DNA from: Cyanophora paradoxa CCMP329
Taxonomy: Eukaryota; Plantae; Glaucophyta
Length of the DNA: 64,000 nucleotides
Direction of reading: 5' to 3'
NCBI GenBank assembly: GCA_004431415.1
Contig: QPMI01000558.1
Location: 1-64,000, forward strand
Shown: piece by piece, positions 1 to 64,000 of the stretch
Layout: each line of letters starts with the position of its first letter
How positions within the stretch are numbered: position 1 is the stretch's first letter
The notes under the pieces: generated by a model
What the model was told of the DNA's origin: nothing
Databases searched by the model: none
What the model saw: the letters and a program-made list of their open reading frames with translations, nothing else
Program-made: the position numbers and the translations under genes

Positions 1-1280
1 CTGTAGGGCTTTCAAATTTGAACTAGGCGTGTGAGGATCGAGGAACCTGCCCGGGGCGCCGGTGCGAGCACGCGGGGGGCGCGTCGGCGTCACCTGAACG
101 TGAGCGCGGCAAAGGGCAGGGGGCGCCGCCGGGAGGGGATGCCGCCCCCGAGGGTCGGGAAGGTCTGCACGAAGAAGGGGAACTGGACCCGGAAGGCGCA
201 GGGGTCCTTGGGCGGGAGGGCCGTGCGCGGCGCGAGCTGCACTGCGGGGCGCGGGCGGGTGAGGGCGGGCGGCAGACCCAGCGCAGGGCGGGGCGGGCTT
301 GCCCCAGGTCATGTTGGCGTGTGGGGAGCCGCCGCTGGCGAACAGCGTCGTCGTGTTGGCGTCCACGAGCGAGAAGTCGGGGGAGAAGGGCGCGTCCGCC
401 GCGTACCTGCGCGCCGCGCCGGCCGCTCGGGGTCGGCGAGGGCGGGGGCGGGGCGGGCGGGGCGCGCACGAGATGTTGAGGAGGCGGGCGGGGGGCGGCT
501 CGACGAGGATGGCCCCGGGGTCATGCAGCTGGAGGGGGATGTAGAGCTCGGCCCGGCACGTGCCGACGGGCACCTCCAGGCCGTCCCCCAGCACCGCCTC
601 CTCCACCGCGTTCGTCCCCGCCCCGTTCAGGTCCTGCCCCGTACGTCGTCGGCCCGCGGCCCCCGCGGCGAGCTCGAGCGGCGCGGGGCCCGCCGCACGG
701 TCTGCAGGGCGTTCTGCTTGACGTAGATGAGAGCGTAGCTCGCGTCCAGGCTCGAAGCCGGCGCATCGGGGGTCGCTATCCACCAGCGCACGCTCGCCAC
801 CCCCGGCCTGCGGCGGCAGGCGTCGGTACTAGTCAAGGCAGGTGGGCTGTGGGCCGGGGCGGCAATGAAAACAGACCGATCGTCGCGTATCTCCACGTGC
901 GGATCGGGCGTGCCGTACTCGCCCTTGACGGAGATAAAGTGGACAGATGCTGCAAAATTGCGCAGCGCCAGATGGCGGTCTGCCTGAACCCAGCCAGGTC
1001 CGATAGAGTTGGCGAAGTCAGTCGGAGATGCCGACGCTCGAAGTGAAAGTGTGACGTTGATGCGTTCTTCGACGTAGATCGCTAGCGCATGCGCGGTCAG
1101 AAGGCGGCAGCGGCGAACAGAAGCTGGGGGGAGCGACGCACAGCCGTCGAGCTGGAGGGTGTAAGTGCTCGAGACGGCAAGCACAGCGTAGCTACTGGCA
1201 AGCACAGTCTTCTGCGCGGCTGCTGGCTGGCCGGCCAGCACAAGCACCAACCCTACGAAGACGAGCGCCGCCCAGTTCAT
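1..1280 (-). CDS. Secreted or surface protein of unknown function, multi-exon, probably running off the left edge
   Basis: ATG at 1280 gives signal peptide MNWAALVFVGLVLVLAGQPAAAQ. Downstream exons (e.g. YAADAPFSPDFSLVDANTTTLF, DPCAFRVQFPFFVQTFP) are joined by short introns. No family recognised. Confidence 0.6.
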
Positions 1281-1413
1281 CGATATATCGCGCGCGGCCT
1301 CGACAGTATATTAATCATGATCATTTAGCCTAGGCCCGGCCGCCTCCCATGGCCATGGCCGTCAGCACCTGCAAGCACGCTCTACCCCCCTCGCACAGAT
1401 TTCAGCAAACGAA

Positions 1414-2728
1414 ATGGAGTGCGCAGCGTTTGCCCTGGGGCTCGTGGCACCTGGCAGGCCGTCCGTTAGGCCAGTTGTGACGGAATCCGCCGCCGCGTGC
1501 CAGTGCAGTGCAGTCCGCGAAGTCCGGCAAGCACCGATCTTCCTCGGGGCGTCGAAGAGCACGTTCCTGGGCTCTGTCTCATTCGAGGGGAGCAATTCCT
1601 CGCCTTTTGTGCGCCTGAACCGTGCCACGTTCGAGAGCGGTCCGATCGTTTGTGAGGAGGGCGAACGCGTTGATTATGGCGAGCGCCGTGAGTACGGCGA
1701 GCGCCGTGAGTATGGCGAGCGCCGTGAATATGGGGACCGCCGGGGAGGGCGCGGCGGCCGCGGGGGCGATCGTGGAGGGCGCGGAGGCGAGCGTCGTGGC
1801 CCGCGTGTCAACACGAACCCGACGCGGGACGTCGTCTTCTACATCTCGTGCGTGACCCAGCACCTCCTCAGCTATGCCCTCCTCAATCGGCTCCGCAGGT
1901 GCCCGGAGTGCTCCACCTCGTACGCGGTCGGTGAGAACGAGATCGGCGGCGACGGCCGGGAGGTGGTGCGTTGCGGCCTTAGCTTTATTGTTCGGTGGCC
2001 ACGAGGAGCGCTCACACACGGCGGGGCGAGCAGAAGTGCGGCAACTGCGAGCACCAATGGATGGCGCTGGCTACGGACGTGGAGAAGTACGGCGGGAAGC
2101 GGAAGACGGGGGAGATCAACATCTTCGTGGGCAACCTCGCCTTCGACACGGCCGAGGAGGAGGTCGAGCGCGTCTTCGCCGAGCACGGCGAGGTCCGCTA
2201 TCTTGCCCCGCACGCTCGCGCTGCCGGCTCGTTGCGGCTCACGCGGCCGCCCGGGCGCAGCTCGCCCGCGTCTCCCTTGCCCTGGACAAGGAGACGGGCC
2301 GCAGCCGCGGCTTCGCCTTCGTCGAGATGGTGCGGCTCGCCCCGCCCGGGGCACCCGACGGCGGCCGCCGACGCTGCGCGCGCAGGTGAAGCGGGAGGAG
2401 GGCCTGGCCGCCATCGAAGCGCTCAACGGCGCCGAGATCGACGGCCGCCGCGCCAGCGTCACCGAGGCCAAGGAGGGCGGCGGCGGCGGCGGTGGCGCCC
2501 CCCGTGGCGGCGCCGGCGGCGGCCGCGGCGGCGCCTTTGGCGGCCGCGGCGGCGGTGGCGGTCGCGGCGGCGGCCGTGGCGGCGGCCGTGGCGGGCGGAC
2601 GGCGGGTACGGCGGCGGCCGGGACGGCGGTACGGCGGCGGCCGTGACGGCGGGTACGGCGGCGGCCGGGACGGCGGGTACGGCGGCGGCCGTGACGCTCG
2701 CGGCGAGCGGCAAGCGTGGCGCGAGTAG
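1414..2728 (+). CDS. Putative plastid-targeted glycine-rich RNA-binding protein: transit peptide + MJ0042-type zinc ribbon + RRM + RGG/GYG tail
   Basis: Spliced product has CPECSTSYAV...GREV|KCGNCEHQW, RNP2 IFVGNL, RNP1 RGFAFVEM, EALNGAEIDGR and a Gly-rich tail ending QAWRE*. One apparent 1-nt indel near 2593. Confidence 0.85.
1672..1743 (+). repeat. 18-nt coding tandem repeat (about 4 copies) encoding (D/E)YG(E/D)RR
   Basis: GATTATGGCGAGCGCCGT GAGTACGGCGAGCGCCGT GAGTATGGCGAGCGCCGT GAATATGGGGACCGCCGG. Confidence 0.9.
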
Positions 2729-3060
2729 TCCGCTGGCCCAGCCCCGCGCAACTCTCTCAGAGTCTAGCTCGTCTGTCGGCACTCTATCTGGACGGTGCCC
2801 CGAATCATGTGTGCATTCATTCTCAAACCAGTGTTCGGCTGGGCGAATGAAGCCGCGGCCAAGGATGCTGCGACCAAGTTTTTCAGATTCTGCTGCTCGC
2901 GCAGCTGTGACCGGGGTACACGATCTTGAGATCGAAAAAGGCCAAGGCGGGGGGAGTCAATTCGGGGGGTCGAGGGGTGACCGCAAAAGAAGCGCCGGGA
3001 GGGGATCCGGACAGCGAAGGGGGTAGCTATAGCGCGCGTAGCTGACGGCCCCCGCGGCGC

Positions 3061-6000
3061 CTACGAGGCGCCGCCCGTCTGGCGGGCCCACATTTTCCTG
3101 CGCGCGGGTTCGGATGGGAATGGAGAGGAGGGGGGGCGGGGGCGGGGGCGGGGGCGGGCCTGTAGACGCCGGCGGGGATGGCGAGGAGGTCGGCGTGGGA
3201 GCCGCTCTCGACGACCTGGCCGTGGTCGAAGACGACGATGCGGTCCGCGTCCGCGATCGTCGAGAGGCGGTGCGCGATGAAGATCTACCCCCGCCCCGCC
3301 CCCTCAGGCGTGCGCGGAGGCAACGGCGAGGGGCGGGGCGGACGGAGGTGCGGCGCTCGGCGGCCTGCTTGAGGGAGGCCATGATCTCCCGCTCCGTCCG
3401 CGAGTCCTGCCCCGGCCCTCGTCAGAGCGAGCCGGCGGGGCGCGGGAGGCAAGCGAGCGAAGCGAACCAGGGCAGAGGTGGCCTCGTCGGCGACGAGGAT
3501 GCGGGGGTCCTTGAGGAGGGCCCGCGCGATCGCCACCCGCTGCTTCTCGCCCCCGGAGAGCTTCAGACCCCGCTCCCCCACCTCCGTCTCGTACTGCGGG
3601 GCGCCGTCAGCGGCTGGGCGGGCGGGGGGCGGCGGGCTGCGGCGCGCACCCCCTCGGGGAACTTGAGGATGGAGTCGTGGATCCTGCGCCCCGGGCGTCG
3701 GCGCGTCAGCTGGATTCGGGCCCCGGGCGGGGTCGGCCGGGCGCGCTTGGCGAGCTTCGCGGCCGCCTCGACCTCCTCGAACGTCGCCTCGGGCCGCCCG
3801 TACGCGATGTTGTACCCTGCCGCGGCAGCCTCAGGGGGTACAAGAGGGGGAAGAGGGGGGCGGGAGGGCACGGATGGTGTCGTTGAAGAGGACGGTGTCC
3901 TGGGGCACGGTGCCGACGGCGGAGCGGAGGGAGGCGAGGCTGACGTCGCGCACGTCGCGGCCGCCGACGCGCACGGCGCCCGATTCGACGTCGAAGATGC
4001 GGTAGAGGAGCTTGAGGACGGTGCTCTTCCCCGAGCCGCTCGGGCCCACGAGGGCGACCCGCGCCCCCGCGGGCACCTCGAAGGAGACGCCCCGCAGCAC
4101 GCGCCGCCCGTTCGGGTAGCTGAAGTGCACGTCCTCGAACGATATGCCCCCGGAGAGGGGCGCGGCCGGCGCGGCCGCCGCCGTCGCCGGGGCCGGGGCT
4201 GGGGCGGCCGCGAGGGCGGGGGAGAGGGGCCGCGGCGGGCGCGCGGTGGCGAGGGACGACGAGGTGGAGGACGAGGAGGAGGGGTACGGGGAGGACGGCG
4301 CGGCCTGCGTGGCGCGTCAGGCGAGAAGGCGCGAGGGCGGGCAGAGCGGAGCGGGGCGGACGGGGCTAGGGGCGGAGGCGGAGGCGGAGGCGGAGGGGGA
4401 GGGGGCCGGGGCGAGGGCGAGGGCGGGGGCGCCGGGCCGGTCGGCGATGGCGGGGCTCCGGTCCAGCAGGTCGAGCATCACCTCCATGTCTGCCGAGGGG
4501 CGGGAGCGAGCTCAGAGGCTGGCGCGCCGAGGCGAGGGGGGGGGGCGGGCCGATGAGGCTCTGGCGGAGCTCGCGGTACTGCCAGCCGAGGTTGTTGAGG
4601 GGCGCTGAGAGCTGCAGCAGCAGCCCGTTCACTGCGCCGCCGCCGTCGTCATGCGAGGGCAGCAGAGCTCGGCTCAGCTTCGGGAGAGGGGCGGGCTGAC
4701 CCATGACGAGGTCGCCGACGGACATGGCGCCGGCGGCGATGCGGGCGGCGGCGAGGAGCATGAGGGTGGTGAGGCCGGCGCAGAAGATGACGGACTGGCC
4801 CAGGTTGAGGTAGCAGAGGGAGGTCTCCGTGAGGATGGCCGCCTCCTCGTGCCGCGCGAGGCAGAGGTCGTACACCGCCGCCTCGAACTCCTCGTTCGCG
4901 AAGACCTTCACGCTCTCCACGTTCACCAGCGCGTCCACCGCCTTCGCCGCCGCCGCGTTGTCCAGTGCCAGCTGCCCCCGCGCCCCCCCGTCGGCACGGC
5001 AAGGCGAGGCGGAGCGGAGCCGGAGGGTGGGTGGCGCACCATGCGCTTCTGGAACTGGGTGCGCCAGTTGGTGACGGCGAAGGAGTAGAAGACGTAGAGC
5101 GCGACCGTCGCGACGGTGACGAGCGCGAAGACCGGCGAGAAGCGCTTCGCCAGGATGTTCGACACCAGCACCAGCTCGAAGAGTGTCGGGAACACTGCTC
5201 GGGCACTCAGCTGGGCCGGCGGGTAGGAGCGGGCGGGGGTACGCGACTGTGGAAGACGAGGGCGCGGACGATGGTGGAGATGGCCTTGGTACCCCGGTGC
5301 ACGGCCAGCGAGAGGAACCCGATCCGCCGGTCCAGGTGGAACTTCCTGCGGGGGCGTCAGGCGCCGGCGCCTCTGGGGCGGGGCGGGGCGGGGCGGGGCG
5401 GGCGGGCGGGGCGGACATGTCGAGCTTGAGGAGGTGCGCGAAGACCTTGCGCGAGGCGCGGCGGACGGCGCGCTGGCAGACCTTGGAGAAGAGCGCGTTG
5501 CGGGCCTCGTTGAAGAGCTTCTCGCCGACCTTGGCCGCCCCGTAGAGCAGCAGCAGCGACGCCGGCGTCGCGATGTGCTCGAACCCCGGCAGCAGCCGCC
5601 CCGCCGCCTCCCGCCCGGCCCCCGTCGTCAGCCCGTCCACCGCCCGCTTGAACAGCAGCGGCACCTGCAGCGCCGCATGAGGGGCGCCCCGCGCGCCGGC
5701 GAAGACGGCGAGGTTGCGGTTGCGCACCTGGACGCTGATGTACTTGCTGATGAACAGGCAGCTCAGCGCGAGCGCCACGCGCCAGCGCAGCTCGGGGTCC
5801 TCCTTGGGCCACAGGTGGGAGACGAGACTCGCGAGGGTGCGCCAGAAGCCCCGCGTCGAGGAGTGCGTCTCGAGCGCGTTCAGGACCGACTTCTGCGCCG
5901 CGCTCGCCGCCGCCGTGCTCTTCGTCGGCTTTGCTGGGGCCTTCGGCGCTTGGCATACTACCTGTCGGGGGCGTCAGCGCACAGTGACGCCCGTCGGGGG

Positions 6001-6265
6001 GTCGGGCGCGACGCGCCGGCGGCGGCACGTGTAGGAATCGACGGCGGGGCGTCGCGCGGAGGGGGCGCAGCGACGTCGGATGCAGCGCCAGTCCAGCTCC
6101 GAATGAGAGCCGACACGGTGCGCTCCGCGGGATCGCCACGCCGGCGCCTCGCGCAACCGCTGACGCTGACGCACAGACCGCCGATTCGCCTAGCACTGCG
6201 GGTGCTAGCTGATGGCCAGATGCTAGCTGCGATGCGGGCGCTAGGCCCGGCGCGAACGCTGCCAT
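3061..6265 (-). CDS. ATM1: ATM1/ABCB7-type half ABC transporter
   Basis: TMD motifs ([53 protein letters not shown]), Walker [11 protein letters not shown]-loop [12 protein letters not shown], signature [13 protein letters not shown], Walker [14 protein letters not shown]-loop IAHRLSTI. Last exon [11 protein letters not shown]. Confidence 0.93.
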
Positions 6266-6503
6266 CGCTGAGCGCCGCGAGCCTATCACCCAGTGAACAG
6301 GCTTCCTGGATTCGAACACTCGCCTTTCACGTCGCCCGGGCCCCGGAGTCGTCCAAAGAGCTTGCAACGCGCACGCCGCATAGCTAGAGCGCTAGCGCTC
6401 ACGTCGGGCAGCTCGGAACGGCCCGTAACAGCTCAGGGCCACCGCACACGCGTCGGCCGGAATCGCAAGAGAACGCGGCTGAACCGAGCGGCGCCTCTGC
6501 GGC

Positions 6504-8515
6504 ATGGTGGGCGATCCGGCCGCTCCCGCCGAGCCGCACATACGCATACGACCGCCATCCGGCTCGCCGGGCTCGCCCGCGCCAGACATGGGACCGGAGC
6601 GCGGCGAGCCGCGCCCCGCTGTCGTCCTCCGTGATGAAAACACGGTCGAGTACGTCGGTGCGCTTGGCTGCTGACCCCGCGCCCCTCGAAAGCTCCCGCG
6701 CTCAAACTAGCTGCCGGCGCCGGCGCGCCCATGCAGAGACGAAGCCGATCTTCCCCGGCTGCTCGGTGGAGCGGCCGCTGTGGGCGTGGCTGCGGCCGCG
6801 CCTGACGTGGGCGGAGGCGAGCGGGAGCGTGGGGGACCTGGGGACCTTCCTGCCGATCACGCTGGCGATGCAGCGGCAGCTGGGCCTCTCCTTCTCGACC
6901 TCGCTGCTCTTCGCGGGGCTCTACAACATCCTCACGGGCCTCCACTTCTCTGTCCCGATGGCCGTCCAGCCGATGAAAGCCATCGCCGCCGTCGCTCTGA
7001 AGGAGAACCTCTCGGTGCCGCAGGTGCGGCGCGCCCGCCGGCCCCGCCAGGGCCCCGCCGAGGCCGGGGCAGGTGATGGCGGCGGGGATCCTGGTGGCGG
7101 CGGCGTTGCTTGTGCTGGGCGCTACGGGCCTCGTCGAGGTCGTGAACCGGGTGACGCCGGCGCCCGTCATCAAGGGCATCCAGCTCGGCCTCGGCCTCTC
7201 CTTCCTCCAGCAGGGCTTCGCCTACGCCACCGCCTCGGGCGCCGCCTGGGGCGGCCCCAACCTAGGTCATCGATTCCCCGCGGCTCGGCCGGCGCCCCTC
7301 CTGAAGCACCGCCCCGCAGACTGCGCGCTGGTCGCCGCGGCGGCGGCCTCGTTCGTCCTCGCCGCGTGGCCCTTCCGGCGCGTGCCGGCCGCGCTGCTCC
7401 TCTTCCTCGCCGGCCTTGCCTGCGCCGCCGCCGGCCTCCTCTCCGACACCGCCGCCCCGCGCCTCTCCTTCGGCCCGGGACCCGTCTCCGCCCTCGTCCC
7501 CAGCGCCGACGACTTCCGCGTTGCCTTCTTCCGCGCCGCAATTCCCCAGGCCCGCTCAGATCTGACCCGACCCGGCCCGGCCTGACGCGAGGCGGGGGCA
7601 GATCCCGCTGACGACGCTGAACTCGGTGGTGGCGGTGGCGGCCCTCGCGAGCGAGCTCTTCCCCAAGCGCCCCACCCGCCCCGCCGCCGTCGCCGTCGCC
7701 GTCGCCCTCATGTACCCCCGCAGCCCCGCGCCCGCCAACCCCCCGCGTGACTCACGCCGGCCAGGAACCTGACGGGGGGCTGGTTCGGGTCGGCCCCCTA
7801 CTGCCACGGGGCCGGGGGCCTGGCGGGGCAGTACCGCTTCGGCGCCCGCTCGAACGTCTCCATCCTCCTCCTCGGCGCCGCCAAGATCCTCTGCTTCCTC
7901 CTCTTCGGCGCCTCCGCCGCCGCCTTCCTTCGGTGCCACCTGCCCTCCCCCCCTCTCCCTGCGGCCCCCGCTCAGGCCCGGCGGGCAGGTACTTCCCGGG
8001 GGCGATCCTGGGGGTGCTCCTGGGCGCGTCGGGCATGGAGCTGGCGTCGAGCGTGCGCGACCAGGCCGCCCCGCGCGCCATCGCCGTCGCCCTCCTCACC
8101 GCCGCCGCCGTCCTCCTGTGCGCCGCGCCCCGCACCGCCGCGCGCCCTCCTGATCACGAATGCATGTACCCCAGGTACCAGACTTCGGTAGGCTTCGCGG
8201 TGGGCCTCTACGCCGCCGCCCTCCTCGAGGCGGCGTTCCGGTACCCCTCCCGCCCCCGCCGGCCCCCCCGCTCCCGGCGCGACGTCGACGTGGACGCGTA
8301 CGGGGGCGCAGCTTCGCTGAGGCCAAGGGCCCCGCCTCCCAGACCTTTGCCTCCCTCTTTCTCGGGCCCCGGTGCGCCCCGCACCCCCGACAGGCTTCCC
8401 GCGCCCTCACGTCTCCCCCAGGGGCCTCCTCGCCCTGCTCTGGCCCCCCCTCGCGAGCTGGCGGGACCCCAGCCCCGCCCGGCCAGACTCCCCGGGCTCG
8501 GAGTACGCGCCGTGA
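6504..8515 (+). CDS. MOT1: Molybdate transporter, MOT1 family
   Basis: EASGSVGDLGTFLP, PMAVQPMKAIAAVA, VIKGIQLGLGL, PQIPLTTLNSVVAV, PYCHGAGGLAGQYRFGARS, FPGAILGVLL. The last exon is uncertain; the unspliced frame runs to 8745. Confidence 0.92.
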
Positions 8516-8549
8516 CTGCGAAGAAAGAGAGAGAGAAAGGTTCAGACGT

Positions 8550-10541
8550 CTACGAGGCGCGCTCGGGGGCGGGGCTGGAGCGGGGCAGCAGGGGCCTCGC
8601 CCCCTCCTCGGCCTCGTCGAGCTCGTCGTCGGCCTCGGCGGCGGGGGGCCCCGGGCGGGGCGGGGCGGGGCGGAGGGGCGGGGGCGCGGGGCTGTCCTCG
8701 AGGCGGTGGGGGAGGGCGAGGGCGAGGAGGCCCGAGGCGGCGTAGACGGCGGCGAGGAGGAGGAAGAGGGCCCCGGGGTGGCCCCGCGCCGCCCCCGCCG
8801 AGAAGAGCGCCCCGCACAGCGCTGCGATCCCAAGGAGTGAGTGATCGGAGAGGAGGGAGGGGCGGGGGCGGGGGCGGGGGGCACGGGGGGCGAGGGCCTT
8901 GGCGGCGGAGGCGAGGGAGGCGGCGGTGCCCTGGGCGAGGCCCTGGGCGGCGGGGTCGGCGGCGAAGGAGAGGAGGGAGCTGAGGGTGGGGAGGCCCAGC
9001 ATGAAGCCGACCCCGACCAGCGTGTTCGCCGCCATCAGCACGCCCCACGCCCCCGCCAGCGCTCCCGTCCTGCCCCCGCACCCCTTACTTACGCCCGCTC
9101 GCCCCCACGGGACGGGCGGGGGGGCGCGCGCACGAGTGGGGCGGGTGGCGGCGGGCGAGGGGCGCGGGGGCGAGGGGGATGAGGAGGCAGCCGGCGACGG
9201 AGATGAGGGTGCCGGCGCGGTACATGCGCGCGAGGCCGCGCCGCCGGAGCAGCGGCCCGAAGAAGACCGCCTGGAAGACGACCCCCACCAGCCCGTTCCA
9301 CGCGTACCTGGCGGGTACAGCGCTTCGAGGGCGCCGGGGCGGGTGGGGGGGGGGGGGGGGGGGGGGGGGGGGCGCGCGGGGGTACGGACGCACGAGAGGC
9401 CAGTCTCGAGGGGCCCGAAGCCGAGGCCGCCGGCGGGGGCGGGGAGGGTGGGGAGGAGGACGAGGGCGAGGAGCATGCCGCCGTTGGCGAAGGACTGCAG
9501 CGTGTGCACCAGCAGCAGCCGCATCAGCACCGGCGAGCGCCCGATGCGCCGCAGCCCCGCCCCCAGGCCAGAGGCCTCCCGCGAACCCTGCGCCGGCCCG
9601 AGGCGGCGGGGGGGCGGCTCGGGGAGGGCGCAAAGGGCGGCCGCGAGGAGGACGAGGAGGGGCAGGGCGGCGATGAGGCAGGGGAGGGCGTAGGGCCGGG
9701 CGGCGAGGGCGTGCGGGGTGGGGAGGAGGGTGAGGGCCCCGGCGAGGGCCGACGAGAGGGTGCGGCTCAAGGCGAAGACGGCGCCGAAGAGGGTGAGGAG
9801 GCGGGCGCGGGCGGGCCCCTCGGTGAGGTCGGCGAGGAGGGCCTTGGCGACGGCGGTGTTCGAGTCGGCGAGGCCGAGGCCCAGGCGGTTGAAGAGCGCC
9901 TCCCAGTAGCTGCTCGCCAGCCCCAGGTGCCCCGTCGCCAGCAGCGCCGCCGCCAGCCCCGCCAGCAGCGCCGGCCGCCGGCCCCGCCGGTCGCTCAGGT
10001 GCCCTGCGCACCCCCGCGCCCCGCGCCCGCTGAGCGCGGGGCGCCGCGCGTCCGCGCGCGCACGCGGCGGGGCAAGGCAGCGTGCCTATGATGAAGCCCG
10101 AGACCAGGTTCGCTGCGCGGCGCAGATCAGACTGGGAGAGCTCGCGGAGCTCGAGCTGAGGAAGTAACCTGCGTTGAAGGCGCCGAGCAGGACGCCGACG
10201 GCGAGCCCGACACGGTCCTCGCGCACCCCGAGCGACTTGCAAAGCTCCGGCAGGAACGGCCGCGGGAAGTTCACCTGCCGGCGCCGGGGGCGCCGGCCGT
10301 TAGCTGTAGCGCCGCAGTGGCGACATCATCGCGCGCAGGGGCGCTCCTGCCACGTACCGATATCGAGTCGAAGCCCACGATCAGGAATATTAACCAAGCT
10401 GCGTCCGCATATGCATGCGCAAATCATCAGCGCTCGGCCGCGGGAGATGCGGCTCGTGGCGACGTCGACGGTCACTAAACACGGACCCGTCTTCCACGGA
10501 ATCGCGCCCTCGCGAACGATCAGACTGCCAGAGCGCTTCAT
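8550..10541 (-). CDS. MFS transporter, ZIFL/TetA-like (DHA1)
   Basis: Spliced start MKRSGSLIVREGAIPWKT|AWLIFLIVGFDSIS|VNFPRPFLPEL. MFS motif A GHLSDRRGRRPALL, also SNTAVAKALLADLT and PYALPCL, with many hydrophobic segments. Confidence 0.85.
9345..9372. repeat. Poly-G homopolymer (about 28 nt) in an MFS intron (poly-C on the sense strand)
   Basis: Directly visible run. Confidence 0.9.
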
Positions 10542-11069
10542 CGCCTCACCGCTCCGCGCGTCGCTCGGCAGTTGGCTACCGCTTCACCTCCGCCGCCCGC
10601 GTCCGCCCACCCACATTTCAGAGAAGCCCGAAGGCCCGGAAGTCCAGGTCCGGAGCCCGGAGGCGCGCTGCAGGCCCTGGCAGGCCGCACGCGGGGGGTA
10701 TAGTCCGACTGACGTGACAAGCGAGTCCGCCCCGCGCGCACCCAAGATCAGCTCTGTAACACGATCGGTCTCTCTAGATCAGTTCAAAGCTGTGTGTGAG
10801 CCTCCGCGCTCAAGGCCGAACGTCAACGCGTTGCGGGCGGGCGGAGAGCGTTGGCGACGCGACAGCGGCGTCGCAGCAAGTTTGCGCACGCGTTTAGTAT
10901 AAGGCGCCTTTCAGCGAGTTTATTACTTCGCGGGCCCGCGGCGCGCTCAAGCGCAGCGCTTAAGCGGCAGCCAAGCAGCGACTGGCCCTTGCGGCAGCCA
11001 GAAGCACCAGATATCGAAGGCTTTTAACACTGGCACAAGCTCTGGCACAAGCTCAAGCGTCGTGTCGCG

Positions 11070-12843
11070 ATGATCAAAGCGTTGGCCAGGAGTCGGCCGA
11101 GCCCAGAGGACCGGAACGCAGAGCGCGCGCTCCTCACGGGGCCGGCTGACATCGATGTTGCATTCGTCGATGAGGGCCGGTCCGCGGCGGTGCCTGCGCT
11201 GGCGCGTCCGCGGTGGTCGCCGTTCGCGTCGTGCATGCCGACGAGCATGCCGACTGTTGATGATGACGACGTGACAGAGCTCGTGAACCCCAAGGTGCGA
11301 ACGGCGACCTTCCGGCCTTTCGCGGGGCCGACGGGGCGCGCAGGCGGACTTCGCGTGCGTGTCACGCGTCTCGGGGCACGGCGGCGGCGTCCGGCTCGCG
11401 TTCCACGAGGCCTCGCGCACCCTCTGGTCGGCCGGCGAGGACTCGGCTGTGCGCGTCTGGACCGCCGAGAACGGGCTGCACCCCGTGCAGGGCGGCAAGG
11501 TCACGGCGTGCGTCCGCCGCCCCCGCCGCGCCCGGCCGCGCGGGGCGGGGCGGGGCGTGAGGGGCGGGGGCGGCGTGCAGGGCGCACACATCGCCGATCA
11601 CGTCGATCTGCGCGTCGGCCTCCATCCGCGACCCCCGCGCCTACACCGCCGCCGGCGTCCGCCCCGCCCCGCCCCGCCCCCCGCCTTCGGCCCCCGCCTG
11701 GGGCGACCGGCTCGCGCCGCAGGACCCGCAGGTGAAGGCGTGGCGGAGGGGCGAGGGCGGGGCGCTGGAGGCCGCGGGGGCCGGAACGGCGGCGGGATAC
11801 GTGAAGTGCGCTCGATCCTCGCTCGGGCGGGGCGGCGGGCCGAGCGGGGCGGGGCAGGACGGTCGCGGAGGCGGACGGGCGGGTCCTCTGCGGCCTCGAG
11901 GACGGCCGCCTCCAGGCGCGTAGTAACCCCCATCCCCCTTCTTCCCATCCCCGCCCGATGCGCCCCGGCAGGTGCTGGACGGGGGCGCGGGGCTGGCGGC
12001 GGGCGGGGCGCTGGAGGCGCGGCGGCCGGAGGCGAAGGGCGCCGTCCTCTCCCTCGCCTTCCTCGACGCCAGCACCGCCGCCGCCGCCGGCCGCGCTGAC
12101 GCCATCGCCCTCTGGCCCGCCCCTGCACCCGCCCCGCCTCCCCGCCCTGCACTTCTCGCTGAGGGGCCCCCGCAGGGACCTGCGGGCGGGGCGCGTCGTC
12201 CGCCAGTTCGAGGTGCGCCGCCGCGGCGCCGCCCGCCCGTCTGGTCCTCGCCGCCCCCGCCCACGGGCCCCCGGCAGGGCCACACGCACTGGGTCTCTGC
12301 CCTTGTCTCCGACGGCCGCCGCCTCTTCTCCGGCTCCTGGGCCCGCCCCCGCCCCCGCCCCGCCCCGCCCCGGCCCCGGCCGTGCCTCTAACCGTGCACC
12401 GCGGCAGGACTCGGACGTGCGGGTGTGGGACCTGCGGGGCGGGGAGTGCGTGGCGCAGCTGTCCGAGCACCGGGGCACGGTCTCGGCGCTCGCCCTGCGG
12501 CCCCCGTTCCTCTTCTCCGGCGCCGCCGACCGCCGCACCAAGGCCCGCCCCCGCCCCCGCCCCCGCCCGGCCCCGCCCCGCACCGGCCCCTCACGCGGCG
12601 GGGCAGGTGTGGGCGGTGGCGGGGGGCCGTTGCGTGCAGACGATAGCGGACCACGGGGCGGGGGTGACGGCGAGCGCGGCCGGTGAGGGCCAGCTCTTCA
12701 CCGCCTCGTGCACGGGGGACATCCACCTCTGGCAGCAGGCCGCGTCCCCCTCCTCCGGGGGGCCCGCCCCCGCCCTTGCCGCCGCCGCCGCCGGCAGGGC
12801 GGGCTCCCACCTCCTCCCCTTCGAGTTCCCCTCCCTCGACTAG
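11070..12843 (+). CDS. WD40-repeat protein
   Basis: GH...LWSAGEDSAVRVW, GHTHWVSAL...LFSGSW|DSDVRVWD, EHRGTVSAL...LFSGAADRRTK|VW, DHGAGVTA...LFTASCTGDIHLW. Confidence 0.88.
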
Positions 12844-13093
12844 GCAGCCCCCCCTCTTTCTTGCCCCTGCCAGCCCCCTCCTCGCCCCCCACCGCACGAG
12901 ACCCGACCACAGCATTTCATTATTCGCTCGAATCGATATCCGTATACATGCGATACTAAACCAACTCAGAAACGGAGGGCCCGGTGGCAGCTTCGGACTG
13001 GGAAGGGCGAGGGCAGAGGGCGGGGGCCGGGAGCCCGGGGAGGGCGCGTGGGGCTAGGGGGCGGGGAGGAAGGAGCGGAGGGGTGCGCGGGCG

Positions 13094-15899
13094 CTAGGAG
13101 CGGAAGCCGGCGGCGACGTTCTTGTAGCGGGAGAAGGCGGGGGAGGAGTCGGCGAGGTCGGAGACGAGGCCGCCGCCGGCGCCCTCCTCGGGGGCCACCC
13201 GCGTCAGCCGCGCCCCGCTCCCCGGGCCGGCCGCCCCCCGCAGCTTGGGAGAGGCGCCCGCCGAGGGGGACCCCGAGTCGGGGCTCCACGACGTGTACAC
13301 CGGCTGGCTGGGCGCCGGGGGGGGCGGGGGGGCCGGCGCCGGCGAGGGGGCGGGGGCGGGGGCCCCGGAGGCGGCGGAGGAGAGCTTCTGCTGGACGAGG
13401 AGGAGGCGGGAGGCGGAGAGGGGGCCCGGCGAGGAGGGCGCCGCCCCCGCCGCCCCCGACGCGAACGTCACCTGAGCGCGAGGGGTGAGAGGGGCGGGCG
13501 GCGAAGGGAGGGGCGGGGGCGTGGGGAAGGGCGGGCCCGTCGCTCGGCGGCGGGTCGGGGATGTCGAGGGAGAGGGCCCCAGGGAGACCGCCGCCCCGTC
13601 CGCCGGCTCCTCCCGCCCCCCGCCCCCGCCAGCGACGACCGCCGCCCCGCGCCCCCGGCCCCCGCCCCGGCGTGGGCGCCCTGCGGGGCGGCGGCGGGGC
13701 CGTCGGCGGTGGTGCGGAAGTAGGAGGAGGAGTTGGGCGAGGCCGTCGGGTCCGCCTTCGTCGACACTGCGCCCCGCGCGTCGGCGGCGGCGGCGCGAGC
13801 GGGCGCGAACGCCGCGGGAGGCGCGGGAGGGAGGGGCACCGCCGAGGACGAGCTGGTCGAAGATGGAGAAGGAGTAGCGCTCCGTGAGGCGCTTGCAGAA
13901 CTCGATCCCCCGCACGCTGTTCCCCCGCCGGTCCAGCCGCGGCGAGTAGATCGCCAGCCCCATCACTGCGCGCCGGCCGGCGGCGTCGGGTGCAAGAGGG
14001 GGCAGGGGTGGCGGGGGATGCGGAGGGGGCGGGGCACCGTTGGGGATGACGACGAAGATGGCGCCCGAGACGCCCGACTTGGCGGGCAGCCCGATCGAGA
14101 AGGCCCCTGGCCCGAAGCTCAGCGCCGCCGGGGCGGGGCGGAGAGGCGGGGCGGAGAGGCGGGGGGGGGGGCGCACACTCCCCCGAGAAGTCGTACATGC
14201 CGCAGGAGTACATGAGGGCGAGGCAGTTCCGCACCGTCTTCGGGTTCACGCAGCGCCGCCCCGTCGTCGGGCACACCCCTGCACGCCCCGCCCTTCAGCG
14301 CCCCGAGGCGCGGGGCGGGCGGGGCGGGGCGGGCGGGCGCGCCGGCGTTGGCGAGGGTGGCGGCCATGGTGGCCATGCTCTCGCAGGTGCCCTCGATGGA
14401 GCAGCACTGGAAGTAAAAGTCCAGAACCTCATTCAGGCGCGCCCCCGGCGGGAAGACCCCGTGCGACCTGCCCGCCCCGCCCCCGCCCCCGCCTCGCCCC
14501 GGCCCGCAGAGCCGGCGGGCGCCTGGGCGGGCGGGGGCGGGGGCGGACCGCATGTAGTAGGCGAGGGCGAAGTTCTTGTCAGCGGTGTCCTTCTCGGAGA
14601 GGAAGACGGCCTGGTTGAAGCCGATGCGGGCCCCGCCGGCCATCGCCTTCAGGTTCTCCACCAGCGTCGCGAACCGCACCGCCGCGCTCGCCTCCGGCTG
14701 CAGCAGCGAGCACACCGTGATCGCCCCGCTGTTGATCATCGGGTTCTGCCCGCGGCGCGCGCGCGCGGCGTGAGGGCGCGGCGCCCTGGGCGGCCGGCTC
14801 GGGCGCGGCGGGGCGGACGTGGGGCTTGTTGGCGAAGTTGAGGGTGAACGCGTTGAAGGCCCTGCGGGGGGGCTCGCAAAGGCGGCGCGAAGCGGGGGGG
14901 GAGGGGCCCGGGCCGGGGAGGAGGGGCGGGGGCGGGGCGCACACGCCGGAGGGCTCGTAGCCGACGTGCTCGTGGACGAGGTCGATGCCCCGCTCCTCGC
15001 ACGCGAAGCAGTACGTCACTGCCCCGAGCCGCGATCGGCCCTCCGAGGCTCCACGGCGCGGGGCGAGCGGGCGGGGGCGGGCGCCGGGGGATGGCGCACG
15101 GGGCTTGATGCAGGACTGCATGCAGAAGTCGACCTGGGCGTCGCCGTAGGAGAAGCGCTGGCCGTCGACGGTGCAGATGGCGATGCCGTAGAGCTCGGGG
15201 TCGACGAGCTCGAGGAAGGGGATGTAGTTGGCGTTGGCGCCCTCGCGGTGCTCCCGGCACTCCTCGAAGATCTGGACGAGCTCCTCGCAGAACTCAGCGA
15301 AATTCGGGATGGCGAGCCGCCCCGCCAGCGCCCGCTGCAGGATGTTCTCCGTCTCGTCCGCCATGATCGCGTAGAAGCCGCTGCGCCCCGACCCCACCTC
15401 GCGCCCGCGCCCCGGCGCCCGCGCCCCGGCGCCGCTCACTCGAAGTCGATGGTGCCCGTGTTCTTCGGGTCCGCTTTCTTCAGCAGCCTGCGGAGGCGTG
15501 GTTACAGAGCGGCTGTGGCTGAGACGGGCGCGCGCCGAGCACGCACGCCGCGACAGGGGCCGCTGACGCATCCAGGCCCAGGATCTGAAGCGCGCTCTTG
15601 AGCGCGCTGATCGGCATCACGGGCTCGTCCTTCGAAAGCAGGTTGAACGCCGTCCGAATCTAAGCAGCATGATCAGGCGCTCGCACGCGCGCAGCCTCGC
15701 TCGCCGAGTCGAGCGGAACAAGCCGCGATCCGGCCGCGCTCCATCCCGCGCGCGGCGGAGCAGGCGGCGCTGGTGCAGTCCGGCCAGAATCATATAATCT
15801 AGCAATGTGCGGGGTGCGGCGCGGCCGCACCTCCGTAGCCCGCGCGGCGAGCGATTCGCCGAGGTTCTCATTATGCGAACGGCTGAACATGCGCGACAT
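13094..15899 (-). CDS. GLS: Glutaminase (GLS type) with N-terminal EF-hand-like region
   Basis: ANYIPFL, AICTVDGQR, catalytic FCMQSCIKP, VGYEPSG.AFN, KPHNPMINSGAI, MYSCGMYDFSG, GLPAKSGVSG, SPRLDRRGNSVRG. Upstream IRTAFNLL and DPKNTGTIDFD resemble EF-hands. Confidence 0.93.
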
Positions 15900-16241
15900 C
15901 GCGGCAACTGCTAGCTGTACCACTGGACCACGCTGGCGCGGCCTCCGAGCCCGCAGCCGCCGGCGTCTGAAACGCGTGATCGCGCGCGGGCAGCCGGGAT
16001 TCGAACCCTCGAAGTCCTGACTTCAAATTCGGCCCAACTTCTGCTGTTGGGCCAGAGGGCCAACGAGCCCGCCGGATCGCGTCGCAGGCAGCCCAGCGTC
16101 CCCCCCGGATCCAGCTCGCTCTCACTCGCGCGCAAAGAAAAACGCTGGTGCTCTTAAAACTCCTGTCTACCCTATCGCTAGGCACTGCAGTGCGCGGGCG
16201 GCCCTCTGGGCGAGGGCGGCGCGCGCGCGGGAAAAAAGCGC

Positions 16242-19200
16242 TCAGAGCTCGTCGTGGGCGGGCTTGGCCTCCTTCTGGTCGTCGTCGGCGGGGGCCGCCT
16301 CGGCGTCGCCCATGCCGTCGTCGACCTTCTTCTCCTCCTCCTCCTCCTCCTCGGCCGCCGCCGCCTCGTCCTTGGCGACCTCCTCCTCGTCGACCGCCGC
16401 GTCGGGGTCCATGCTCAGGCCTGCCGGCCGCACGTGGCTCAGCGGGGCGGCGGGGCGGCGGAGGGCGGGGCGGGGCCGGCCGCGGCGGCGCGCACCGCGC
16501 TTCATGAGGCGGTAGATGCGGTCGGCGAAGTTGTTGGGGTCCTCGATGGCGAAGCCCGAGTTGAGGGCGGCCGTGTCATAGAGGACGGTGGCGAGCTCCT
16601 TGGCGAGCGGGTCCTCCTTGTCCGTCTTCGAGAGCTCGTTGAGCTTGCGCACCATCGGGTGGTACGGGTTGATCTCCAGCGTCTTCTTCGAGATCATGTA
16701 GCTGCCGCCGCCCCGCCGTCAGGGGGGCGCCGGGGGGGGGCAGGGGGGCGGGCGGGGGGCCGCACTTGTAGCGGGAGGGGTCGTTGAGGGCCTGGGCCTT
16801 CATGATGCGCTCCATGTTGGCGGACCAGCCGTACTGGCCGGTGACGAGGATGGCCGGGCTCTTCGCCAGGCGCTTCGAGAGGGCGACCTTCTCCACGCGG
16901 GAGCCGAGGAGCTCCTTGACCCAGTCGGAGAAGCCCTTGAACTCCTCCTTCATCTTCTTCTCGCGGGCCTTCTCCTTCTCGTCCTCGCCGGCGATCTTGA
17001 GGCCCTCCTTGGTGGCCGACACGAGCTTGTACTTGGTCTCCTTGTCCATCTCGTACTCGGGCATGTGCTGCACGGCGTACTCGTCGATCGGATCCACCAG
17101 GTAGAGCACCTCGAGGTCCTTCTTCACGAGCCGCTCCAGGAAGGGCGCGTGCTTCACCGCGTCCAGCGACTCCCCCGCGATGTAGTAGATCACGTCCTGC
17201 TCCAGGTCAGGGGCAGGCGGCGGGGGGTGGGGGGCGGGCGGGGCGGGGCGGGGAGGGGCGGACCTGCTTGGGCTTCATGCGGCCGATGTACTCGTTGAAG
17301 GAGATCATGGTGCCGTTCGACTTGGACGAGTAGAAGCTGCGCGGGCGGGCGCGCCGTCGTCAGCGGCGGCGCGGGGTCGGGCCCGCTGGGGCAGGCGAGG
17401 GGGCGTGTTTGCGGACCGGAGCATCTTGGCGAGGCGGTTGCGGTTGGCCTGGTCCTCGACCACGCCGAGCTTGAGGTTCTTGCCGAACGCCTCGTAGAGC
17501 TTCTTGTACTGCTCCTGCGGGTCCTTGTCGTCCTTCTCCTCCTCCTCCTCCTCCTCCTTCTTGGTCTCCTCCTCGGTCTTCGCCGGCTCCTCCGCCTTCT
17601 CGTCGTCCTTCTCGAGCTCCTTCTTGCGGGCCTTCTCCGCCTTGTCCGACATCTGCTTGATGAGCTCCAGGACCTTGCGCACGAGCTTCTTCTTGATGAC
17701 CTGCAAGCGCCGCCTCGGCAACGGCGCACGACTTCGGAGCGAGGAGAGCGGAGGTGCGGACCTTAAGCATCTTGTGCTGCTGGAGCATCTCACGGGAGAC
17801 GTTGAGCGGCAGGTCGTCCGAGTCGACGATGCCCGTGATGAACTTGAGGTACTTCGGCATCAGGTCCTGCGCACGGCGCGAGGCTCAGCTTCCGGCCGCC
17901 CAGAAGCGGCGGGGGCGGGGCGGGGCGGGGCGGACGTCGAACTCGTCGGTGATGAAGACGCGGCGGACGAAGAGCTTGAGGGCGGTGCTCTTCTCGTTGT
18001 AGTTGTCGAAGAGGTCCGCGGGGGCGCGCCCGGGGAGGAAGAGGAGGGCCTTGAACTCGACCTCGCCCTCCGCCTTGAAGTGGATGTGGCCGAGGGGCTC
18101 GTCGAAGTTCTTCGAGACCGTCTTGTAGAAGTTGGTGTACTCCTCCTCCGTGATGTCCTTCGGGTCGCGCGTCCAGATCGCCTTGACGTCGTTCAGCTGC
18201 GTCCACTCCCACTTGGTCTCCTTGACCTTCTTCGTCTTCGGCTTCTTCTCCTCGTCGACGTCGCTCACCTCCGCCTCCTCCTCGTCCTGCCCCCGCCGCG
18301 TCAGACGGGCCGGCCGCGGAACCCGGGCGCCGGCGCCTCCGCACCTTCTTCTCCTCGTCGCCCTCCTTCTTCTCCTCATCGCCCTCCTTCTTCTCGGTGT
18401 CGGCCTCCTCCTTCTTCTCCTCGGCCTCCTTCTCGGCCTCCTCATCGGGGACCTCGACCTCGACCTCCTTGCTCGTGTGCAGGTAGATCGGGAAATTGAT
18501 GAACTCGCTGTAGCGCTTCACCAGCTCCTTCAGCTTGTCCTGCGCGTCCCCGCGCGTCAGAGCGAGCGAGAGCGCTGAAAGGGGCGCTGGGGCGGGCCTC
18601 CTGGATGTACTCGTTGGCGTCCTCCTTGAGGTGGAGCATGATCTTGGTGCCGCGGCCGAGGGTCGGGCCCTCCGGGTCCTCAGTGATCGTGTACGACGAG
18701 TCGGCCCGCGACTCCCAGATGTACCTGCCCGCATCCCCGCCGTCAGCACGCGTTCGAGCCCGGGCGAACGCTCCCCTCCGGCGGCCTCGGCCGGGCGGGC
18801 GCACTGGTTGTCGTCGTTGTGCTTCGAGACGACGGTCACGTAGTCGGCGACGAGGTAGACCGAGTAGAAGCCGACACCGAACTGGCCGATCAGGTTGAGG
18901 TCGGTCGAGTTGCCGGCCGACTCGAGGAACTCTGCGGATGCAGTGAGCGGCGCGTCGCGTACGCGGAGAGGGGCGCAGGGAAGGCGCCGCGCACTCATCG
19001 TGCCGGACTTGGCGATGGTACCGAGGTTGTTGATAAGGTCCTTCTTCGTCATACCGATACCGCGGTCCTGGATCGAGAGGATCTTCTTGTCCTTGTCGGC
19101 AGAGATCTGCACGCGCCGGCGCGTCAGTCGCCGCGTACGTAACCGGTGTCAGATACGGGCTCGCGCCTTAATTTCCAGCTTGGCGGTCTCTCCCTCGCCG

Positions 19201-19823
19201 AGCGCGGTGGAGTTCGTGAGAGACATGAAGCGGATCTTGTCCAGGGCCTGCCCGCGCGGGGAGTGAGGCACTGCTACGCGCCCAGACGAGGGTGAACACG
19301 CGCACGTCAGACGCGTTGGAGATGAGCTCGCGCAGGAAGATTTCCTTCTTGCTGTAGAGCGAGTTGATGATGATGTCCATCAACCGGTTAACCTCCGCCT
19401 GGAACTCGAACTTCTCGGCCGTGGCCTTAATGTTCTTCGCGTCCTTCACGCTGAAGCCATCCGAGACAATCTTGTCCTCCTCCCTGCGCGCAATCGTTTC
19501 AGGCACGTTCGTACGCAAGCGAAACGCACGCGCTGCGCTTCCCGCGCACCGCTGCACGGTGGTCGCGTCGGTCTGAAGGCCCACGCGCTCCGGGTTGATT
19601 GCGTTTTCAACCTTGGCCGCAGTGTCGGCCCGCACCGTCGTAAAGACTGTTCGATTCCGTAAGCATCGCAACGAGCGGCCACGCGCGCCGGGCCTAGCCG
19701 CTGGACTTTCTATCCGCGTCGAACATTCCGGCGCGTTCCAGCCGAATTGGCGGGAGCGCTGTGGGGTGCTTGCTCACCGGCAGCGAGCACGACGACGGCA
19801 AAGATGAACGTCGCCGGCCTCAT
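16242..19823 (-). CDS. HSP90B1: Endoplasmin / GRP94 (ER HSP90)
   Basis: Signal peptide [90 protein letters not shown]-terminal HDEL*. Confidence 0.98.
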
Positions 19824-19948
19824 CGAGCGGCCCTCCAAAACCCGCGAACCTTCCTGGGTTGGTCTGGGGGTATGCTAACTGGCGTGGTGACGAAAGCAGG
19901 GCTTTTCTCCTCTAACTCAAGGCGGCCGTACCCCACCCACCCTCCGTG

Positions 19949-20865
19949 CATGTCATTTCTAGATCTTGTCTCGAGTAGGGCTGGGCACAGTTCGACTTTT
20001 CCCCCACCGGGTCGGTGGCCCCGCTGACTGTTACCCACCGGTGGCGGTCGGTGGAGGTGGGGGTACGTGCTACAGTGCGTGAAAATTGACAGGATCGATA
20101 TCCCGGAAATACGCTAAATTCTGCACAGCTTCAAGGCGCTACGCGCCTACTCTGTTCCCAATTGTTCGACGTCTTCCTTTAGTTCGATGGTCATGTCGAC
20201 GGTTTGTTAACGTTGTCTCGCGAGGTCTTTTGTGGCGATGCCTTCGACGTCGACGCGTACGCGCGCGGCGCGGCGCGCGCGCGCTGGTGGCCCGCGGCCG
20301 GCGCCGCGCCGCGCGCGTCCCTTATATCAAGAACTTGTCATTTCTCAACTGTCTTGTCATTTCTAGATCTTGTCTCGAGGTCTTTTGTGGCGATGCCGAC
20401 GCGTCGTACGATCCCACGTGCACACGGGGCCGGACAGCTGCAGGCGCAGGCGGCGGCGCGCCCGGAGACTCTGCAGCGCGATGCGTGGTGCGCGCGCGGA
20501 GCTCGAGAATGATGATGCGTGCGATCGGGGCGCGCGCGAACGCCGCGCGCGGGCCGGCTGCGGCTCCGCGGCCGGCGCCGGCGCCGGCGCCGGCGCCGTC
20601 GCCGCGTGCACGCGATATCGATGCCTCCGATCCCACACGGGACAGGCGGCGCGCCTTCGCCCCGGGCCCGGCCGCGCGCGGGAGCATGCGCACTGGCACG
20701 ACCCGGAGACCCTGCATGCAGCGCGATGCGTGGCCATGGTGCGCGCGCGCAGCGCGGAGAATGATGATGCGTGCGATCGTGGCGCGCACGCCCCGTTCAG
20801 CTGCAGTGCGCACGCCGGCGCCGCGCGCGCGGGCCGGCTCCGGCGCCGTCGCCGCGTGCACGAGC
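19949..20865. repeat. Nested degenerate direct repeats in the GRP94-PEMT intergenic region
   Basis: TGTCATTTCTAGATCTTGTCTCGAG at about 19951 and 20355; GAGGTCTTTTGTGGCGATGCC at about 20222 and 20377; a longer unit containing AGAATGATGATGCGTGCGATCG at about 20409-20612 and 20628-20862. Confidence 0.85.
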
Positions 20866-21391
20866 CCGAGCGCGTACGCAAAGTGCAACATTAATTATAA
20901 ACTGTACTAAATTGTGCGTGGACATATGTGCTGTGATCGCCGAGTCGTACGCGTGCGTGCGCTTGCAATTGCCCGAGGCTGGCGCTGCACTGTCCGGCGC
21001 GCACGCGGCGCCGTGGTACTGCTAGCGCCGCTGTAACGGCACCCGCTCTCTGTTTGTACATGTGCAGATGTGCGCTCGAGCGCAACTGTGCTGACCGATC
21101 GCGATACGCGCTAGGGCTGTTTAGTTAACGCGGCGGGCGGCCGGGCATGGCGAGGCCGCACCGGTCGCGCAATCCTTCACCGCAGCCGAGCGAGCGCCGA
21201 GCGCATGCACGGCTGCTTTCGAATCTCAGCAGAGTCGTAGGTCGGACCTGGTCGACCGCTTGGCTGACATCTCGCATACCCCCCCTGGAAAGCAGGAAAC
21301 AAGAGCTCGCCAAGGCCCGCCTCGTCGCGGTGCTTAGTTCGTGGCAGCTTCTTGCGTTCGTTGTCTGTTGTCAGTTTCTCGGCTCGCCATT

Positions 21392-24273
21392 ATGACGGCC
21401 TGTGAAGCGACGCGGATTGCCGATGAGGTCGACGAGCAGCAGTCCCTCGAGGCGGAGGAGGTTTCGTCCAGCTCTAGGACCGAATGCTCTGTCGCAAGTG
21501 AAGCCGGCGACAGCAGCGACTTAGTTAGCAGCCCGTCCAGTGGCGACATATCGGCCAACCTAAAGGCCGAGGCGTCGTCCGGCCACCACTCCGACGAAGA
21601 GGAAGAGGGATATGATGAGGACGGAAACCGTGCGCGCCGCGCCCTTCGGCCGCGCCCTTGCCCTTGTTTCGCGCCATTCGCCAACCAGTTCCCGCTCGGC
21701 GTGGCGTCTTCCTGCGCGCAGGGTTCCCCGTGCCCCACACCAAGAGCATGTTTGCTCTTATTCTGAATCCGCGCAACTGGACCCTGCCCGAAATCTGCAC
21801 CGTGAGCCTCATGGCCATTCAGGCGTACCTGGTCTTCTTCTGCAAGCTGCCCCTCTGGGTGCGGCCTCTCTGCCGCCCAATGCGATGTCTTTCGTCAAAT
21901 GACTCGTCGAATGACTCGTCGGTGCTCCGCGCACAGTTCCACATCGCTAACTTCTTCTTCTGGCGGATTGCATACAACATCGGCCTTGGCTGGCTGCTTG
22001 ACCAGCAGTCCAAGAATCGGCTTATCACTAAGAAGGTGGATGAGCTGCTTGCGGAGGACAACCGGCCGCAGGACGAGAAACTCAAGAGCATGTTCGCACG
22101 CATCACGCTTTACCTCGTCATGGGCCGTAGCTATTGGCGCCAGGTGCGCCTTCGCGCTCGGTTGTTATCGCTCTTCGGTCTAGATGCACTCTCCCCCCGC
22201 GCACCGTACCGTGCACTGACCGCAGACTGCGCAGCGCAACCCGTCGAGCGTTACCGCGTGGCTCGCGTTCCGCCACCTCGTGAGCATCATCCTCACGAAC
22301 GACGGCTGGACGTACACCCTGCTGCTCTACCGCTGCCTCGAGCTTCCGAAGTCTTTCGGTTTCAGTGAGGTGCGCTTTAGCATCCCCGCGCGAGGAAAGC
22401 CCGAGCCAAAGGGCCTCCGCAGTTCTGCTGCTACGCGCTCGGTCTCGGCCTCTGCGCCTTCAACTACTGGGCCAAGATGGACGCGCACCGCGTCATCGGG
22501 GACTACGCGTGGTGCGCCGCCGCCGCCGCGTCGCCCGCGCCGCCCCGCCTGCGGGCGCCGACGCGTTGGGGCGGCGGGGCAGGTACTGGGGCGACTTCTT
22601 CTTCCGCGTCGACCGCCACCTCGTCTTCGACGGCATCTTCCAGATGTTCCCGCAGTGCGCCCCGCCCACGCCCCGCCCCGCCCCACGCGGCGCCGCCGGC
22701 CCGGTTCGAGCGGCGGGGCGCGCGCAGCCCGATGTACACGGTCGGGTACAGCGTGTACTACGGCTTCAGCCTGATCGCGCGCTCGTACACGCTGCTCTTC
22801 GTGTCCGTGGGGGCGCACATGCTGCAGCTCATCTTCCTCACGGTCGTCGAGGAGCCGCACATCCAGAAGACCTACGGCGGGCCCGAGCCCGTCGACGGCG
22901 AGCACGTCGAGCTCTTCAAGGCCGGCTTCATCAAGTCCGCCCCGCCCGCCCGCCCCTCGCCGGCCGGTCCCGCCCTCGCTGAGCGAGCGGGCGCGCGCAG
23001 GCCGAAGCGGGAGCCGTTGATGTTCAAGAACCTGGACCTGTTCCGCGCCTCGGACGTCTCGCTCGTCGTCATCGTCGTGCAGGCGCTGCTGCTCTCGCTC
23101 CTCGACTTCCACCCCTACTTCTACGTCGCGTGCGCGCCCCCGCCCGCACCCGCCGGCCCCGCGCCTCGCCTGAGGCCGCCGAGCAGCCAGGCGTTCCTGT
23201 GGCGGCTGGCGCACTGCGTGGGCATGTCGGTGATCCTCTCCAAGGAGGGGAAGAGCCACTGGTGGAGCCGGCACTTCGTCGCGCGCGGCTACACCAAGCA
23301 GGAGGCGTTCGACAACTGGAAGCGCCTCTACAACATCTCGGTGACGGTCAACCACGTCGTCTTCGCCATCGCGGCGTGGAAGATGGCGAGCGCGCCGGAG
23401 GTCTGGACGGCGCGGGCGCTGGCGCGGCAGCTGGCGGGGGCGGTGCTCATCGCGCTGAACCTGTGGGCGTCGCGGGCCTCGTACGAGGTGCTGGGCGACT
23501 TCGGCTGGTTCTACGGGGACTTCTTCGTGGAGGACGCGGAGTACCAGGCGAGCCTGCGCTACACCGGCATCTACCGCTACTTCAACCACCCCGACCTCCT
23601 CATGGGCTTCGTCGCCCTCTACGGCCTCGCCCTCATCGCCCGCTCCCCCGCCGTCTTCGCCCTCGCCGCCTTCGCCCAGCTCGCCCAGTTCGCCTTCATC
23701 AAGGCCGTCGAGCTGTCCGCCCTCTCCCCCGCCCGCCCTCGCCCCGCCCCCTCTGACGGGCGCGCGCGCAGGCCGCACATGCGGCGCCGGTACTCGGAGG
23801 TGCGCGCGAACGGCGGCCTCTCGCGGGAGCTCAAGGCGAAGCTCAGCAAGGCCCTGGACCGGCCCCCGGTCAAGGAGCTGCGCGTCAAGGTCCAGCGGAG
23901 CGTCCAGAGCGAGTTCGAGAGCGTGGCGGGGGAGATCGAGCAGCTGCGCACGCGCCTGCGCACCAAGGTCCGGGCGGTCAAGCAGCGCGGGGAGCGCACG
24001 GCGGAGCGCGTGGCGGAGCTGCGGGCGGCGCTCTCGCGGGCGGACACGGTGTTCAAGCGGGTGCGGTCGGAGAGCCCGCTGCCCAAGGAGGCGGAGGAGC
24101 TGCTGTCGGACGCGTCCCGGATCATCCGGGCGCAGATCGACCGCGTCGAGCGCGCCTCGCGGCGGCTCGTGAGCCACGTGCACACGAGCGTGGAGAAGCG
24201 CATCTTCGAGGAGCGCGCCCTCGCCGCCTCCTCGGCGCCCTCCTCCCCGGCCAAGGCCGTCAAGGCCGAATGA
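21392..24273 (+). CDS. CHO2: Large (Cho2/Pem1-type) phosphatidylethanolamine N-methyltransferase
   Basis: [89 protein letters not shown], second repeat EVLGDFGWFYGDFF...YTGIYRYFNHP. Coiled-coil tail. Confidence 0.92.
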
Positions 24274-25373
24274 CCGGCGCCCCGCCGCCCGCTGTACAGT
24301 CCCCGTTCCCGCTTCGCATTTCCGTTTCTTTAAGCGTGGTTTTTTTTCTTTTCTGTGTTTGGTAGCCAGAAGTAAGTATGCATGCAGTGGATGCGTGCGC
24401 GGCCCCCGAGGCCGCGTCTCATTTACGCGTTCTCACAGAACGTATGTGTTTGGCGTATGTCCGCCAAAGAAGAGAGTCATCAGTAACAATACATCATCAC
24501 GCGTCGTGCTGAGGGCTGAGGGACAGCTTCTAGGGCCTGTCACAGTGTGGGGCCAGCCGCTGAGCTTCTAGGGCCTGTGGGGTCCGCCAGGCTGGGCCGA
24601 CGGTCACTGTGGCAATGCGGCAGGGGCGCCTGAGCTCGAGTCCTAGCTGACTGTCCGACGGTCTCAGTGTAACCGGACCGGATCCCGGACTCCGAGGCCT
24701 GAGGCTCCGGGACCGTTGACATGAACACTCAGGCACTGCGGCACTCCGGATCCCCTGGTCGCCAGGCTGCTCATTGCTGGTCCTCATGGCCGCCGCCGGC
24801 CATCATCATGCCATGATCATCGGATGGCATAATGGCATCTGACTTGAAAGGCTCTTGAAGGTTCTAAGTTCTGAACTCCGAGGCTCGGAAGCTCATGATC
24901 ATGACTCAAGGATGATCAAGGATTATGCTGCCCTCCCCTCGGGCCCCGTGCGGCTAAGCCTCGGAGCCGTGCAGTTCTCACTGTATACATGCTTGTGTGT
25001 GTGCACGTGACAGATCTCAGAGTCTAGTTCCTCAAGCCGAAAACCCGAGCCACCCTCCGAGGCTCGATAGAGGAACTGCGAAAATGAAATCGAGGGCACA
25101 AGGTGGCGTTGAATCGTACACTAACTGGTTCAATTCAATCAAACTCAATCTCTCCTGCATGCCGCTGCAGCTGACCCTAGCCTGGCAGATCTACACTAAA
25201 ATAATAGACAGCGAGTGTGCGCACGACGCTCGGGGGCATTTGAAGGGGGATGCGTTGAAAAAAGAAGCGCGGGCGGGGGCGGGGTGGGGCGCGGGAGGGG
25301 AGGGGGCGAGCTCAGGGCCGGGGACGGGCGGGGCGAAGGAAGGAATTCGAAGGAAAGGGGGGGAGGAGCGGGA

Positions 25374-28300
25374 TCAGTTCTTGCGGGGGGAGAGGGGGGA
25401 GGCGACGCGGGGCGGGGAGAAGCGGAGGGTGACGGCGCCGGCGGGGGAGCGGTGGAGGTAGGAGAGGTTCTGCTGGGCCTCGGCGTAGCCCGGCTGGAGC
25501 TGGACGGCCTTCTCCAGCGCGGCGTAGGCCTTGGCGAGCTCCTTGAGGTTGAAGTAGGCGACGCCGAGCAGGTTGTGCGCCTCGGCGCGCCCCGGCTCCA
25601 GCGCGACCGCCCGCTCCAGCGACGCAGCGGCCTCGGCGTTCTTCCCCGCGTGCAGGTAGAGGGTGCCCAGCGTGAAGTGCGCGTTGGGGTGGGCGGGGCT
25701 GAGGGCGAGGCAGGCCTCGACCTGGCGGATGGCCTCGGCGACGTGCGCCCCGCCGTCCGCCTGGGCGAGCATCTCCCCGAAGGCGAGCCGCAGCGCCGCG
25801 CTCTTCGGGATGCGCTGCACGGCGCCCCGCAGCTGCTCGACGGCGGCCGGGGTGCGCCCCGCGGCGCGAAGGACGCGGGAGAAGGCGACGTGGACGTCCA
25901 CGTCGGTCTCGTTGAGGGCGACGGCGCGGGGGAAGAGGCGCAGCGCGTCGCCCGTGCGGTTCGCGCGGTGGAGGGCGACGGCGAGGTTGTGCGTCGCCAC
26001 GAAGTTGGACGGCTCCGCCTCCACCGCCCGCTCCAGCAGCGCCACGGCGCGCGTCAGGTTCCCCACCCCGAACTCGAGCGAGGCGAGCAGCAGCGCCGCG
26101 TCCGCCGCCCCCGGGGCCGCCGCGACGGCGCGCTCCAGGGCGTCGCGGGCGTCGGCGAGGCGGCCCTCGGCGGCGGCGAGGGCGCCCAGCTCGGCGAGCG
26201 CGGGGGCGTGCGTCGCGTCCAGCTGCAGCGCCTGCTCGAAGTAGTAGCGCGCCGACTCCAGCGCGCTCGCCGCCACCGCCGCCTCGGCCTGGGAGCGGGC
26301 TGCGTCGCCCTGGGCGGCGGCGGCCTGGGCGGCGGCGGCGGCGGCGTCGCGGCGCTTGCGGAAGAGGATGCCGAGGCGGGCGTAGCCCTCGGGGGCGTGC
26401 GGGGCGGCGTGGACGGCGTCGTCGAGGGCGTCGCGCGCGTCGTCGAAGCGGCCCATCGCCTCGTGCAGCGACGCGAGGTTCAGCAGCGTGTCGCGCCCCC
26501 GCGGGCTCAGCCCCAGCGCCACCTGCACGAAGAAGAGTGAGACGGAGGGCGCGATTAGAAGCGAGAGATCCATGCCGTCCATGAGCCGTCCCGGGCCGTC
26601 CCCTCCTCACCTGGTAGAACTCGAGCGCCTCGCCGTGCCGCCCCGCCAGCTGCGACGCCATCCCCATGTTGTTGTACCCCGCCGCGTCCGACCCGCTGCG
26701 CGCGGCGGCGGCGTCAGGGCGGGCGCAAGGAGGGGGGGGGGGGGGGGGGGGGGGGGGAGCGGACTTCAAAGCGATGGCGCGCTTGAAGAGGGAGACGGCG
26801 TCGGCGGCGCGGCCGAGCTGCTGGTAGAGGAGCCCCGCCGCGTTGAGCAGCTCCGCGCGCGGCCCCACCGCCGCCATCACCGCCTCGTACGCCCGCGCCG
26901 CCCGCTCGAGGGAGCCGTTGGCGCGCAGCAGCGCCGCGTGCGTCAGCAGCTCCGTCGCGTTCCCCGCCTCCGGGTGCCCCGCCCGCTCGTAGTGCAGGAG
27001 CGCCCCGTGCGCGTCCCCCCGCTGCGAGCGGGGTGAGGAACGGAGGGAGGGGGGAGGGGGGGAGGGAGGGCGCACGGCGGCGGCGGCGGTGGCGAGGCGC
27101 TCGTGCGCGCGGGCGATCGCGACGGCGGCGGAGGCCGGGGCCGAGGCGGCAGCCGGGGCGGCGGCCCCCGCGGGGAGGTCGGGGCGGGGCCCGGGGCGGC
27201 GACGGCGCGCTGGTAGCACTCGAGGGCCTCGTCGGTGCGGTTGCGCGCCTCGAGCGCCTCGGCGAGCTGCAGCCACGCGGCGCCGTCCTCGGGGCGGGCC
27301 CGGGCGAGCGCCGCCGCGGCGTCGAGGGCGGCCTCGGGCTCGCCGAGGGCGGCGTGGAGCTCGGCGCGCAGCTGCCAGGCCTCCGCGAGGCCGCCGTCCA
27401 CCGCCACCGCCGCCGCCGCCAGCTGCAGCGCCTCCCGCGCGCTGCTCACCCCGCCCCCGCGCCCGCGCTCGCCGCCGCCGCCGCCTCCCCGGCCGCCAGC
27501 CGCGCCAGCCGGTACAGCGCCCCGGCGTGCGCCCCCGCCCCGGGGCTCCCCGCCGCCGCCGCCGCCTCCGTCAGCGCCGCCGCCGCCGCCGCGGGGGCCG
27601 TCCCCGGCGGGCCGCCCGACGGGGCGGGGCGGAGGCGGCGGCGAGGGCGGCGGCGGCGCGGGAGGCAGCGTCGACGGCGGCGCGGTAGAGGGCGCGGGCC
27701 TCGGCGACGGCCTCGGCGCCCCCGGCGGCCTCCGCGAGCATGCCGAGGGCGAGGAGCGGGGCCGGGTCCGCCGCGTCGAGCTGCGCCGCCATCCGCAGGC
27801 ACCAGCGCGCCAGCTCGCGCTGCTGCGCCTCCGCCGCCCCCGCGAGGATGGCCCCCATGCGGAGGAAGGCGGCGGGGATGCGGGGCTCGGCGCGGATGGC
27901 CGCCCGGTAGAGCTCGGCCGCCTCGCCGGGCCGCCCGCGGGCCTCCTCGAGGCGGCCGGCGTAGTAGGCGGCCCAGGCGGCGCCGGGCGTCTCGCGCAGG
28001 GCCGCCTGCAGCTCCTCGAGGGCCGCGGCCGCCTCGCGCGGGCCGAGGGAGCCGAGGAGGGCCCCGTCGTCCCGCCCCTCGGGCTCCTCCTGCCCCCGCC
28101 CCAGCGCCGCCGCCAGCAGGCCCCGGGCCGGCCCCCGCGCCAGCGGCCGCACGCGGAGGGCGTGGCGGTAGAGCCGCCGCGCGTCGTGCGCGTCCCCGCG
28201 CTGGAGCGAGGCGTGCGCGAGGGCCGCCCACGCCTCCGCGCTCCCCTCGTCCAGCTGCGTCGCCACCCGGTACGAGCTCGCCGCCTCCTCCGCCGCAGCT

Positions 28301-31300
28301 GGCGCGCGTGCAGCGCGCCCAGCGTCACGTGGCCGGCGGCGAAGCGGGGCCGGGCCCGCAGGAGATCGCCGAGGAGGCGCAGGGCGGCGGCGTCGTCCCC
28401 GCGGTCAAGCATCGCCCGCGCGGCGGCGTTGGCGAGCTCGGGGCGCTCGGGGCGCAGGGAGGCGGCGCGGTGGAGGTGGAAGACGGCGGCGGGGGCGGAG
28501 GCGTTGAGGCGCCCGTAGGCGGCGCCCAGGGCGGCGTGCGCCTCGGGGCTCTCGGGCTCGGCGGCGAGCCACTGGCGCGCGTAGATGGCCGCGCTGCGCT
28601 CGTCCCCGACGGAGGCGAGGAGGGCGACGAGGCGGGCGAGCACGGGGCCCCGCCCCGGGGCGAGCCGCGCGCTCTCGCGGTAGTGCTCGAGGGCGGCGGC
28701 GAGGGCCTCCGGGGCGCCCTCGGCGGCCCACTCGCCGGCGGGGCCCTGGCGCCCCGCGGCCTGCGCCTCGTGGAGCTCGGCGACGGCGGCGTGGGCGTCG
28801 GCGTCCCCGGGGCTCGTGCGCAGGACCTCGCCGTAGAGCTTCAGGGCGGCCTCAGGGGAGCCCTCCTCCTGGGCCGCCGCCGCCAGCGCCCCCTGCGCCT
28901 GCACACCCGCGCCCGCCGCGTCAGAGGCGGCGGGGGGCGGAACAAGGAGAGGGGGCGGGGCGGACGGAGCGGAGGGCGGCGGCGACGTGGGGGTCGTCGG
29001 GGTGGAGGGCGAGGGCGCGGGCGAGGGCGGAGACGGCGTCGCCCCAGAGCCCGGCCCGCGAGGCGGCGTGCCCCAGCTGCACGAGGGCCTCCCGGTCCCG
29101 CGGCCGCCAGTCCAGCACCCGCCGGTACGCCGCCACCGCCTCCGGGAACGCCCGCGCCTGCCGCAACCGCTTCAATGCATCTGCTTTGAGCGGGGCGGGC
29201 GGGCGGGGAGCGGACGTCGTAGGCGAGGCGGGCGAGGGCGGCGTGCGCTTCGGCGAGGCTCGGCTCCGTCGCCGCCGCCGCCGCGAAGAGCTCCTTCGCC
29301 TCCCCGACCCTGAGGGACGCCGCCCCGTGAGCGAGCCGAGTCTGGGCTGGCTCCCGAAGCGCTGCGTGCGCGCACCGGCCGGAGCGCTCGAGGAGCTCGC
29401 CGAGGTGGAGGTAGCCGCGCGGGGTGAGGGCCCCCTGCCCCCGCCCCGCCGCCGTCTGGTACGAGGCGAGGGCGGCCTGCAGGGCCCCGCGCCGCAGCTC
29501 GACGCGCCCCAGCAGCTCGTGCCCCACGCTCCACTGCGCCGCCGCGTGAGCGCGGAAGGCAAGGGCGCGGGGGGGAGAAGCGGGGACCTCGGGGGAGGCG
29601 GAGACCACGGCGCGGGCGAGGCGGGCGGCCTCGTCGAGGTTGCCCCCCCGCTCGTGCACGGCCAGCAGCGCGTAGTACGCCTCCGCCGCCCGCGGCGTGC
29701 CCCCCGCGATCGCCGCCCGCAGCTGCAGCGCGGCGCGGGGCAGGTCCCCCGCCGCGAGGTACACCTGCCCGAGCTCCTGCTGGACCTCCGCCGCCTCGGG
29801 GCCGGCCGCGGCCCCGGCGCCCGCCGCCGGCTCGGGGAGCAGCGGGGCGAGGGCGTGGAGGGCCTCCTGGAGGGCCTCTCCGTGCCGAAGCGGGCGAGGA
29901 GGCCGGCGAGGGCCACCGCCGCCCGCCGCTCCAGCGCCGCCCCGCAGCTCCCCGCCAGCGCCCGGCACCGGCCCAGCGCCGAGCGGTACGCCCCCGCCGC
30001 CTCCTCGACGCGGCCGGCCTGGGCGGCGAGGGCGCGCCCGAGGGCGAGCTCGGCGGCGGCGGCGGCGGCCGGGGTGGCGGCGGCGGCGAGGGCGGCGCGC
30101 TGGTGCCGCTCGGCCTCGGGGCCTCCCCGCGTCCAGCGCGAGCTCGCCCAGGAACGAGTGCGCCTCGACGAGGCCCGGGGCCGCCTGCAGCGCCGCGTGG
30201 CAGTGCGCCGCCGCCTGCGGGCGGCTCTTCTGCGTCGCGTAGACGAGCCGCGCCAGGTCCAGGTGCGCCTGCGCCAGCGCCGGGTCCAGCCGCAGCGCCT
30301 CCTGCAGGTGCGCCGCCGCCGTCTCCGCCTGCCCCGCCGCCGCGGCGGCAACACCCATGCCGCGGTGGGCGGGGCGTGCGAGGGCGCCTCCCGCCCGTCC
30401 TTGGCGAGCGCCGAGTACGCCTCGTACGCCTCCTGCGGCCGCCCGGCGAGCAGCAGCGCCTCCCGAGCGCGAGCCGGCACGCCGCCGGCGCCGCGCGCGC
30501 CTCGAGGGCCCGGCGCAGGCGCCCGACGGCGAGGTCGAGCTCGCCGGTGGCGGCGAGGATCTTGGCGACCTCGCAGGCGGGGCCGGCCTCGGGCCCCTGC
30601 AGCTGGGCCGCCGCGAGCGCATGCTCCCGCGCCCGCGCCAGGTCGCCCCGCTCCGCGAAGATCTGCGCCAGCTCGAACTGGCCCTGCCCCGCACGTCACG
30701 CCCCGCCGCCCCGCCCCGCCCGCGCCCCGCGCCCCGCCCCGCGTGCCTGAAAGTCTGCCGGCTCGATCTTGAGGGCGACGGCGAGGTGCTCGACGGCCTC
30801 CTCCTTGCGCCCGAGGCGCATGAGCATGTAGGCGAGGCCGCGCCGGGCCCGCGGCTCGGTCGCGTTCAGCGCCACCGCCCTCGAGAAGTGCTCCGCCGAC
30901 TCGTTCGTCCTCCCCTGCGCGCGCCCCGTCAGTGCGAGCCAGCGCGGGGCGGCCCGTCGGGGCGGGAGGGCGGGCCTGCAGGGCGGCCACGCGGCCGAGG
31001 CCGAAGTGCGCCTCGGTCGACGCCGGGGAAGACGTGAGTGCCGCGTGGAACGCCGCCTCGGCCTCATCCAGCCGGTTCAGATCGATGTAGGCGTGCCCGA
31101 GCGCGCACGACTGCGCGGCAGAAATGAGGAGCGCGACGGGGGCGGCAGGAGGGACGGGCCGCGCGCGAGCTAACGGTGCTGGAAAGCTGCGCACCATTTC
31201 GGATGTGGCGACGTTGCGGTGAACGGCGGTCTGCAAAGCGGCAGCGGCGTCCTCCGTCCTGCCCATCTTGTGGAGGGCAGCGGCGAGGCCCGTGAACGCG

Positions 31301-31553
31301 ACGTCTGATCCCTGCGTGAGGACGCATTCTCGGAAGCTTGCCACCGCCTCCTCAAGCCGACCCGCGGAGCTGATGTGGCGGGGACGGAAGCCGTGAGCAC
31401 AGGCGGGGCGTCCAGGCCGGTGCGATCTCAGAGAAAAGCAAGAAATACTCACAGGAGCCCGCTTGCGGAGTGCACATCGCAGCCAGCCGATTGGACGCAG
31501 ACGAGGGCGATTGCGAGCACCGCCAGCTGGCCCAGCCAGCGCGGAACTCTCAT
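25374..31553 (-). CDS. Very large TPR-repeat protein with signal peptide
   Basis: N-terminus MRVPRWLGQLAVLAIALVCVQSA. Dozens of TPR motifs (e.g. AHFTLGTLYLHAGKNAEAAASLERAVALEP, AHNLLGVAYFNLKELAKAYAALEKAVQLQP). Internal exon structure is uncertain. Confidence 0.85.
26732..26757. repeat. Poly-G homopolymer (about 26 nt) in a TPR-gene intron
   Basis: Directly visible run. Confidence 0.9.
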
Positions 31554-32042
31554 GGCGCTGGCTATCTGATTCGTTTTCTTTGCATCCCAGCTGCCTCTTC
31601 TGCCTCAGGGCCTGGCTATCTTGTGCTGCTTCTCGGGCTGCGTACCCCTTCCAGCTGGACTTCAAAATGCGACAAGCCCGCCGCGATCAAATTCACTGCG
31701 GCACACTAACCGGTATAGCTACTAGGCTATGCCTAGCAAACAGCACGCTGAGCACTAAATGGAAGCTTAAGAAATTTAGCCTCACCGAACTGCACATGTC
31801 ACACTAGTACTGCACAAAGAAAAGTCTAGATCTGTCGCCAATTTCAACTGCACATGCACTGATAGCGAAGCTGAAGCTAAGCTAAACGTACAATAAACTA
31901 AACTGTCTCAACGAGATGCGTGTACGTCGGCCGAGGGACGGCGCGACGGATTGAAATGGGAAAGAACGAGCTCGAGCTCGAGTGTGCACTCGTATGAAGG
32001 ATAATGAGCCGTGCTGGCGGCGCTCGCGCTCGTGCGCTTGAT

Positions 32043-33463
32043 TCAAACGTGCGCGAGAGCGGTGCCGCCAGAGGCGGGGCTCATGACGTGATGGCCCGAC
32101 GACGTCGACGTCCGCGATCGCGAGGGCCCCGCGGCCGCGCCGGCCATCGCACCGGTACCCGCCCTCGAATTCGCGTCCGAGCGTCGTACGCTTGCGAGAA
32201 GCCTGCAGGAGGGGGGGTCAGGCGCCGCACTCGAGCTCCCTGGGGCCGGCAGCAGGCGATGGCGCCGCGGCGCACCAGGGGTAGACGTCGGAGCCGGCCG
32301 CGTAGGCTCGCTCGCCCGCGCTCGGCATCCCCAGCTCGCAGGAGCTGACTCGCACGTCCCCGAACCCCGCCCTGCACGGGCCCCCGGGGCGCGCGGGTCA
32401 GCAGCCGACAGATCTAGACACGCGCGCGGCCGCGGCCGCGGGCACGCACGATTCCAGGGCGCGGCGCACAGCCTCCGCCTTCTGCGCCTTGTCCCGCTCG
32501 TTCGTGGCGACGATATACCTGGTTTCGGACGAGCGCGTGATCATGAGCCGTGGCAGGCTCCTAGGCCGCCGGAGCAGCGGAGCGGGCGCATGCACTGACC
32601 AGACGGGGCATTGCTCGGGGTGGGAGGAAGGGAGATTGCCGGGCTTCACCGCGAGGGCCATCGGCACGGCGTCCGAGACGGCGCAGACGGCCGCGAAGAA
32701 GTTGGGATGGCTTCGCGCGCGCCCGGCCGCGGGGTGAGGGACTTGAAAATTCAGGCGGCTGGCCGCGGGCCAGAGGGCACGCGCACTCGAGAGCGAGCTG
32801 GAGCGCATGTGCCGCCCCGGCTCCGACGCCCGTCACGTAGATGCGACTCTCGTCAACCTGCGGCGGGATCAAATTCTGCGAAAAAGACCGCGCGCCAGCA
32901 GCAGCGCGCGGGGCCGGTGCCGGGCCGGGGATCGAGCATGCGCACTGCGCGCGGCACCTTTTTGTCGCTCCCGGCTATGTCCCGCTGGAACGCTTGCAGG
33001 AAGGGGACCACGCCGCTGCAGTCATCCCGCGAGTACAGCTTGTACGAAGGCGTGAGCTGCAGGCGCGAGTTTGAATTCTCGACCAGCGCTAACTATAGCT
33101 GCAGGGCCGGCGCCCGGCGGGGTGGAGGGGGCGCGCGGGGGAGGCGCGGGCGCGGACCACGCAGAAAGGCCACGGATCAAAGGGCATGGCGGGGAGCTCG
33201 ATGAACGAGGGGAGCGCCCGGGGTGCGAGGACGGCGATGTCCGGGAGCGCCGCGTCCTCTCGCGCGTCCTCCAGGAAGAGGAGGACGGGGTGCGGCCCGG
33301 GCCCCGTCGGCGTGAATACAAGGCTCGTGATGCCGGCGTACATTCCCTGCCGACAGGCTTGTCATTCAGGCGAGAGAGCGCGCACGCGAGCGCGTCAATT
33401 GCAACTGACGTGAAACTGACGAAATCCCGGGCGCAGCTCCAGCACCTCGATTTGCGGCGGCAT
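32043..33463 (-). CDS. Alpha/beta-hydrolase-fold protein (COG4099/esterase-like), apparently lacking the catalytic triad
   Basis: PHPVLLFLEDARE, VDESRIYVTGVGAGAAHALQLAL, HPNFFAAVCAVS, CPVWYIVATNE, AY...VYPWLL. The layout matches the family but GxSxG reads GVGAG. Confidence 0.7.
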
Positions 33464-34472
33464 CAATGCCAGCTGAAAGGCTGATCAAAGCATATGCGCA
33501 TGCGTAGGACGTCCTAGCGATCGGGGAAGAAGCAAGAAGCCGCGGCCGGCGAGTCGCACCGCGGCCGCAGCCGTGATTTGCAATGGCGAGGTACACGTTG
33601 CGCCGGCGAGGCTGGCAGAAACAGGATTGAAAAGCTGATGGGAGCCGCTATCTGGCTCCCGACTCTCGAGTCCCGACTCCCGAGCACGCGCTCGCCACGA
33701 GCACGGAATTGCAATTGCAACTGTGCAATTGCAACCTCGCAAGCTAGCGACTTTCCAGCACCGCAGCTGCGCGGATCAAGAAGGATGGACAAGCTAAGGC
33801 AGCTGCGCGTACGCGGCGCCGGCAAGGCTGCTGCCCGTGATGCAAGCCCTTAGCTTCACAGCACCCTCGCGGAAACCAAGATCAGATTGCGTACCCCTGT
33901 GGTACCAGGTACTGCTTGCAAATGGCGCGACGTGCAGACCCCGCAGCTGCGCATGCGCATGCAGCCGGCGCAATACGCGCATTCGTATGTACATCATTGG
34001 CACATGCATATATACGCCCCTCACCGGATTCAGCGCGCCCGGATCCTCGCCGGCGGCCCTAGCCGACAGCAGCGCGCGTAATTACGTAACCGCCAGCCCG
34101 CGCCCGTCATCGCGAACGCCCGCGAGCCCGCGAGAGAGCGCGCGTCATCTAATGCATGCAGCTTTTCGCGCGCCAATGTCTGCGTCGCGCCTGCCCGGCT
34201 GCAGTGCCCTCGAAATCCGAGCGCGCGCCGGCCGCCACGCGGATGCGCCGATGTCTGCCACACCAGCCCCTTCACTCGCGGTCCGGGTGCCAGGTTGTGC
34301 CAGCTCGCCCCCACACCTTGGCACTCTTTTGACACAACCAAACTTCTGAAACCGCAGCTGCGCTCCAGTGGCAGCTCACTAGCACAGCCTGGCAGCCGCC
34401 CCAGTTTTTGAGCGATCAACCAGCCGAGACCGACGCGGAAGACGCAGGCCTCGGAGCGCGAGCGCGAGAGGG

Positions 34473-36916
34473 ATGGACACAGCGCGGCGGGCGGCGGCGG
34501 AGGTGGCGGACACCTTCCGCGCTGTCCTGGTTCGCCCCGCCTCCGCTCAGAACCCAAGGGGTGCCGACTTCGGCCCGGCGGCTGACGCCTGGCGCAGGAG
34601 AAGGGGATGAAGCGGGAGGGGGCGCCGCAAGGGGCGAGGCGGGCGCTGACGCTGGAGCACGCGCCGGCGGGGGCGCTGGAGCGGGCGGTGGAGGAGCTCT
34701 GCGGGGAGCTGGAGGAGCGGGAGGCGGAGCTGCGGACGGCGGCGCAGCTGGGCCAGGCCCTCCTCGCAAACTTCCACGCCCTCGCCGCCGAGAAGGAGCG
34801 CCTCGCCGCCGAGGCTCGCCCCCCTCGCCCCCGCCTCGCGGCCCGCTCTGAGGCGCCGCCGGCAGAGGCAGCGGGGGGCGGAGGAGGCCGACGGTCTCCG
34901 GCAGGCCCTCGACAGGATCAAAGGTGCGCGGCGGCCGCCGTCGCGGCGCGTGTTCCCCTTGCTCACGCGGGCGGGGGCGGGGGGCAGGGGAGAAGGCGGA
35001 GCTGCAGAGCCGGATGCACCTGCTGGAGTTCGCGAAGGAGAACGAGGCGGGGGCGTGGCGCTCGCGCTCCGAGAAGGCCGCCGCCGCCCTCCGCGAGGCC
35101 GACCTCGCCATCGCAAAGGCGCGGCCCCGCCCGCCCGCTCTGCCCGCTCGGCTGGCGCGGATCCCGCCGAGGCCCGGCCTCGCGCAGCTGACCGGCGAGC
35201 GGGAGGCGGCGGCTGCCGAGGCGGCTGCCCTCAAGCGCCAGGTCCGTGCGGCCCGCTCCGCCCGGCCGCGGCCCTGCGAAGCCTGGAAAGAGCCGTACCC
35301 GAACGCGCGCGCAGCTGCAGGCGCAGACGTGCGGGCGGGCGGCGCGGGAGGCCTACCGGCACCTTGCGGAGGACTTCGACGAGCTCCTCCAGTCCGCCCG
35401 CGCCGGCGCCGTTGGGCCCGCCCCCGACCCCGACGCCACCGCCCGCCTCGAGCGCGCCCTCGGTGCTCCGCCCCGCCCCGCCCCGCCCCGCCTTGCCCCG
35501 CGTTCCCGGCGCCGGGGCTGAGTAAGGTGCCGCCAGCGGAGGCGGAGGAGCTGCGCGGAGAGGTGGAGCGGGCGCGGGAGGAGCAGGAGGCGCTGCGGCG
35601 GGAGCTCGCGGGCGACAGCGGGCGGGCGCGCCTGCAGGCTCTCCTCGACCGCCGGGACGCGGAGGTAGGCCCCGCTCTCGGCCCGGCTCTGGGCCGGCTC
35701 GACGCCTGACGGGCGCCGGCAGGTCGAGCAGCTCCGGCGGCGGCTGCGCGAGCTCGAAGCGCCGGGGGCGAAGGCTGGGGCGGGGGCGGGGGCGGCCTCG
35801 CAGCAGGCCCTCGTCCCCCGCCTGCGCCTCGGGGAGCTCGCCCCTTCCAACTGCAAGGCAGCCCCGCCGCCCGTCAGCCCGGCCGGCCCGGCGGCGTGGG
35901 CCCTGGCGCCGGCGAGCGGCCGGGGCGGGGCCGGAGAGGCGAGCAGCGCCGAGTCGGGTGCGGGGGCGGCCGCGAGCACCGCCCGCACCCTCGAGACAGC
36001 CGCCTCCTCCCGCACCCCGTGCGACCCCCTGCCCCGCCCCCGCTCGCTTTGCTTTGCTGACTGTCGTGCAGGCGGGCGACGGGCGGGGCGACGGGGCGGC
36101 ACGCGCGGCGGCCCGCACTCGGACCTGATTCGTTTCGGGTGCGTCCTTCGTTGGCCGCCCGGAGCCCTGAGCGCCCTTGCCCCGCCTGACTCGGTGCTCT
36201 CCCGCAGGCGCCCCTGCTGGAGGCCCCGGCTTTGGGGCTCGCCGGCGGGGCGGCGGGCCGCAGCCCGACGCGGGAGGAGCGGGCGTGGGGGGCGGCGGCG
36301 GGGGCGTGGCGGGAGGAGGAGGGCGCCGCGCGCCTCTCGAGCGGGAGCGCCGCCTCGAGCGAGGGCGAGGGGCCGGCCCCGCCGCCCCGCCCACCCCCCT
36401 CCCGCCTCTCCCGCGGTCCCTCGCGGCGCATCGCCCCTCGGGCAGCAGCCGCCGCGCCGGATCCGCCGCCTCGGCCGCCGGCGGGGCGCGGGCCGGCAGC
36501 AAGCGCCGCCTCGAGGCTGGCGGCTCGGGGCCCCGCCTGCGCCCGCGTTGCCGGCGGGGCGGCGGGGAAGCTGCTGGCGCCGGCGTGCGCGTGCGCGTGC
36601 GGGGAGGGCCCGGCCGGCCTGGAGGAGGCGGCGCGGGCCTGGGCCCCGCCCCCGCCACCCTCGCGGCCCGGCCCCGGGGCGCCCCGCGCTGCCCGACGAC
36701 CCCTTCTGGATGACGGGCCTGGAGTTCCGGCCCCGCCGCGCGCCGCCCCCGGGCGCTCCGGCAGCGCCGGCGCCGCCTGCCTCGCCTTCGCCTGCACCGC
36801 CGCCGCCGCCGCCCTCGCCGCCGCCGCCTCCGCCTGCTTCCCCCAGGCGCAGCCCCGCAAGACCCGCCCCGGCCCCGCCGCCTGATCGCCATCTAGATAG
36901 CTTTAGCCTGTACTGA
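34473..36916 (+). CDS. Coiled-coil protein with CC1-box-like motif and low-complexity tail
   Basis: ELEEREAELRTAAQLGQALLANFHALAAEKERL and further heptad exons. Stop at 36885 or 36916. Confidence 0.65.
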
Positions 36917-36950
36917 AACTGTAAGCAATGCACTGTACAGAGGCGGCGGG

Positions 36951-38409
36951 CTAGCCGGCGGTGGCGGGCCCCGGGGGCGGGAGGGTGACGGGCTGGGGCG
37001 CCTGCCGGGCGAGGAGGAGCTTGATCTGCCGCTGCAGCTCCGCCTGCACGTCCTTGTGCCGCACGTCCACCTCCTGCACGCCCGGGCCCCTCGGCGAGGG
37101 CGGCGCAGGGCGGGGTGGGGGGTTCAGAGGGCGCGCCTTCATCTCGCGGACGGCGGCCTCGTAGCTGCGCTCCAGCAGCACGCACTTCCCCTCCAGCTTC
37201 TCGATCTGCGTGCGGGGGTACTGCTTGCTCGCTGCCCCCAAACGACCCCCCCCTCCCCTTCGTTCGCACCTCGTGGAAGGCGAACTCGAGCTGGGAGCGG
37301 GGTATGAGGCCGTCGCGCTCGCGGTCCATGCGGGCGATCTGCGCGCGGGCCTCCTCGAGCTGCCCGGCGAGCTCCTCGCCGCGCGCCTGCGCCTTGAAGA
37401 TCTCGAGGCGCATGCGGATGGCGTTCTGCTCGCGCTGCTTGGGGCCCTTGTCCTTGTCGGGGTCCGACGTGAGCTTCTCCATGAAGGAGTGCAGCTGCTC
37501 GACTTCCTCCGCCTTCTTCTCCAGCGCGCCCTCCGACGCCTTCAGCCGCGCCTGCAGCTCCTCCACCTGCGCCCCGTGCCGCTGCCTCTGCTCCAGCATC
37601 TCCTTCCTGCACCCCGCCCCGCCCCGCGTCGGCCCCCGCGGCCGCAGCGCCCGTGGCCGGCGCCGGGCGCGCACTTGATGAGCTGTACGCTGTCCCGCAG
37701 TTTCGCCGCCTCGTCCACCGCCCCCGCCAGGCTCGCCTCCTGCCGTCGCCGCTCCTCGGCCCACGCCTCCCTGCACCCCGCACCCGCCCTCGGCGCTCGG
37801 CGGAGAGAGCTGCCTGCGCGCGCGCGCACCGCTCGTTCTCGAGGTCGCGGACGCGCTCGAACCAGGGGAGCTGCTCCTTGCCGCCCGTGTGGAAGTCCCT
37901 GTCGCTCGAGTAGACGCTCTCCCGCAGCACCGCCAGGCACTTCACGAACGCCGGCTTCAGGCTCTCTGGCAGCTGCTCCACCAGCTCGTCTGCCGCCGCC
38001 CCGTCAGAGGGGCGCCCGGCAAGGCTAGCCACGGAAAACCCGCTAGAGCGCAGCGATATGCAGCGGGGGCCGTGCGGAGCGTCTGGGGCGGTTTTATAAG
38101 ACGCTCGGATGCTACTGTAAGCGTCACGCCTGCGTCCTGTGCCGCAGCACGGCGGCAGCTAAAGTTCTCGCAGAACGGTCGGCGCTCGGCGCACCGACCA
38201 GAGCCATGATCAGGCGCAGGCGCCTGGAATCTGGCTTGCTCGCTTTGGGATCGTAGCTGGTTGACGAGAGCGCCTCATTGACCGCTATCTCCAGCCGGAA
38301 CGCTGGGCGTGGCGGTCCTGGTGAACTGCCGTGCGGGGGGGCCTTCTGGCGCATCAAATAACGGTTGCGCACCTGGACTCCTAAAGGCTGGATCCGCCTT
38401 CTTCATCAT
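36951..38409 (-). CDS. Coiled-coil protein of unknown function
   Basis: Exons such as EMLEQRQRHGAQVEELQARLKASEGALEKKAEEVEQLHSFMEKL and IEKLEGKCVLLERSYEAAVREMK. Start MMKKADP is tentative. Confidence 0.65.
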
Positions 38410-38512
38410 CGCTGCTGCTTGTTGGGCCACTTTGCAACACAATTTGCGTACCCCACGCGCACGACAATTTCAACAAATTGAACAGCTCGCTCGCTCATTC
38501 TCGCCTGTAGCG

Positions 38513-41500
38513 ATGATGAGTACACTCGCACCACACCGGGACGACGAGGCGGCGCCGCACACGGACCTGGAGAAGCTTTGCGCGTACGTCGAGTCCGGAG
38601 GAGATCCGGAGGCAGAGAACCGCCTCGGGCAGGTGCATTGCAGTTGCGCAAATGCATTGCACGCGTTCTCACCGCTCTGCGCCGCAGAGGGCTCTCCATC
38701 ACGCCGCTCTCCAGGGCGCAACGCCGTCCATGAAGTGGCTTCTCGTGCGCGCGTGGCCGGCGCTCCCGTTCCTGCGTTCCTTTTCGTAGTTGCGAACGTT
38801 CGAGCTCCCTGATCGCGCCCGATCCGCTCGCCGCTCTGTTCGCTTGTCGCAGGAACGGGGATGCGACCCGAACGCTGGTCCGTGCGAGGGCCCTCGCTCC
38901 GCGGCGATCGCCCACCGGAATCGCGTTTCTTGCAGAGACGATCAGCGGGACGACGTCGCTGCACTTCTCGGCTCGAGCCGGCGTGAGACAAACATGAGGC
39001 TGCTTCGCCGGCGCCCGGCGCAGCTGAGGCGGAACGCAGAACCTGGAGGGCGTGAAGCTGCTGCTATCGAAGGGCGCGAGCTCCAAGAAGAAGAACATCC
39101 TCGGGAAGACCCCGCTCCACCTCGGCGCGCCGGAGCCCGTGACTGCGAGCGGCGCTCGGTGGGCGCTGACGCGCGTGGCGCAGCGGTGGAGCGGGGCCAC
39201 ACGAAGGTGGCCGAGGCGCTGCTGAAGGCGGGGGCGGACCCGAACGAGGAGGACCTGAAGGGGCGCACACCGCTGCACTACAGCGTGGAGCGGAACGACC
39301 GGGAGACGGCGGCGCTGCTGCTGCGGCACGGCGCCTCGACGACGCGCGCGTGCGAGGGCGACGTGGACGAGGAGCTCACGCCGCTGGACCTCGCCTGCAA
39401 GCGGTGCAACCGCGAGCTCTGCGCGCTGATCCAGCAGCACCGCGCCGCCTGCCGTCCGTCCACCCCGCCCCGCCCCCTCGCACGTCTTCCGCTCGAGCTC
39501 GGCGCTGACCGCCGGAGCCTGCAGCGCCGGAGAAGCTGGCGGCGGAGCGGGAGGCGGAGAAGCGGCGGTTGGAGGAGCGGCGGGCCTTCCGAGAGGTCAC
39601 CCTCCACTCCTGGGCCAACGACCCCGGTCCGCCCCGCCCCGCCGGCCCCCGCGGGTTGCGCCGCGAGCTGCGCGCCAGAGGCGATCGGGCGGACGCTGGA
39701 GCGCTCGGCGGGGGCGGCGCTGGCACAGGACTCGCACGGCTCCACCGCCCTCCACGAGGCGCGGCGCCCCCGCCCGGGCCCCGGCCGCCGCCGAGCGGGG
39801 GCGCGCAGGCGGTGGAGCGGGGGCGGTGGCGAGCATGGAGGAGCTCCTCAAGCGGGGCGCCCTCCCCGACCAGAAGGACTCGTGCGCCCGCCGCCTCGCG
39901 GGGCCGCCCCGTGGGCCCCTCTGAGGGGGCGCCAGGCGGGGCAACTCGGCGCTGCACGTGGCGGCGGGGGCGCTGCAGGTCGAGGCCCTCGCCCTCCTCC
40001 TCCGCTCCGGCGCCGCCCCGAACCTCCGCAACAACGCCGGCGAGGTCCGCCCCCGCGCCCGAGCGGTCGGATCCAATCTGACCGGGTGTGAGCAGACGGC
40101 GCTGCACGTGATGCTGCAGCGGCCGCGGCCGGCGCTGGCGCGGCGCGGGAGCGGGGCGGGGCTGGTGGCGGCGGACGGACCGCTGCCGGGGCGGCTGGGC
40201 AACCGCCGCGCCACCGTCGTCTCCACCTCCGGCGACGACTCCGACTTCGGCCCAGCCGTCCCCGCCGCCGCCACCGCCCCCACGGCCCGCCCCCGCCTTC
40301 CCCTCCCCGCCGGGGCCTCGCACGCAGCAGGCCGCCGGGCCTCCGCCGCCACCGCCGCCGCCGCCCGCGGCGCCGGGGCGGCCGCCGTCGCGCGGCTCGC
40401 ACGAGCAGCCGCTGCAGCGACCGGCGGGGGCCCCGGGGCAGCGGCGGTGGCGGGGCGGAGCCGGGGTCGCCCCGGCGGGGCCGCGGGCTCGCGCGCCGCG
40501 CCAGCGTCGCCTCACTGGGGAGGCCGAGGCGAGCCCCGCCCCGCCCTGCGGCTTGGCGCCGGCGCCTGAGCGGCGGCGCGCAGGCGATCGTGGCGGACCG
40601 GGAGCACGAGGGCCTCGTCGCCGCGGCGGCGGCGGCGGCGGAGGCGGCCGCGCAGGGCGACGGGCACGCCGTCGCCGCCCTCGCCCTCGAGACCGGCCCG
40701 CCCCGCCCGACCTCAGCGCCCACCTCGGCGAGGAGGCCCGCCCGCCCATGGCGCCGCCGCCGCGAGCGACACCGCGGGGCGTGCTTTTGACGTGCGGACC
40801 TCGCAGCTGGCGCTGGAGGCGGCGGTGGCGCTGCTGCTCGACTTCGAGGCGGGGATCCTCGAGGAGGATTGGCGCGGCGTCAACCCCCTCCAGGCGAGCC
40901 CGCCCGTCCCCGGCCCCCGCCCTCCGTCGCCAGAGCGGGGCTTGCAGCTGGCGGTGGAGCGGGGCCACCTCGGGGCCCTCTACCGCATGCTAACCCACCC
41001 GCCCCGCGAGGCCCGCCCCGCCCCGCCCCCGCCCTGCGCCTCCCGTCCGAACGACCGGCAGGCGGCCGCCGGCGGGCCCGTCGACGCGCCCGTCGCGGCG
41101 CGCTGCTACGCCGCGACGGAGGCCGCCCTGCGCACTGGAGACGCGCAGCTCGCCGCCTCGGCGCGCGCCGCCCCGCCCCGCCCCGCCCGACCCTCGTCTC
41201 GCGCCGCTCGGCTGAGCCGGCCGCAGATCCGCGCGGCGGTGAGCTCCGGCTCGCGCCCGCCCTCCCGCGAGGAGGCCGCCCCGGCCCCGGCCCGGCCGCC
41301 CCGAGCGCCAGCGCCAGCCCCGCTGCCCAGGAGCGGGAGGCGGCAGCCCCGCGGATCGCGAGCGGCCGGCGCCGGCGCACGCGGGGACGCCCGTGCCGTG
41401 CCCCGTGCCGTGTCCCGTGACGAAGCCGGACGGGCTGCCGCGGCGGCCCTCCCTCGCCACCCTCTCCGTCCCCGTGCGAGCGAGCGCGGGGCGCCCAGAG

Positions 41501-42666
41501 AGCGGAGGCGAGCTGAAGGGGCGGCAGGGGCTCGAGGAGGAGGTGGGCCTGCCCCCGGAGGCGGCCGCCACCTGCGAGCGCCGGCCCAGCGGCGAGAAGG
41601 CCGGCTCCGACGCCGAGCAGGCGCGCGAGGCCCCTCCCTCCCCGTCTCCGTCCCCTGAGGCGGCCCCGGGCCCGGGCGCGCAGGTGTACGAGCTCTCGCA
41701 GCGGGCGGTGACGCCGGCGCCGTCGCCCTTCTTCCGGCTGGGCCCCGTCGTCGCCGAGCGGCCCGAGGCGGAGGCGGAGCGGCCGTCGAGCCGCGGCGGG
41801 CCCTCGCCCCCGCTCCTCGTCGCCTACCGCTCCCGCCGCTCCTCCAGCAACGTCTCCTCCGCCGGCTCCGTCCCCTCCTCCGCCTCCGCCCTCGCCGCCG
41901 CCTCCGCCGCCACCGCCGCAGCGGCCGCCGCCGCGGCTGCAGCCGCCGCCCCGCCGGCCGCCGCCGCTGAGCCGGCGGCGGAGGAGGCGCCGGTGGGGCG
42001 TGTGCGGAGCCTGGCGGCTAAGTTCGCGGGCCTCTTCCGCCCCTCGCACCCCGCCGCCCCCGCCACCGTCACCCCCGTGCCCGTCAAGGCCGCCCGCGCT
42101 GGCAGCGGCAGCGCCGGCAGCGGCAGCGCCCGCAGCTCCGTCTCCGGCCCGAGCTCCGCCCCGGAGCAGCCGGCGGCCGCCCCGACCGCCCCGGAGCCGG
42201 CTGCGGAGCCGGCCCCGGCGAAGCCGTCGCCGCAGGAGGCGGCAGAGAAGGCTGCGGAAGGGGCCGGCGGGCACGCGGAGGCGCACGGGGCGGGCCGCTG
42301 GGAGAAGGTGCCCACGCGCCGCGCCGCGCGCGGGGCGCTGGCGGGCGCGCCGGCTGAGGCGGGCGGGGGCAGGTGAAGGAGGCGCTGGCCCCTCGGGGGG
42401 CGCCTTCCACGAGCTCCTCGCCTCCTGGCGCGCCCACGCCGGCGCCCCGCCCCGCCCCAGCCCGGCCCGCACCCGCACCCGCCCCCCCACGCCTCCTCGG
42501 ACGTGAGCGCCGGCGGCGGCTCCGGGGCGGGCCCCCACGGCCAGGGCCACCCCGGCACGGCCCACCGCCTGCGCTGAGCGCGCCCTCCGAATCGCCGAGA
42601 TCCCCCTCACTGCTCTCGAGCCCGGCCGGCGCGCCAGCCCCAGCCCCGGGAAAAAACACTCTGTAA
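38513..42666 (+). CDS. Ankyrin-repeat protein with long Ser/Pro/Ala-rich C-terminus
   Basis: GQRALHHAALQGATPSMKWLL, GTTSLHFSARAGNLEGVKLLLSKGA, GKTPLHLAVERGHTKVAEALLKAGADPN, GRTPLHYSV, GNSALHVAA. End at 42506 or 42666. Confidence 0.85.
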
Positions 42667-42854
42667 ATTATTCGAGAACAATTTTGTGCAAGGAAAATGA
42701 AGGAAATCGACACTGTTGAAAAAGCAGCCGCCTCCTGCTCGAGGCAAGCTGAGCTGTACACGGCCAGACGGTCTCATACGGTTACAGCGAGGGCCTCCGA
42801 CGCAGCCCCTCGCGCCCTCGTCCCTCGCGGGCCGGGGCGACCGGGCTCCCGGGG

Positions 42855-45021
42855 TCACTTGCCCTGGCGGTGGCGGGGCTTGCCGGACTTGGGGGGGAAG
42901 AGGGAACGGGGCGGGGGCGGGGGCGCGCGGAGGGTGCGCTCGCCCCAGCGCTCCTCCTGGAGCTCGCAGGCGTCCTCCTCGTCCGAGTCAGAGTCCGCCA
43001 CCTCCAGCACCTCCAGCTTCCCCGCCCCGTACGGCCCGAACCCGTACGGCAGGTGCTTCCGCGCCCGCGCCTCCAGCCGCGCCGCCCGCCGCGCCGCCGC
43101 CGCCGGGCCCTCCTCCCGCTCCTCCTCCTCCGCCTGCTGCCGCAGCTGGGCGCGCAGGGCGGAGCCCGGGAGGAGGGCGGCGGGGGCCGCCGCCAGCGAG
43201 TTCCGGTCGAGGATGGTCAGCACGAGGACGGGGAGGATCTGCGCGCTGCGTCGGGCCGAGGCGCCGGAGCCGGCGCCGGCGCTCGGGCGGGGCGGCGCGG
43301 GGGCACCTGGGCGGCCGAGAAGACGACGAACTCCCTGCCGCCGGGCGAGATGTGCGAGTCGAACCCCGCGGCGACCGGCTGGTCTGCGCGCCCTCGCGCC
43401 CGTCAGCACAGGCCTGCGCGCGGAGGGGCGGGGCGGGCGGGGCGGGGGCGGGCCGTAGGCCGTGGAGGTGAGGAGGCAGGGGCGGCCCATCAGCGTGCTG
43501 CATACGATGAGCCTGCGAGGCCGCCCCGCCCCGTCAGGAGCGGCCGAGGTGGAGAGGATCGGGCGGGCCGGGGGCGCCGGCGCTGCGGACCGCTGGCCGT
43601 AGCTGTGGGCCGAGTGCGTGGCGCCGGAGGCCTCCCACGCGTTCTGCGCCTCGGAGTAGCCGAGGGCGACGCTGGCGAGGGGCGACGAGTAGATGCCCTT
43701 CCCGAACACCCCCACCGAGAAGCGCGACTCGATGGTCCCCGGCGGCAGCAGACCGTTCCGCACTGCCCGCACCGCCGCCTCAGCTGCGGGCCCTGGGGCG
43801 GGCGGCAGGGGGCGGACCGATGGAGGGCAGGGTGCGGTAGCGCGTGCCTTCGCGGGCCGGGGGCACGCGCGTCAGACAGGGGCGGGCGGGCGGGCGGGGC
43901 GGGCGGGCGAGCGCATGGGCGCACCGTGGAAGGTGGTGCAGGGCTCGGAGAAGCGGAGGCGGCCGTTGGGGGACGGGGCGGTGGGGAAGGCGGGCGACTG
44001 GGCGTGGCCGTAGTGCTCGCGCATGCGGGCCCAGAGGCGGCGGAAGCGGGATGCGAGGTCCGGGCGGAGGACGTTCTCGACGCGGACGCAGACGACGTGG
44101 GCGGGCAGGCGGGCGAGGAGGGCGTGCAGCGGGCCCACGAAGGCCGCCGAGCTCATGTCCTCCCACTCCATCGCCTCCTCCCCGCCCTCGCCCTCCGCAT
44201 CCCACGCCAGCCCCGCCTCCGCCGCGGCCGCGTCCAGCGCCGAGATGCGCGGCGCCGGCGCCGCCGCCGCGGGCGCCGCCGGCGCCTCCTCGACCGTGAG
44301 CGCCAGCTCGGCCTCGGTGACGGAGAGGGGGCGGGGCGGCTGCGGCTTGGGAGCCGCCCACTGGCGGGCGCGCTCGGCGAAGGCGCTCTCGCGCTGCAGC
44401 TTTTCCTCGACGCGGCGCCCGACGAACTCGGAGGCGGCCTGCAGGAGCTCGCAGAGGACGGGCCGGCCCGCCGCCCCGAGGGCGAGCTGCAGCAGCTCCT
44501 CGTAGAGCGCGTCGGCGTGCTTCGTGCTCAGGCGGTCCGCCGACTCGATCTCGAAGACGGGGGGCAGGGCGGGATACTCGGCGAGGGCGATGCTCAGCCA
44601 TGCGCCGCCGTCGGGCAGGCGCTCGCGCTGCGCGAGGGGGTCCAGGCGGACGCGCAGCAGGCCGCTCTCCTCGCTGTACTCGGCGTCCTCGCCGTAGATG
44701 GCGAGCAGAGCAGCCAGCTCCTCCTCGCGGGACTGCTGCAGCGCCGCCGGCCCGGCCTGAAGCGCCGAGGCGACGGCCTCGAGCTCCGCGGCCGCGCTGG
44801 CGTCTTGCAAAAGGTCGAAATCGAGGATTTGATCATGCCCGCCGAAGTCATCGCCCAGCGCGCCGGCCCAGCGGGCGGCGAAGCTGGGGACCTCGCCGGG
44901 ATCCTCGGCTGCCAGCATTGCAAGGCTAAGGGGCTCAGTGCGCCTCCAGATTAGCTAGAGAGAGTGCTTCCAACTCTGGAGATGCACATGACCTCGCCAA
45001 AGTCAGAAGTGATCGCTCCAT
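42855..45021 (-). CDS. RWD domain + PARP-like ADP-ribosyltransferase with H-Y-E triad
   Basis: RWD: REEELAALLAIYGED...YPALPP...GRPVLCELL. ART: FHGTRYRTLPSIVRNGL, FGKGIYSSP...ALGYS, RLIVCSTLMGR, GFDSHISPGGREFVVFSAAQILP. Start (45021 or 44918) is uncertain. Confidence 0.85.
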
Positions 45022-45167
45022 GTGAACCGCATTCGGTAACTGCCGCTACCCGTCCAGCACAGTCCGACCCTTGCACCCCCCAGCAGCCCGGCCGGTGGTA
45101 GCTATTGCACCTTCCAGCTCAGCCTAGGCTAGGTAGAGCGGCCGGACGCCTCGGCCCAACCGGAAGG

Positions 45168-46604
45168 ATGCCCGAGGGCGATGGCGTCACTCCGCTGGAC
45201 CACCTCCCGCCGCTGCGCACCGCGGAGGAGGTGCGCGAGGCCGCCGGCCCGAGCGAAGCTCGATGCGCTCCCGCGCCCGCGGCTGAGCGGCGCGCAGGTC
45301 GAGCGCGTGGCGACCGTCTGCTTTGGAGCGCCCAGACTGAAGGACGGCGTGATTCACCCGACAGCTGTCTGGAAGGTGCGCGCGCAGCTGCGGGTCGGCC
45401 TCGGGAGGCGGCTGATGCCGCGCGCGGGCACGCGCTGCGTGCCGCGCAGGTGAACCCGGCGACGGACGGGCGCCCGTACGGGTCGGAGTACGCGACGATC
45501 CGCATCTGCGAGCACTCCCCGCCCTCCGACCACGGTACCCACGCCGCCGCCCAGCTAGGCCCTAGCTCCAGCGCTAGCGTCGGCGCGCGCGCGCGCGCTC
45601 CGAGAATACGGCCCGCCCGCTCTAATCGGAGCCGACGGGCCAGACTTCTTTCTGCTGAACTACACGCGCGCCTTTGCCGACGGCATCATCATCAGCGGCG
45701 CCATCCTTAGGTCCCGTCCCGCTGTACTCTCCGTTCCGGACCCCGCCCTCACTACCAGCGGGTCAGGGAGGAGCCGCGGCTGCGGTACGCGCTGGCGGGC
45801 CCGGCGGCGGAGGGCCTGCTCGACTGGCGCGTGCGGACCCTCGGCAAGACCGGCCCCCAGCTCGTCCTCGTCCTCACCCGCGGCCAGGCGCCCCCTACCC
45901 CCGTCCCGGCCCGCACCCCGGCCCTGACGCGGGCACAGGACCCGGCGGGTCTCCTGTCGCACGCGATGTTCACCGCCGCCTCGGACCGGCCCATCGTCTT
46001 CGTCTTCTTCTGCCCCGCCGCCGCCGCGCCCCGCCTCGAGGTGCCCGCCGCGCCCGCCCGCGCCGCGCCAGGCCGCCGCTGACGGGGACAGGCGGCGGCG
46101 GCGGAGCGGGAGCTGCGGCACGTGCGCGTGGTCGGCGCGGAGCGGCCCTCCATCGCCGCCGCCGTCGCCTACCTCCGCGCCGTACGCCCCGCGCCCCGCG
46201 CCCCGGGCGGGGGCGGGCCCGATCTCGACGGGCAGGCGGGTGCGGGGCGGTGTCGGTGGAGGCGGGCCCGTCGACGTCGCGGGAGCTCCACGCGGCGCGC
46301 GCCGTCGACACCCTCCTCCTCTCCGTCTACCACGCCCCGCCATCGCCCCCGACGCCCGCCCCGCCCGCCCCACCCCGCCGGCCGGGGCCGACGGCGCGCA
46401 GGTGGTGGACCCGGCGCTCGCCTTCGTGCCCCGCGCCGCCATCGACGACGCCTTCGCCCTCGCCTCCGCCCACCGCGTCGCCTCCCCGCGCGGTCCCCTC
46501 CCGCCCCGCCGCCAGCGCCCCCGGCCCCGCTCATCGCGCCCGGGGCCCCGCGCGCATGCGCAGGCGAGACGTGGGAGATCCGGCGCTACGAGGCCAAGCG
46601 ATGA
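45168..46604 (+). CDS. RibD C-terminal / DHFR-fold reductase-like protein
   Basis: SDH|DFFLLNYTRAFADGIIISGAILR.EP, VLVLTRG, VSVEAGPSTSRELHAARAVDTLLLSVY match the RibD_C pattern (RA.ADAI..G..T.R, VEGGP, VDE..L). Confidence 0.7.
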
Positions 46605-47000
46605 CGGCCCGCCGTCGTGGCATCTAGGGCCTCTCCCAGCTGGCGCGCAGCGGCGGGAGAGATGTAAAGTGGTACATGTACAGAGATTACAGAAGAACAT
46701 CGAATTCGGATCGCAGAAACGACAGATCAAATTACAGCATCTGCCTGGGCTAGTTTGCAACTCGCGAAACCCCCGTACAGGCAAGAAAGGTAGCGCGTGC
46801 TCGTCGAACCTCAGGTCGGAGCACTGGCGAGCGCTCCAGCGGTTCTGTTCGTAGCGCAGGCTCTCCCCGTGCAGAGGGGCGCAGCCGCGCAGCACGCAGA
46901 AGCGGGTGCGAGCTGCGGTCAATCAGCGCCGCGCCGACCTGCGGCGGCGCGCCGGGCACCTGCGCCGGAGCGCCGGGGATTCGCGCATATCGACGCATCA

Positions 47001-48101
47001 ATGTCCCCTTCCCTGCCCAGCGCGGCGGCTGCGCCGCATCAGCAAAAGCCGCGCGTGATCCTGTTCGGTGCGCTGCGGCCCTCGCAGGCGCTGTTTCTTT
47101 TGCTGGCATTTCTTTTGCGGCCTAGCGGAGATTGCCGGATATCGGTGGCGCGACCAAGGCGCATCACCCACGCCCCACGCGGTGGCCGCTCTAATGCGCA
47201 ACCGGGCCACCTAGCGATAGTCTCAGCTTCAAGACGCCGCTTTCACGACTCTGATGCACCCCGCGCCCCTCCAACGCTTCCTGCGCCGCGCAGACATCAT
47301 GTCGACGCTGGTGTACGACCCCTTCTACCGGGACATGCACAGCTTCTTCGGCTTCGAGTCGCTGAAGGACATGATGAAGGAGAAGCACCCCACCCGTGCG
47401 CATGCGCCCGCCTCCCCGCCCCAGCCCGGGGCCGAGCGCGCCGACGCGCGCGGGGGCAGGCTGGCTGGAGTTCGAGCGGGGCCACATCGACGAGAGCAAG
47501 TTCCTCGAGGACTACTTCAAGGACGGGCGCGACTACGACAAGGAAGGATTCCGCCAGCACGTGTACGCCCCGCCCGCCGCGCCGCGCCCCGCCGCGGCGA
47601 GCCGCGGGGCGCGCAGGAAGAGCTGCTACCGGTTCCTGGACGGGATCGAGGAGCTGCTGCAGGAGCTGAAGGATGCGGGCGTCGAGATGCACGCGTGCAG
47701 CAACTACCCGTCCTGGTGGCGCGCGCGCCGGCCCCGCCCCCCCTCGCCTCGCGGGGCGCCCGGGGCCGGGGAGCGAGCGAGGGGCGGGGGCGGGGCGCAG
47801 GGAGATGATCGAGGAGCGGCTGGCGCTCTCGCGCTTCCTCTCGTGGTCCTTCGTCTCGTGCAAGACGGGCGTGCGCAAGCCCGAGCGGGCCGCCTTCGAG
47901 CGGGCGCTGGAGCTCGCGGGGGCCCCACCCCCGGGGGCCGTCCTCTTCGTGGACGACTGCGGGGAGAACGTGGAGGCGGCGCGCGCCGCCGGCATGCACG
48001 CCCTCCGCTTCACCGACGCCGCCAGCCTCCGCGCCGCCCTCGTCGCACACGGCCTCCTCCCCGCCGCGCCCGCCCCCGCCCCGCCCGAACCCGCCAGCTA
48101 G
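47001..48101 (+). CDS. FHY1: HAD phosphatase, FMN hydrolase FHY1/PyrP1-like
   Basis: VILF|DIMSTLVYDPFY, KHPT.WLEFERGHIDE, FKDGRDYD, MHACSNYP.W, WSFVSCKTGVRKP, LFVDDCGENV closely follow plant chloroplast FHY1. Confidence 0.85.
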
Positions 48102-48241
48102 CTGGCCGGCGAGCGCGCCCCCTAGATCCGCCTTTCCCGCTTCGCTCTCTTCTTTCCGCCGCGTGTAAATACTGTATTTCAAATAACAGCAGCATCTCAG
48201 TAATGTTCTAGATCCGAGCAAACCGGCAAATAAGCGCGGCC

Positions 48242-50527
48242 CTAGGAGGCCAGGGCGGAGTGCCAGAGCTCGAACTCGCCGGTGTTGCTGGAGGCGTTCT
48301 CCTCCCACCAGCGCCCGCAGACCTTCCGCTCGCGCATCTTCCCCTCGTAGACCAGGCTATGGAACACCCTCGGCCCCGTGTACGTCTGCGGAGCGGGGCC
48401 CCGCCCGGCCTCAGCGGGCGGCGCCGGCGTGGCTCGGGGCCGCCAGGGGCTGGGCGGCGGGCCTTGAGCATGCGGACGGTGCCGGCGTCGACATCGTAGG
48501 AGCCCCGGATGACGAAAGTGCCCACGCGGTCGCTCCCCTCCGCCCGGACGGTTCGGAAGTACAGGCTCAGCGTCAGCTCCATCTCCCCCGTCTGCCCGCC
48601 CTGCCGCCAGAACCTGCCGCCGCGAGCGCGCGCGGTCAGCGTTGTGGGGCCCGACTCGGCTCGGACCGGGGCGGCCCTCTCCACGCCCCGCGCACCCTTT
48701 CCAGGGCCCCGGGCAGAAGCCCATCTTGAGCTCCTTGGTGTTGGACTTCATCCCCTTGACCTCCGCCAGCTCCTCCCCCAGCTCCTCCTCCTCGTCGTCC
48801 TCCTCGTCGGCGTCCTCGTACTCCGACTCGTCCTCCGCCCCCTCCTCCTCCGCCATCTCCTCGTCCCCCGCCTCCGCCTCCGCTTCCGCACGCGCTGGTG
48901 GCGCCGGCATCGCCGCCGCTGCCGCGGGGGCGCGGCCGGCCCCTGGGGGCGCCGGGGGGCCGGGGGCGGACTCCTTGGCGGCCTGGGCGGGGGCCGGGGC
49001 CGGGGCGGCCTTCTTGAGCTCGGCGGCGAGGGCCTTGAGCTTGGGGGCCGAGGACTTGGCCTTCTTGGCCCCGCCCCCGCCCCCGCCCCCGCCGCCGTCG
49101 CCGGCCATGGCGGCGAGCTCGGAGGCGACGGTGCCGACGATGAGGTGGCGGCGGCTCCAGTCGACGTACTGCAGGCCGGCGAGGTGGAACTTGAAGGCGT
49201 CCGGGATGCCCCCCTCGAGCATCACCGGCACGATGCTGATCCCCTTCTTCATCTCCCGCCGCTCCGCTGCGCGTCGTCCAGCCCCCAGAGCGTCAGCGCG
49301 GGGCCCCGGAGCCGCACCGCGCCGCGGGTCACCGCGGGCGCACCGAAGAGGTCGAGCTCGATGCCGCAGGGGACGGAGGCGAAGTACTCCGGGGAGAGGA
49401 AGCAGACCTGCGCGGGTCCCACCTCGGCCCCGGGGTGGGGCGGGGCCCAGGACGTCGACTCGCAGCGCACCGCGACCTTGGCGGCGTTGGCGGCCTGGGC
49501 GATCTGCGAGCGCCAGCCCTGCTGCCCCGCCTTGATCTCGTTCACGTCTGCCCGCCCCCGCCCCGCTCCCTCAGAGCGAGCGCCGGGGTAGCGGGTGCGG
49601 GGGAGGGCGGGGCCGGGGCGGACCGAGCCAGACGTGGCCGCGGAGGGCGGGGTTCTCCTCCATCTCGCGCACCAGCGGGTGCACGAGCTCCTTGTTGCGG
49701 CTGCTGTACGAGATGAAGACCTCCTTCGTCGGCGCCGCCGCCCCCGCGTCCGGCGCCGCCATCACCGCACCATGGCCCCGCGCCGCCACGGGCGCCACCG
49801 TCGGCGCCGGCGCCGGCGGCGCCGCCTCGTGGCCCTTGTCCGCCGACTGCTGGAACGTCTCGGCGGCCGCCGGCGCCCCAGGCGCCGGCGAGGCCTTGGA
49901 TGCTGCCGCTTCCGTCGCCGCGGACTGCAGCGCGTCCAGCCGCGCTGAACCCGCCCGTCAGCGCCGGCGAGGCGGCCTCGGGGTCGGGCCGGGGCGGGGA
50001 GAACCTAGGATCGCCGAGAGCTTCTCGTCGGCGGCCTTCTGCTGGGCCCGGAGCGCCGCCAGCTCCGCTTTCTCATCCGCCGAGTTGTGGGGAACTACAC
50101 GTACGCGCCGGGATCAGCGCGCACCGCATTCCCCGAGTGCATGCTGCGCTCACCACCGGACGCCATTGTGGGAGCGGTCTGAGCCTTGACGGCAGCTATT
50201 TCTTTCATCTGACCTGCAACGCAAACGGGTCGAATTAGTGGCAGCTGTAGCCAGCCGACGGCGGCTTCAAGCGACGGCGACTACCGGCATGGCCAAACGG
50301 CGTCGGACGCACCCAAAATCTGGCTCAACTGCTCGGACGTCGCCTTCTGGGCCGCCTGCATCTGCTGCTGGTGGCTTGCATTGAGCGCTGGGAATCTCCG
50401 AGTTAGCTGAGAATAGCAGGAGTCACTCGGCACGCGCACCCGCTATCTCCTTGCGCAGCGCCGCGAGCTCTTGGCTGCTGCCCGAGTCGTCCGCGACCCG
50501 CCGGGAGGTCGACGAGCCGCCCCCCAT
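48242..50527 (-). CDS. TIR-1: N-myristoylation motif, coiled coil, TIR (TIR_2-like), acidic linker, small beta-rich C-terminal domain
   Basis: MGGGSSTS..., EVFISYSSRNKELV...VWL|DVNEIKAG..WRSQIAQAANAAK.AVCFLSPEYFASVPCGIEL...IVPVML...LAGLQYVDW. C-terminal GPWKG.WRQ...GSDRVGTFVIRG...KTYTG...YEG...GRW...GEFELW. Confidence 0.85.
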
Positions 50528-50578
50528 CTTGTCCAAAGTGGCGGACGCTCTACCCCGCCTGCTCTTCTTCCCTCCACA

Positions 50579-52313
50579 ATGTCTGGCTTTGTGCTCGGTG
50601 CATGAGCTGGGCGCGCGTCTGCGTGCGATTCGACCTTACGCGCGCCCGCAGGAGCGGCCCTGACCCGCCCGGTGGCCTCGCGGCCGGGCGTGCCGTCCGT
50701 CTCGTGCTCGGCCGGCTGCCCGCTGCGGAGGCCTGCGACGCGTTTCTCCGCGGTAGGGCGTCGCAGGGACATCAGTTTCGGCTTCGGCGGCGGTGCCTGC
50801 CCCTGGCAAGCGTGTCGATCCCGATCCGCGTGACGGCGAGCCCGGGTCGCGTCGCAGGCCGTGGCCTGGTCATCTTCTGCGAGGACAAAGCGTCACCGGC
50901 GAGGAAGACGCAGCCGTCTTCTCCTCCCGCCTCCCCAAGCTCGCCGGCCACTCCTGCCTCTCCTGCAGCCGGTTCGTGGCTCGCGTGCAGCGCCGGACGC
51001 TGCAGCGCTGATGTCGCCGCGCGTACGCAGCGGCAAAGGATGCGGCGTCGGCCTTGAGCAAACGCCTGGAGCGGCTCCTCGTCTTCTTCGCGGACAAGGA
51101 CCGCGACGCGTGGTACGGCCTCGTCGCGGCGAGCAAGAACTGGAACCAGGTGGGCGTCCCGTGCGCGCGCGACGCGCTGGGCGCGGCCTCACGGCGGCGG
51201 GCAGGTGCACGGCGACTTCCTGGACTTCCTGGCGGGCGAGCGGGCCAAGGGCAGCGAGGCCGCCGCACCCCTGGCCGTCATCGAGGCGCTCCTCGACGAG
51301 CTCCCGCGGGTGCGCAGGCCGCGTCGGCGAGGCGCGCGTCGCGCACTCGCGGCGGCTGACGGGAGGGCGTGCGGGTGCGGGGCAGATCGAGGGGAAGCTG
51401 CGGCGGTCGGAGGAGCTGCTGGAGGGGTTCATGCGGACGCGGGCGTCGCGGTGGCGGGAGTTCGTGGAGCGGCACGCGTCGGAGCTGGACGAGGAGTTCC
51501 TGCTGTACGTGAACTGCCGCATCGAGCGGACGGAGGACTACAACGAGCGCCTCGACTACGACGTTGCCCTCACCTCCATCATCGACTTCGCCGAGCTCCT
51601 CAAGGGTCCGCCCCTCCCCGATCCGATCCGCTTCCGCCGGGGCTTTTCCGAGCGCGCGGTCCGCAGCGGAGGAGAAGACGGCGGCGCTGCAGGTCGAGGG
51701 CGAGCGCGGCATGGGGAAGATCGGGGTGCCCGAGGGCGGCGCCGGGCCCCGCTCGCACGGGGACGGCTACGAGAAGATCGACATCGACACCTCCATCGGG
51801 CGGGTGCAGGCGCCCTCGCCGCGGCTGGACCCGACGGAGGCGCCGGCCGGCTCGCTTGGGCGGGGCCTGGAGCGGGTGCGGCGGCTGTACCGGGCGCAGC
51901 CGGAGGGGAAGGGCCTGCAGCTGCCGCTGGAGGTGCAGATCGTGCAGTACATGCTGATGATCGCGGACCCGCTGGAGCGGCGGCTCGCGCTGCGCGACGT
52001 CTTCGTCCCCGACCGCGCCCTCAAGTGTGACCCCGAGCTCGAGGAGCTCTACTCCACCCCCGAGAACCTCCTCGCCGCCGTCGACGCCCTCGCCGAGTCC
52101 TACGAGAAGCAGCGCGGCGACCCGGGCATCCGCAAGTACCTGGAGGAGAGCAACCTGCTCGAGTCGCTCGCCGCGCTCCGCGCCGACGTCCTCCGCTTCG
52201 TCGTCGAGGAGACGGGCGGCCTCCAGAACCCCCCGCCCGGCTACGGCGACGACGACGACGACGAGGGCGAGGGGCGGGCCGAGGGACCCCAGGCCCCCGC
52301 CCCGCAGGCCTGA
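50579..52313 (+). CDS. Plastid-targeted CDB1/At4g37920-like protein
   Basis: Transit peptide MSGFVL|GAALTRPVASRP. LLVFFADKDRDAWYGLVAASKNW, PLEVQIVQYMLMIADPLERRLALRDVFVP, LYSTPENLLAAVDALAESY resemble the family. Confidence 0.7.
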
Positions 52314-52503
52314 GCTCTCGCCGCCTTCCAGCTCTGCCCTCGGAATTCGTGTTTTTCGATCGGTCTGCGGAAGCCTTCCTTGGCTGCGGCGGCGGCCCGT
52401 GAGGCGTCTCTCCTGCTTGTCTTTGTACACAACCGTACTGAATCTGGTGGGGAGTGGGAGAGGGGGATCGGAGCGGGAGCGGGGAGTGGGGGCCAGGGGG
52501 TGC

Positions 52504-53832
52504 TCAGGGGACGAGGCCGGAGCAGCCGCTGTCGCTGCCGTAGTCGTAGCCGCCGGAGGGGCAGGCGGTGGGGACGACTACGGGGCTCGTGCGGGGCCCC
52601 ACCTGCGGGGGCGGAGTCGGACAAGGCGGCGCGGGGCCCAGAATACAAGCACGGGCGCACGTAGTTGACGGTGGTGGGGAGGAAGGAGGGGCCGTCGAGG
52701 TCGAAGACGTGCCACCAGTAGCCCTCGCCGGCGGCGGGGAAGGACCACCGCACGGTCGCGCTCTGCGTGTAGAGCGTCACCTCCACGCCGGCCGAGCGCA
52801 TCGCCGTCGCCGCCTCGTGCGCGTAGCCCGGGAAGCAGTACGGCTCGCCCCCGTTCCACACGCAGTGGTCGGTCTGGTGGACCCAGTAGGAGAAGGTGCC
52901 GTTGGGGCGCTCGGAGGGGAGGGTCCCCGGGGCGGAGAAGGTGACGGTCTCGGGCTTGCGCGTCGTTGAGCGCATGATGTTGTCGACGTCGAGCGAGGCG
53001 ATCATGTCGCCGTTCACGCACGTCCGCCCCGACTCGCACGCCCAGTGCAGCTCGTACAGCGGCTCTCCGGGGCCCCGCGGGCACGACGCGCACGGGAACG
53101 TGCTGCCCCGCCTCCCGTCGGCGCTCCGGCGGCGCGGGGGCCGGCGGGCGGGAGGGCGGGGCGCCCGCACCTGGGCATGACGAGGTGGGCGTCCAGGTCC
53201 TCGGGCGGGCCGCTCTGCCAGCTGAGGACGACCTGCGCGGCGGCGGCGGCGGCGGCGGCTCAGCGGGCCGGCCCCGCACGCCCCCAGGCGAGCGGCACGC
53301 AAGCGGGGCGCGCCCTGAACTCGTTGGGCCCTAGGTTGGTGGACATGTAGAGGACGAGGAGCGGGCTCAGCACGGCCGTGTCCGACAGGTACGCCGGGAT
53401 CGTCACCGTCTGCCCCCCGTGAGAAGGGACGGCGAGCGCGGCCGGGCGGGCGGGCGGGCGGCAGCAGGGGGGCGGGCGGGGCGCACGATGTTGACGGGGA
53501 TGAAGCCGGTGCGGGTGCCGATGGCGTGGTAGGCGCCCGGGGCGTAGCGGAAGGGGGCGATCTGGAAGGCCCCCTGGCTGTCCGTCGAGGTGCTCGTGGC
53601 GAGGAGCCCCGTCGCCGCCTCCACGAGCTGCACGGTCGCCGAGCCGACGCCGACGAAGGTCGCCGCGTTGTAGACGAAGCCCTGCACCGTGACCGCCGCC
53701 GGGGGCGTCGAGCAGTCCGTCCCCCGCCAGCCCCGCGTGCACACGCACGCCCCGTCCGACGGGTTGCAGTACCCGTTCCCCGAGCACGTCGTCGACGCGT
53801 TGCAGACTGCGAGCCCCGGCATCAGCCCGCGT

Positions 53833-53863
<31 letters not shown>

Positions 53864-55314
53864 GGCGGGGCGGGCGCACAGGTCGAGCAGTTGGCGCCGA
53901 ACCAGGTCGAGTCGCAGAGGCAGGAGCCGTCCGCGTTGCACTGCCCGTTCCCGGAGCACGTCGTTCGCGGCGTGCAGTCTGCGCCGCCGCCGGCCGTCAG
54001 GCACGGCGCTCTCGGGGCACGCGCGGATCGCAACAGAAGAAAGCGCACAGGTCGCCTTGCACGTGGCGTTGCTGCCGGGGCGGGGCGGGGCGGGGCGTGA
54101 GCGAGCGTACGCCCCGGGCGCAGCAGGACAAGGGGGCCCGCCCGCGCACCAACAGGAGAGAGAGCAGCTCGTCCATATGACACACTCGTCGTCGGAGATG
54201 GTCACGCAGCTGCCGCCGCCGCGCGGTCAGCGGGGTTGCGGCCCGGACCCAGGCGAGGCCGGGCGCGGCGGGGCGCGGCGCGCGAGGCAGGGGCCGGCGC
54301 ACCCTGCGTAGGAGGAGAACTGGGTGCCGACGGGGGATAGGAAGGACTGCTGGAGCTCGGGGGTGCAGGGCCTGGCCGCCGGGTGCGAGTAGAGGGAGCA
54401 GCCAACGAACTTGCCCGCCGTGATGTTCGTCGGCACCGCCAGCCCGCCCGTGTACGGATTGCACAGCGCTGCGTGCCCGCGGGGTCAGCGCGGCGGTGGG
54501 GGCGGGGGCGGGGCGCGGGGCGCGGGGCCGCACGGAAGTAGGCGAAGGGGTTCTGCTCCTGGGCGGGCAGCGTGGGCGTGCGGGCGCCCTCGATGATGTT
54601 GAACTCGGCCTTGGGCCAGTCGAAGATGCAGACGTCGAGGCACTTGACGTAGATCGACGAGGTGACCCCCACGTCGACCGTGCACGTCGTGTTCAGCCGG
54701 TCCGTCCGCGCCACGTCCGCCTCCACTCCCCCGAACGTCGACGCTGCGCAGCTGCTCAGGCGAGTTGCCCCCCGCGGGGCCTGCCGGACGCACGGCGGAT
54801 CGTGAAGTTGAACGAGTCAGTGACCCGCACGAGCGCCCCGTCCGTCGCAGTCTGCGCCGAGGCAGAGCTAAGCGCGGCAGCCTCGCGAGCGCGGGGAAGC
54901 TGCGAATACAGCACTCACCACTGTGACGTTCGTAGTGCCCAGGACGTTGGGCGCGGGGAAAAGGATGATCTGAGGCCAAGAGCTCAGAGCTCGTTCGAAG
55001 GGGCCCGAGAGCGGGCGTCTTACCGTACGCATGGAAGCGCTCCATCGACTTCTGACTATGTTCTGAGGGGGAACCATAGAAGCGTTGCCGACGGCGACCA
55101 GGAGGTCGATGTTCTGCAGTGCCGTGTCGTTGCTCGTGAGCTTGTACACCAGAGTGTAGCTCGGCCTATTCAAATAGGTCTCCTGATCACCAGCTCGTGT
55201 CATAGTCGTCAAGGCTGCTGCCTGCCCGAGCCATACTACGAGAAGTGCAACTAGCGGTATGCATCCACGGCGCCATTCCGCCTGGGCCACCGCCCAGGGC
55301 GACTTCGACCGCAT
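52504..55314 (-). CDS. Secreted protein A: signal peptide, cadherin/Ig-like domain, Cys-rich region, EGF repeats, carboxypeptidase-regulatory-like domain, YfaP/DUF2135-like domain
   Basis: MRSKSPWAVA...IPLVALLVVWLGQAAA. EGF: CSGNGQCNADGSCLCDSTWFGANC and CSGNGYCNPSDGACVCTRGWRGTDC. Then VTVQGFVYNAAT...TDSQGAF, VVLSW...DLDAHL...SLDVDN...PETVTF...YWVH. Ends GCSGLVP* with no TM segment. Confidence 0.8.
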
Positions 55315-55690
55315 GTAGGGGACCGGCGTGCCGTCGGGTGCGGTCAGCGTCGGCCCGACTCGTTCATTGCCACGGTATCGCCCTGCTCGCCGCCACTCGC
55401 CCACCCGGCTGCCGGGAAGGATGCCTCGATGCTGCTTCCCTGTTTGTCTGCCGATGCTAGCGACCTGCCGCACTGCTGGGCCCTCCCTGCTGGCACCACC
55501 GCCTCCACGTCCGTTCGCCCGAGCCGCACGTCCCCCGCGGTCGCACAGCGTCCGATACTGCACTACACGTTCGCTGGATGTCAGCTGCGGCGGTGCTCCT
55601 GCCCGGGTGCGTTGGTCGCCGTGCTAGCTGGCAGGGGTCGCTTCTCAGGCAGGTTCGGTCTGCGGAGGGGAGGGGGCCGAATCGGGGTAC
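55284..55690. repeat. Copy 1 of a 407-bp near-identical duplication (upstream region + first 10 codons of protein A)
   Basis: Ungapped match to 61378-61784 (offset 6094), 6 mismatches by eye. Confidence 0.97.
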
Positions 55691-55856
55691 AACACCGCAA
55701 GCTTGCAAGCCACTCGCCGAGTTTCGGACGACCTCTTTTAGCGCGTCTTTGCTCGAAGCAACGCAGAAGGTGACGGTTAACGCAGCCTGCTCTTCATCTG
55801 GGCGGTTCCCAGCATCTCGAGTTCCGGCCTTCACCAGCCCTTCACTGAGGCTAGCT

Positions 55857-56674
55857 ATGGGCGCCTTTGAATCGACCCCACGGGCTGGCAGTGCGCCGCC
55901 TTCGCCAGCGCGAGCTGGCCCGGACACCCAGCGAGGATGTTGTGTCCTGGGCGGTCCCAGCGGAACGCGGTCTAATCAGATTTACGTGTGAGCGTTGGAT
56001 CTATCCGTCTGATTCGATTATAACCGCGTGCTTACACAGCCGGCCTGGCTCGCAGAGCCTACTCTGTGTATGACGCGGCGGCCGTCAATCGCCTCGTCTC
56101 GGAGCTCGAGACGCGTGGCTTTGTGGTGCTGTGCGTTTGCGGCTATTGAGCGGCTCTCGAAAGCACGCAGACGAGCCGTGCAGGTTGGAGGAGAACGGGC
56201 TCCGGAACCCGACATTGGCCGGGCGCTCTCACCGATTTACGGACCAGGCTCTGGTCGAGGTGAGCGCCAGCATGCGAAGCTGCGAGTTAGGAACGCTCTC
56301 CGATGCGCTGCAGGGGGCGCGCTTCTTCGTCTACGTCCTGTCGAAGGACAGCATGAAGTCCACGGTTGCGCTCGAGGCCTACCGGCACGCGCTCCGAAGC
56401 AAGAAGGAGATTGTGCCCTTCTTGCTGGAGGCGCCGCGGGCGCTGGAGGCGCACATGCCGCCCGACATCCTCGCCCTCGTCTCTCGCACCGCAAAGCTCT
56501 TCATCGTCGGTGAGCCGCCGCGCGGCCTCGCAAGCGCCCGCGCTCTCTCTCTCTATCCGAGCCGTCGGCCGCCCGCGCGCAGACGCGGCGCACAAGATGA
56601 CGGCGGTGCAGCTCACCGCGGAGCGCCTCGGGGACCACCTCGTCGAGACCGTCCGCCGCGAGCGCGAGCACTAG
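55857..56674 (+). CDS. TIR-2: small TIR-only protein with myristoylation-like N-terminus
   Basis: MGAFES...GCCVL...NQIYV|AYSVYDAAAVNRLVSELETRGFVVL...EGARFFVYVLSKDSMKSTVALEAYRHALRSKKEIVPFLLE follows the TIR_2 beta-A/alpha-A and beta-C/alpha-C/beta-D pattern. Confidence 0.72.
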
Positions 56675-56862
56675 CCGGCTGGAGGCCCGGGGTAGACGCA
56701 GCCGGCCCCGCCTATCCCGACCCGTCGTGCTTTATCTATCTTCTATGTGTCAAATGCCACGCAATTGCAATGTGCGATATGTTTGCCTGTCTGGACACTA
56801 AAAACAGGGATGAGACGTTTGGGAGCGAGGGAACGAGGGGGGTTTCGGTTGGCGAACGGACG

Positions 56863-59800
56863 TCACGGGCAGCCGTCGCCGCCGCCTGCGACAGAAGCCC
56901 ACTGATCGTATCCTGCGCAGAGGCGATGAGCAAGAGCGCAGTGAAAGAGAAACCACGGAAGCGCGGACCAGCCTGGCAGGTGAAGGGGGGCAGCTGGGAG
57001 AGGGGCCGGGGCATGGGCTGCGCGCAGGGGTGAGGGGCCGGCCGGGAGTAAGCGGGGGGCGGGGCGGACGAGGTCGAGGGGGATGATGTCGAAGGTGGTG
57101 CCGTTGATGTCGAAGACGTGCCACCAGAAGGAGGAGACGTTGGCGCTCGCCTCGCGGCTGAAGACGTGCACCAGGCCGGCCGCCGTGTACACGTCGACGC
57201 GCACCCCGGAGGCCCCCATCTGGTTCCCGTTCTCGATCGTGTACGGCGCCGCGCACTCGAAGTACGAGTCGCAGCTGCGCGGCGGCGGGCGCCGCGGGCG
57301 GTGAGCGAGGGGCGCTGCGCGAGGCTGCGCGCGGCCCGGCGCACTAGGTGTACTGGTGGACCCAGTACTCGTAGATGCCCGGGTAGCGCCCGGAGATGGT
57401 CATCGTCTCGGGGCGCGCGCTCGAGGAGCGGTCCGTGTTGTCGACGTCGAGCGTGGCCGTGACGCTCGCGTTGTACGGCGCGTCGACGGGCTTGACGCTC
57501 TTGAGGGCCCAGAAGCACTCGCGGTAGGTCGCCGAGGAGCCGCGGGTGAGGAAGGGGAGGTAGAGGTGGGCGTCGAGGTCGTGGGGCGGGAAGGTGGTCC
57601 AGGACATGACGACGCGGAGCTGGTTGGGGCCGATCTCGGGCGTCAGGTAGACGTTGACGACGAGCGCCGGCGTGGCCGTCTGCGCGTAGAACTGCGACTC
57701 GGGCCACGGCACGTCGAAGAAGGCGGCGTCGTTGAAGACGAAGCCCGGCGCCGTCGCGTACAGCGCGTAGCGGCCCGGCCTGTACCGCCACCCGCCGATC
57801 GCGTAGGCGCCGTTCGCCTGCGTCGGGAAGCCCGTGGCGAGGATGTAGTCCGTGCTGGGCAGGGGGCCCCGGACGGTGATGGAGGCGCCCGCCATCGGCG
57901 TGCCCAGCACGGCGTTGATGACCGTCCTGCGCCCCCGCCCTCGTCAGCGCCGGCGAGGCGCCTCGCCCCCGGGCGGCGGGCGGGCGCACCCCGAGATGGA
58001 GACGGGGGGCGGCTCGGTCTCGCAGCTCGGGCCCGTGAAGCCTTCGCGGCAGATGCAGGCGCCGGTCACCGGCTCGCACGAGCCCATGTTCTGGCACGTG
58101 TCCGTCGCGTTGCAGACTGCCGCGCGCGTCAGCGGAAGCGTGCGGGGCCAGCTACGGGGCTGGCCGCACATCGCGAGCAGTCGCTCCCGTAGTAGTACGG
58201 GTCGCAGGTGCAGCTGCCGTCGCCGTTGCAGGTGCCCTTCCCCATGCACGTGGTGGCAGCGAAGCAGTCTGCGGGGCGGGGGCGTGAGGGCCGCGGCGCG
58301 CCGTCGAATTCGGGAGGCCTGCGCACAGTTCTTCTGGCAGGTGGTGGCGTTGCAGCAGGGGAGGGCGCAGGACATCCAGATGGTGCACTCCTCGGGGGTC
58401 ACCTGCACGCAGCCGGCCGCCGACGTCCACGAGTAGCCGTTGTTCGGCGTCAGCGCGATCGTGTGGACCGACATGTCGCAGTTCTTCACGTTCGGCGGCG
58501 TGTAGAAGCTGCAGCCCAGGAAGCGCCCCGCTGCGCCCCGGCCCTCGTCGGCGCGGGCCGGCGGGGCGGCGGGGCGCGGGGCGGGGCGCGGGCGGGGGCG
58601 CACGGGCGGTGAAGGGGGGGAGGTTGGAGGCGCCCTCCTTGGCGTCGCAGAGGGGGAAGTACATCATCTGGTTGCTCTCCCAGGCGCGCACGTCGTAGCG
58701 CTGCCCGACTCCCACGTTGTTCGGGTACGACGAGGGCCAGTCGAACGTGCACGTGTCCAGGCACTGCGCGCCCCGCGTCGCCACGAGCGCGAGCGGCGCC
58801 CCCGGGGCGGGGCACCCCCCCGCACCTCTATCCACACGGAGGAGTCGGCGGTGCGGTTGACGGTGCACGTCGCGTCGATGGGCGACAGGAGCTCCTGCCC
58901 GGGGGTCAGCCGCGCACGAGAGAAGGGGCGGGGCGGGGCGGGGCGGGGCGGGCCTGGCCGGCGCGGTGCGGGGCCTCGACCTCGACGCCCCCGAAGACCA
59001 TGTCCTTGACGCGGACGGTGAAGGCATCCGAGGCGTACGTCGCGCACCCGTCCGTCACGCTCACGTTGACCAGCGAGCTCCCCGTCAGCGGCACCATCAC
59101 CGTCGTCGTCGTCACGTTGCCCGTCGTCGAGTTGGTCGTCACGTTCTGCGGGACGAGGACCTTCGGGGGCGAGAGGACGATGGTGCGGTACGCCTCCGAC
59201 CAGCCGGCCACCACCGCCGAGTTCACCGGCACCAGCGTCTTGTTCGACGACTCCAGCAGGAGGCTCATCGCGCTCAGCGCCCCCGCGCTCGCCCCCGTCA
59301 GCTTGTACACGACCGTGAGCGAGAGCCGCCCGCGGTACGTGACCTGCGCGCCGGCCGTTGGCGAGGCGCGGCGCGCGGCGGGGAAGCAAAGCGAAGCCAG
59401 GGCAAGCGCAGGGACCTGGTCGGTGGCGCGGGAGAGGTTGGCGGCGCGGGGCCCGACGGTGTAGAGCAGCGCGCCCCGCTCGGGGCCCGTCCCCAGGAGG
59501 CCCCCCACGAGGAAGGCCCCCTGCGCGTCGCTGAACACCAGGCCCCGCGGCTCCGCCGGGAGCGCCGCGCCGCCGCTGCCGTCCACCGAGCCGGCGCCGG
59601 CCCCGACGAAGCGGGCGGGGGCGCCCCCCGCGGCGGCGTCGAGGCTCCAGATGGACTTGCCGGGGCGCCCCCCTCGAGGGCGACGTAGAGGCGCCCCATC
59701 GCGTACGACACGGCCCGCGCCGCCGTCGAGGCGGCCCACTCCGCCGGCGCCGCGGCCACCGTCCTCACCGCCCCCGTCGCCACCTCCACCGCCCGGATGC

Positions 59801-61408
59801 GCGACGAGCCGGCCGCGGGCGTCTCCTGCGGCACCCCCGCTCGCGGGCCGGCGGGACGGAGAGGGGCGCCGGGCCGGGCGGGGCGGGGCGCACGGGAAAG
59901 TAGAGGAAGGCGCCGGCCGCGTCCGCGTCCATCCCGTACACGTCCGCCGCCAGGTTCAGCCCTGCCCGCCCCCTCCCCTCGCTCCGGCGCCCGGCCGGGG
60001 GCACATGCGGCGGGGGGCGGGTGCGGACCGGCGGAGGCGCCGGTCGCGTCGGCGGAGCCTGCGGTGGCGCCGCCGGCGAGGAGGGCGACGGCCGACGTGG
60101 CGAGGTCCACGCGGTAGAGGGCGTGCCGGGCAAGCACGTACAGCGACCCCGCCTCCGCTGCGCCGCCCCGCCCCTCAGCGGCGACCGTCGGCGGGGAGCT
60201 CGCGGGCGGCGCACCCTTCAGGTACAGCCCCTGCGCGAGCGAGAGGCGGTCCGTGCGTGAGCGGGGCCGGGCGCGAGCGAGAGCAGCGCGGGCGGGGGCG
60301 ATGGCGCACGGTGGGACGGGTGAACTGCACGGCGGAGCACGTGGCTCCCGCCGCGTCGGAGCCCCCGCTGCGCCCGAGGCTCAGCCGAGGTCGCCGATGC
60401 GGGAGACCCGAGCGAGCGGACCCGCAGATTGTCGTGACCTCCCCCGACGGTATGCTCACCGCCCTGATCAGCCCCGACGGCGCCGCGTCTGATGCGCGTC
60501 AGCACAAGCACGCAGGGACGGCGCAGCGCAGAGGCGCACCCGAAACGAACGCCAGTGTGCAATCTGCTGAGAGCACGACCCCCTGCGGCAGAGCGCGAGT
60601 CAGCTGCCGAACAGTGGCGCGGGGAGGCGGGTCGGGAGGACGCACGACTGGAGCTCCGAAGCACGCAGTGGTCCTGCGACCGCTCAGCGTCAGCACTGCA
60701 TACAGAAGGGGCGCTCGTTCGAGCCCGAGGGGCCTCGGCCGCACCCATTGCCTGCGCAATCGATACGGGGTCAGGCGCTGCGTGCGGCGTGAGGCGGGCA
60801 GGAGGCGGCAGGCCGCACCGTCAGTCTGGTTTCCGGTTGCGCCGCAGCCGGCGACGTGCGAGATGTAGGCGCTCGCGTTGTTGAAGGGCCTGGGCGCAGC
60901 GATGAGCGCCGGCGCTCGCCGAGGCCCCGGGCGGGCGCGCACCCGTCGATTCGCAGCAAGTTGCCGGAGGTCGTCTCAACGGCGAGCGCGAAGTCTGCTG
61001 AGGGGCAGTAGGCGACCCCGCCGAGGGACCCGAAGCCGACGCCCTCGGGGCAGTACAAGCTGGTGGGGAAGATCGTCGTGTTCGCGATGCGGCTCGTGTT
61101 GCCGGTAATGTTCATCATCTGGACGACGCGGCTGGGGTAGAAAGGGACGAAGGGCCCGCCCGTGCTGTTCGATGAGCATGTTGAGCCCGTTGTTGCTATG
61201 CAAGGGCACTGTGTGCAGGCTGCAGGCGCGCGAGATCAGCAATCGGACAAGTGCGACTTAACAGAACGAACGAGTGCTTACCGGGCGGCCTGACAAAGGC
61301 CCAAGCTATGTGGAGCAACGAGGCGAGGAGCAGGACATGTATTGTCCAGCTGCAACCCGCCTTCACAGCTCCTACCCGGGCCACCGCCCAGGGCGACTTC
61401 GACCGCAT
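56863..61408 (-). CDS. Secreted protein B: paralog of A with an extra N-terminal NHL-like beta-propeller
   Basis: MRSKSPWAVA...IHVLLLASLLHIAWA. NHL-like repeats (LYRVDLATSAVALLAGGATAGSADATGASA, AGSVDGSGGAA...PRGL), TVVYKL Ig-like domain, EGF CMGKGTCNGDGSCTCDPYYYGSDC, LRVVMSW...DLDAHL...TLDVDN...PETMTI...YWVH. Probable 1-nt indel near 59665. Confidence 0.8.
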
Positions 61409-61784
61409 GTAGGGGACCGGCTTGCCGTCGGGTGCGGTCAGCGTCGGCCCGACTCGTTCATTGCCACGGTATCGCCCTGCTCGCCGCCACTCGCCCACCC
61501 GGCTGCCGGGAAGGATGCCTCGATGCTGCTTCCCTGTTTGTGTGCCGATGCTAGCGAGCTGCCGCACTGCTGGGCCCTCCCTGCTGGCACCACCGCCTCC
61601 ACGTCCGTTCGCCCGAGCCGCACGTCCCCCGCGGTCGCACAGCGTCCGATACTGCACTACACGTTCGCTGGATGTCAGCTGCGGCGGTGCTCCTGCCCGG
61701 GTGCGTTGGTCGCCGTGCTAGCTGGCAGGGGTCGCTTCTCAGGCAGGTTCGGTCTGCGGAGGGGAGGGGGCCAGATTGGGGTAC
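61378..61784. repeat. Copy 2 of the 407-bp duplication (upstream region + first 10 codons of protein B)
   Basis: Ungapped match to 55284-55690. Confidence 0.97.
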
Positions 61785-62187
61785 GTCGTCACAAGCACTT
61801 GCAAAGCCGGGCCGTGCACCCGCCAGGTTTCGGGCGGGCGTCCCAGCGGTAGGAACCACCTCAGAAACGCAGCTTTATTCTTTTCCGTGGATGCGCGCGC
61901 ATTGTGGACCGAGCCCGCTTATTGCAGATCGAGAGCCGCAGTCTTAGTGCCGGCACGGGCGTTTCTGTCTGGTTTCGAGGGGCTGTTAAGTGTTCTTCTG
62001 TTCCAGCGGTGAAGGCTCACGGCAGGGCCGCTAGATACACGTTTCCGTCGGATACGCCTTGCTTCCCCCTCGATTCCATTCACACCTAGTCTATAGTAGG
62101 CATCCCGCGCGCGCCAGGCGGTTACAGCAGCAAACCAGCTGAGTGAGGGAGCAGTTACGCTGTGTCTCTGCGCGGGCAGGCCTCAAG

Positions 62188-64000
62188 ATGGGTTGCGGTA
62201 GCTCCAGCGCTAGCTACGAAGTTCCGTCGCGTCGCGTGCCGGGAGCGCCGCCGCCGCCAAGAGCTCCGCCAGGGGCGTCGGGTTCATATGCCGACTTCTC
62301 GAAGCCGGCCGCCGACTATCAGAAGCCCCCGAGCCTCGCGCCCGTCCGAGTGCATCCCGAACCACCCGCCAAGCCAACTAAGGCCCCGCAAGGTTCGCCT
62401 GTTTCCGCCGATGCGGGCGCACGCGCCACCCTGACTTGGCCGGCAGCAGAGAAGCCGAGCAGCGAGTCGAAGCCGCCTTCCGCGGCCGTCGTCCTCGTGC
62501 CCATCGAAGCGGACTCCCAGCGCGAGGGGTCCCGGCGGGCGGCGCCCGCGGACGGCGTGAGGGCCGACAAGCCCTCAAAGCCGAACTCGAAGCATGCAAC
62601 AGCGCCGCAGGCTGCGGAGGCGGCGGCCGCGCAGGGTCCCCCGCCCGCGGCAGCTGCGGCCGCCTCCAGTGCGCGGCGAACCCCGTCCGTCTCCGCGGCC
62701 GCCGGCCCCGCCCCGCAGCAGCAGCCGCCGGAGCCCGCGAAGCCGAAGAAGCCCGAATCCTTCTCCATGGCGCCGCCGCGGCACGCCAGGCGCCTGCGCC
62801 GCCCCGGCCCCGTCCCCTCCGCTCCGGAGGCCGCCCCCGCCCCTGCCCCGCCCCGCCCCAGCGGCCGCCCCCGCTCCGCCGGCCAAAGAGGCGACCGCGC
62901 AGCTGATTTCGCTGGCGCCGGCGGCGCCGGCGGCGTTCAGCATCCTCGACTTCCTCACGCCGGCCCCCGCCAAAGTCGTCCCAGCGGACCCGCGGCGCCC
63001 CGCCCCTTGAGCTCACGCTGGCGCCTGCGCCTTCGCCTGCGGCGGCCTCCTCCGGATCCCGCCGGCCCTCGCCCCGGCGGTGACGCCGGCCCCGGGCGCC
63101 GGCGGGGCCTCCTCGGCGGTGGCCTCGGGCGGGGCCGTGAGCGAGCTGCTGATCGTGTTCGCGTCGGTGAGCGGGAACGGGGAGGGCCAGGCGCGCCGCC
63201 TCCGGCAGGCGGCCCTCGAGCGCGGCCTGGCCGCCGACGCGGCGCCCCTCGCCGCCGCCTTTGCCGACCCCGCCGCCCTCGCCGCCGAGCGCCGCGCCGT
63301 CCTCTTCTTCGTCAGCTCCTTCGGCGACGGCGAGCCGCCCGAGTCGGCCCAGCGCCTCTGGGCCTGGCTCTGCGACCCCGCGCGCCCCGCCAACGCCCTC
63401 GCCGGCCTCCTCTTCGGCCTCTTCGGCAACGGGAGCCGCGTCTACGACCAGTACCAGCGCTTCCCCCGCCAGCTCTTCGCCGTGCGCCCCCCGCCCGCCC
63501 CCGCCCCCCGCCCCCCCTCCCGGCTGACGGCGGGGCAGAGGCTGCGGGCGCTGGGGGCGGTGCCGCTGTACGCGCGCGGGGAGGCGAACGAGGCGACGAT
63601 GGAGGCGGACTTCGCGGCATGGGCGGGGGGCCTCTGGGGCGCCCTGGCGGACCCGAAGCCCGTCCCGCCCGAGGCGGCCGGGGACCCCGAGGAGGAGCCC
63701 GTGCTCGAGTGGGAGCTCGAGGCGGCCGGCCCCGGGGCCCCCCTCGAGGCGCCCCTCGACGAGGCCAGGCGCCTCCAGGCCTCGGCCCTCCAGCCGGGCG
63801 AGGAGCTGCTCGCCGCCCGCGTCCTCGAGAACCGCGAGCTTCACGGGCCCGCCTCGCCGGACAGCACGCGGCACGTGGCGCTGAGCCTCCCGCCGGCCCC
63901 CGCCGCCGCCTACCGCTGCGGCTGGTACCTCGGGGTCGTCCCCGAGGCCCCCGCGGGGGCCGTCGAGGCCCTCGCCGCCCGCCTCGGGCTGCCCCCCTCG
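62188..64000 (+). CDS. Diflavin (flavodoxin + FAD-binding) NADPH reductase, CPR/NOS-reductase-like, with MGCGSS N-terminus; truncated at window end
   Basis: ATG GGT TGC GGT AGC TCC at 62188, Pro/Ala-rich linker, LLIVFASVSGNGEGQA, FFVSSFGDGEPPESA, FGLFGNGSRVYDQY, RGEANE...ADFAAW, ENRELH...STRHVALSL. Confidence 0.85.
   Translation, partial: MGCGSSSASYEVPSRRVPGAPPPPRAPPGASGSYADFSKPAADYQKPPSLAPVRVHPEPPAKPTKAPQGSPVSADAGARATLTWPAAEKPSSESKPPSAAVVLVPIEADSQREGSRRAAPADGVRADKPSKPNSKHATAPQAAEAAAAQGPPPAAAAAASSARRTPSVSAAAGPAPQQQPPEPAKPKKPESFSMAPPRHARRLRRPGPVPSAPEAAPAPAPPRPSGRPRSAGQRGDRAADFAGAGGAGGVQHPRLPHAGPRQSRPSGPAAPRPLSSRWRLRLRLRRPPPDPAGPRPGGDAGPGRRRGLLGGGLGRGRERAADRVRVGERERGGPGAPPPAGGPRARPGRRRGAPRRRLCRPRRPRRRAPRRPLLRQLLRRRRAARVGPAPLGLALRPRAPRQRPRRPPLRPLRQREPRLRPVPALPPPALRRAPPARPRPPPPLPADGGAEAAGAGGGAAVRARGGERGDDGGGLRGMGGGPLGRPGGPEARPARGGRGPRGGARARVGARGGRPRGPPRGAPRRGQAPPGLGPPAGRGAARRPRPREPRASRARLAGQHAARGAEPPAGPRRRLPLRLVPRGRPRGPRGGRRGPRRPPRAAPL

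Follow-up and report, generated by a model that had tools for sequence, protein, structure and literature searches.

Two TIR genes and a near-identical 5′ leader of two EGF-type paralogues in a gene-dense stretch of the Cyanophora paradoxa genome

Do two TIR genes, an ART gene, two EGF-type secreted proteins and a diflavin reductase that lie close together in the glaucophyte Cyanophora paradoxa form a functional immune module, or are they neighbours by chance? A first-pass annotation of the stretch of DNA analysed here (64 kb, hereafter the window) had proposed the former. If true, such a module would give a rare glimpse of how innate immunity is wired in glaucophytes, which branched early in the plant lineage; the evidence falls short of such a claim. 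We think it probable that the window is an ordinary gene-dense stretch containing the converted leader of two old paralogues, with no demonstrated module.

Gene content of the window

The inventory itself stands. Domain searches and coordinates confirm the ART gene, both TIR genes, the secreted proteins A and B, the reductase, the MGxxxS starts and the 407-bp block, each where the annotation had placed it. The features are as follows.

42855–44918, minus strand: ART gene (tig00021126_g18468), with an RWD domain and a PARP catalytic domain; public model of 571 amino acids, starting MLAAED
47293–48086, plus strand: gene for a HAD-type hydrolase, interspersed and housekeeping-like; Pfam Hydrolase (1.8e-7) and Hydrolase_like (1.1e-5) on exon 47718–48086
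48242–50527, minus strand: TIR-1 (g18471), 546 amino acids; public model P0001 agrees with the exon reading
51063–52310, plus strand: interspersed gene, convergent with A; high-GC3 exons, no Pfam family match
52504–55314, minus strand: secreted protein A, approximately 643 amino acids, 12 exons in the model
55284–55690, minus strand: block copy A, comprising the first 10 codons of A, approximately 377 nt of upstream leader and one upstream open reading frame (uORF)
55857–56674, plus strand: TIR-2 (g18474), TIR-only, approximately 189 amino acids if it starts at MGAFES
56863–61408, minus strand: secreted protein B, approximately 1,099 amino acids, 21 exons
59661–59662, no strand: one-base deficit (missing G) in an exon of B; RNA and DNA contigs carry the extra G
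61378–61784, minus strand: block copy B, comprising the first 10 codons of B (ATG at 61408–61406) and approximately 377 nt of upstream leader
62188–64000, plus strand: diflavin reductase running past the window end; MGCGSS start, Pro/Ala-rich low-complexity region, FMN (flavodoxin) domain and the start of an FAD domain

No other TIR-like or EGF-like exons occur in the 64-kb window, and a literature search for TIR genes in Cyanophora found nothing. Gene models come partly from a GC3-based gene finder, with public models used for TIR-1, TIR-2 and the ART gene. The first exons of A, B, TIR-2 and the reductase have low GC3 and were placed by RNA joints or by hand. The RNA evidence consists of unstranded contigs that break at repeat borders and reveal no transcription start, and their depth cannot measure co-expression.

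The ART gene and the reductase are of familiar types. Both halves of the ART protein score above the Pfam cut-offs (RWD, 33.5 bits, 5e-8; PARP, PF00644, 32.2 bits, 9.5e-8, cut-off 26.7), and the motifs FHGT, GIYSS and REFVV, which make up a His-Tyr-Glu motif, can be seen by eye in the public model P0003, recovered from exon 43926–44918 at 100% identity. A sequence search found no solved relative of the PARP half. The gene encodes a eukaryote-type RWD-PARP. The part of the reductase within the window (to 64000) matches Flavodoxin_1 (2.3e-14) and FAD_binding_1 (0.0036), and its best solved relatives are NADPH-P450 reductases, including the reductase part of P450 BM3 (3.6e-13); it is an ordinary reductase of the NADPH-P450-reductase type. 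As in NADPH-cytochrome P450 reductase, the FMN domain precedes an FAD domain, of which only the beginning falls within the window; the C-terminal half lies beyond it. In place of the membrane helix of the usual enzyme, it carries MGCGSS and a long stretch rich in Pro and Ala. Its start and first intron come from sequence alone, and an in-frame stop lies 16 codons upstream.

The TIR proteins and their putative lipid anchors

From its MGGGSS start, TIR-1 runs through coiled-coil exons, a TIR_2 domain (residues 180–297), an Ala/Pro/Lys linker and an acidic stretch to a C-terminal eight-stranded beta-barrel (approximately residues 440–546). Exon-wise Pfam searches gave weak, colinear matches (15.3 and 12.9 bits), whereas the full public model gave a clear match to TIR_2 (PF13676; 70.7 bits, 2e-19; curated cut-off, 28 bits). 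The catalytic glutamate that had been annotated is present: the Glu of GIELD aligns with those of AbTIR (YELD) and Cat1, or CRISPR-associated TIR 1 (WDELE), two bacterial-type TIR NADases, at the conserved position in helix αC, and on this alignment TIR-1 is a catalytic-type TIR. The coiled coil and TIR domain together fit the profile of the PADLOC candidate PDC-S66 over residues 18–273 (2.6e-12). What sets TIR-1 apart from AbTIR, Cat1 and PDC-S66 is that its gene is eukaryotic and spliced and that the protein combines a myristoylation-type start with a beta-barrel at the C terminus; its NADase activity is predicted. As judged from sequence, TIR-1 would most likely act as a membrane-tethered TIR enzyme that cleaves NAD and assembles through its coiled coil, and its barrel may bind a small ligand or peptide. 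Its closest paralogue (P0004, contig tig00000448) starts with MTSWLR and has no MG start.

The barrel is predicted with a pLDDT of 93.5, and its structure matches designed barrels (Z of 13.1), the cyclic-dinucleotide receptor Cap15 (11.9) and avidins (approximately 11). The fold also resembles GID4 and other eight-stranded up-and-down barrels, but sequence identity to these proteins is only 4–16% and likeness of fold does not imply a common ligand. The barrel belongs to no Pfam family, a profile search found no sequence-level relative among solved structures, and a feature search returned unnamed clusters only. In a choanoflagellate, Rhodelphis and mussels it also occurs joined to TIR or TRIM parts. 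This unnamed, widespread barrel, with its TIR and TRIM fusions, is a candidate for sensing or ligand binding in immune-type proteins.

TIR-2 also matches TIR_2 above the curated cut-off of 28 bits (37.1 bits, 5e-9 on P0002); a sequence search found no match among solved structures. As annotated, its Glu is displaced: Ala occupies the canonical column, the Glu comes one residue earlier, and there is no indel between the flanking anchors. The public model (173 amino acids) begins with MFCSAVSLL rather than MGAFES. RNA contigs are unbroken over 55692/55695–55987, ending at the predicted donor at 55987, and no ATG occurs between 55692 and 55857. The contigs favour MGAFES as the start, and the first exon of the public model is doubtful. 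Given the lack of the canonical Glu, we hypothesize that TIR-2 most likely serves as a lipid-anchored TIR adaptor without catalytic activity. The animal protein TRAM (TICAM2) is an N-myristoylated TIR adaptor. TIR-2 resembles it as a small TIR protein with a putative N-terminal MG...S anchor and probably without catalysis, but it belongs to the TIR_2 profile and its start is contradicted by the public model; the likeness lies in these features.

At the level of motifs, the myristoylation-type starts reported by the first-pass annotation are present in TIR-1 (50527, minus strand, in agreement with the public model), TIR-2 (55857, plus strand) and the reductase (62188, plus strand). All three fit the G2/S6 pattern, and the reductase also has Cys3. 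By base composition, approximately eight MGxxxS motifs would be predicted in the six frames of the window (an estimate) and five are seen; the motif is therefore meaningful only at true starts. Three such starts lie within 12 kb, a post hoc count, against approximately 0.2 expected among 23 random starts by a rough estimate. Both TIR genes are expressed or annotated and carry a lipid-anchor motif; one is of catalytic type and the other is not.

Secreted proteins A and B and their common 407-bp block

Protein A comprises a signal-like start, Cys-rich parts, EGF-like modules, a CarboxypepD_reg domain and a beta-rich C-terminal domain with the motifs DLDAHL, LDVDN and WWHVFD that is unassigned to a family; Pfam finds EGF and CarboxypepD_reg. 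RNA contigs span its first exon (55024–55313) and show the intron at 54970–55023, and its 3′ exons come from the GC3-based model alone. Protein B has the same architecture with a repeat-rich insert of approximately 330–400 amino acids after the signal peptide. Pfam recognizes two EGF exons and CarboxypepD_reg in B, and a feature search added nothing beyond CarboxypepD_reg. Twenty introns were placed in B, 18 of them by RNA joints and contig pieces absent from the DNA run and the two 5′-most by sequence alone; 19 are GT-AG and one is GC-AG. The reading frame of B consists of two open parts, of 372 and 726 amino acids, that join in frame only with one extra base. RNA contigs of runs X1 and X5 and one DNA contig of X15 carry an extra G after position 59661. 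The missing G is an assembly indel and B is not a broken gene; in our model of B the base was left uninserted.

Both proteins begin with charged residues followed by a hydrophobic core of 12–15 residues, and no later hydrophobic stretch is seen by eye in the models. These signal-peptide-like starts and the lack of a membrane helix, judged by eye, agree with the earlier description of A and B as secreted; both are secreted, multi-domain and probably glycosylated proteins. They are colinear, with exon-wise protein identity of 35–55% and DNA identity of 73–77% in short patches only. A and B are old tandem paralogues.

Set against this divergence is the block, a direct repeat of 407 bp (55284–55690 and 61378–61784) whose copies, 6.1 kb apart, are 98.5% identical (401/407) without an indel and have abrupt borders on both sides. 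The six mismatches are at 55328, 55448, 55464, 55679, 55680 and 55683. The annotation had placed one block in both head-to-head pairs, A with TIR-2 and B with the reductase, and this is borne out. It had also called for a search for further copies. There is no third copy in the 64-kb window, and in an independent DNA data set from 2012 the depth of the block is 53, against 21–32 in the flanks, which implies approximately two copies genome-wide and no repeat family. DNA contigs of the same data set connect the block to both sets of unique flanks.

The end of the block proximal to A and B encodes the first 10 residues of both proteins (MRSKSPWAVA), start codon included, with the ATG of A at 55314–55312; beyond these common codons the two proteins have different hydrophobic signal cores. 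The leader part contains a uORF of seven codons (MNESGRR; 55367 in copy A) that is common to both copies. The block is also transcribed. RNA contigs cover copy A (55284–55661/55668/55678), a single X8 contig joins the unique left flank of B to 385 nt of the block, and a single X1 contig continues from the block into the unique right flank of B; most of the block is thus transcribed on one contig with the first coding exon of B. The starts of TIR-2 and the reductase lie 167 bp and 404 bp, respectively, beyond the block.

Several other identities of the block were rejected. A structured RNA or RNA gene finds no backing in Rfam (no match), tRNA searches (no tRNA) or folding (z of +0.9 and +2.7, no excess structure). 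A repeat family or transposon is ruled out by the copy number and the lack of other copies, and duplication of the whole 6.1 kb by the fact that only 407 bp are alike.

A probably converted leader among neighbours

The near-identity of the block, in genes that are otherwise 35–55% identical, points to a recent gene-conversion tract over their 5′ ends. The block is not a free-standing shared promoter, since A and B have their start codon and leader in it. Recent conversion accounts for the near-identity without recourse to a promoter common to them and the TIR and reductase genes. The proposal that the block co-regulates both pairs as a common promoter is thus not upheld. We hypothesize that the block was copied recently between A and B by non-allelic gene conversion and acts mainly as their 5′ leader, with the promoters of A and B at or beyond its far end, in short unique DNA common with the neighbouring gene. 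We infer conversion from the identity pattern alone, in one strain. Ectopic conversion between tandem paralogues is matched in the short, near-identical tract within old, diverged genes, its abrupt borders, its direct orientation and its two copies 6.1 kb apart. The case differs in that the tract spans the leader and first 10 codons rather than the gene body, and in that B has approximately 330–400 extra residues just downstream.

Could the block instead be old, a bidirectional promoter or translational control leader held identical by strong purifying selection? Its presence in both divergent intergenic regions would suit this, as would the common uORF, the common first 10 codons and the high RNA depth of the inner block in X1 (367, against 75 and 42). 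Yet identity at 401 of 407 positions with zero indels, next to coding DNA saturated with changes, is beyond the usual reach of selection on non-coding DNA; the borders are abrupt on both sides and there is no RNA structure signal, and we consider this explanation improbable. We give very little credence to a piece of a mobile element inserted twice, or an artefact of assembly. Although the sharp borders and the intergenic, promoter-like positions of both copies would suit this, the 2012 data give approximately two copies with contigs to both unique flanks, no further copies occur in the window, no terminal repeats or target duplications are seen by eye at the block ends, and in both genes the block reads in frame into a working signal peptide.

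The interpretation offered by the first-pass annotation had A and B in recognition or signalling outside the cell, TIR-1, TIR-2 and the reductase as lipid-anchored effectors inside, and the block co-regulating both divergent pairs. Its parts hold up (the secreted A and B, the Glu states of the two TIR proteins and the MG motifs), but their linkage into a module does not. A does face TIR-2 and B does face the reductase; these partners, however, are mutually unrelated proteins that adjoin A and B, 167 and 404 bp beyond a block that belongs to A and B as start codon and leader. RNA from A, B and TIR-2 is present in both X1 and X5, but X8 has contigs of A and B with a depth of 0 over 55700–56299, where the first 600 bases of TIR-2 lie. 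In favour of the module, the three myristoylation-type starts are close to one another, a catalytic-type TIR beside a Glu-displaced one is reminiscent of sensor/helper pairs, and the TIR-1 barrel is found with TIR and TRIM parts elsewhere among eukaryotes. Against these stand a reductase of P450-reductase type, an ART that is an RWD-PARP and a TIR-1 paralogue on another contig. We regard this module, and a functional module of these genes, as unlikely. It is also doubtful that the genes form a real glaucophyte signalling unit, in which a lipid-anchored, catalytic TIR-1 with a ligand-binding barrel, a lipid-anchored, non-catalytic TIR-2 and two secreted EGF-type proteins would be joined, with the A/B leader as common translational or transcriptional control tied to TIR-2 and the reductase.

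A converted leader in an ordinary gene-dense stretch is the reading that we favour, and the proximity of the genes is best explained by chance in a TIR-rich genome together with selection by the scan. Counting against this reading, two TIR genes 5 kb apart are uncommon even in such a genome, the three MGxxxS starts within 12 kb exceed the rough expectation, and promoter elements acting in either direction could still be present in the block. On this reading, the block is a clean example of a conversion tract that, in a pair of old paralogues, is confined to the leader and start codon. The analysis also yields two corrections to public data, a one-base assembly error in B and the doubtful first exon of the TIR-2 model.

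The 407-bp block at the 5′ ends of A and B

Two paralogous genes for secreted EGF/CarboxypepD_reg proteins, A and B, each begin within one copy of a 407-bp direct repeat (the block) and each face a gene on the opposite strand. The features concerned are:

55284–55690 and 61378–61784: the two copies of the block, beside A and B
55314, minus strand: start ATG of A (52504–55314), inside the block
61408, minus strand: start ATG of B (56863–61408), inside the block
55857–56674, plus strand: TIR-2 (g18474), opposite A
62188–64000, plus strand: diflavin reductase, opposite B, truncated by the window end

The copies show six differences and no indels, and their borders are abrupt at both ends. Read on the minus strand, the 30 bases of the block nearest to A and B are the first ten codons of both genes (MRSKSPWAVA). 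Past codon 10, the signal cores of both proteins are hydrophobic but differ in sequence. Outside the block, A and B are colinear, with protein identities of 35–55% per exon, and DNA depth puts the genomic copy number of the block at about two. The simplest reading would make the block a recent gene-conversion tract that spans the 5′ ends of A and B, both of them old paralogues.

Transcript evidence comes from sequencing runs X1, X5 and X8, for which the RNA label is a guess; at least 15 minus-strand joints with GT..AG ends occur in these runs, and all are absent from the DNA run X15. A single RNA contig carries the unique coding flank of B together with 385 nt of the block, and a second runs from the block into the unique far flank of B. 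Transcription thus covers most of the block, and the simplest view of this transcribed part is a long 5′ leader. On the minus strand this shared leader contains one upstream open reading frame of seven codons (MNESGRR, at 55367); in each copy it lies 53 nt before the main ATG. The first-pass annotation had proposed that the block is a shared promoter that makes the surrounding genes one module, a role that finds no support: the block is the front end of A and B themselves, and it ends 167 bp from the ATG of TIR-2 and 404 bp from that of the reductase. Contig breaks at the repeat borders are an assembler effect, and transcription starts are unreadable from the contigs. The X1 contig depth over the inner block (55448–55464) is 367, compared with 75 in A and 42 in B, a difference that is absent from X5 and X8; this peak may be a short-contig depth artefact or a stable leader fragment.

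Transcript structure of A, B and TIR-2

Contig joints, with two further introns taken from the sequence beyond the read-covered stretch, give B 21 exons and approximately 1,099 amino acids. The RNA contigs demand two micro-exons (7 nt at 60745–60751 and 16 nt at 60215–60230) and one GC-AG intron (58895–58953). After 59661, the RNA contigs have one G more than the window, as does one DNA contig; the break in frame at this point is therefore an assembly error and gene B is intact (it was translated as two parts, with the missing base left uninserted). For A, contig joints confirm exon 1 and intron 1. Exons were joined by script only for intron finding and for checks of frame and length.

The public model of TIR-2 places exon 1 antisense within exon 1 of A (55109–55135) and splices it to 55926 across the entire block, a splice that is not seen in the RNA contigs. 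These contigs are continuous from 55692 to a donor at 55987, which leaves MGAFES, in good context, as the first AUG of TIR-2 in the contig-covered stretch. At the other end of the gene, a single RNA contig of 4,156 nt extends over 56582–56911 and connects B with TIR-2, indicating that these convergent genes overlap or abut at their 3′ ends. X8 has contigs for A and B and none over 55700–56299, which is weak evidence against the proposed module, as contig gaps prove little.

Gene content and the proposed module

Between 42.8 and 64 kb the genes run in the order g18468 (ART), unknown, HAD hydrolase, g18471 (TIR-1), unknown, A, g18474 (TIR-2), B and diflavin reductase. All six named components of the proposed module (ART, TIR-1, TIR-2, A, B and reductase) are real, and beyond position nothing joins them. 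TIR-2 and the reductase are unrelated. The ART is a PARP of eukaryote type, an RWD-PARP protein of 571 amino acids. The reductase resembles ordinary P450 reductases, which usually carry a membrane helix at the N terminus; here, MGCGSS is instead followed by about 200 Pro/Ala/Ser-rich residues of low complexity ahead of the FMN domain (62188–62990). Three MGxxxS starts in 12 kb are more than chance would lead one to expect, in a count that is post hoc and includes one disputed start, and over some 1,900 scanned windows neighbours of this kind are likely to turn up by chance.

In the 64 kb, no further TIR-like or EGF-like exons came up in a local scan with profiles and patterns. Database searches with A, B and the reductase were done per exon; the full-length TIR-1, TIR-2 and ART sequences are public models, recovered by word search with stop-free stretches of the window. 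Three public gene models match the window, under EukProt names and on contig tig00021126; with the accession of a TIR-1 paralogue (below), they assign the genome to Cyanophora paradoxa. The G+C content of the window is 68–83%, rising to 95–100% at third codon positions in coding frames. Exon lists based on this third-position signal also contain a many-exon HSP90-family gene (16245–19458, minus strand) and a very long Ala-rich, TPR-like gene (25377–31004, minus strand).

TIR-1, TIR-2 and the C-terminal barrel of TIR-1

TIR-2 is a TIR-only protein (37.1 bits). As the first-pass annotation had noted, its Glu is displaced: the canonical column holds Ala in the alignment, and the Glu lies one residue before it. 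The catalytic Glu ascribed to TIR-1 also holds up, aligning with that of AbTIR and Cat1. TIR-1 (546 amino acids) has an MGGGSS start followed by short coiled-coil exons and a TIR_2 domain (70.7 bits), and the defence candidate PDC-S66 matches its residues 18–273. Its C-terminal ~105 residues (436–546) are confidently predicted to form an eight-stranded β-barrel (pLDDT 93.5), encoded as follows:

48242–48613 and the 3′ end of the exon 48696–49266, minus strand: barrel domain of TIR-1

The fold is similar to designed barrels, to the receptor barrel of Cap15 and to avidins. The domain has no Pfam family and has 476 representative relatives; these carry it by itself, as tandem copies or joined to other domains. 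Fusions with TIR_2 are found in a Cyanophora paralogue (EP00741_Cyanophora_paradoxa, tig00000448_g861), Salpingoeca and Rhodelphis, and in Mytilus the barrel is joined to a B-box and a TRIM coiled coil. In shape, the barrel is closely matched by small proteins of bacteria from Planctomycetota and Verrucomicrobiota.
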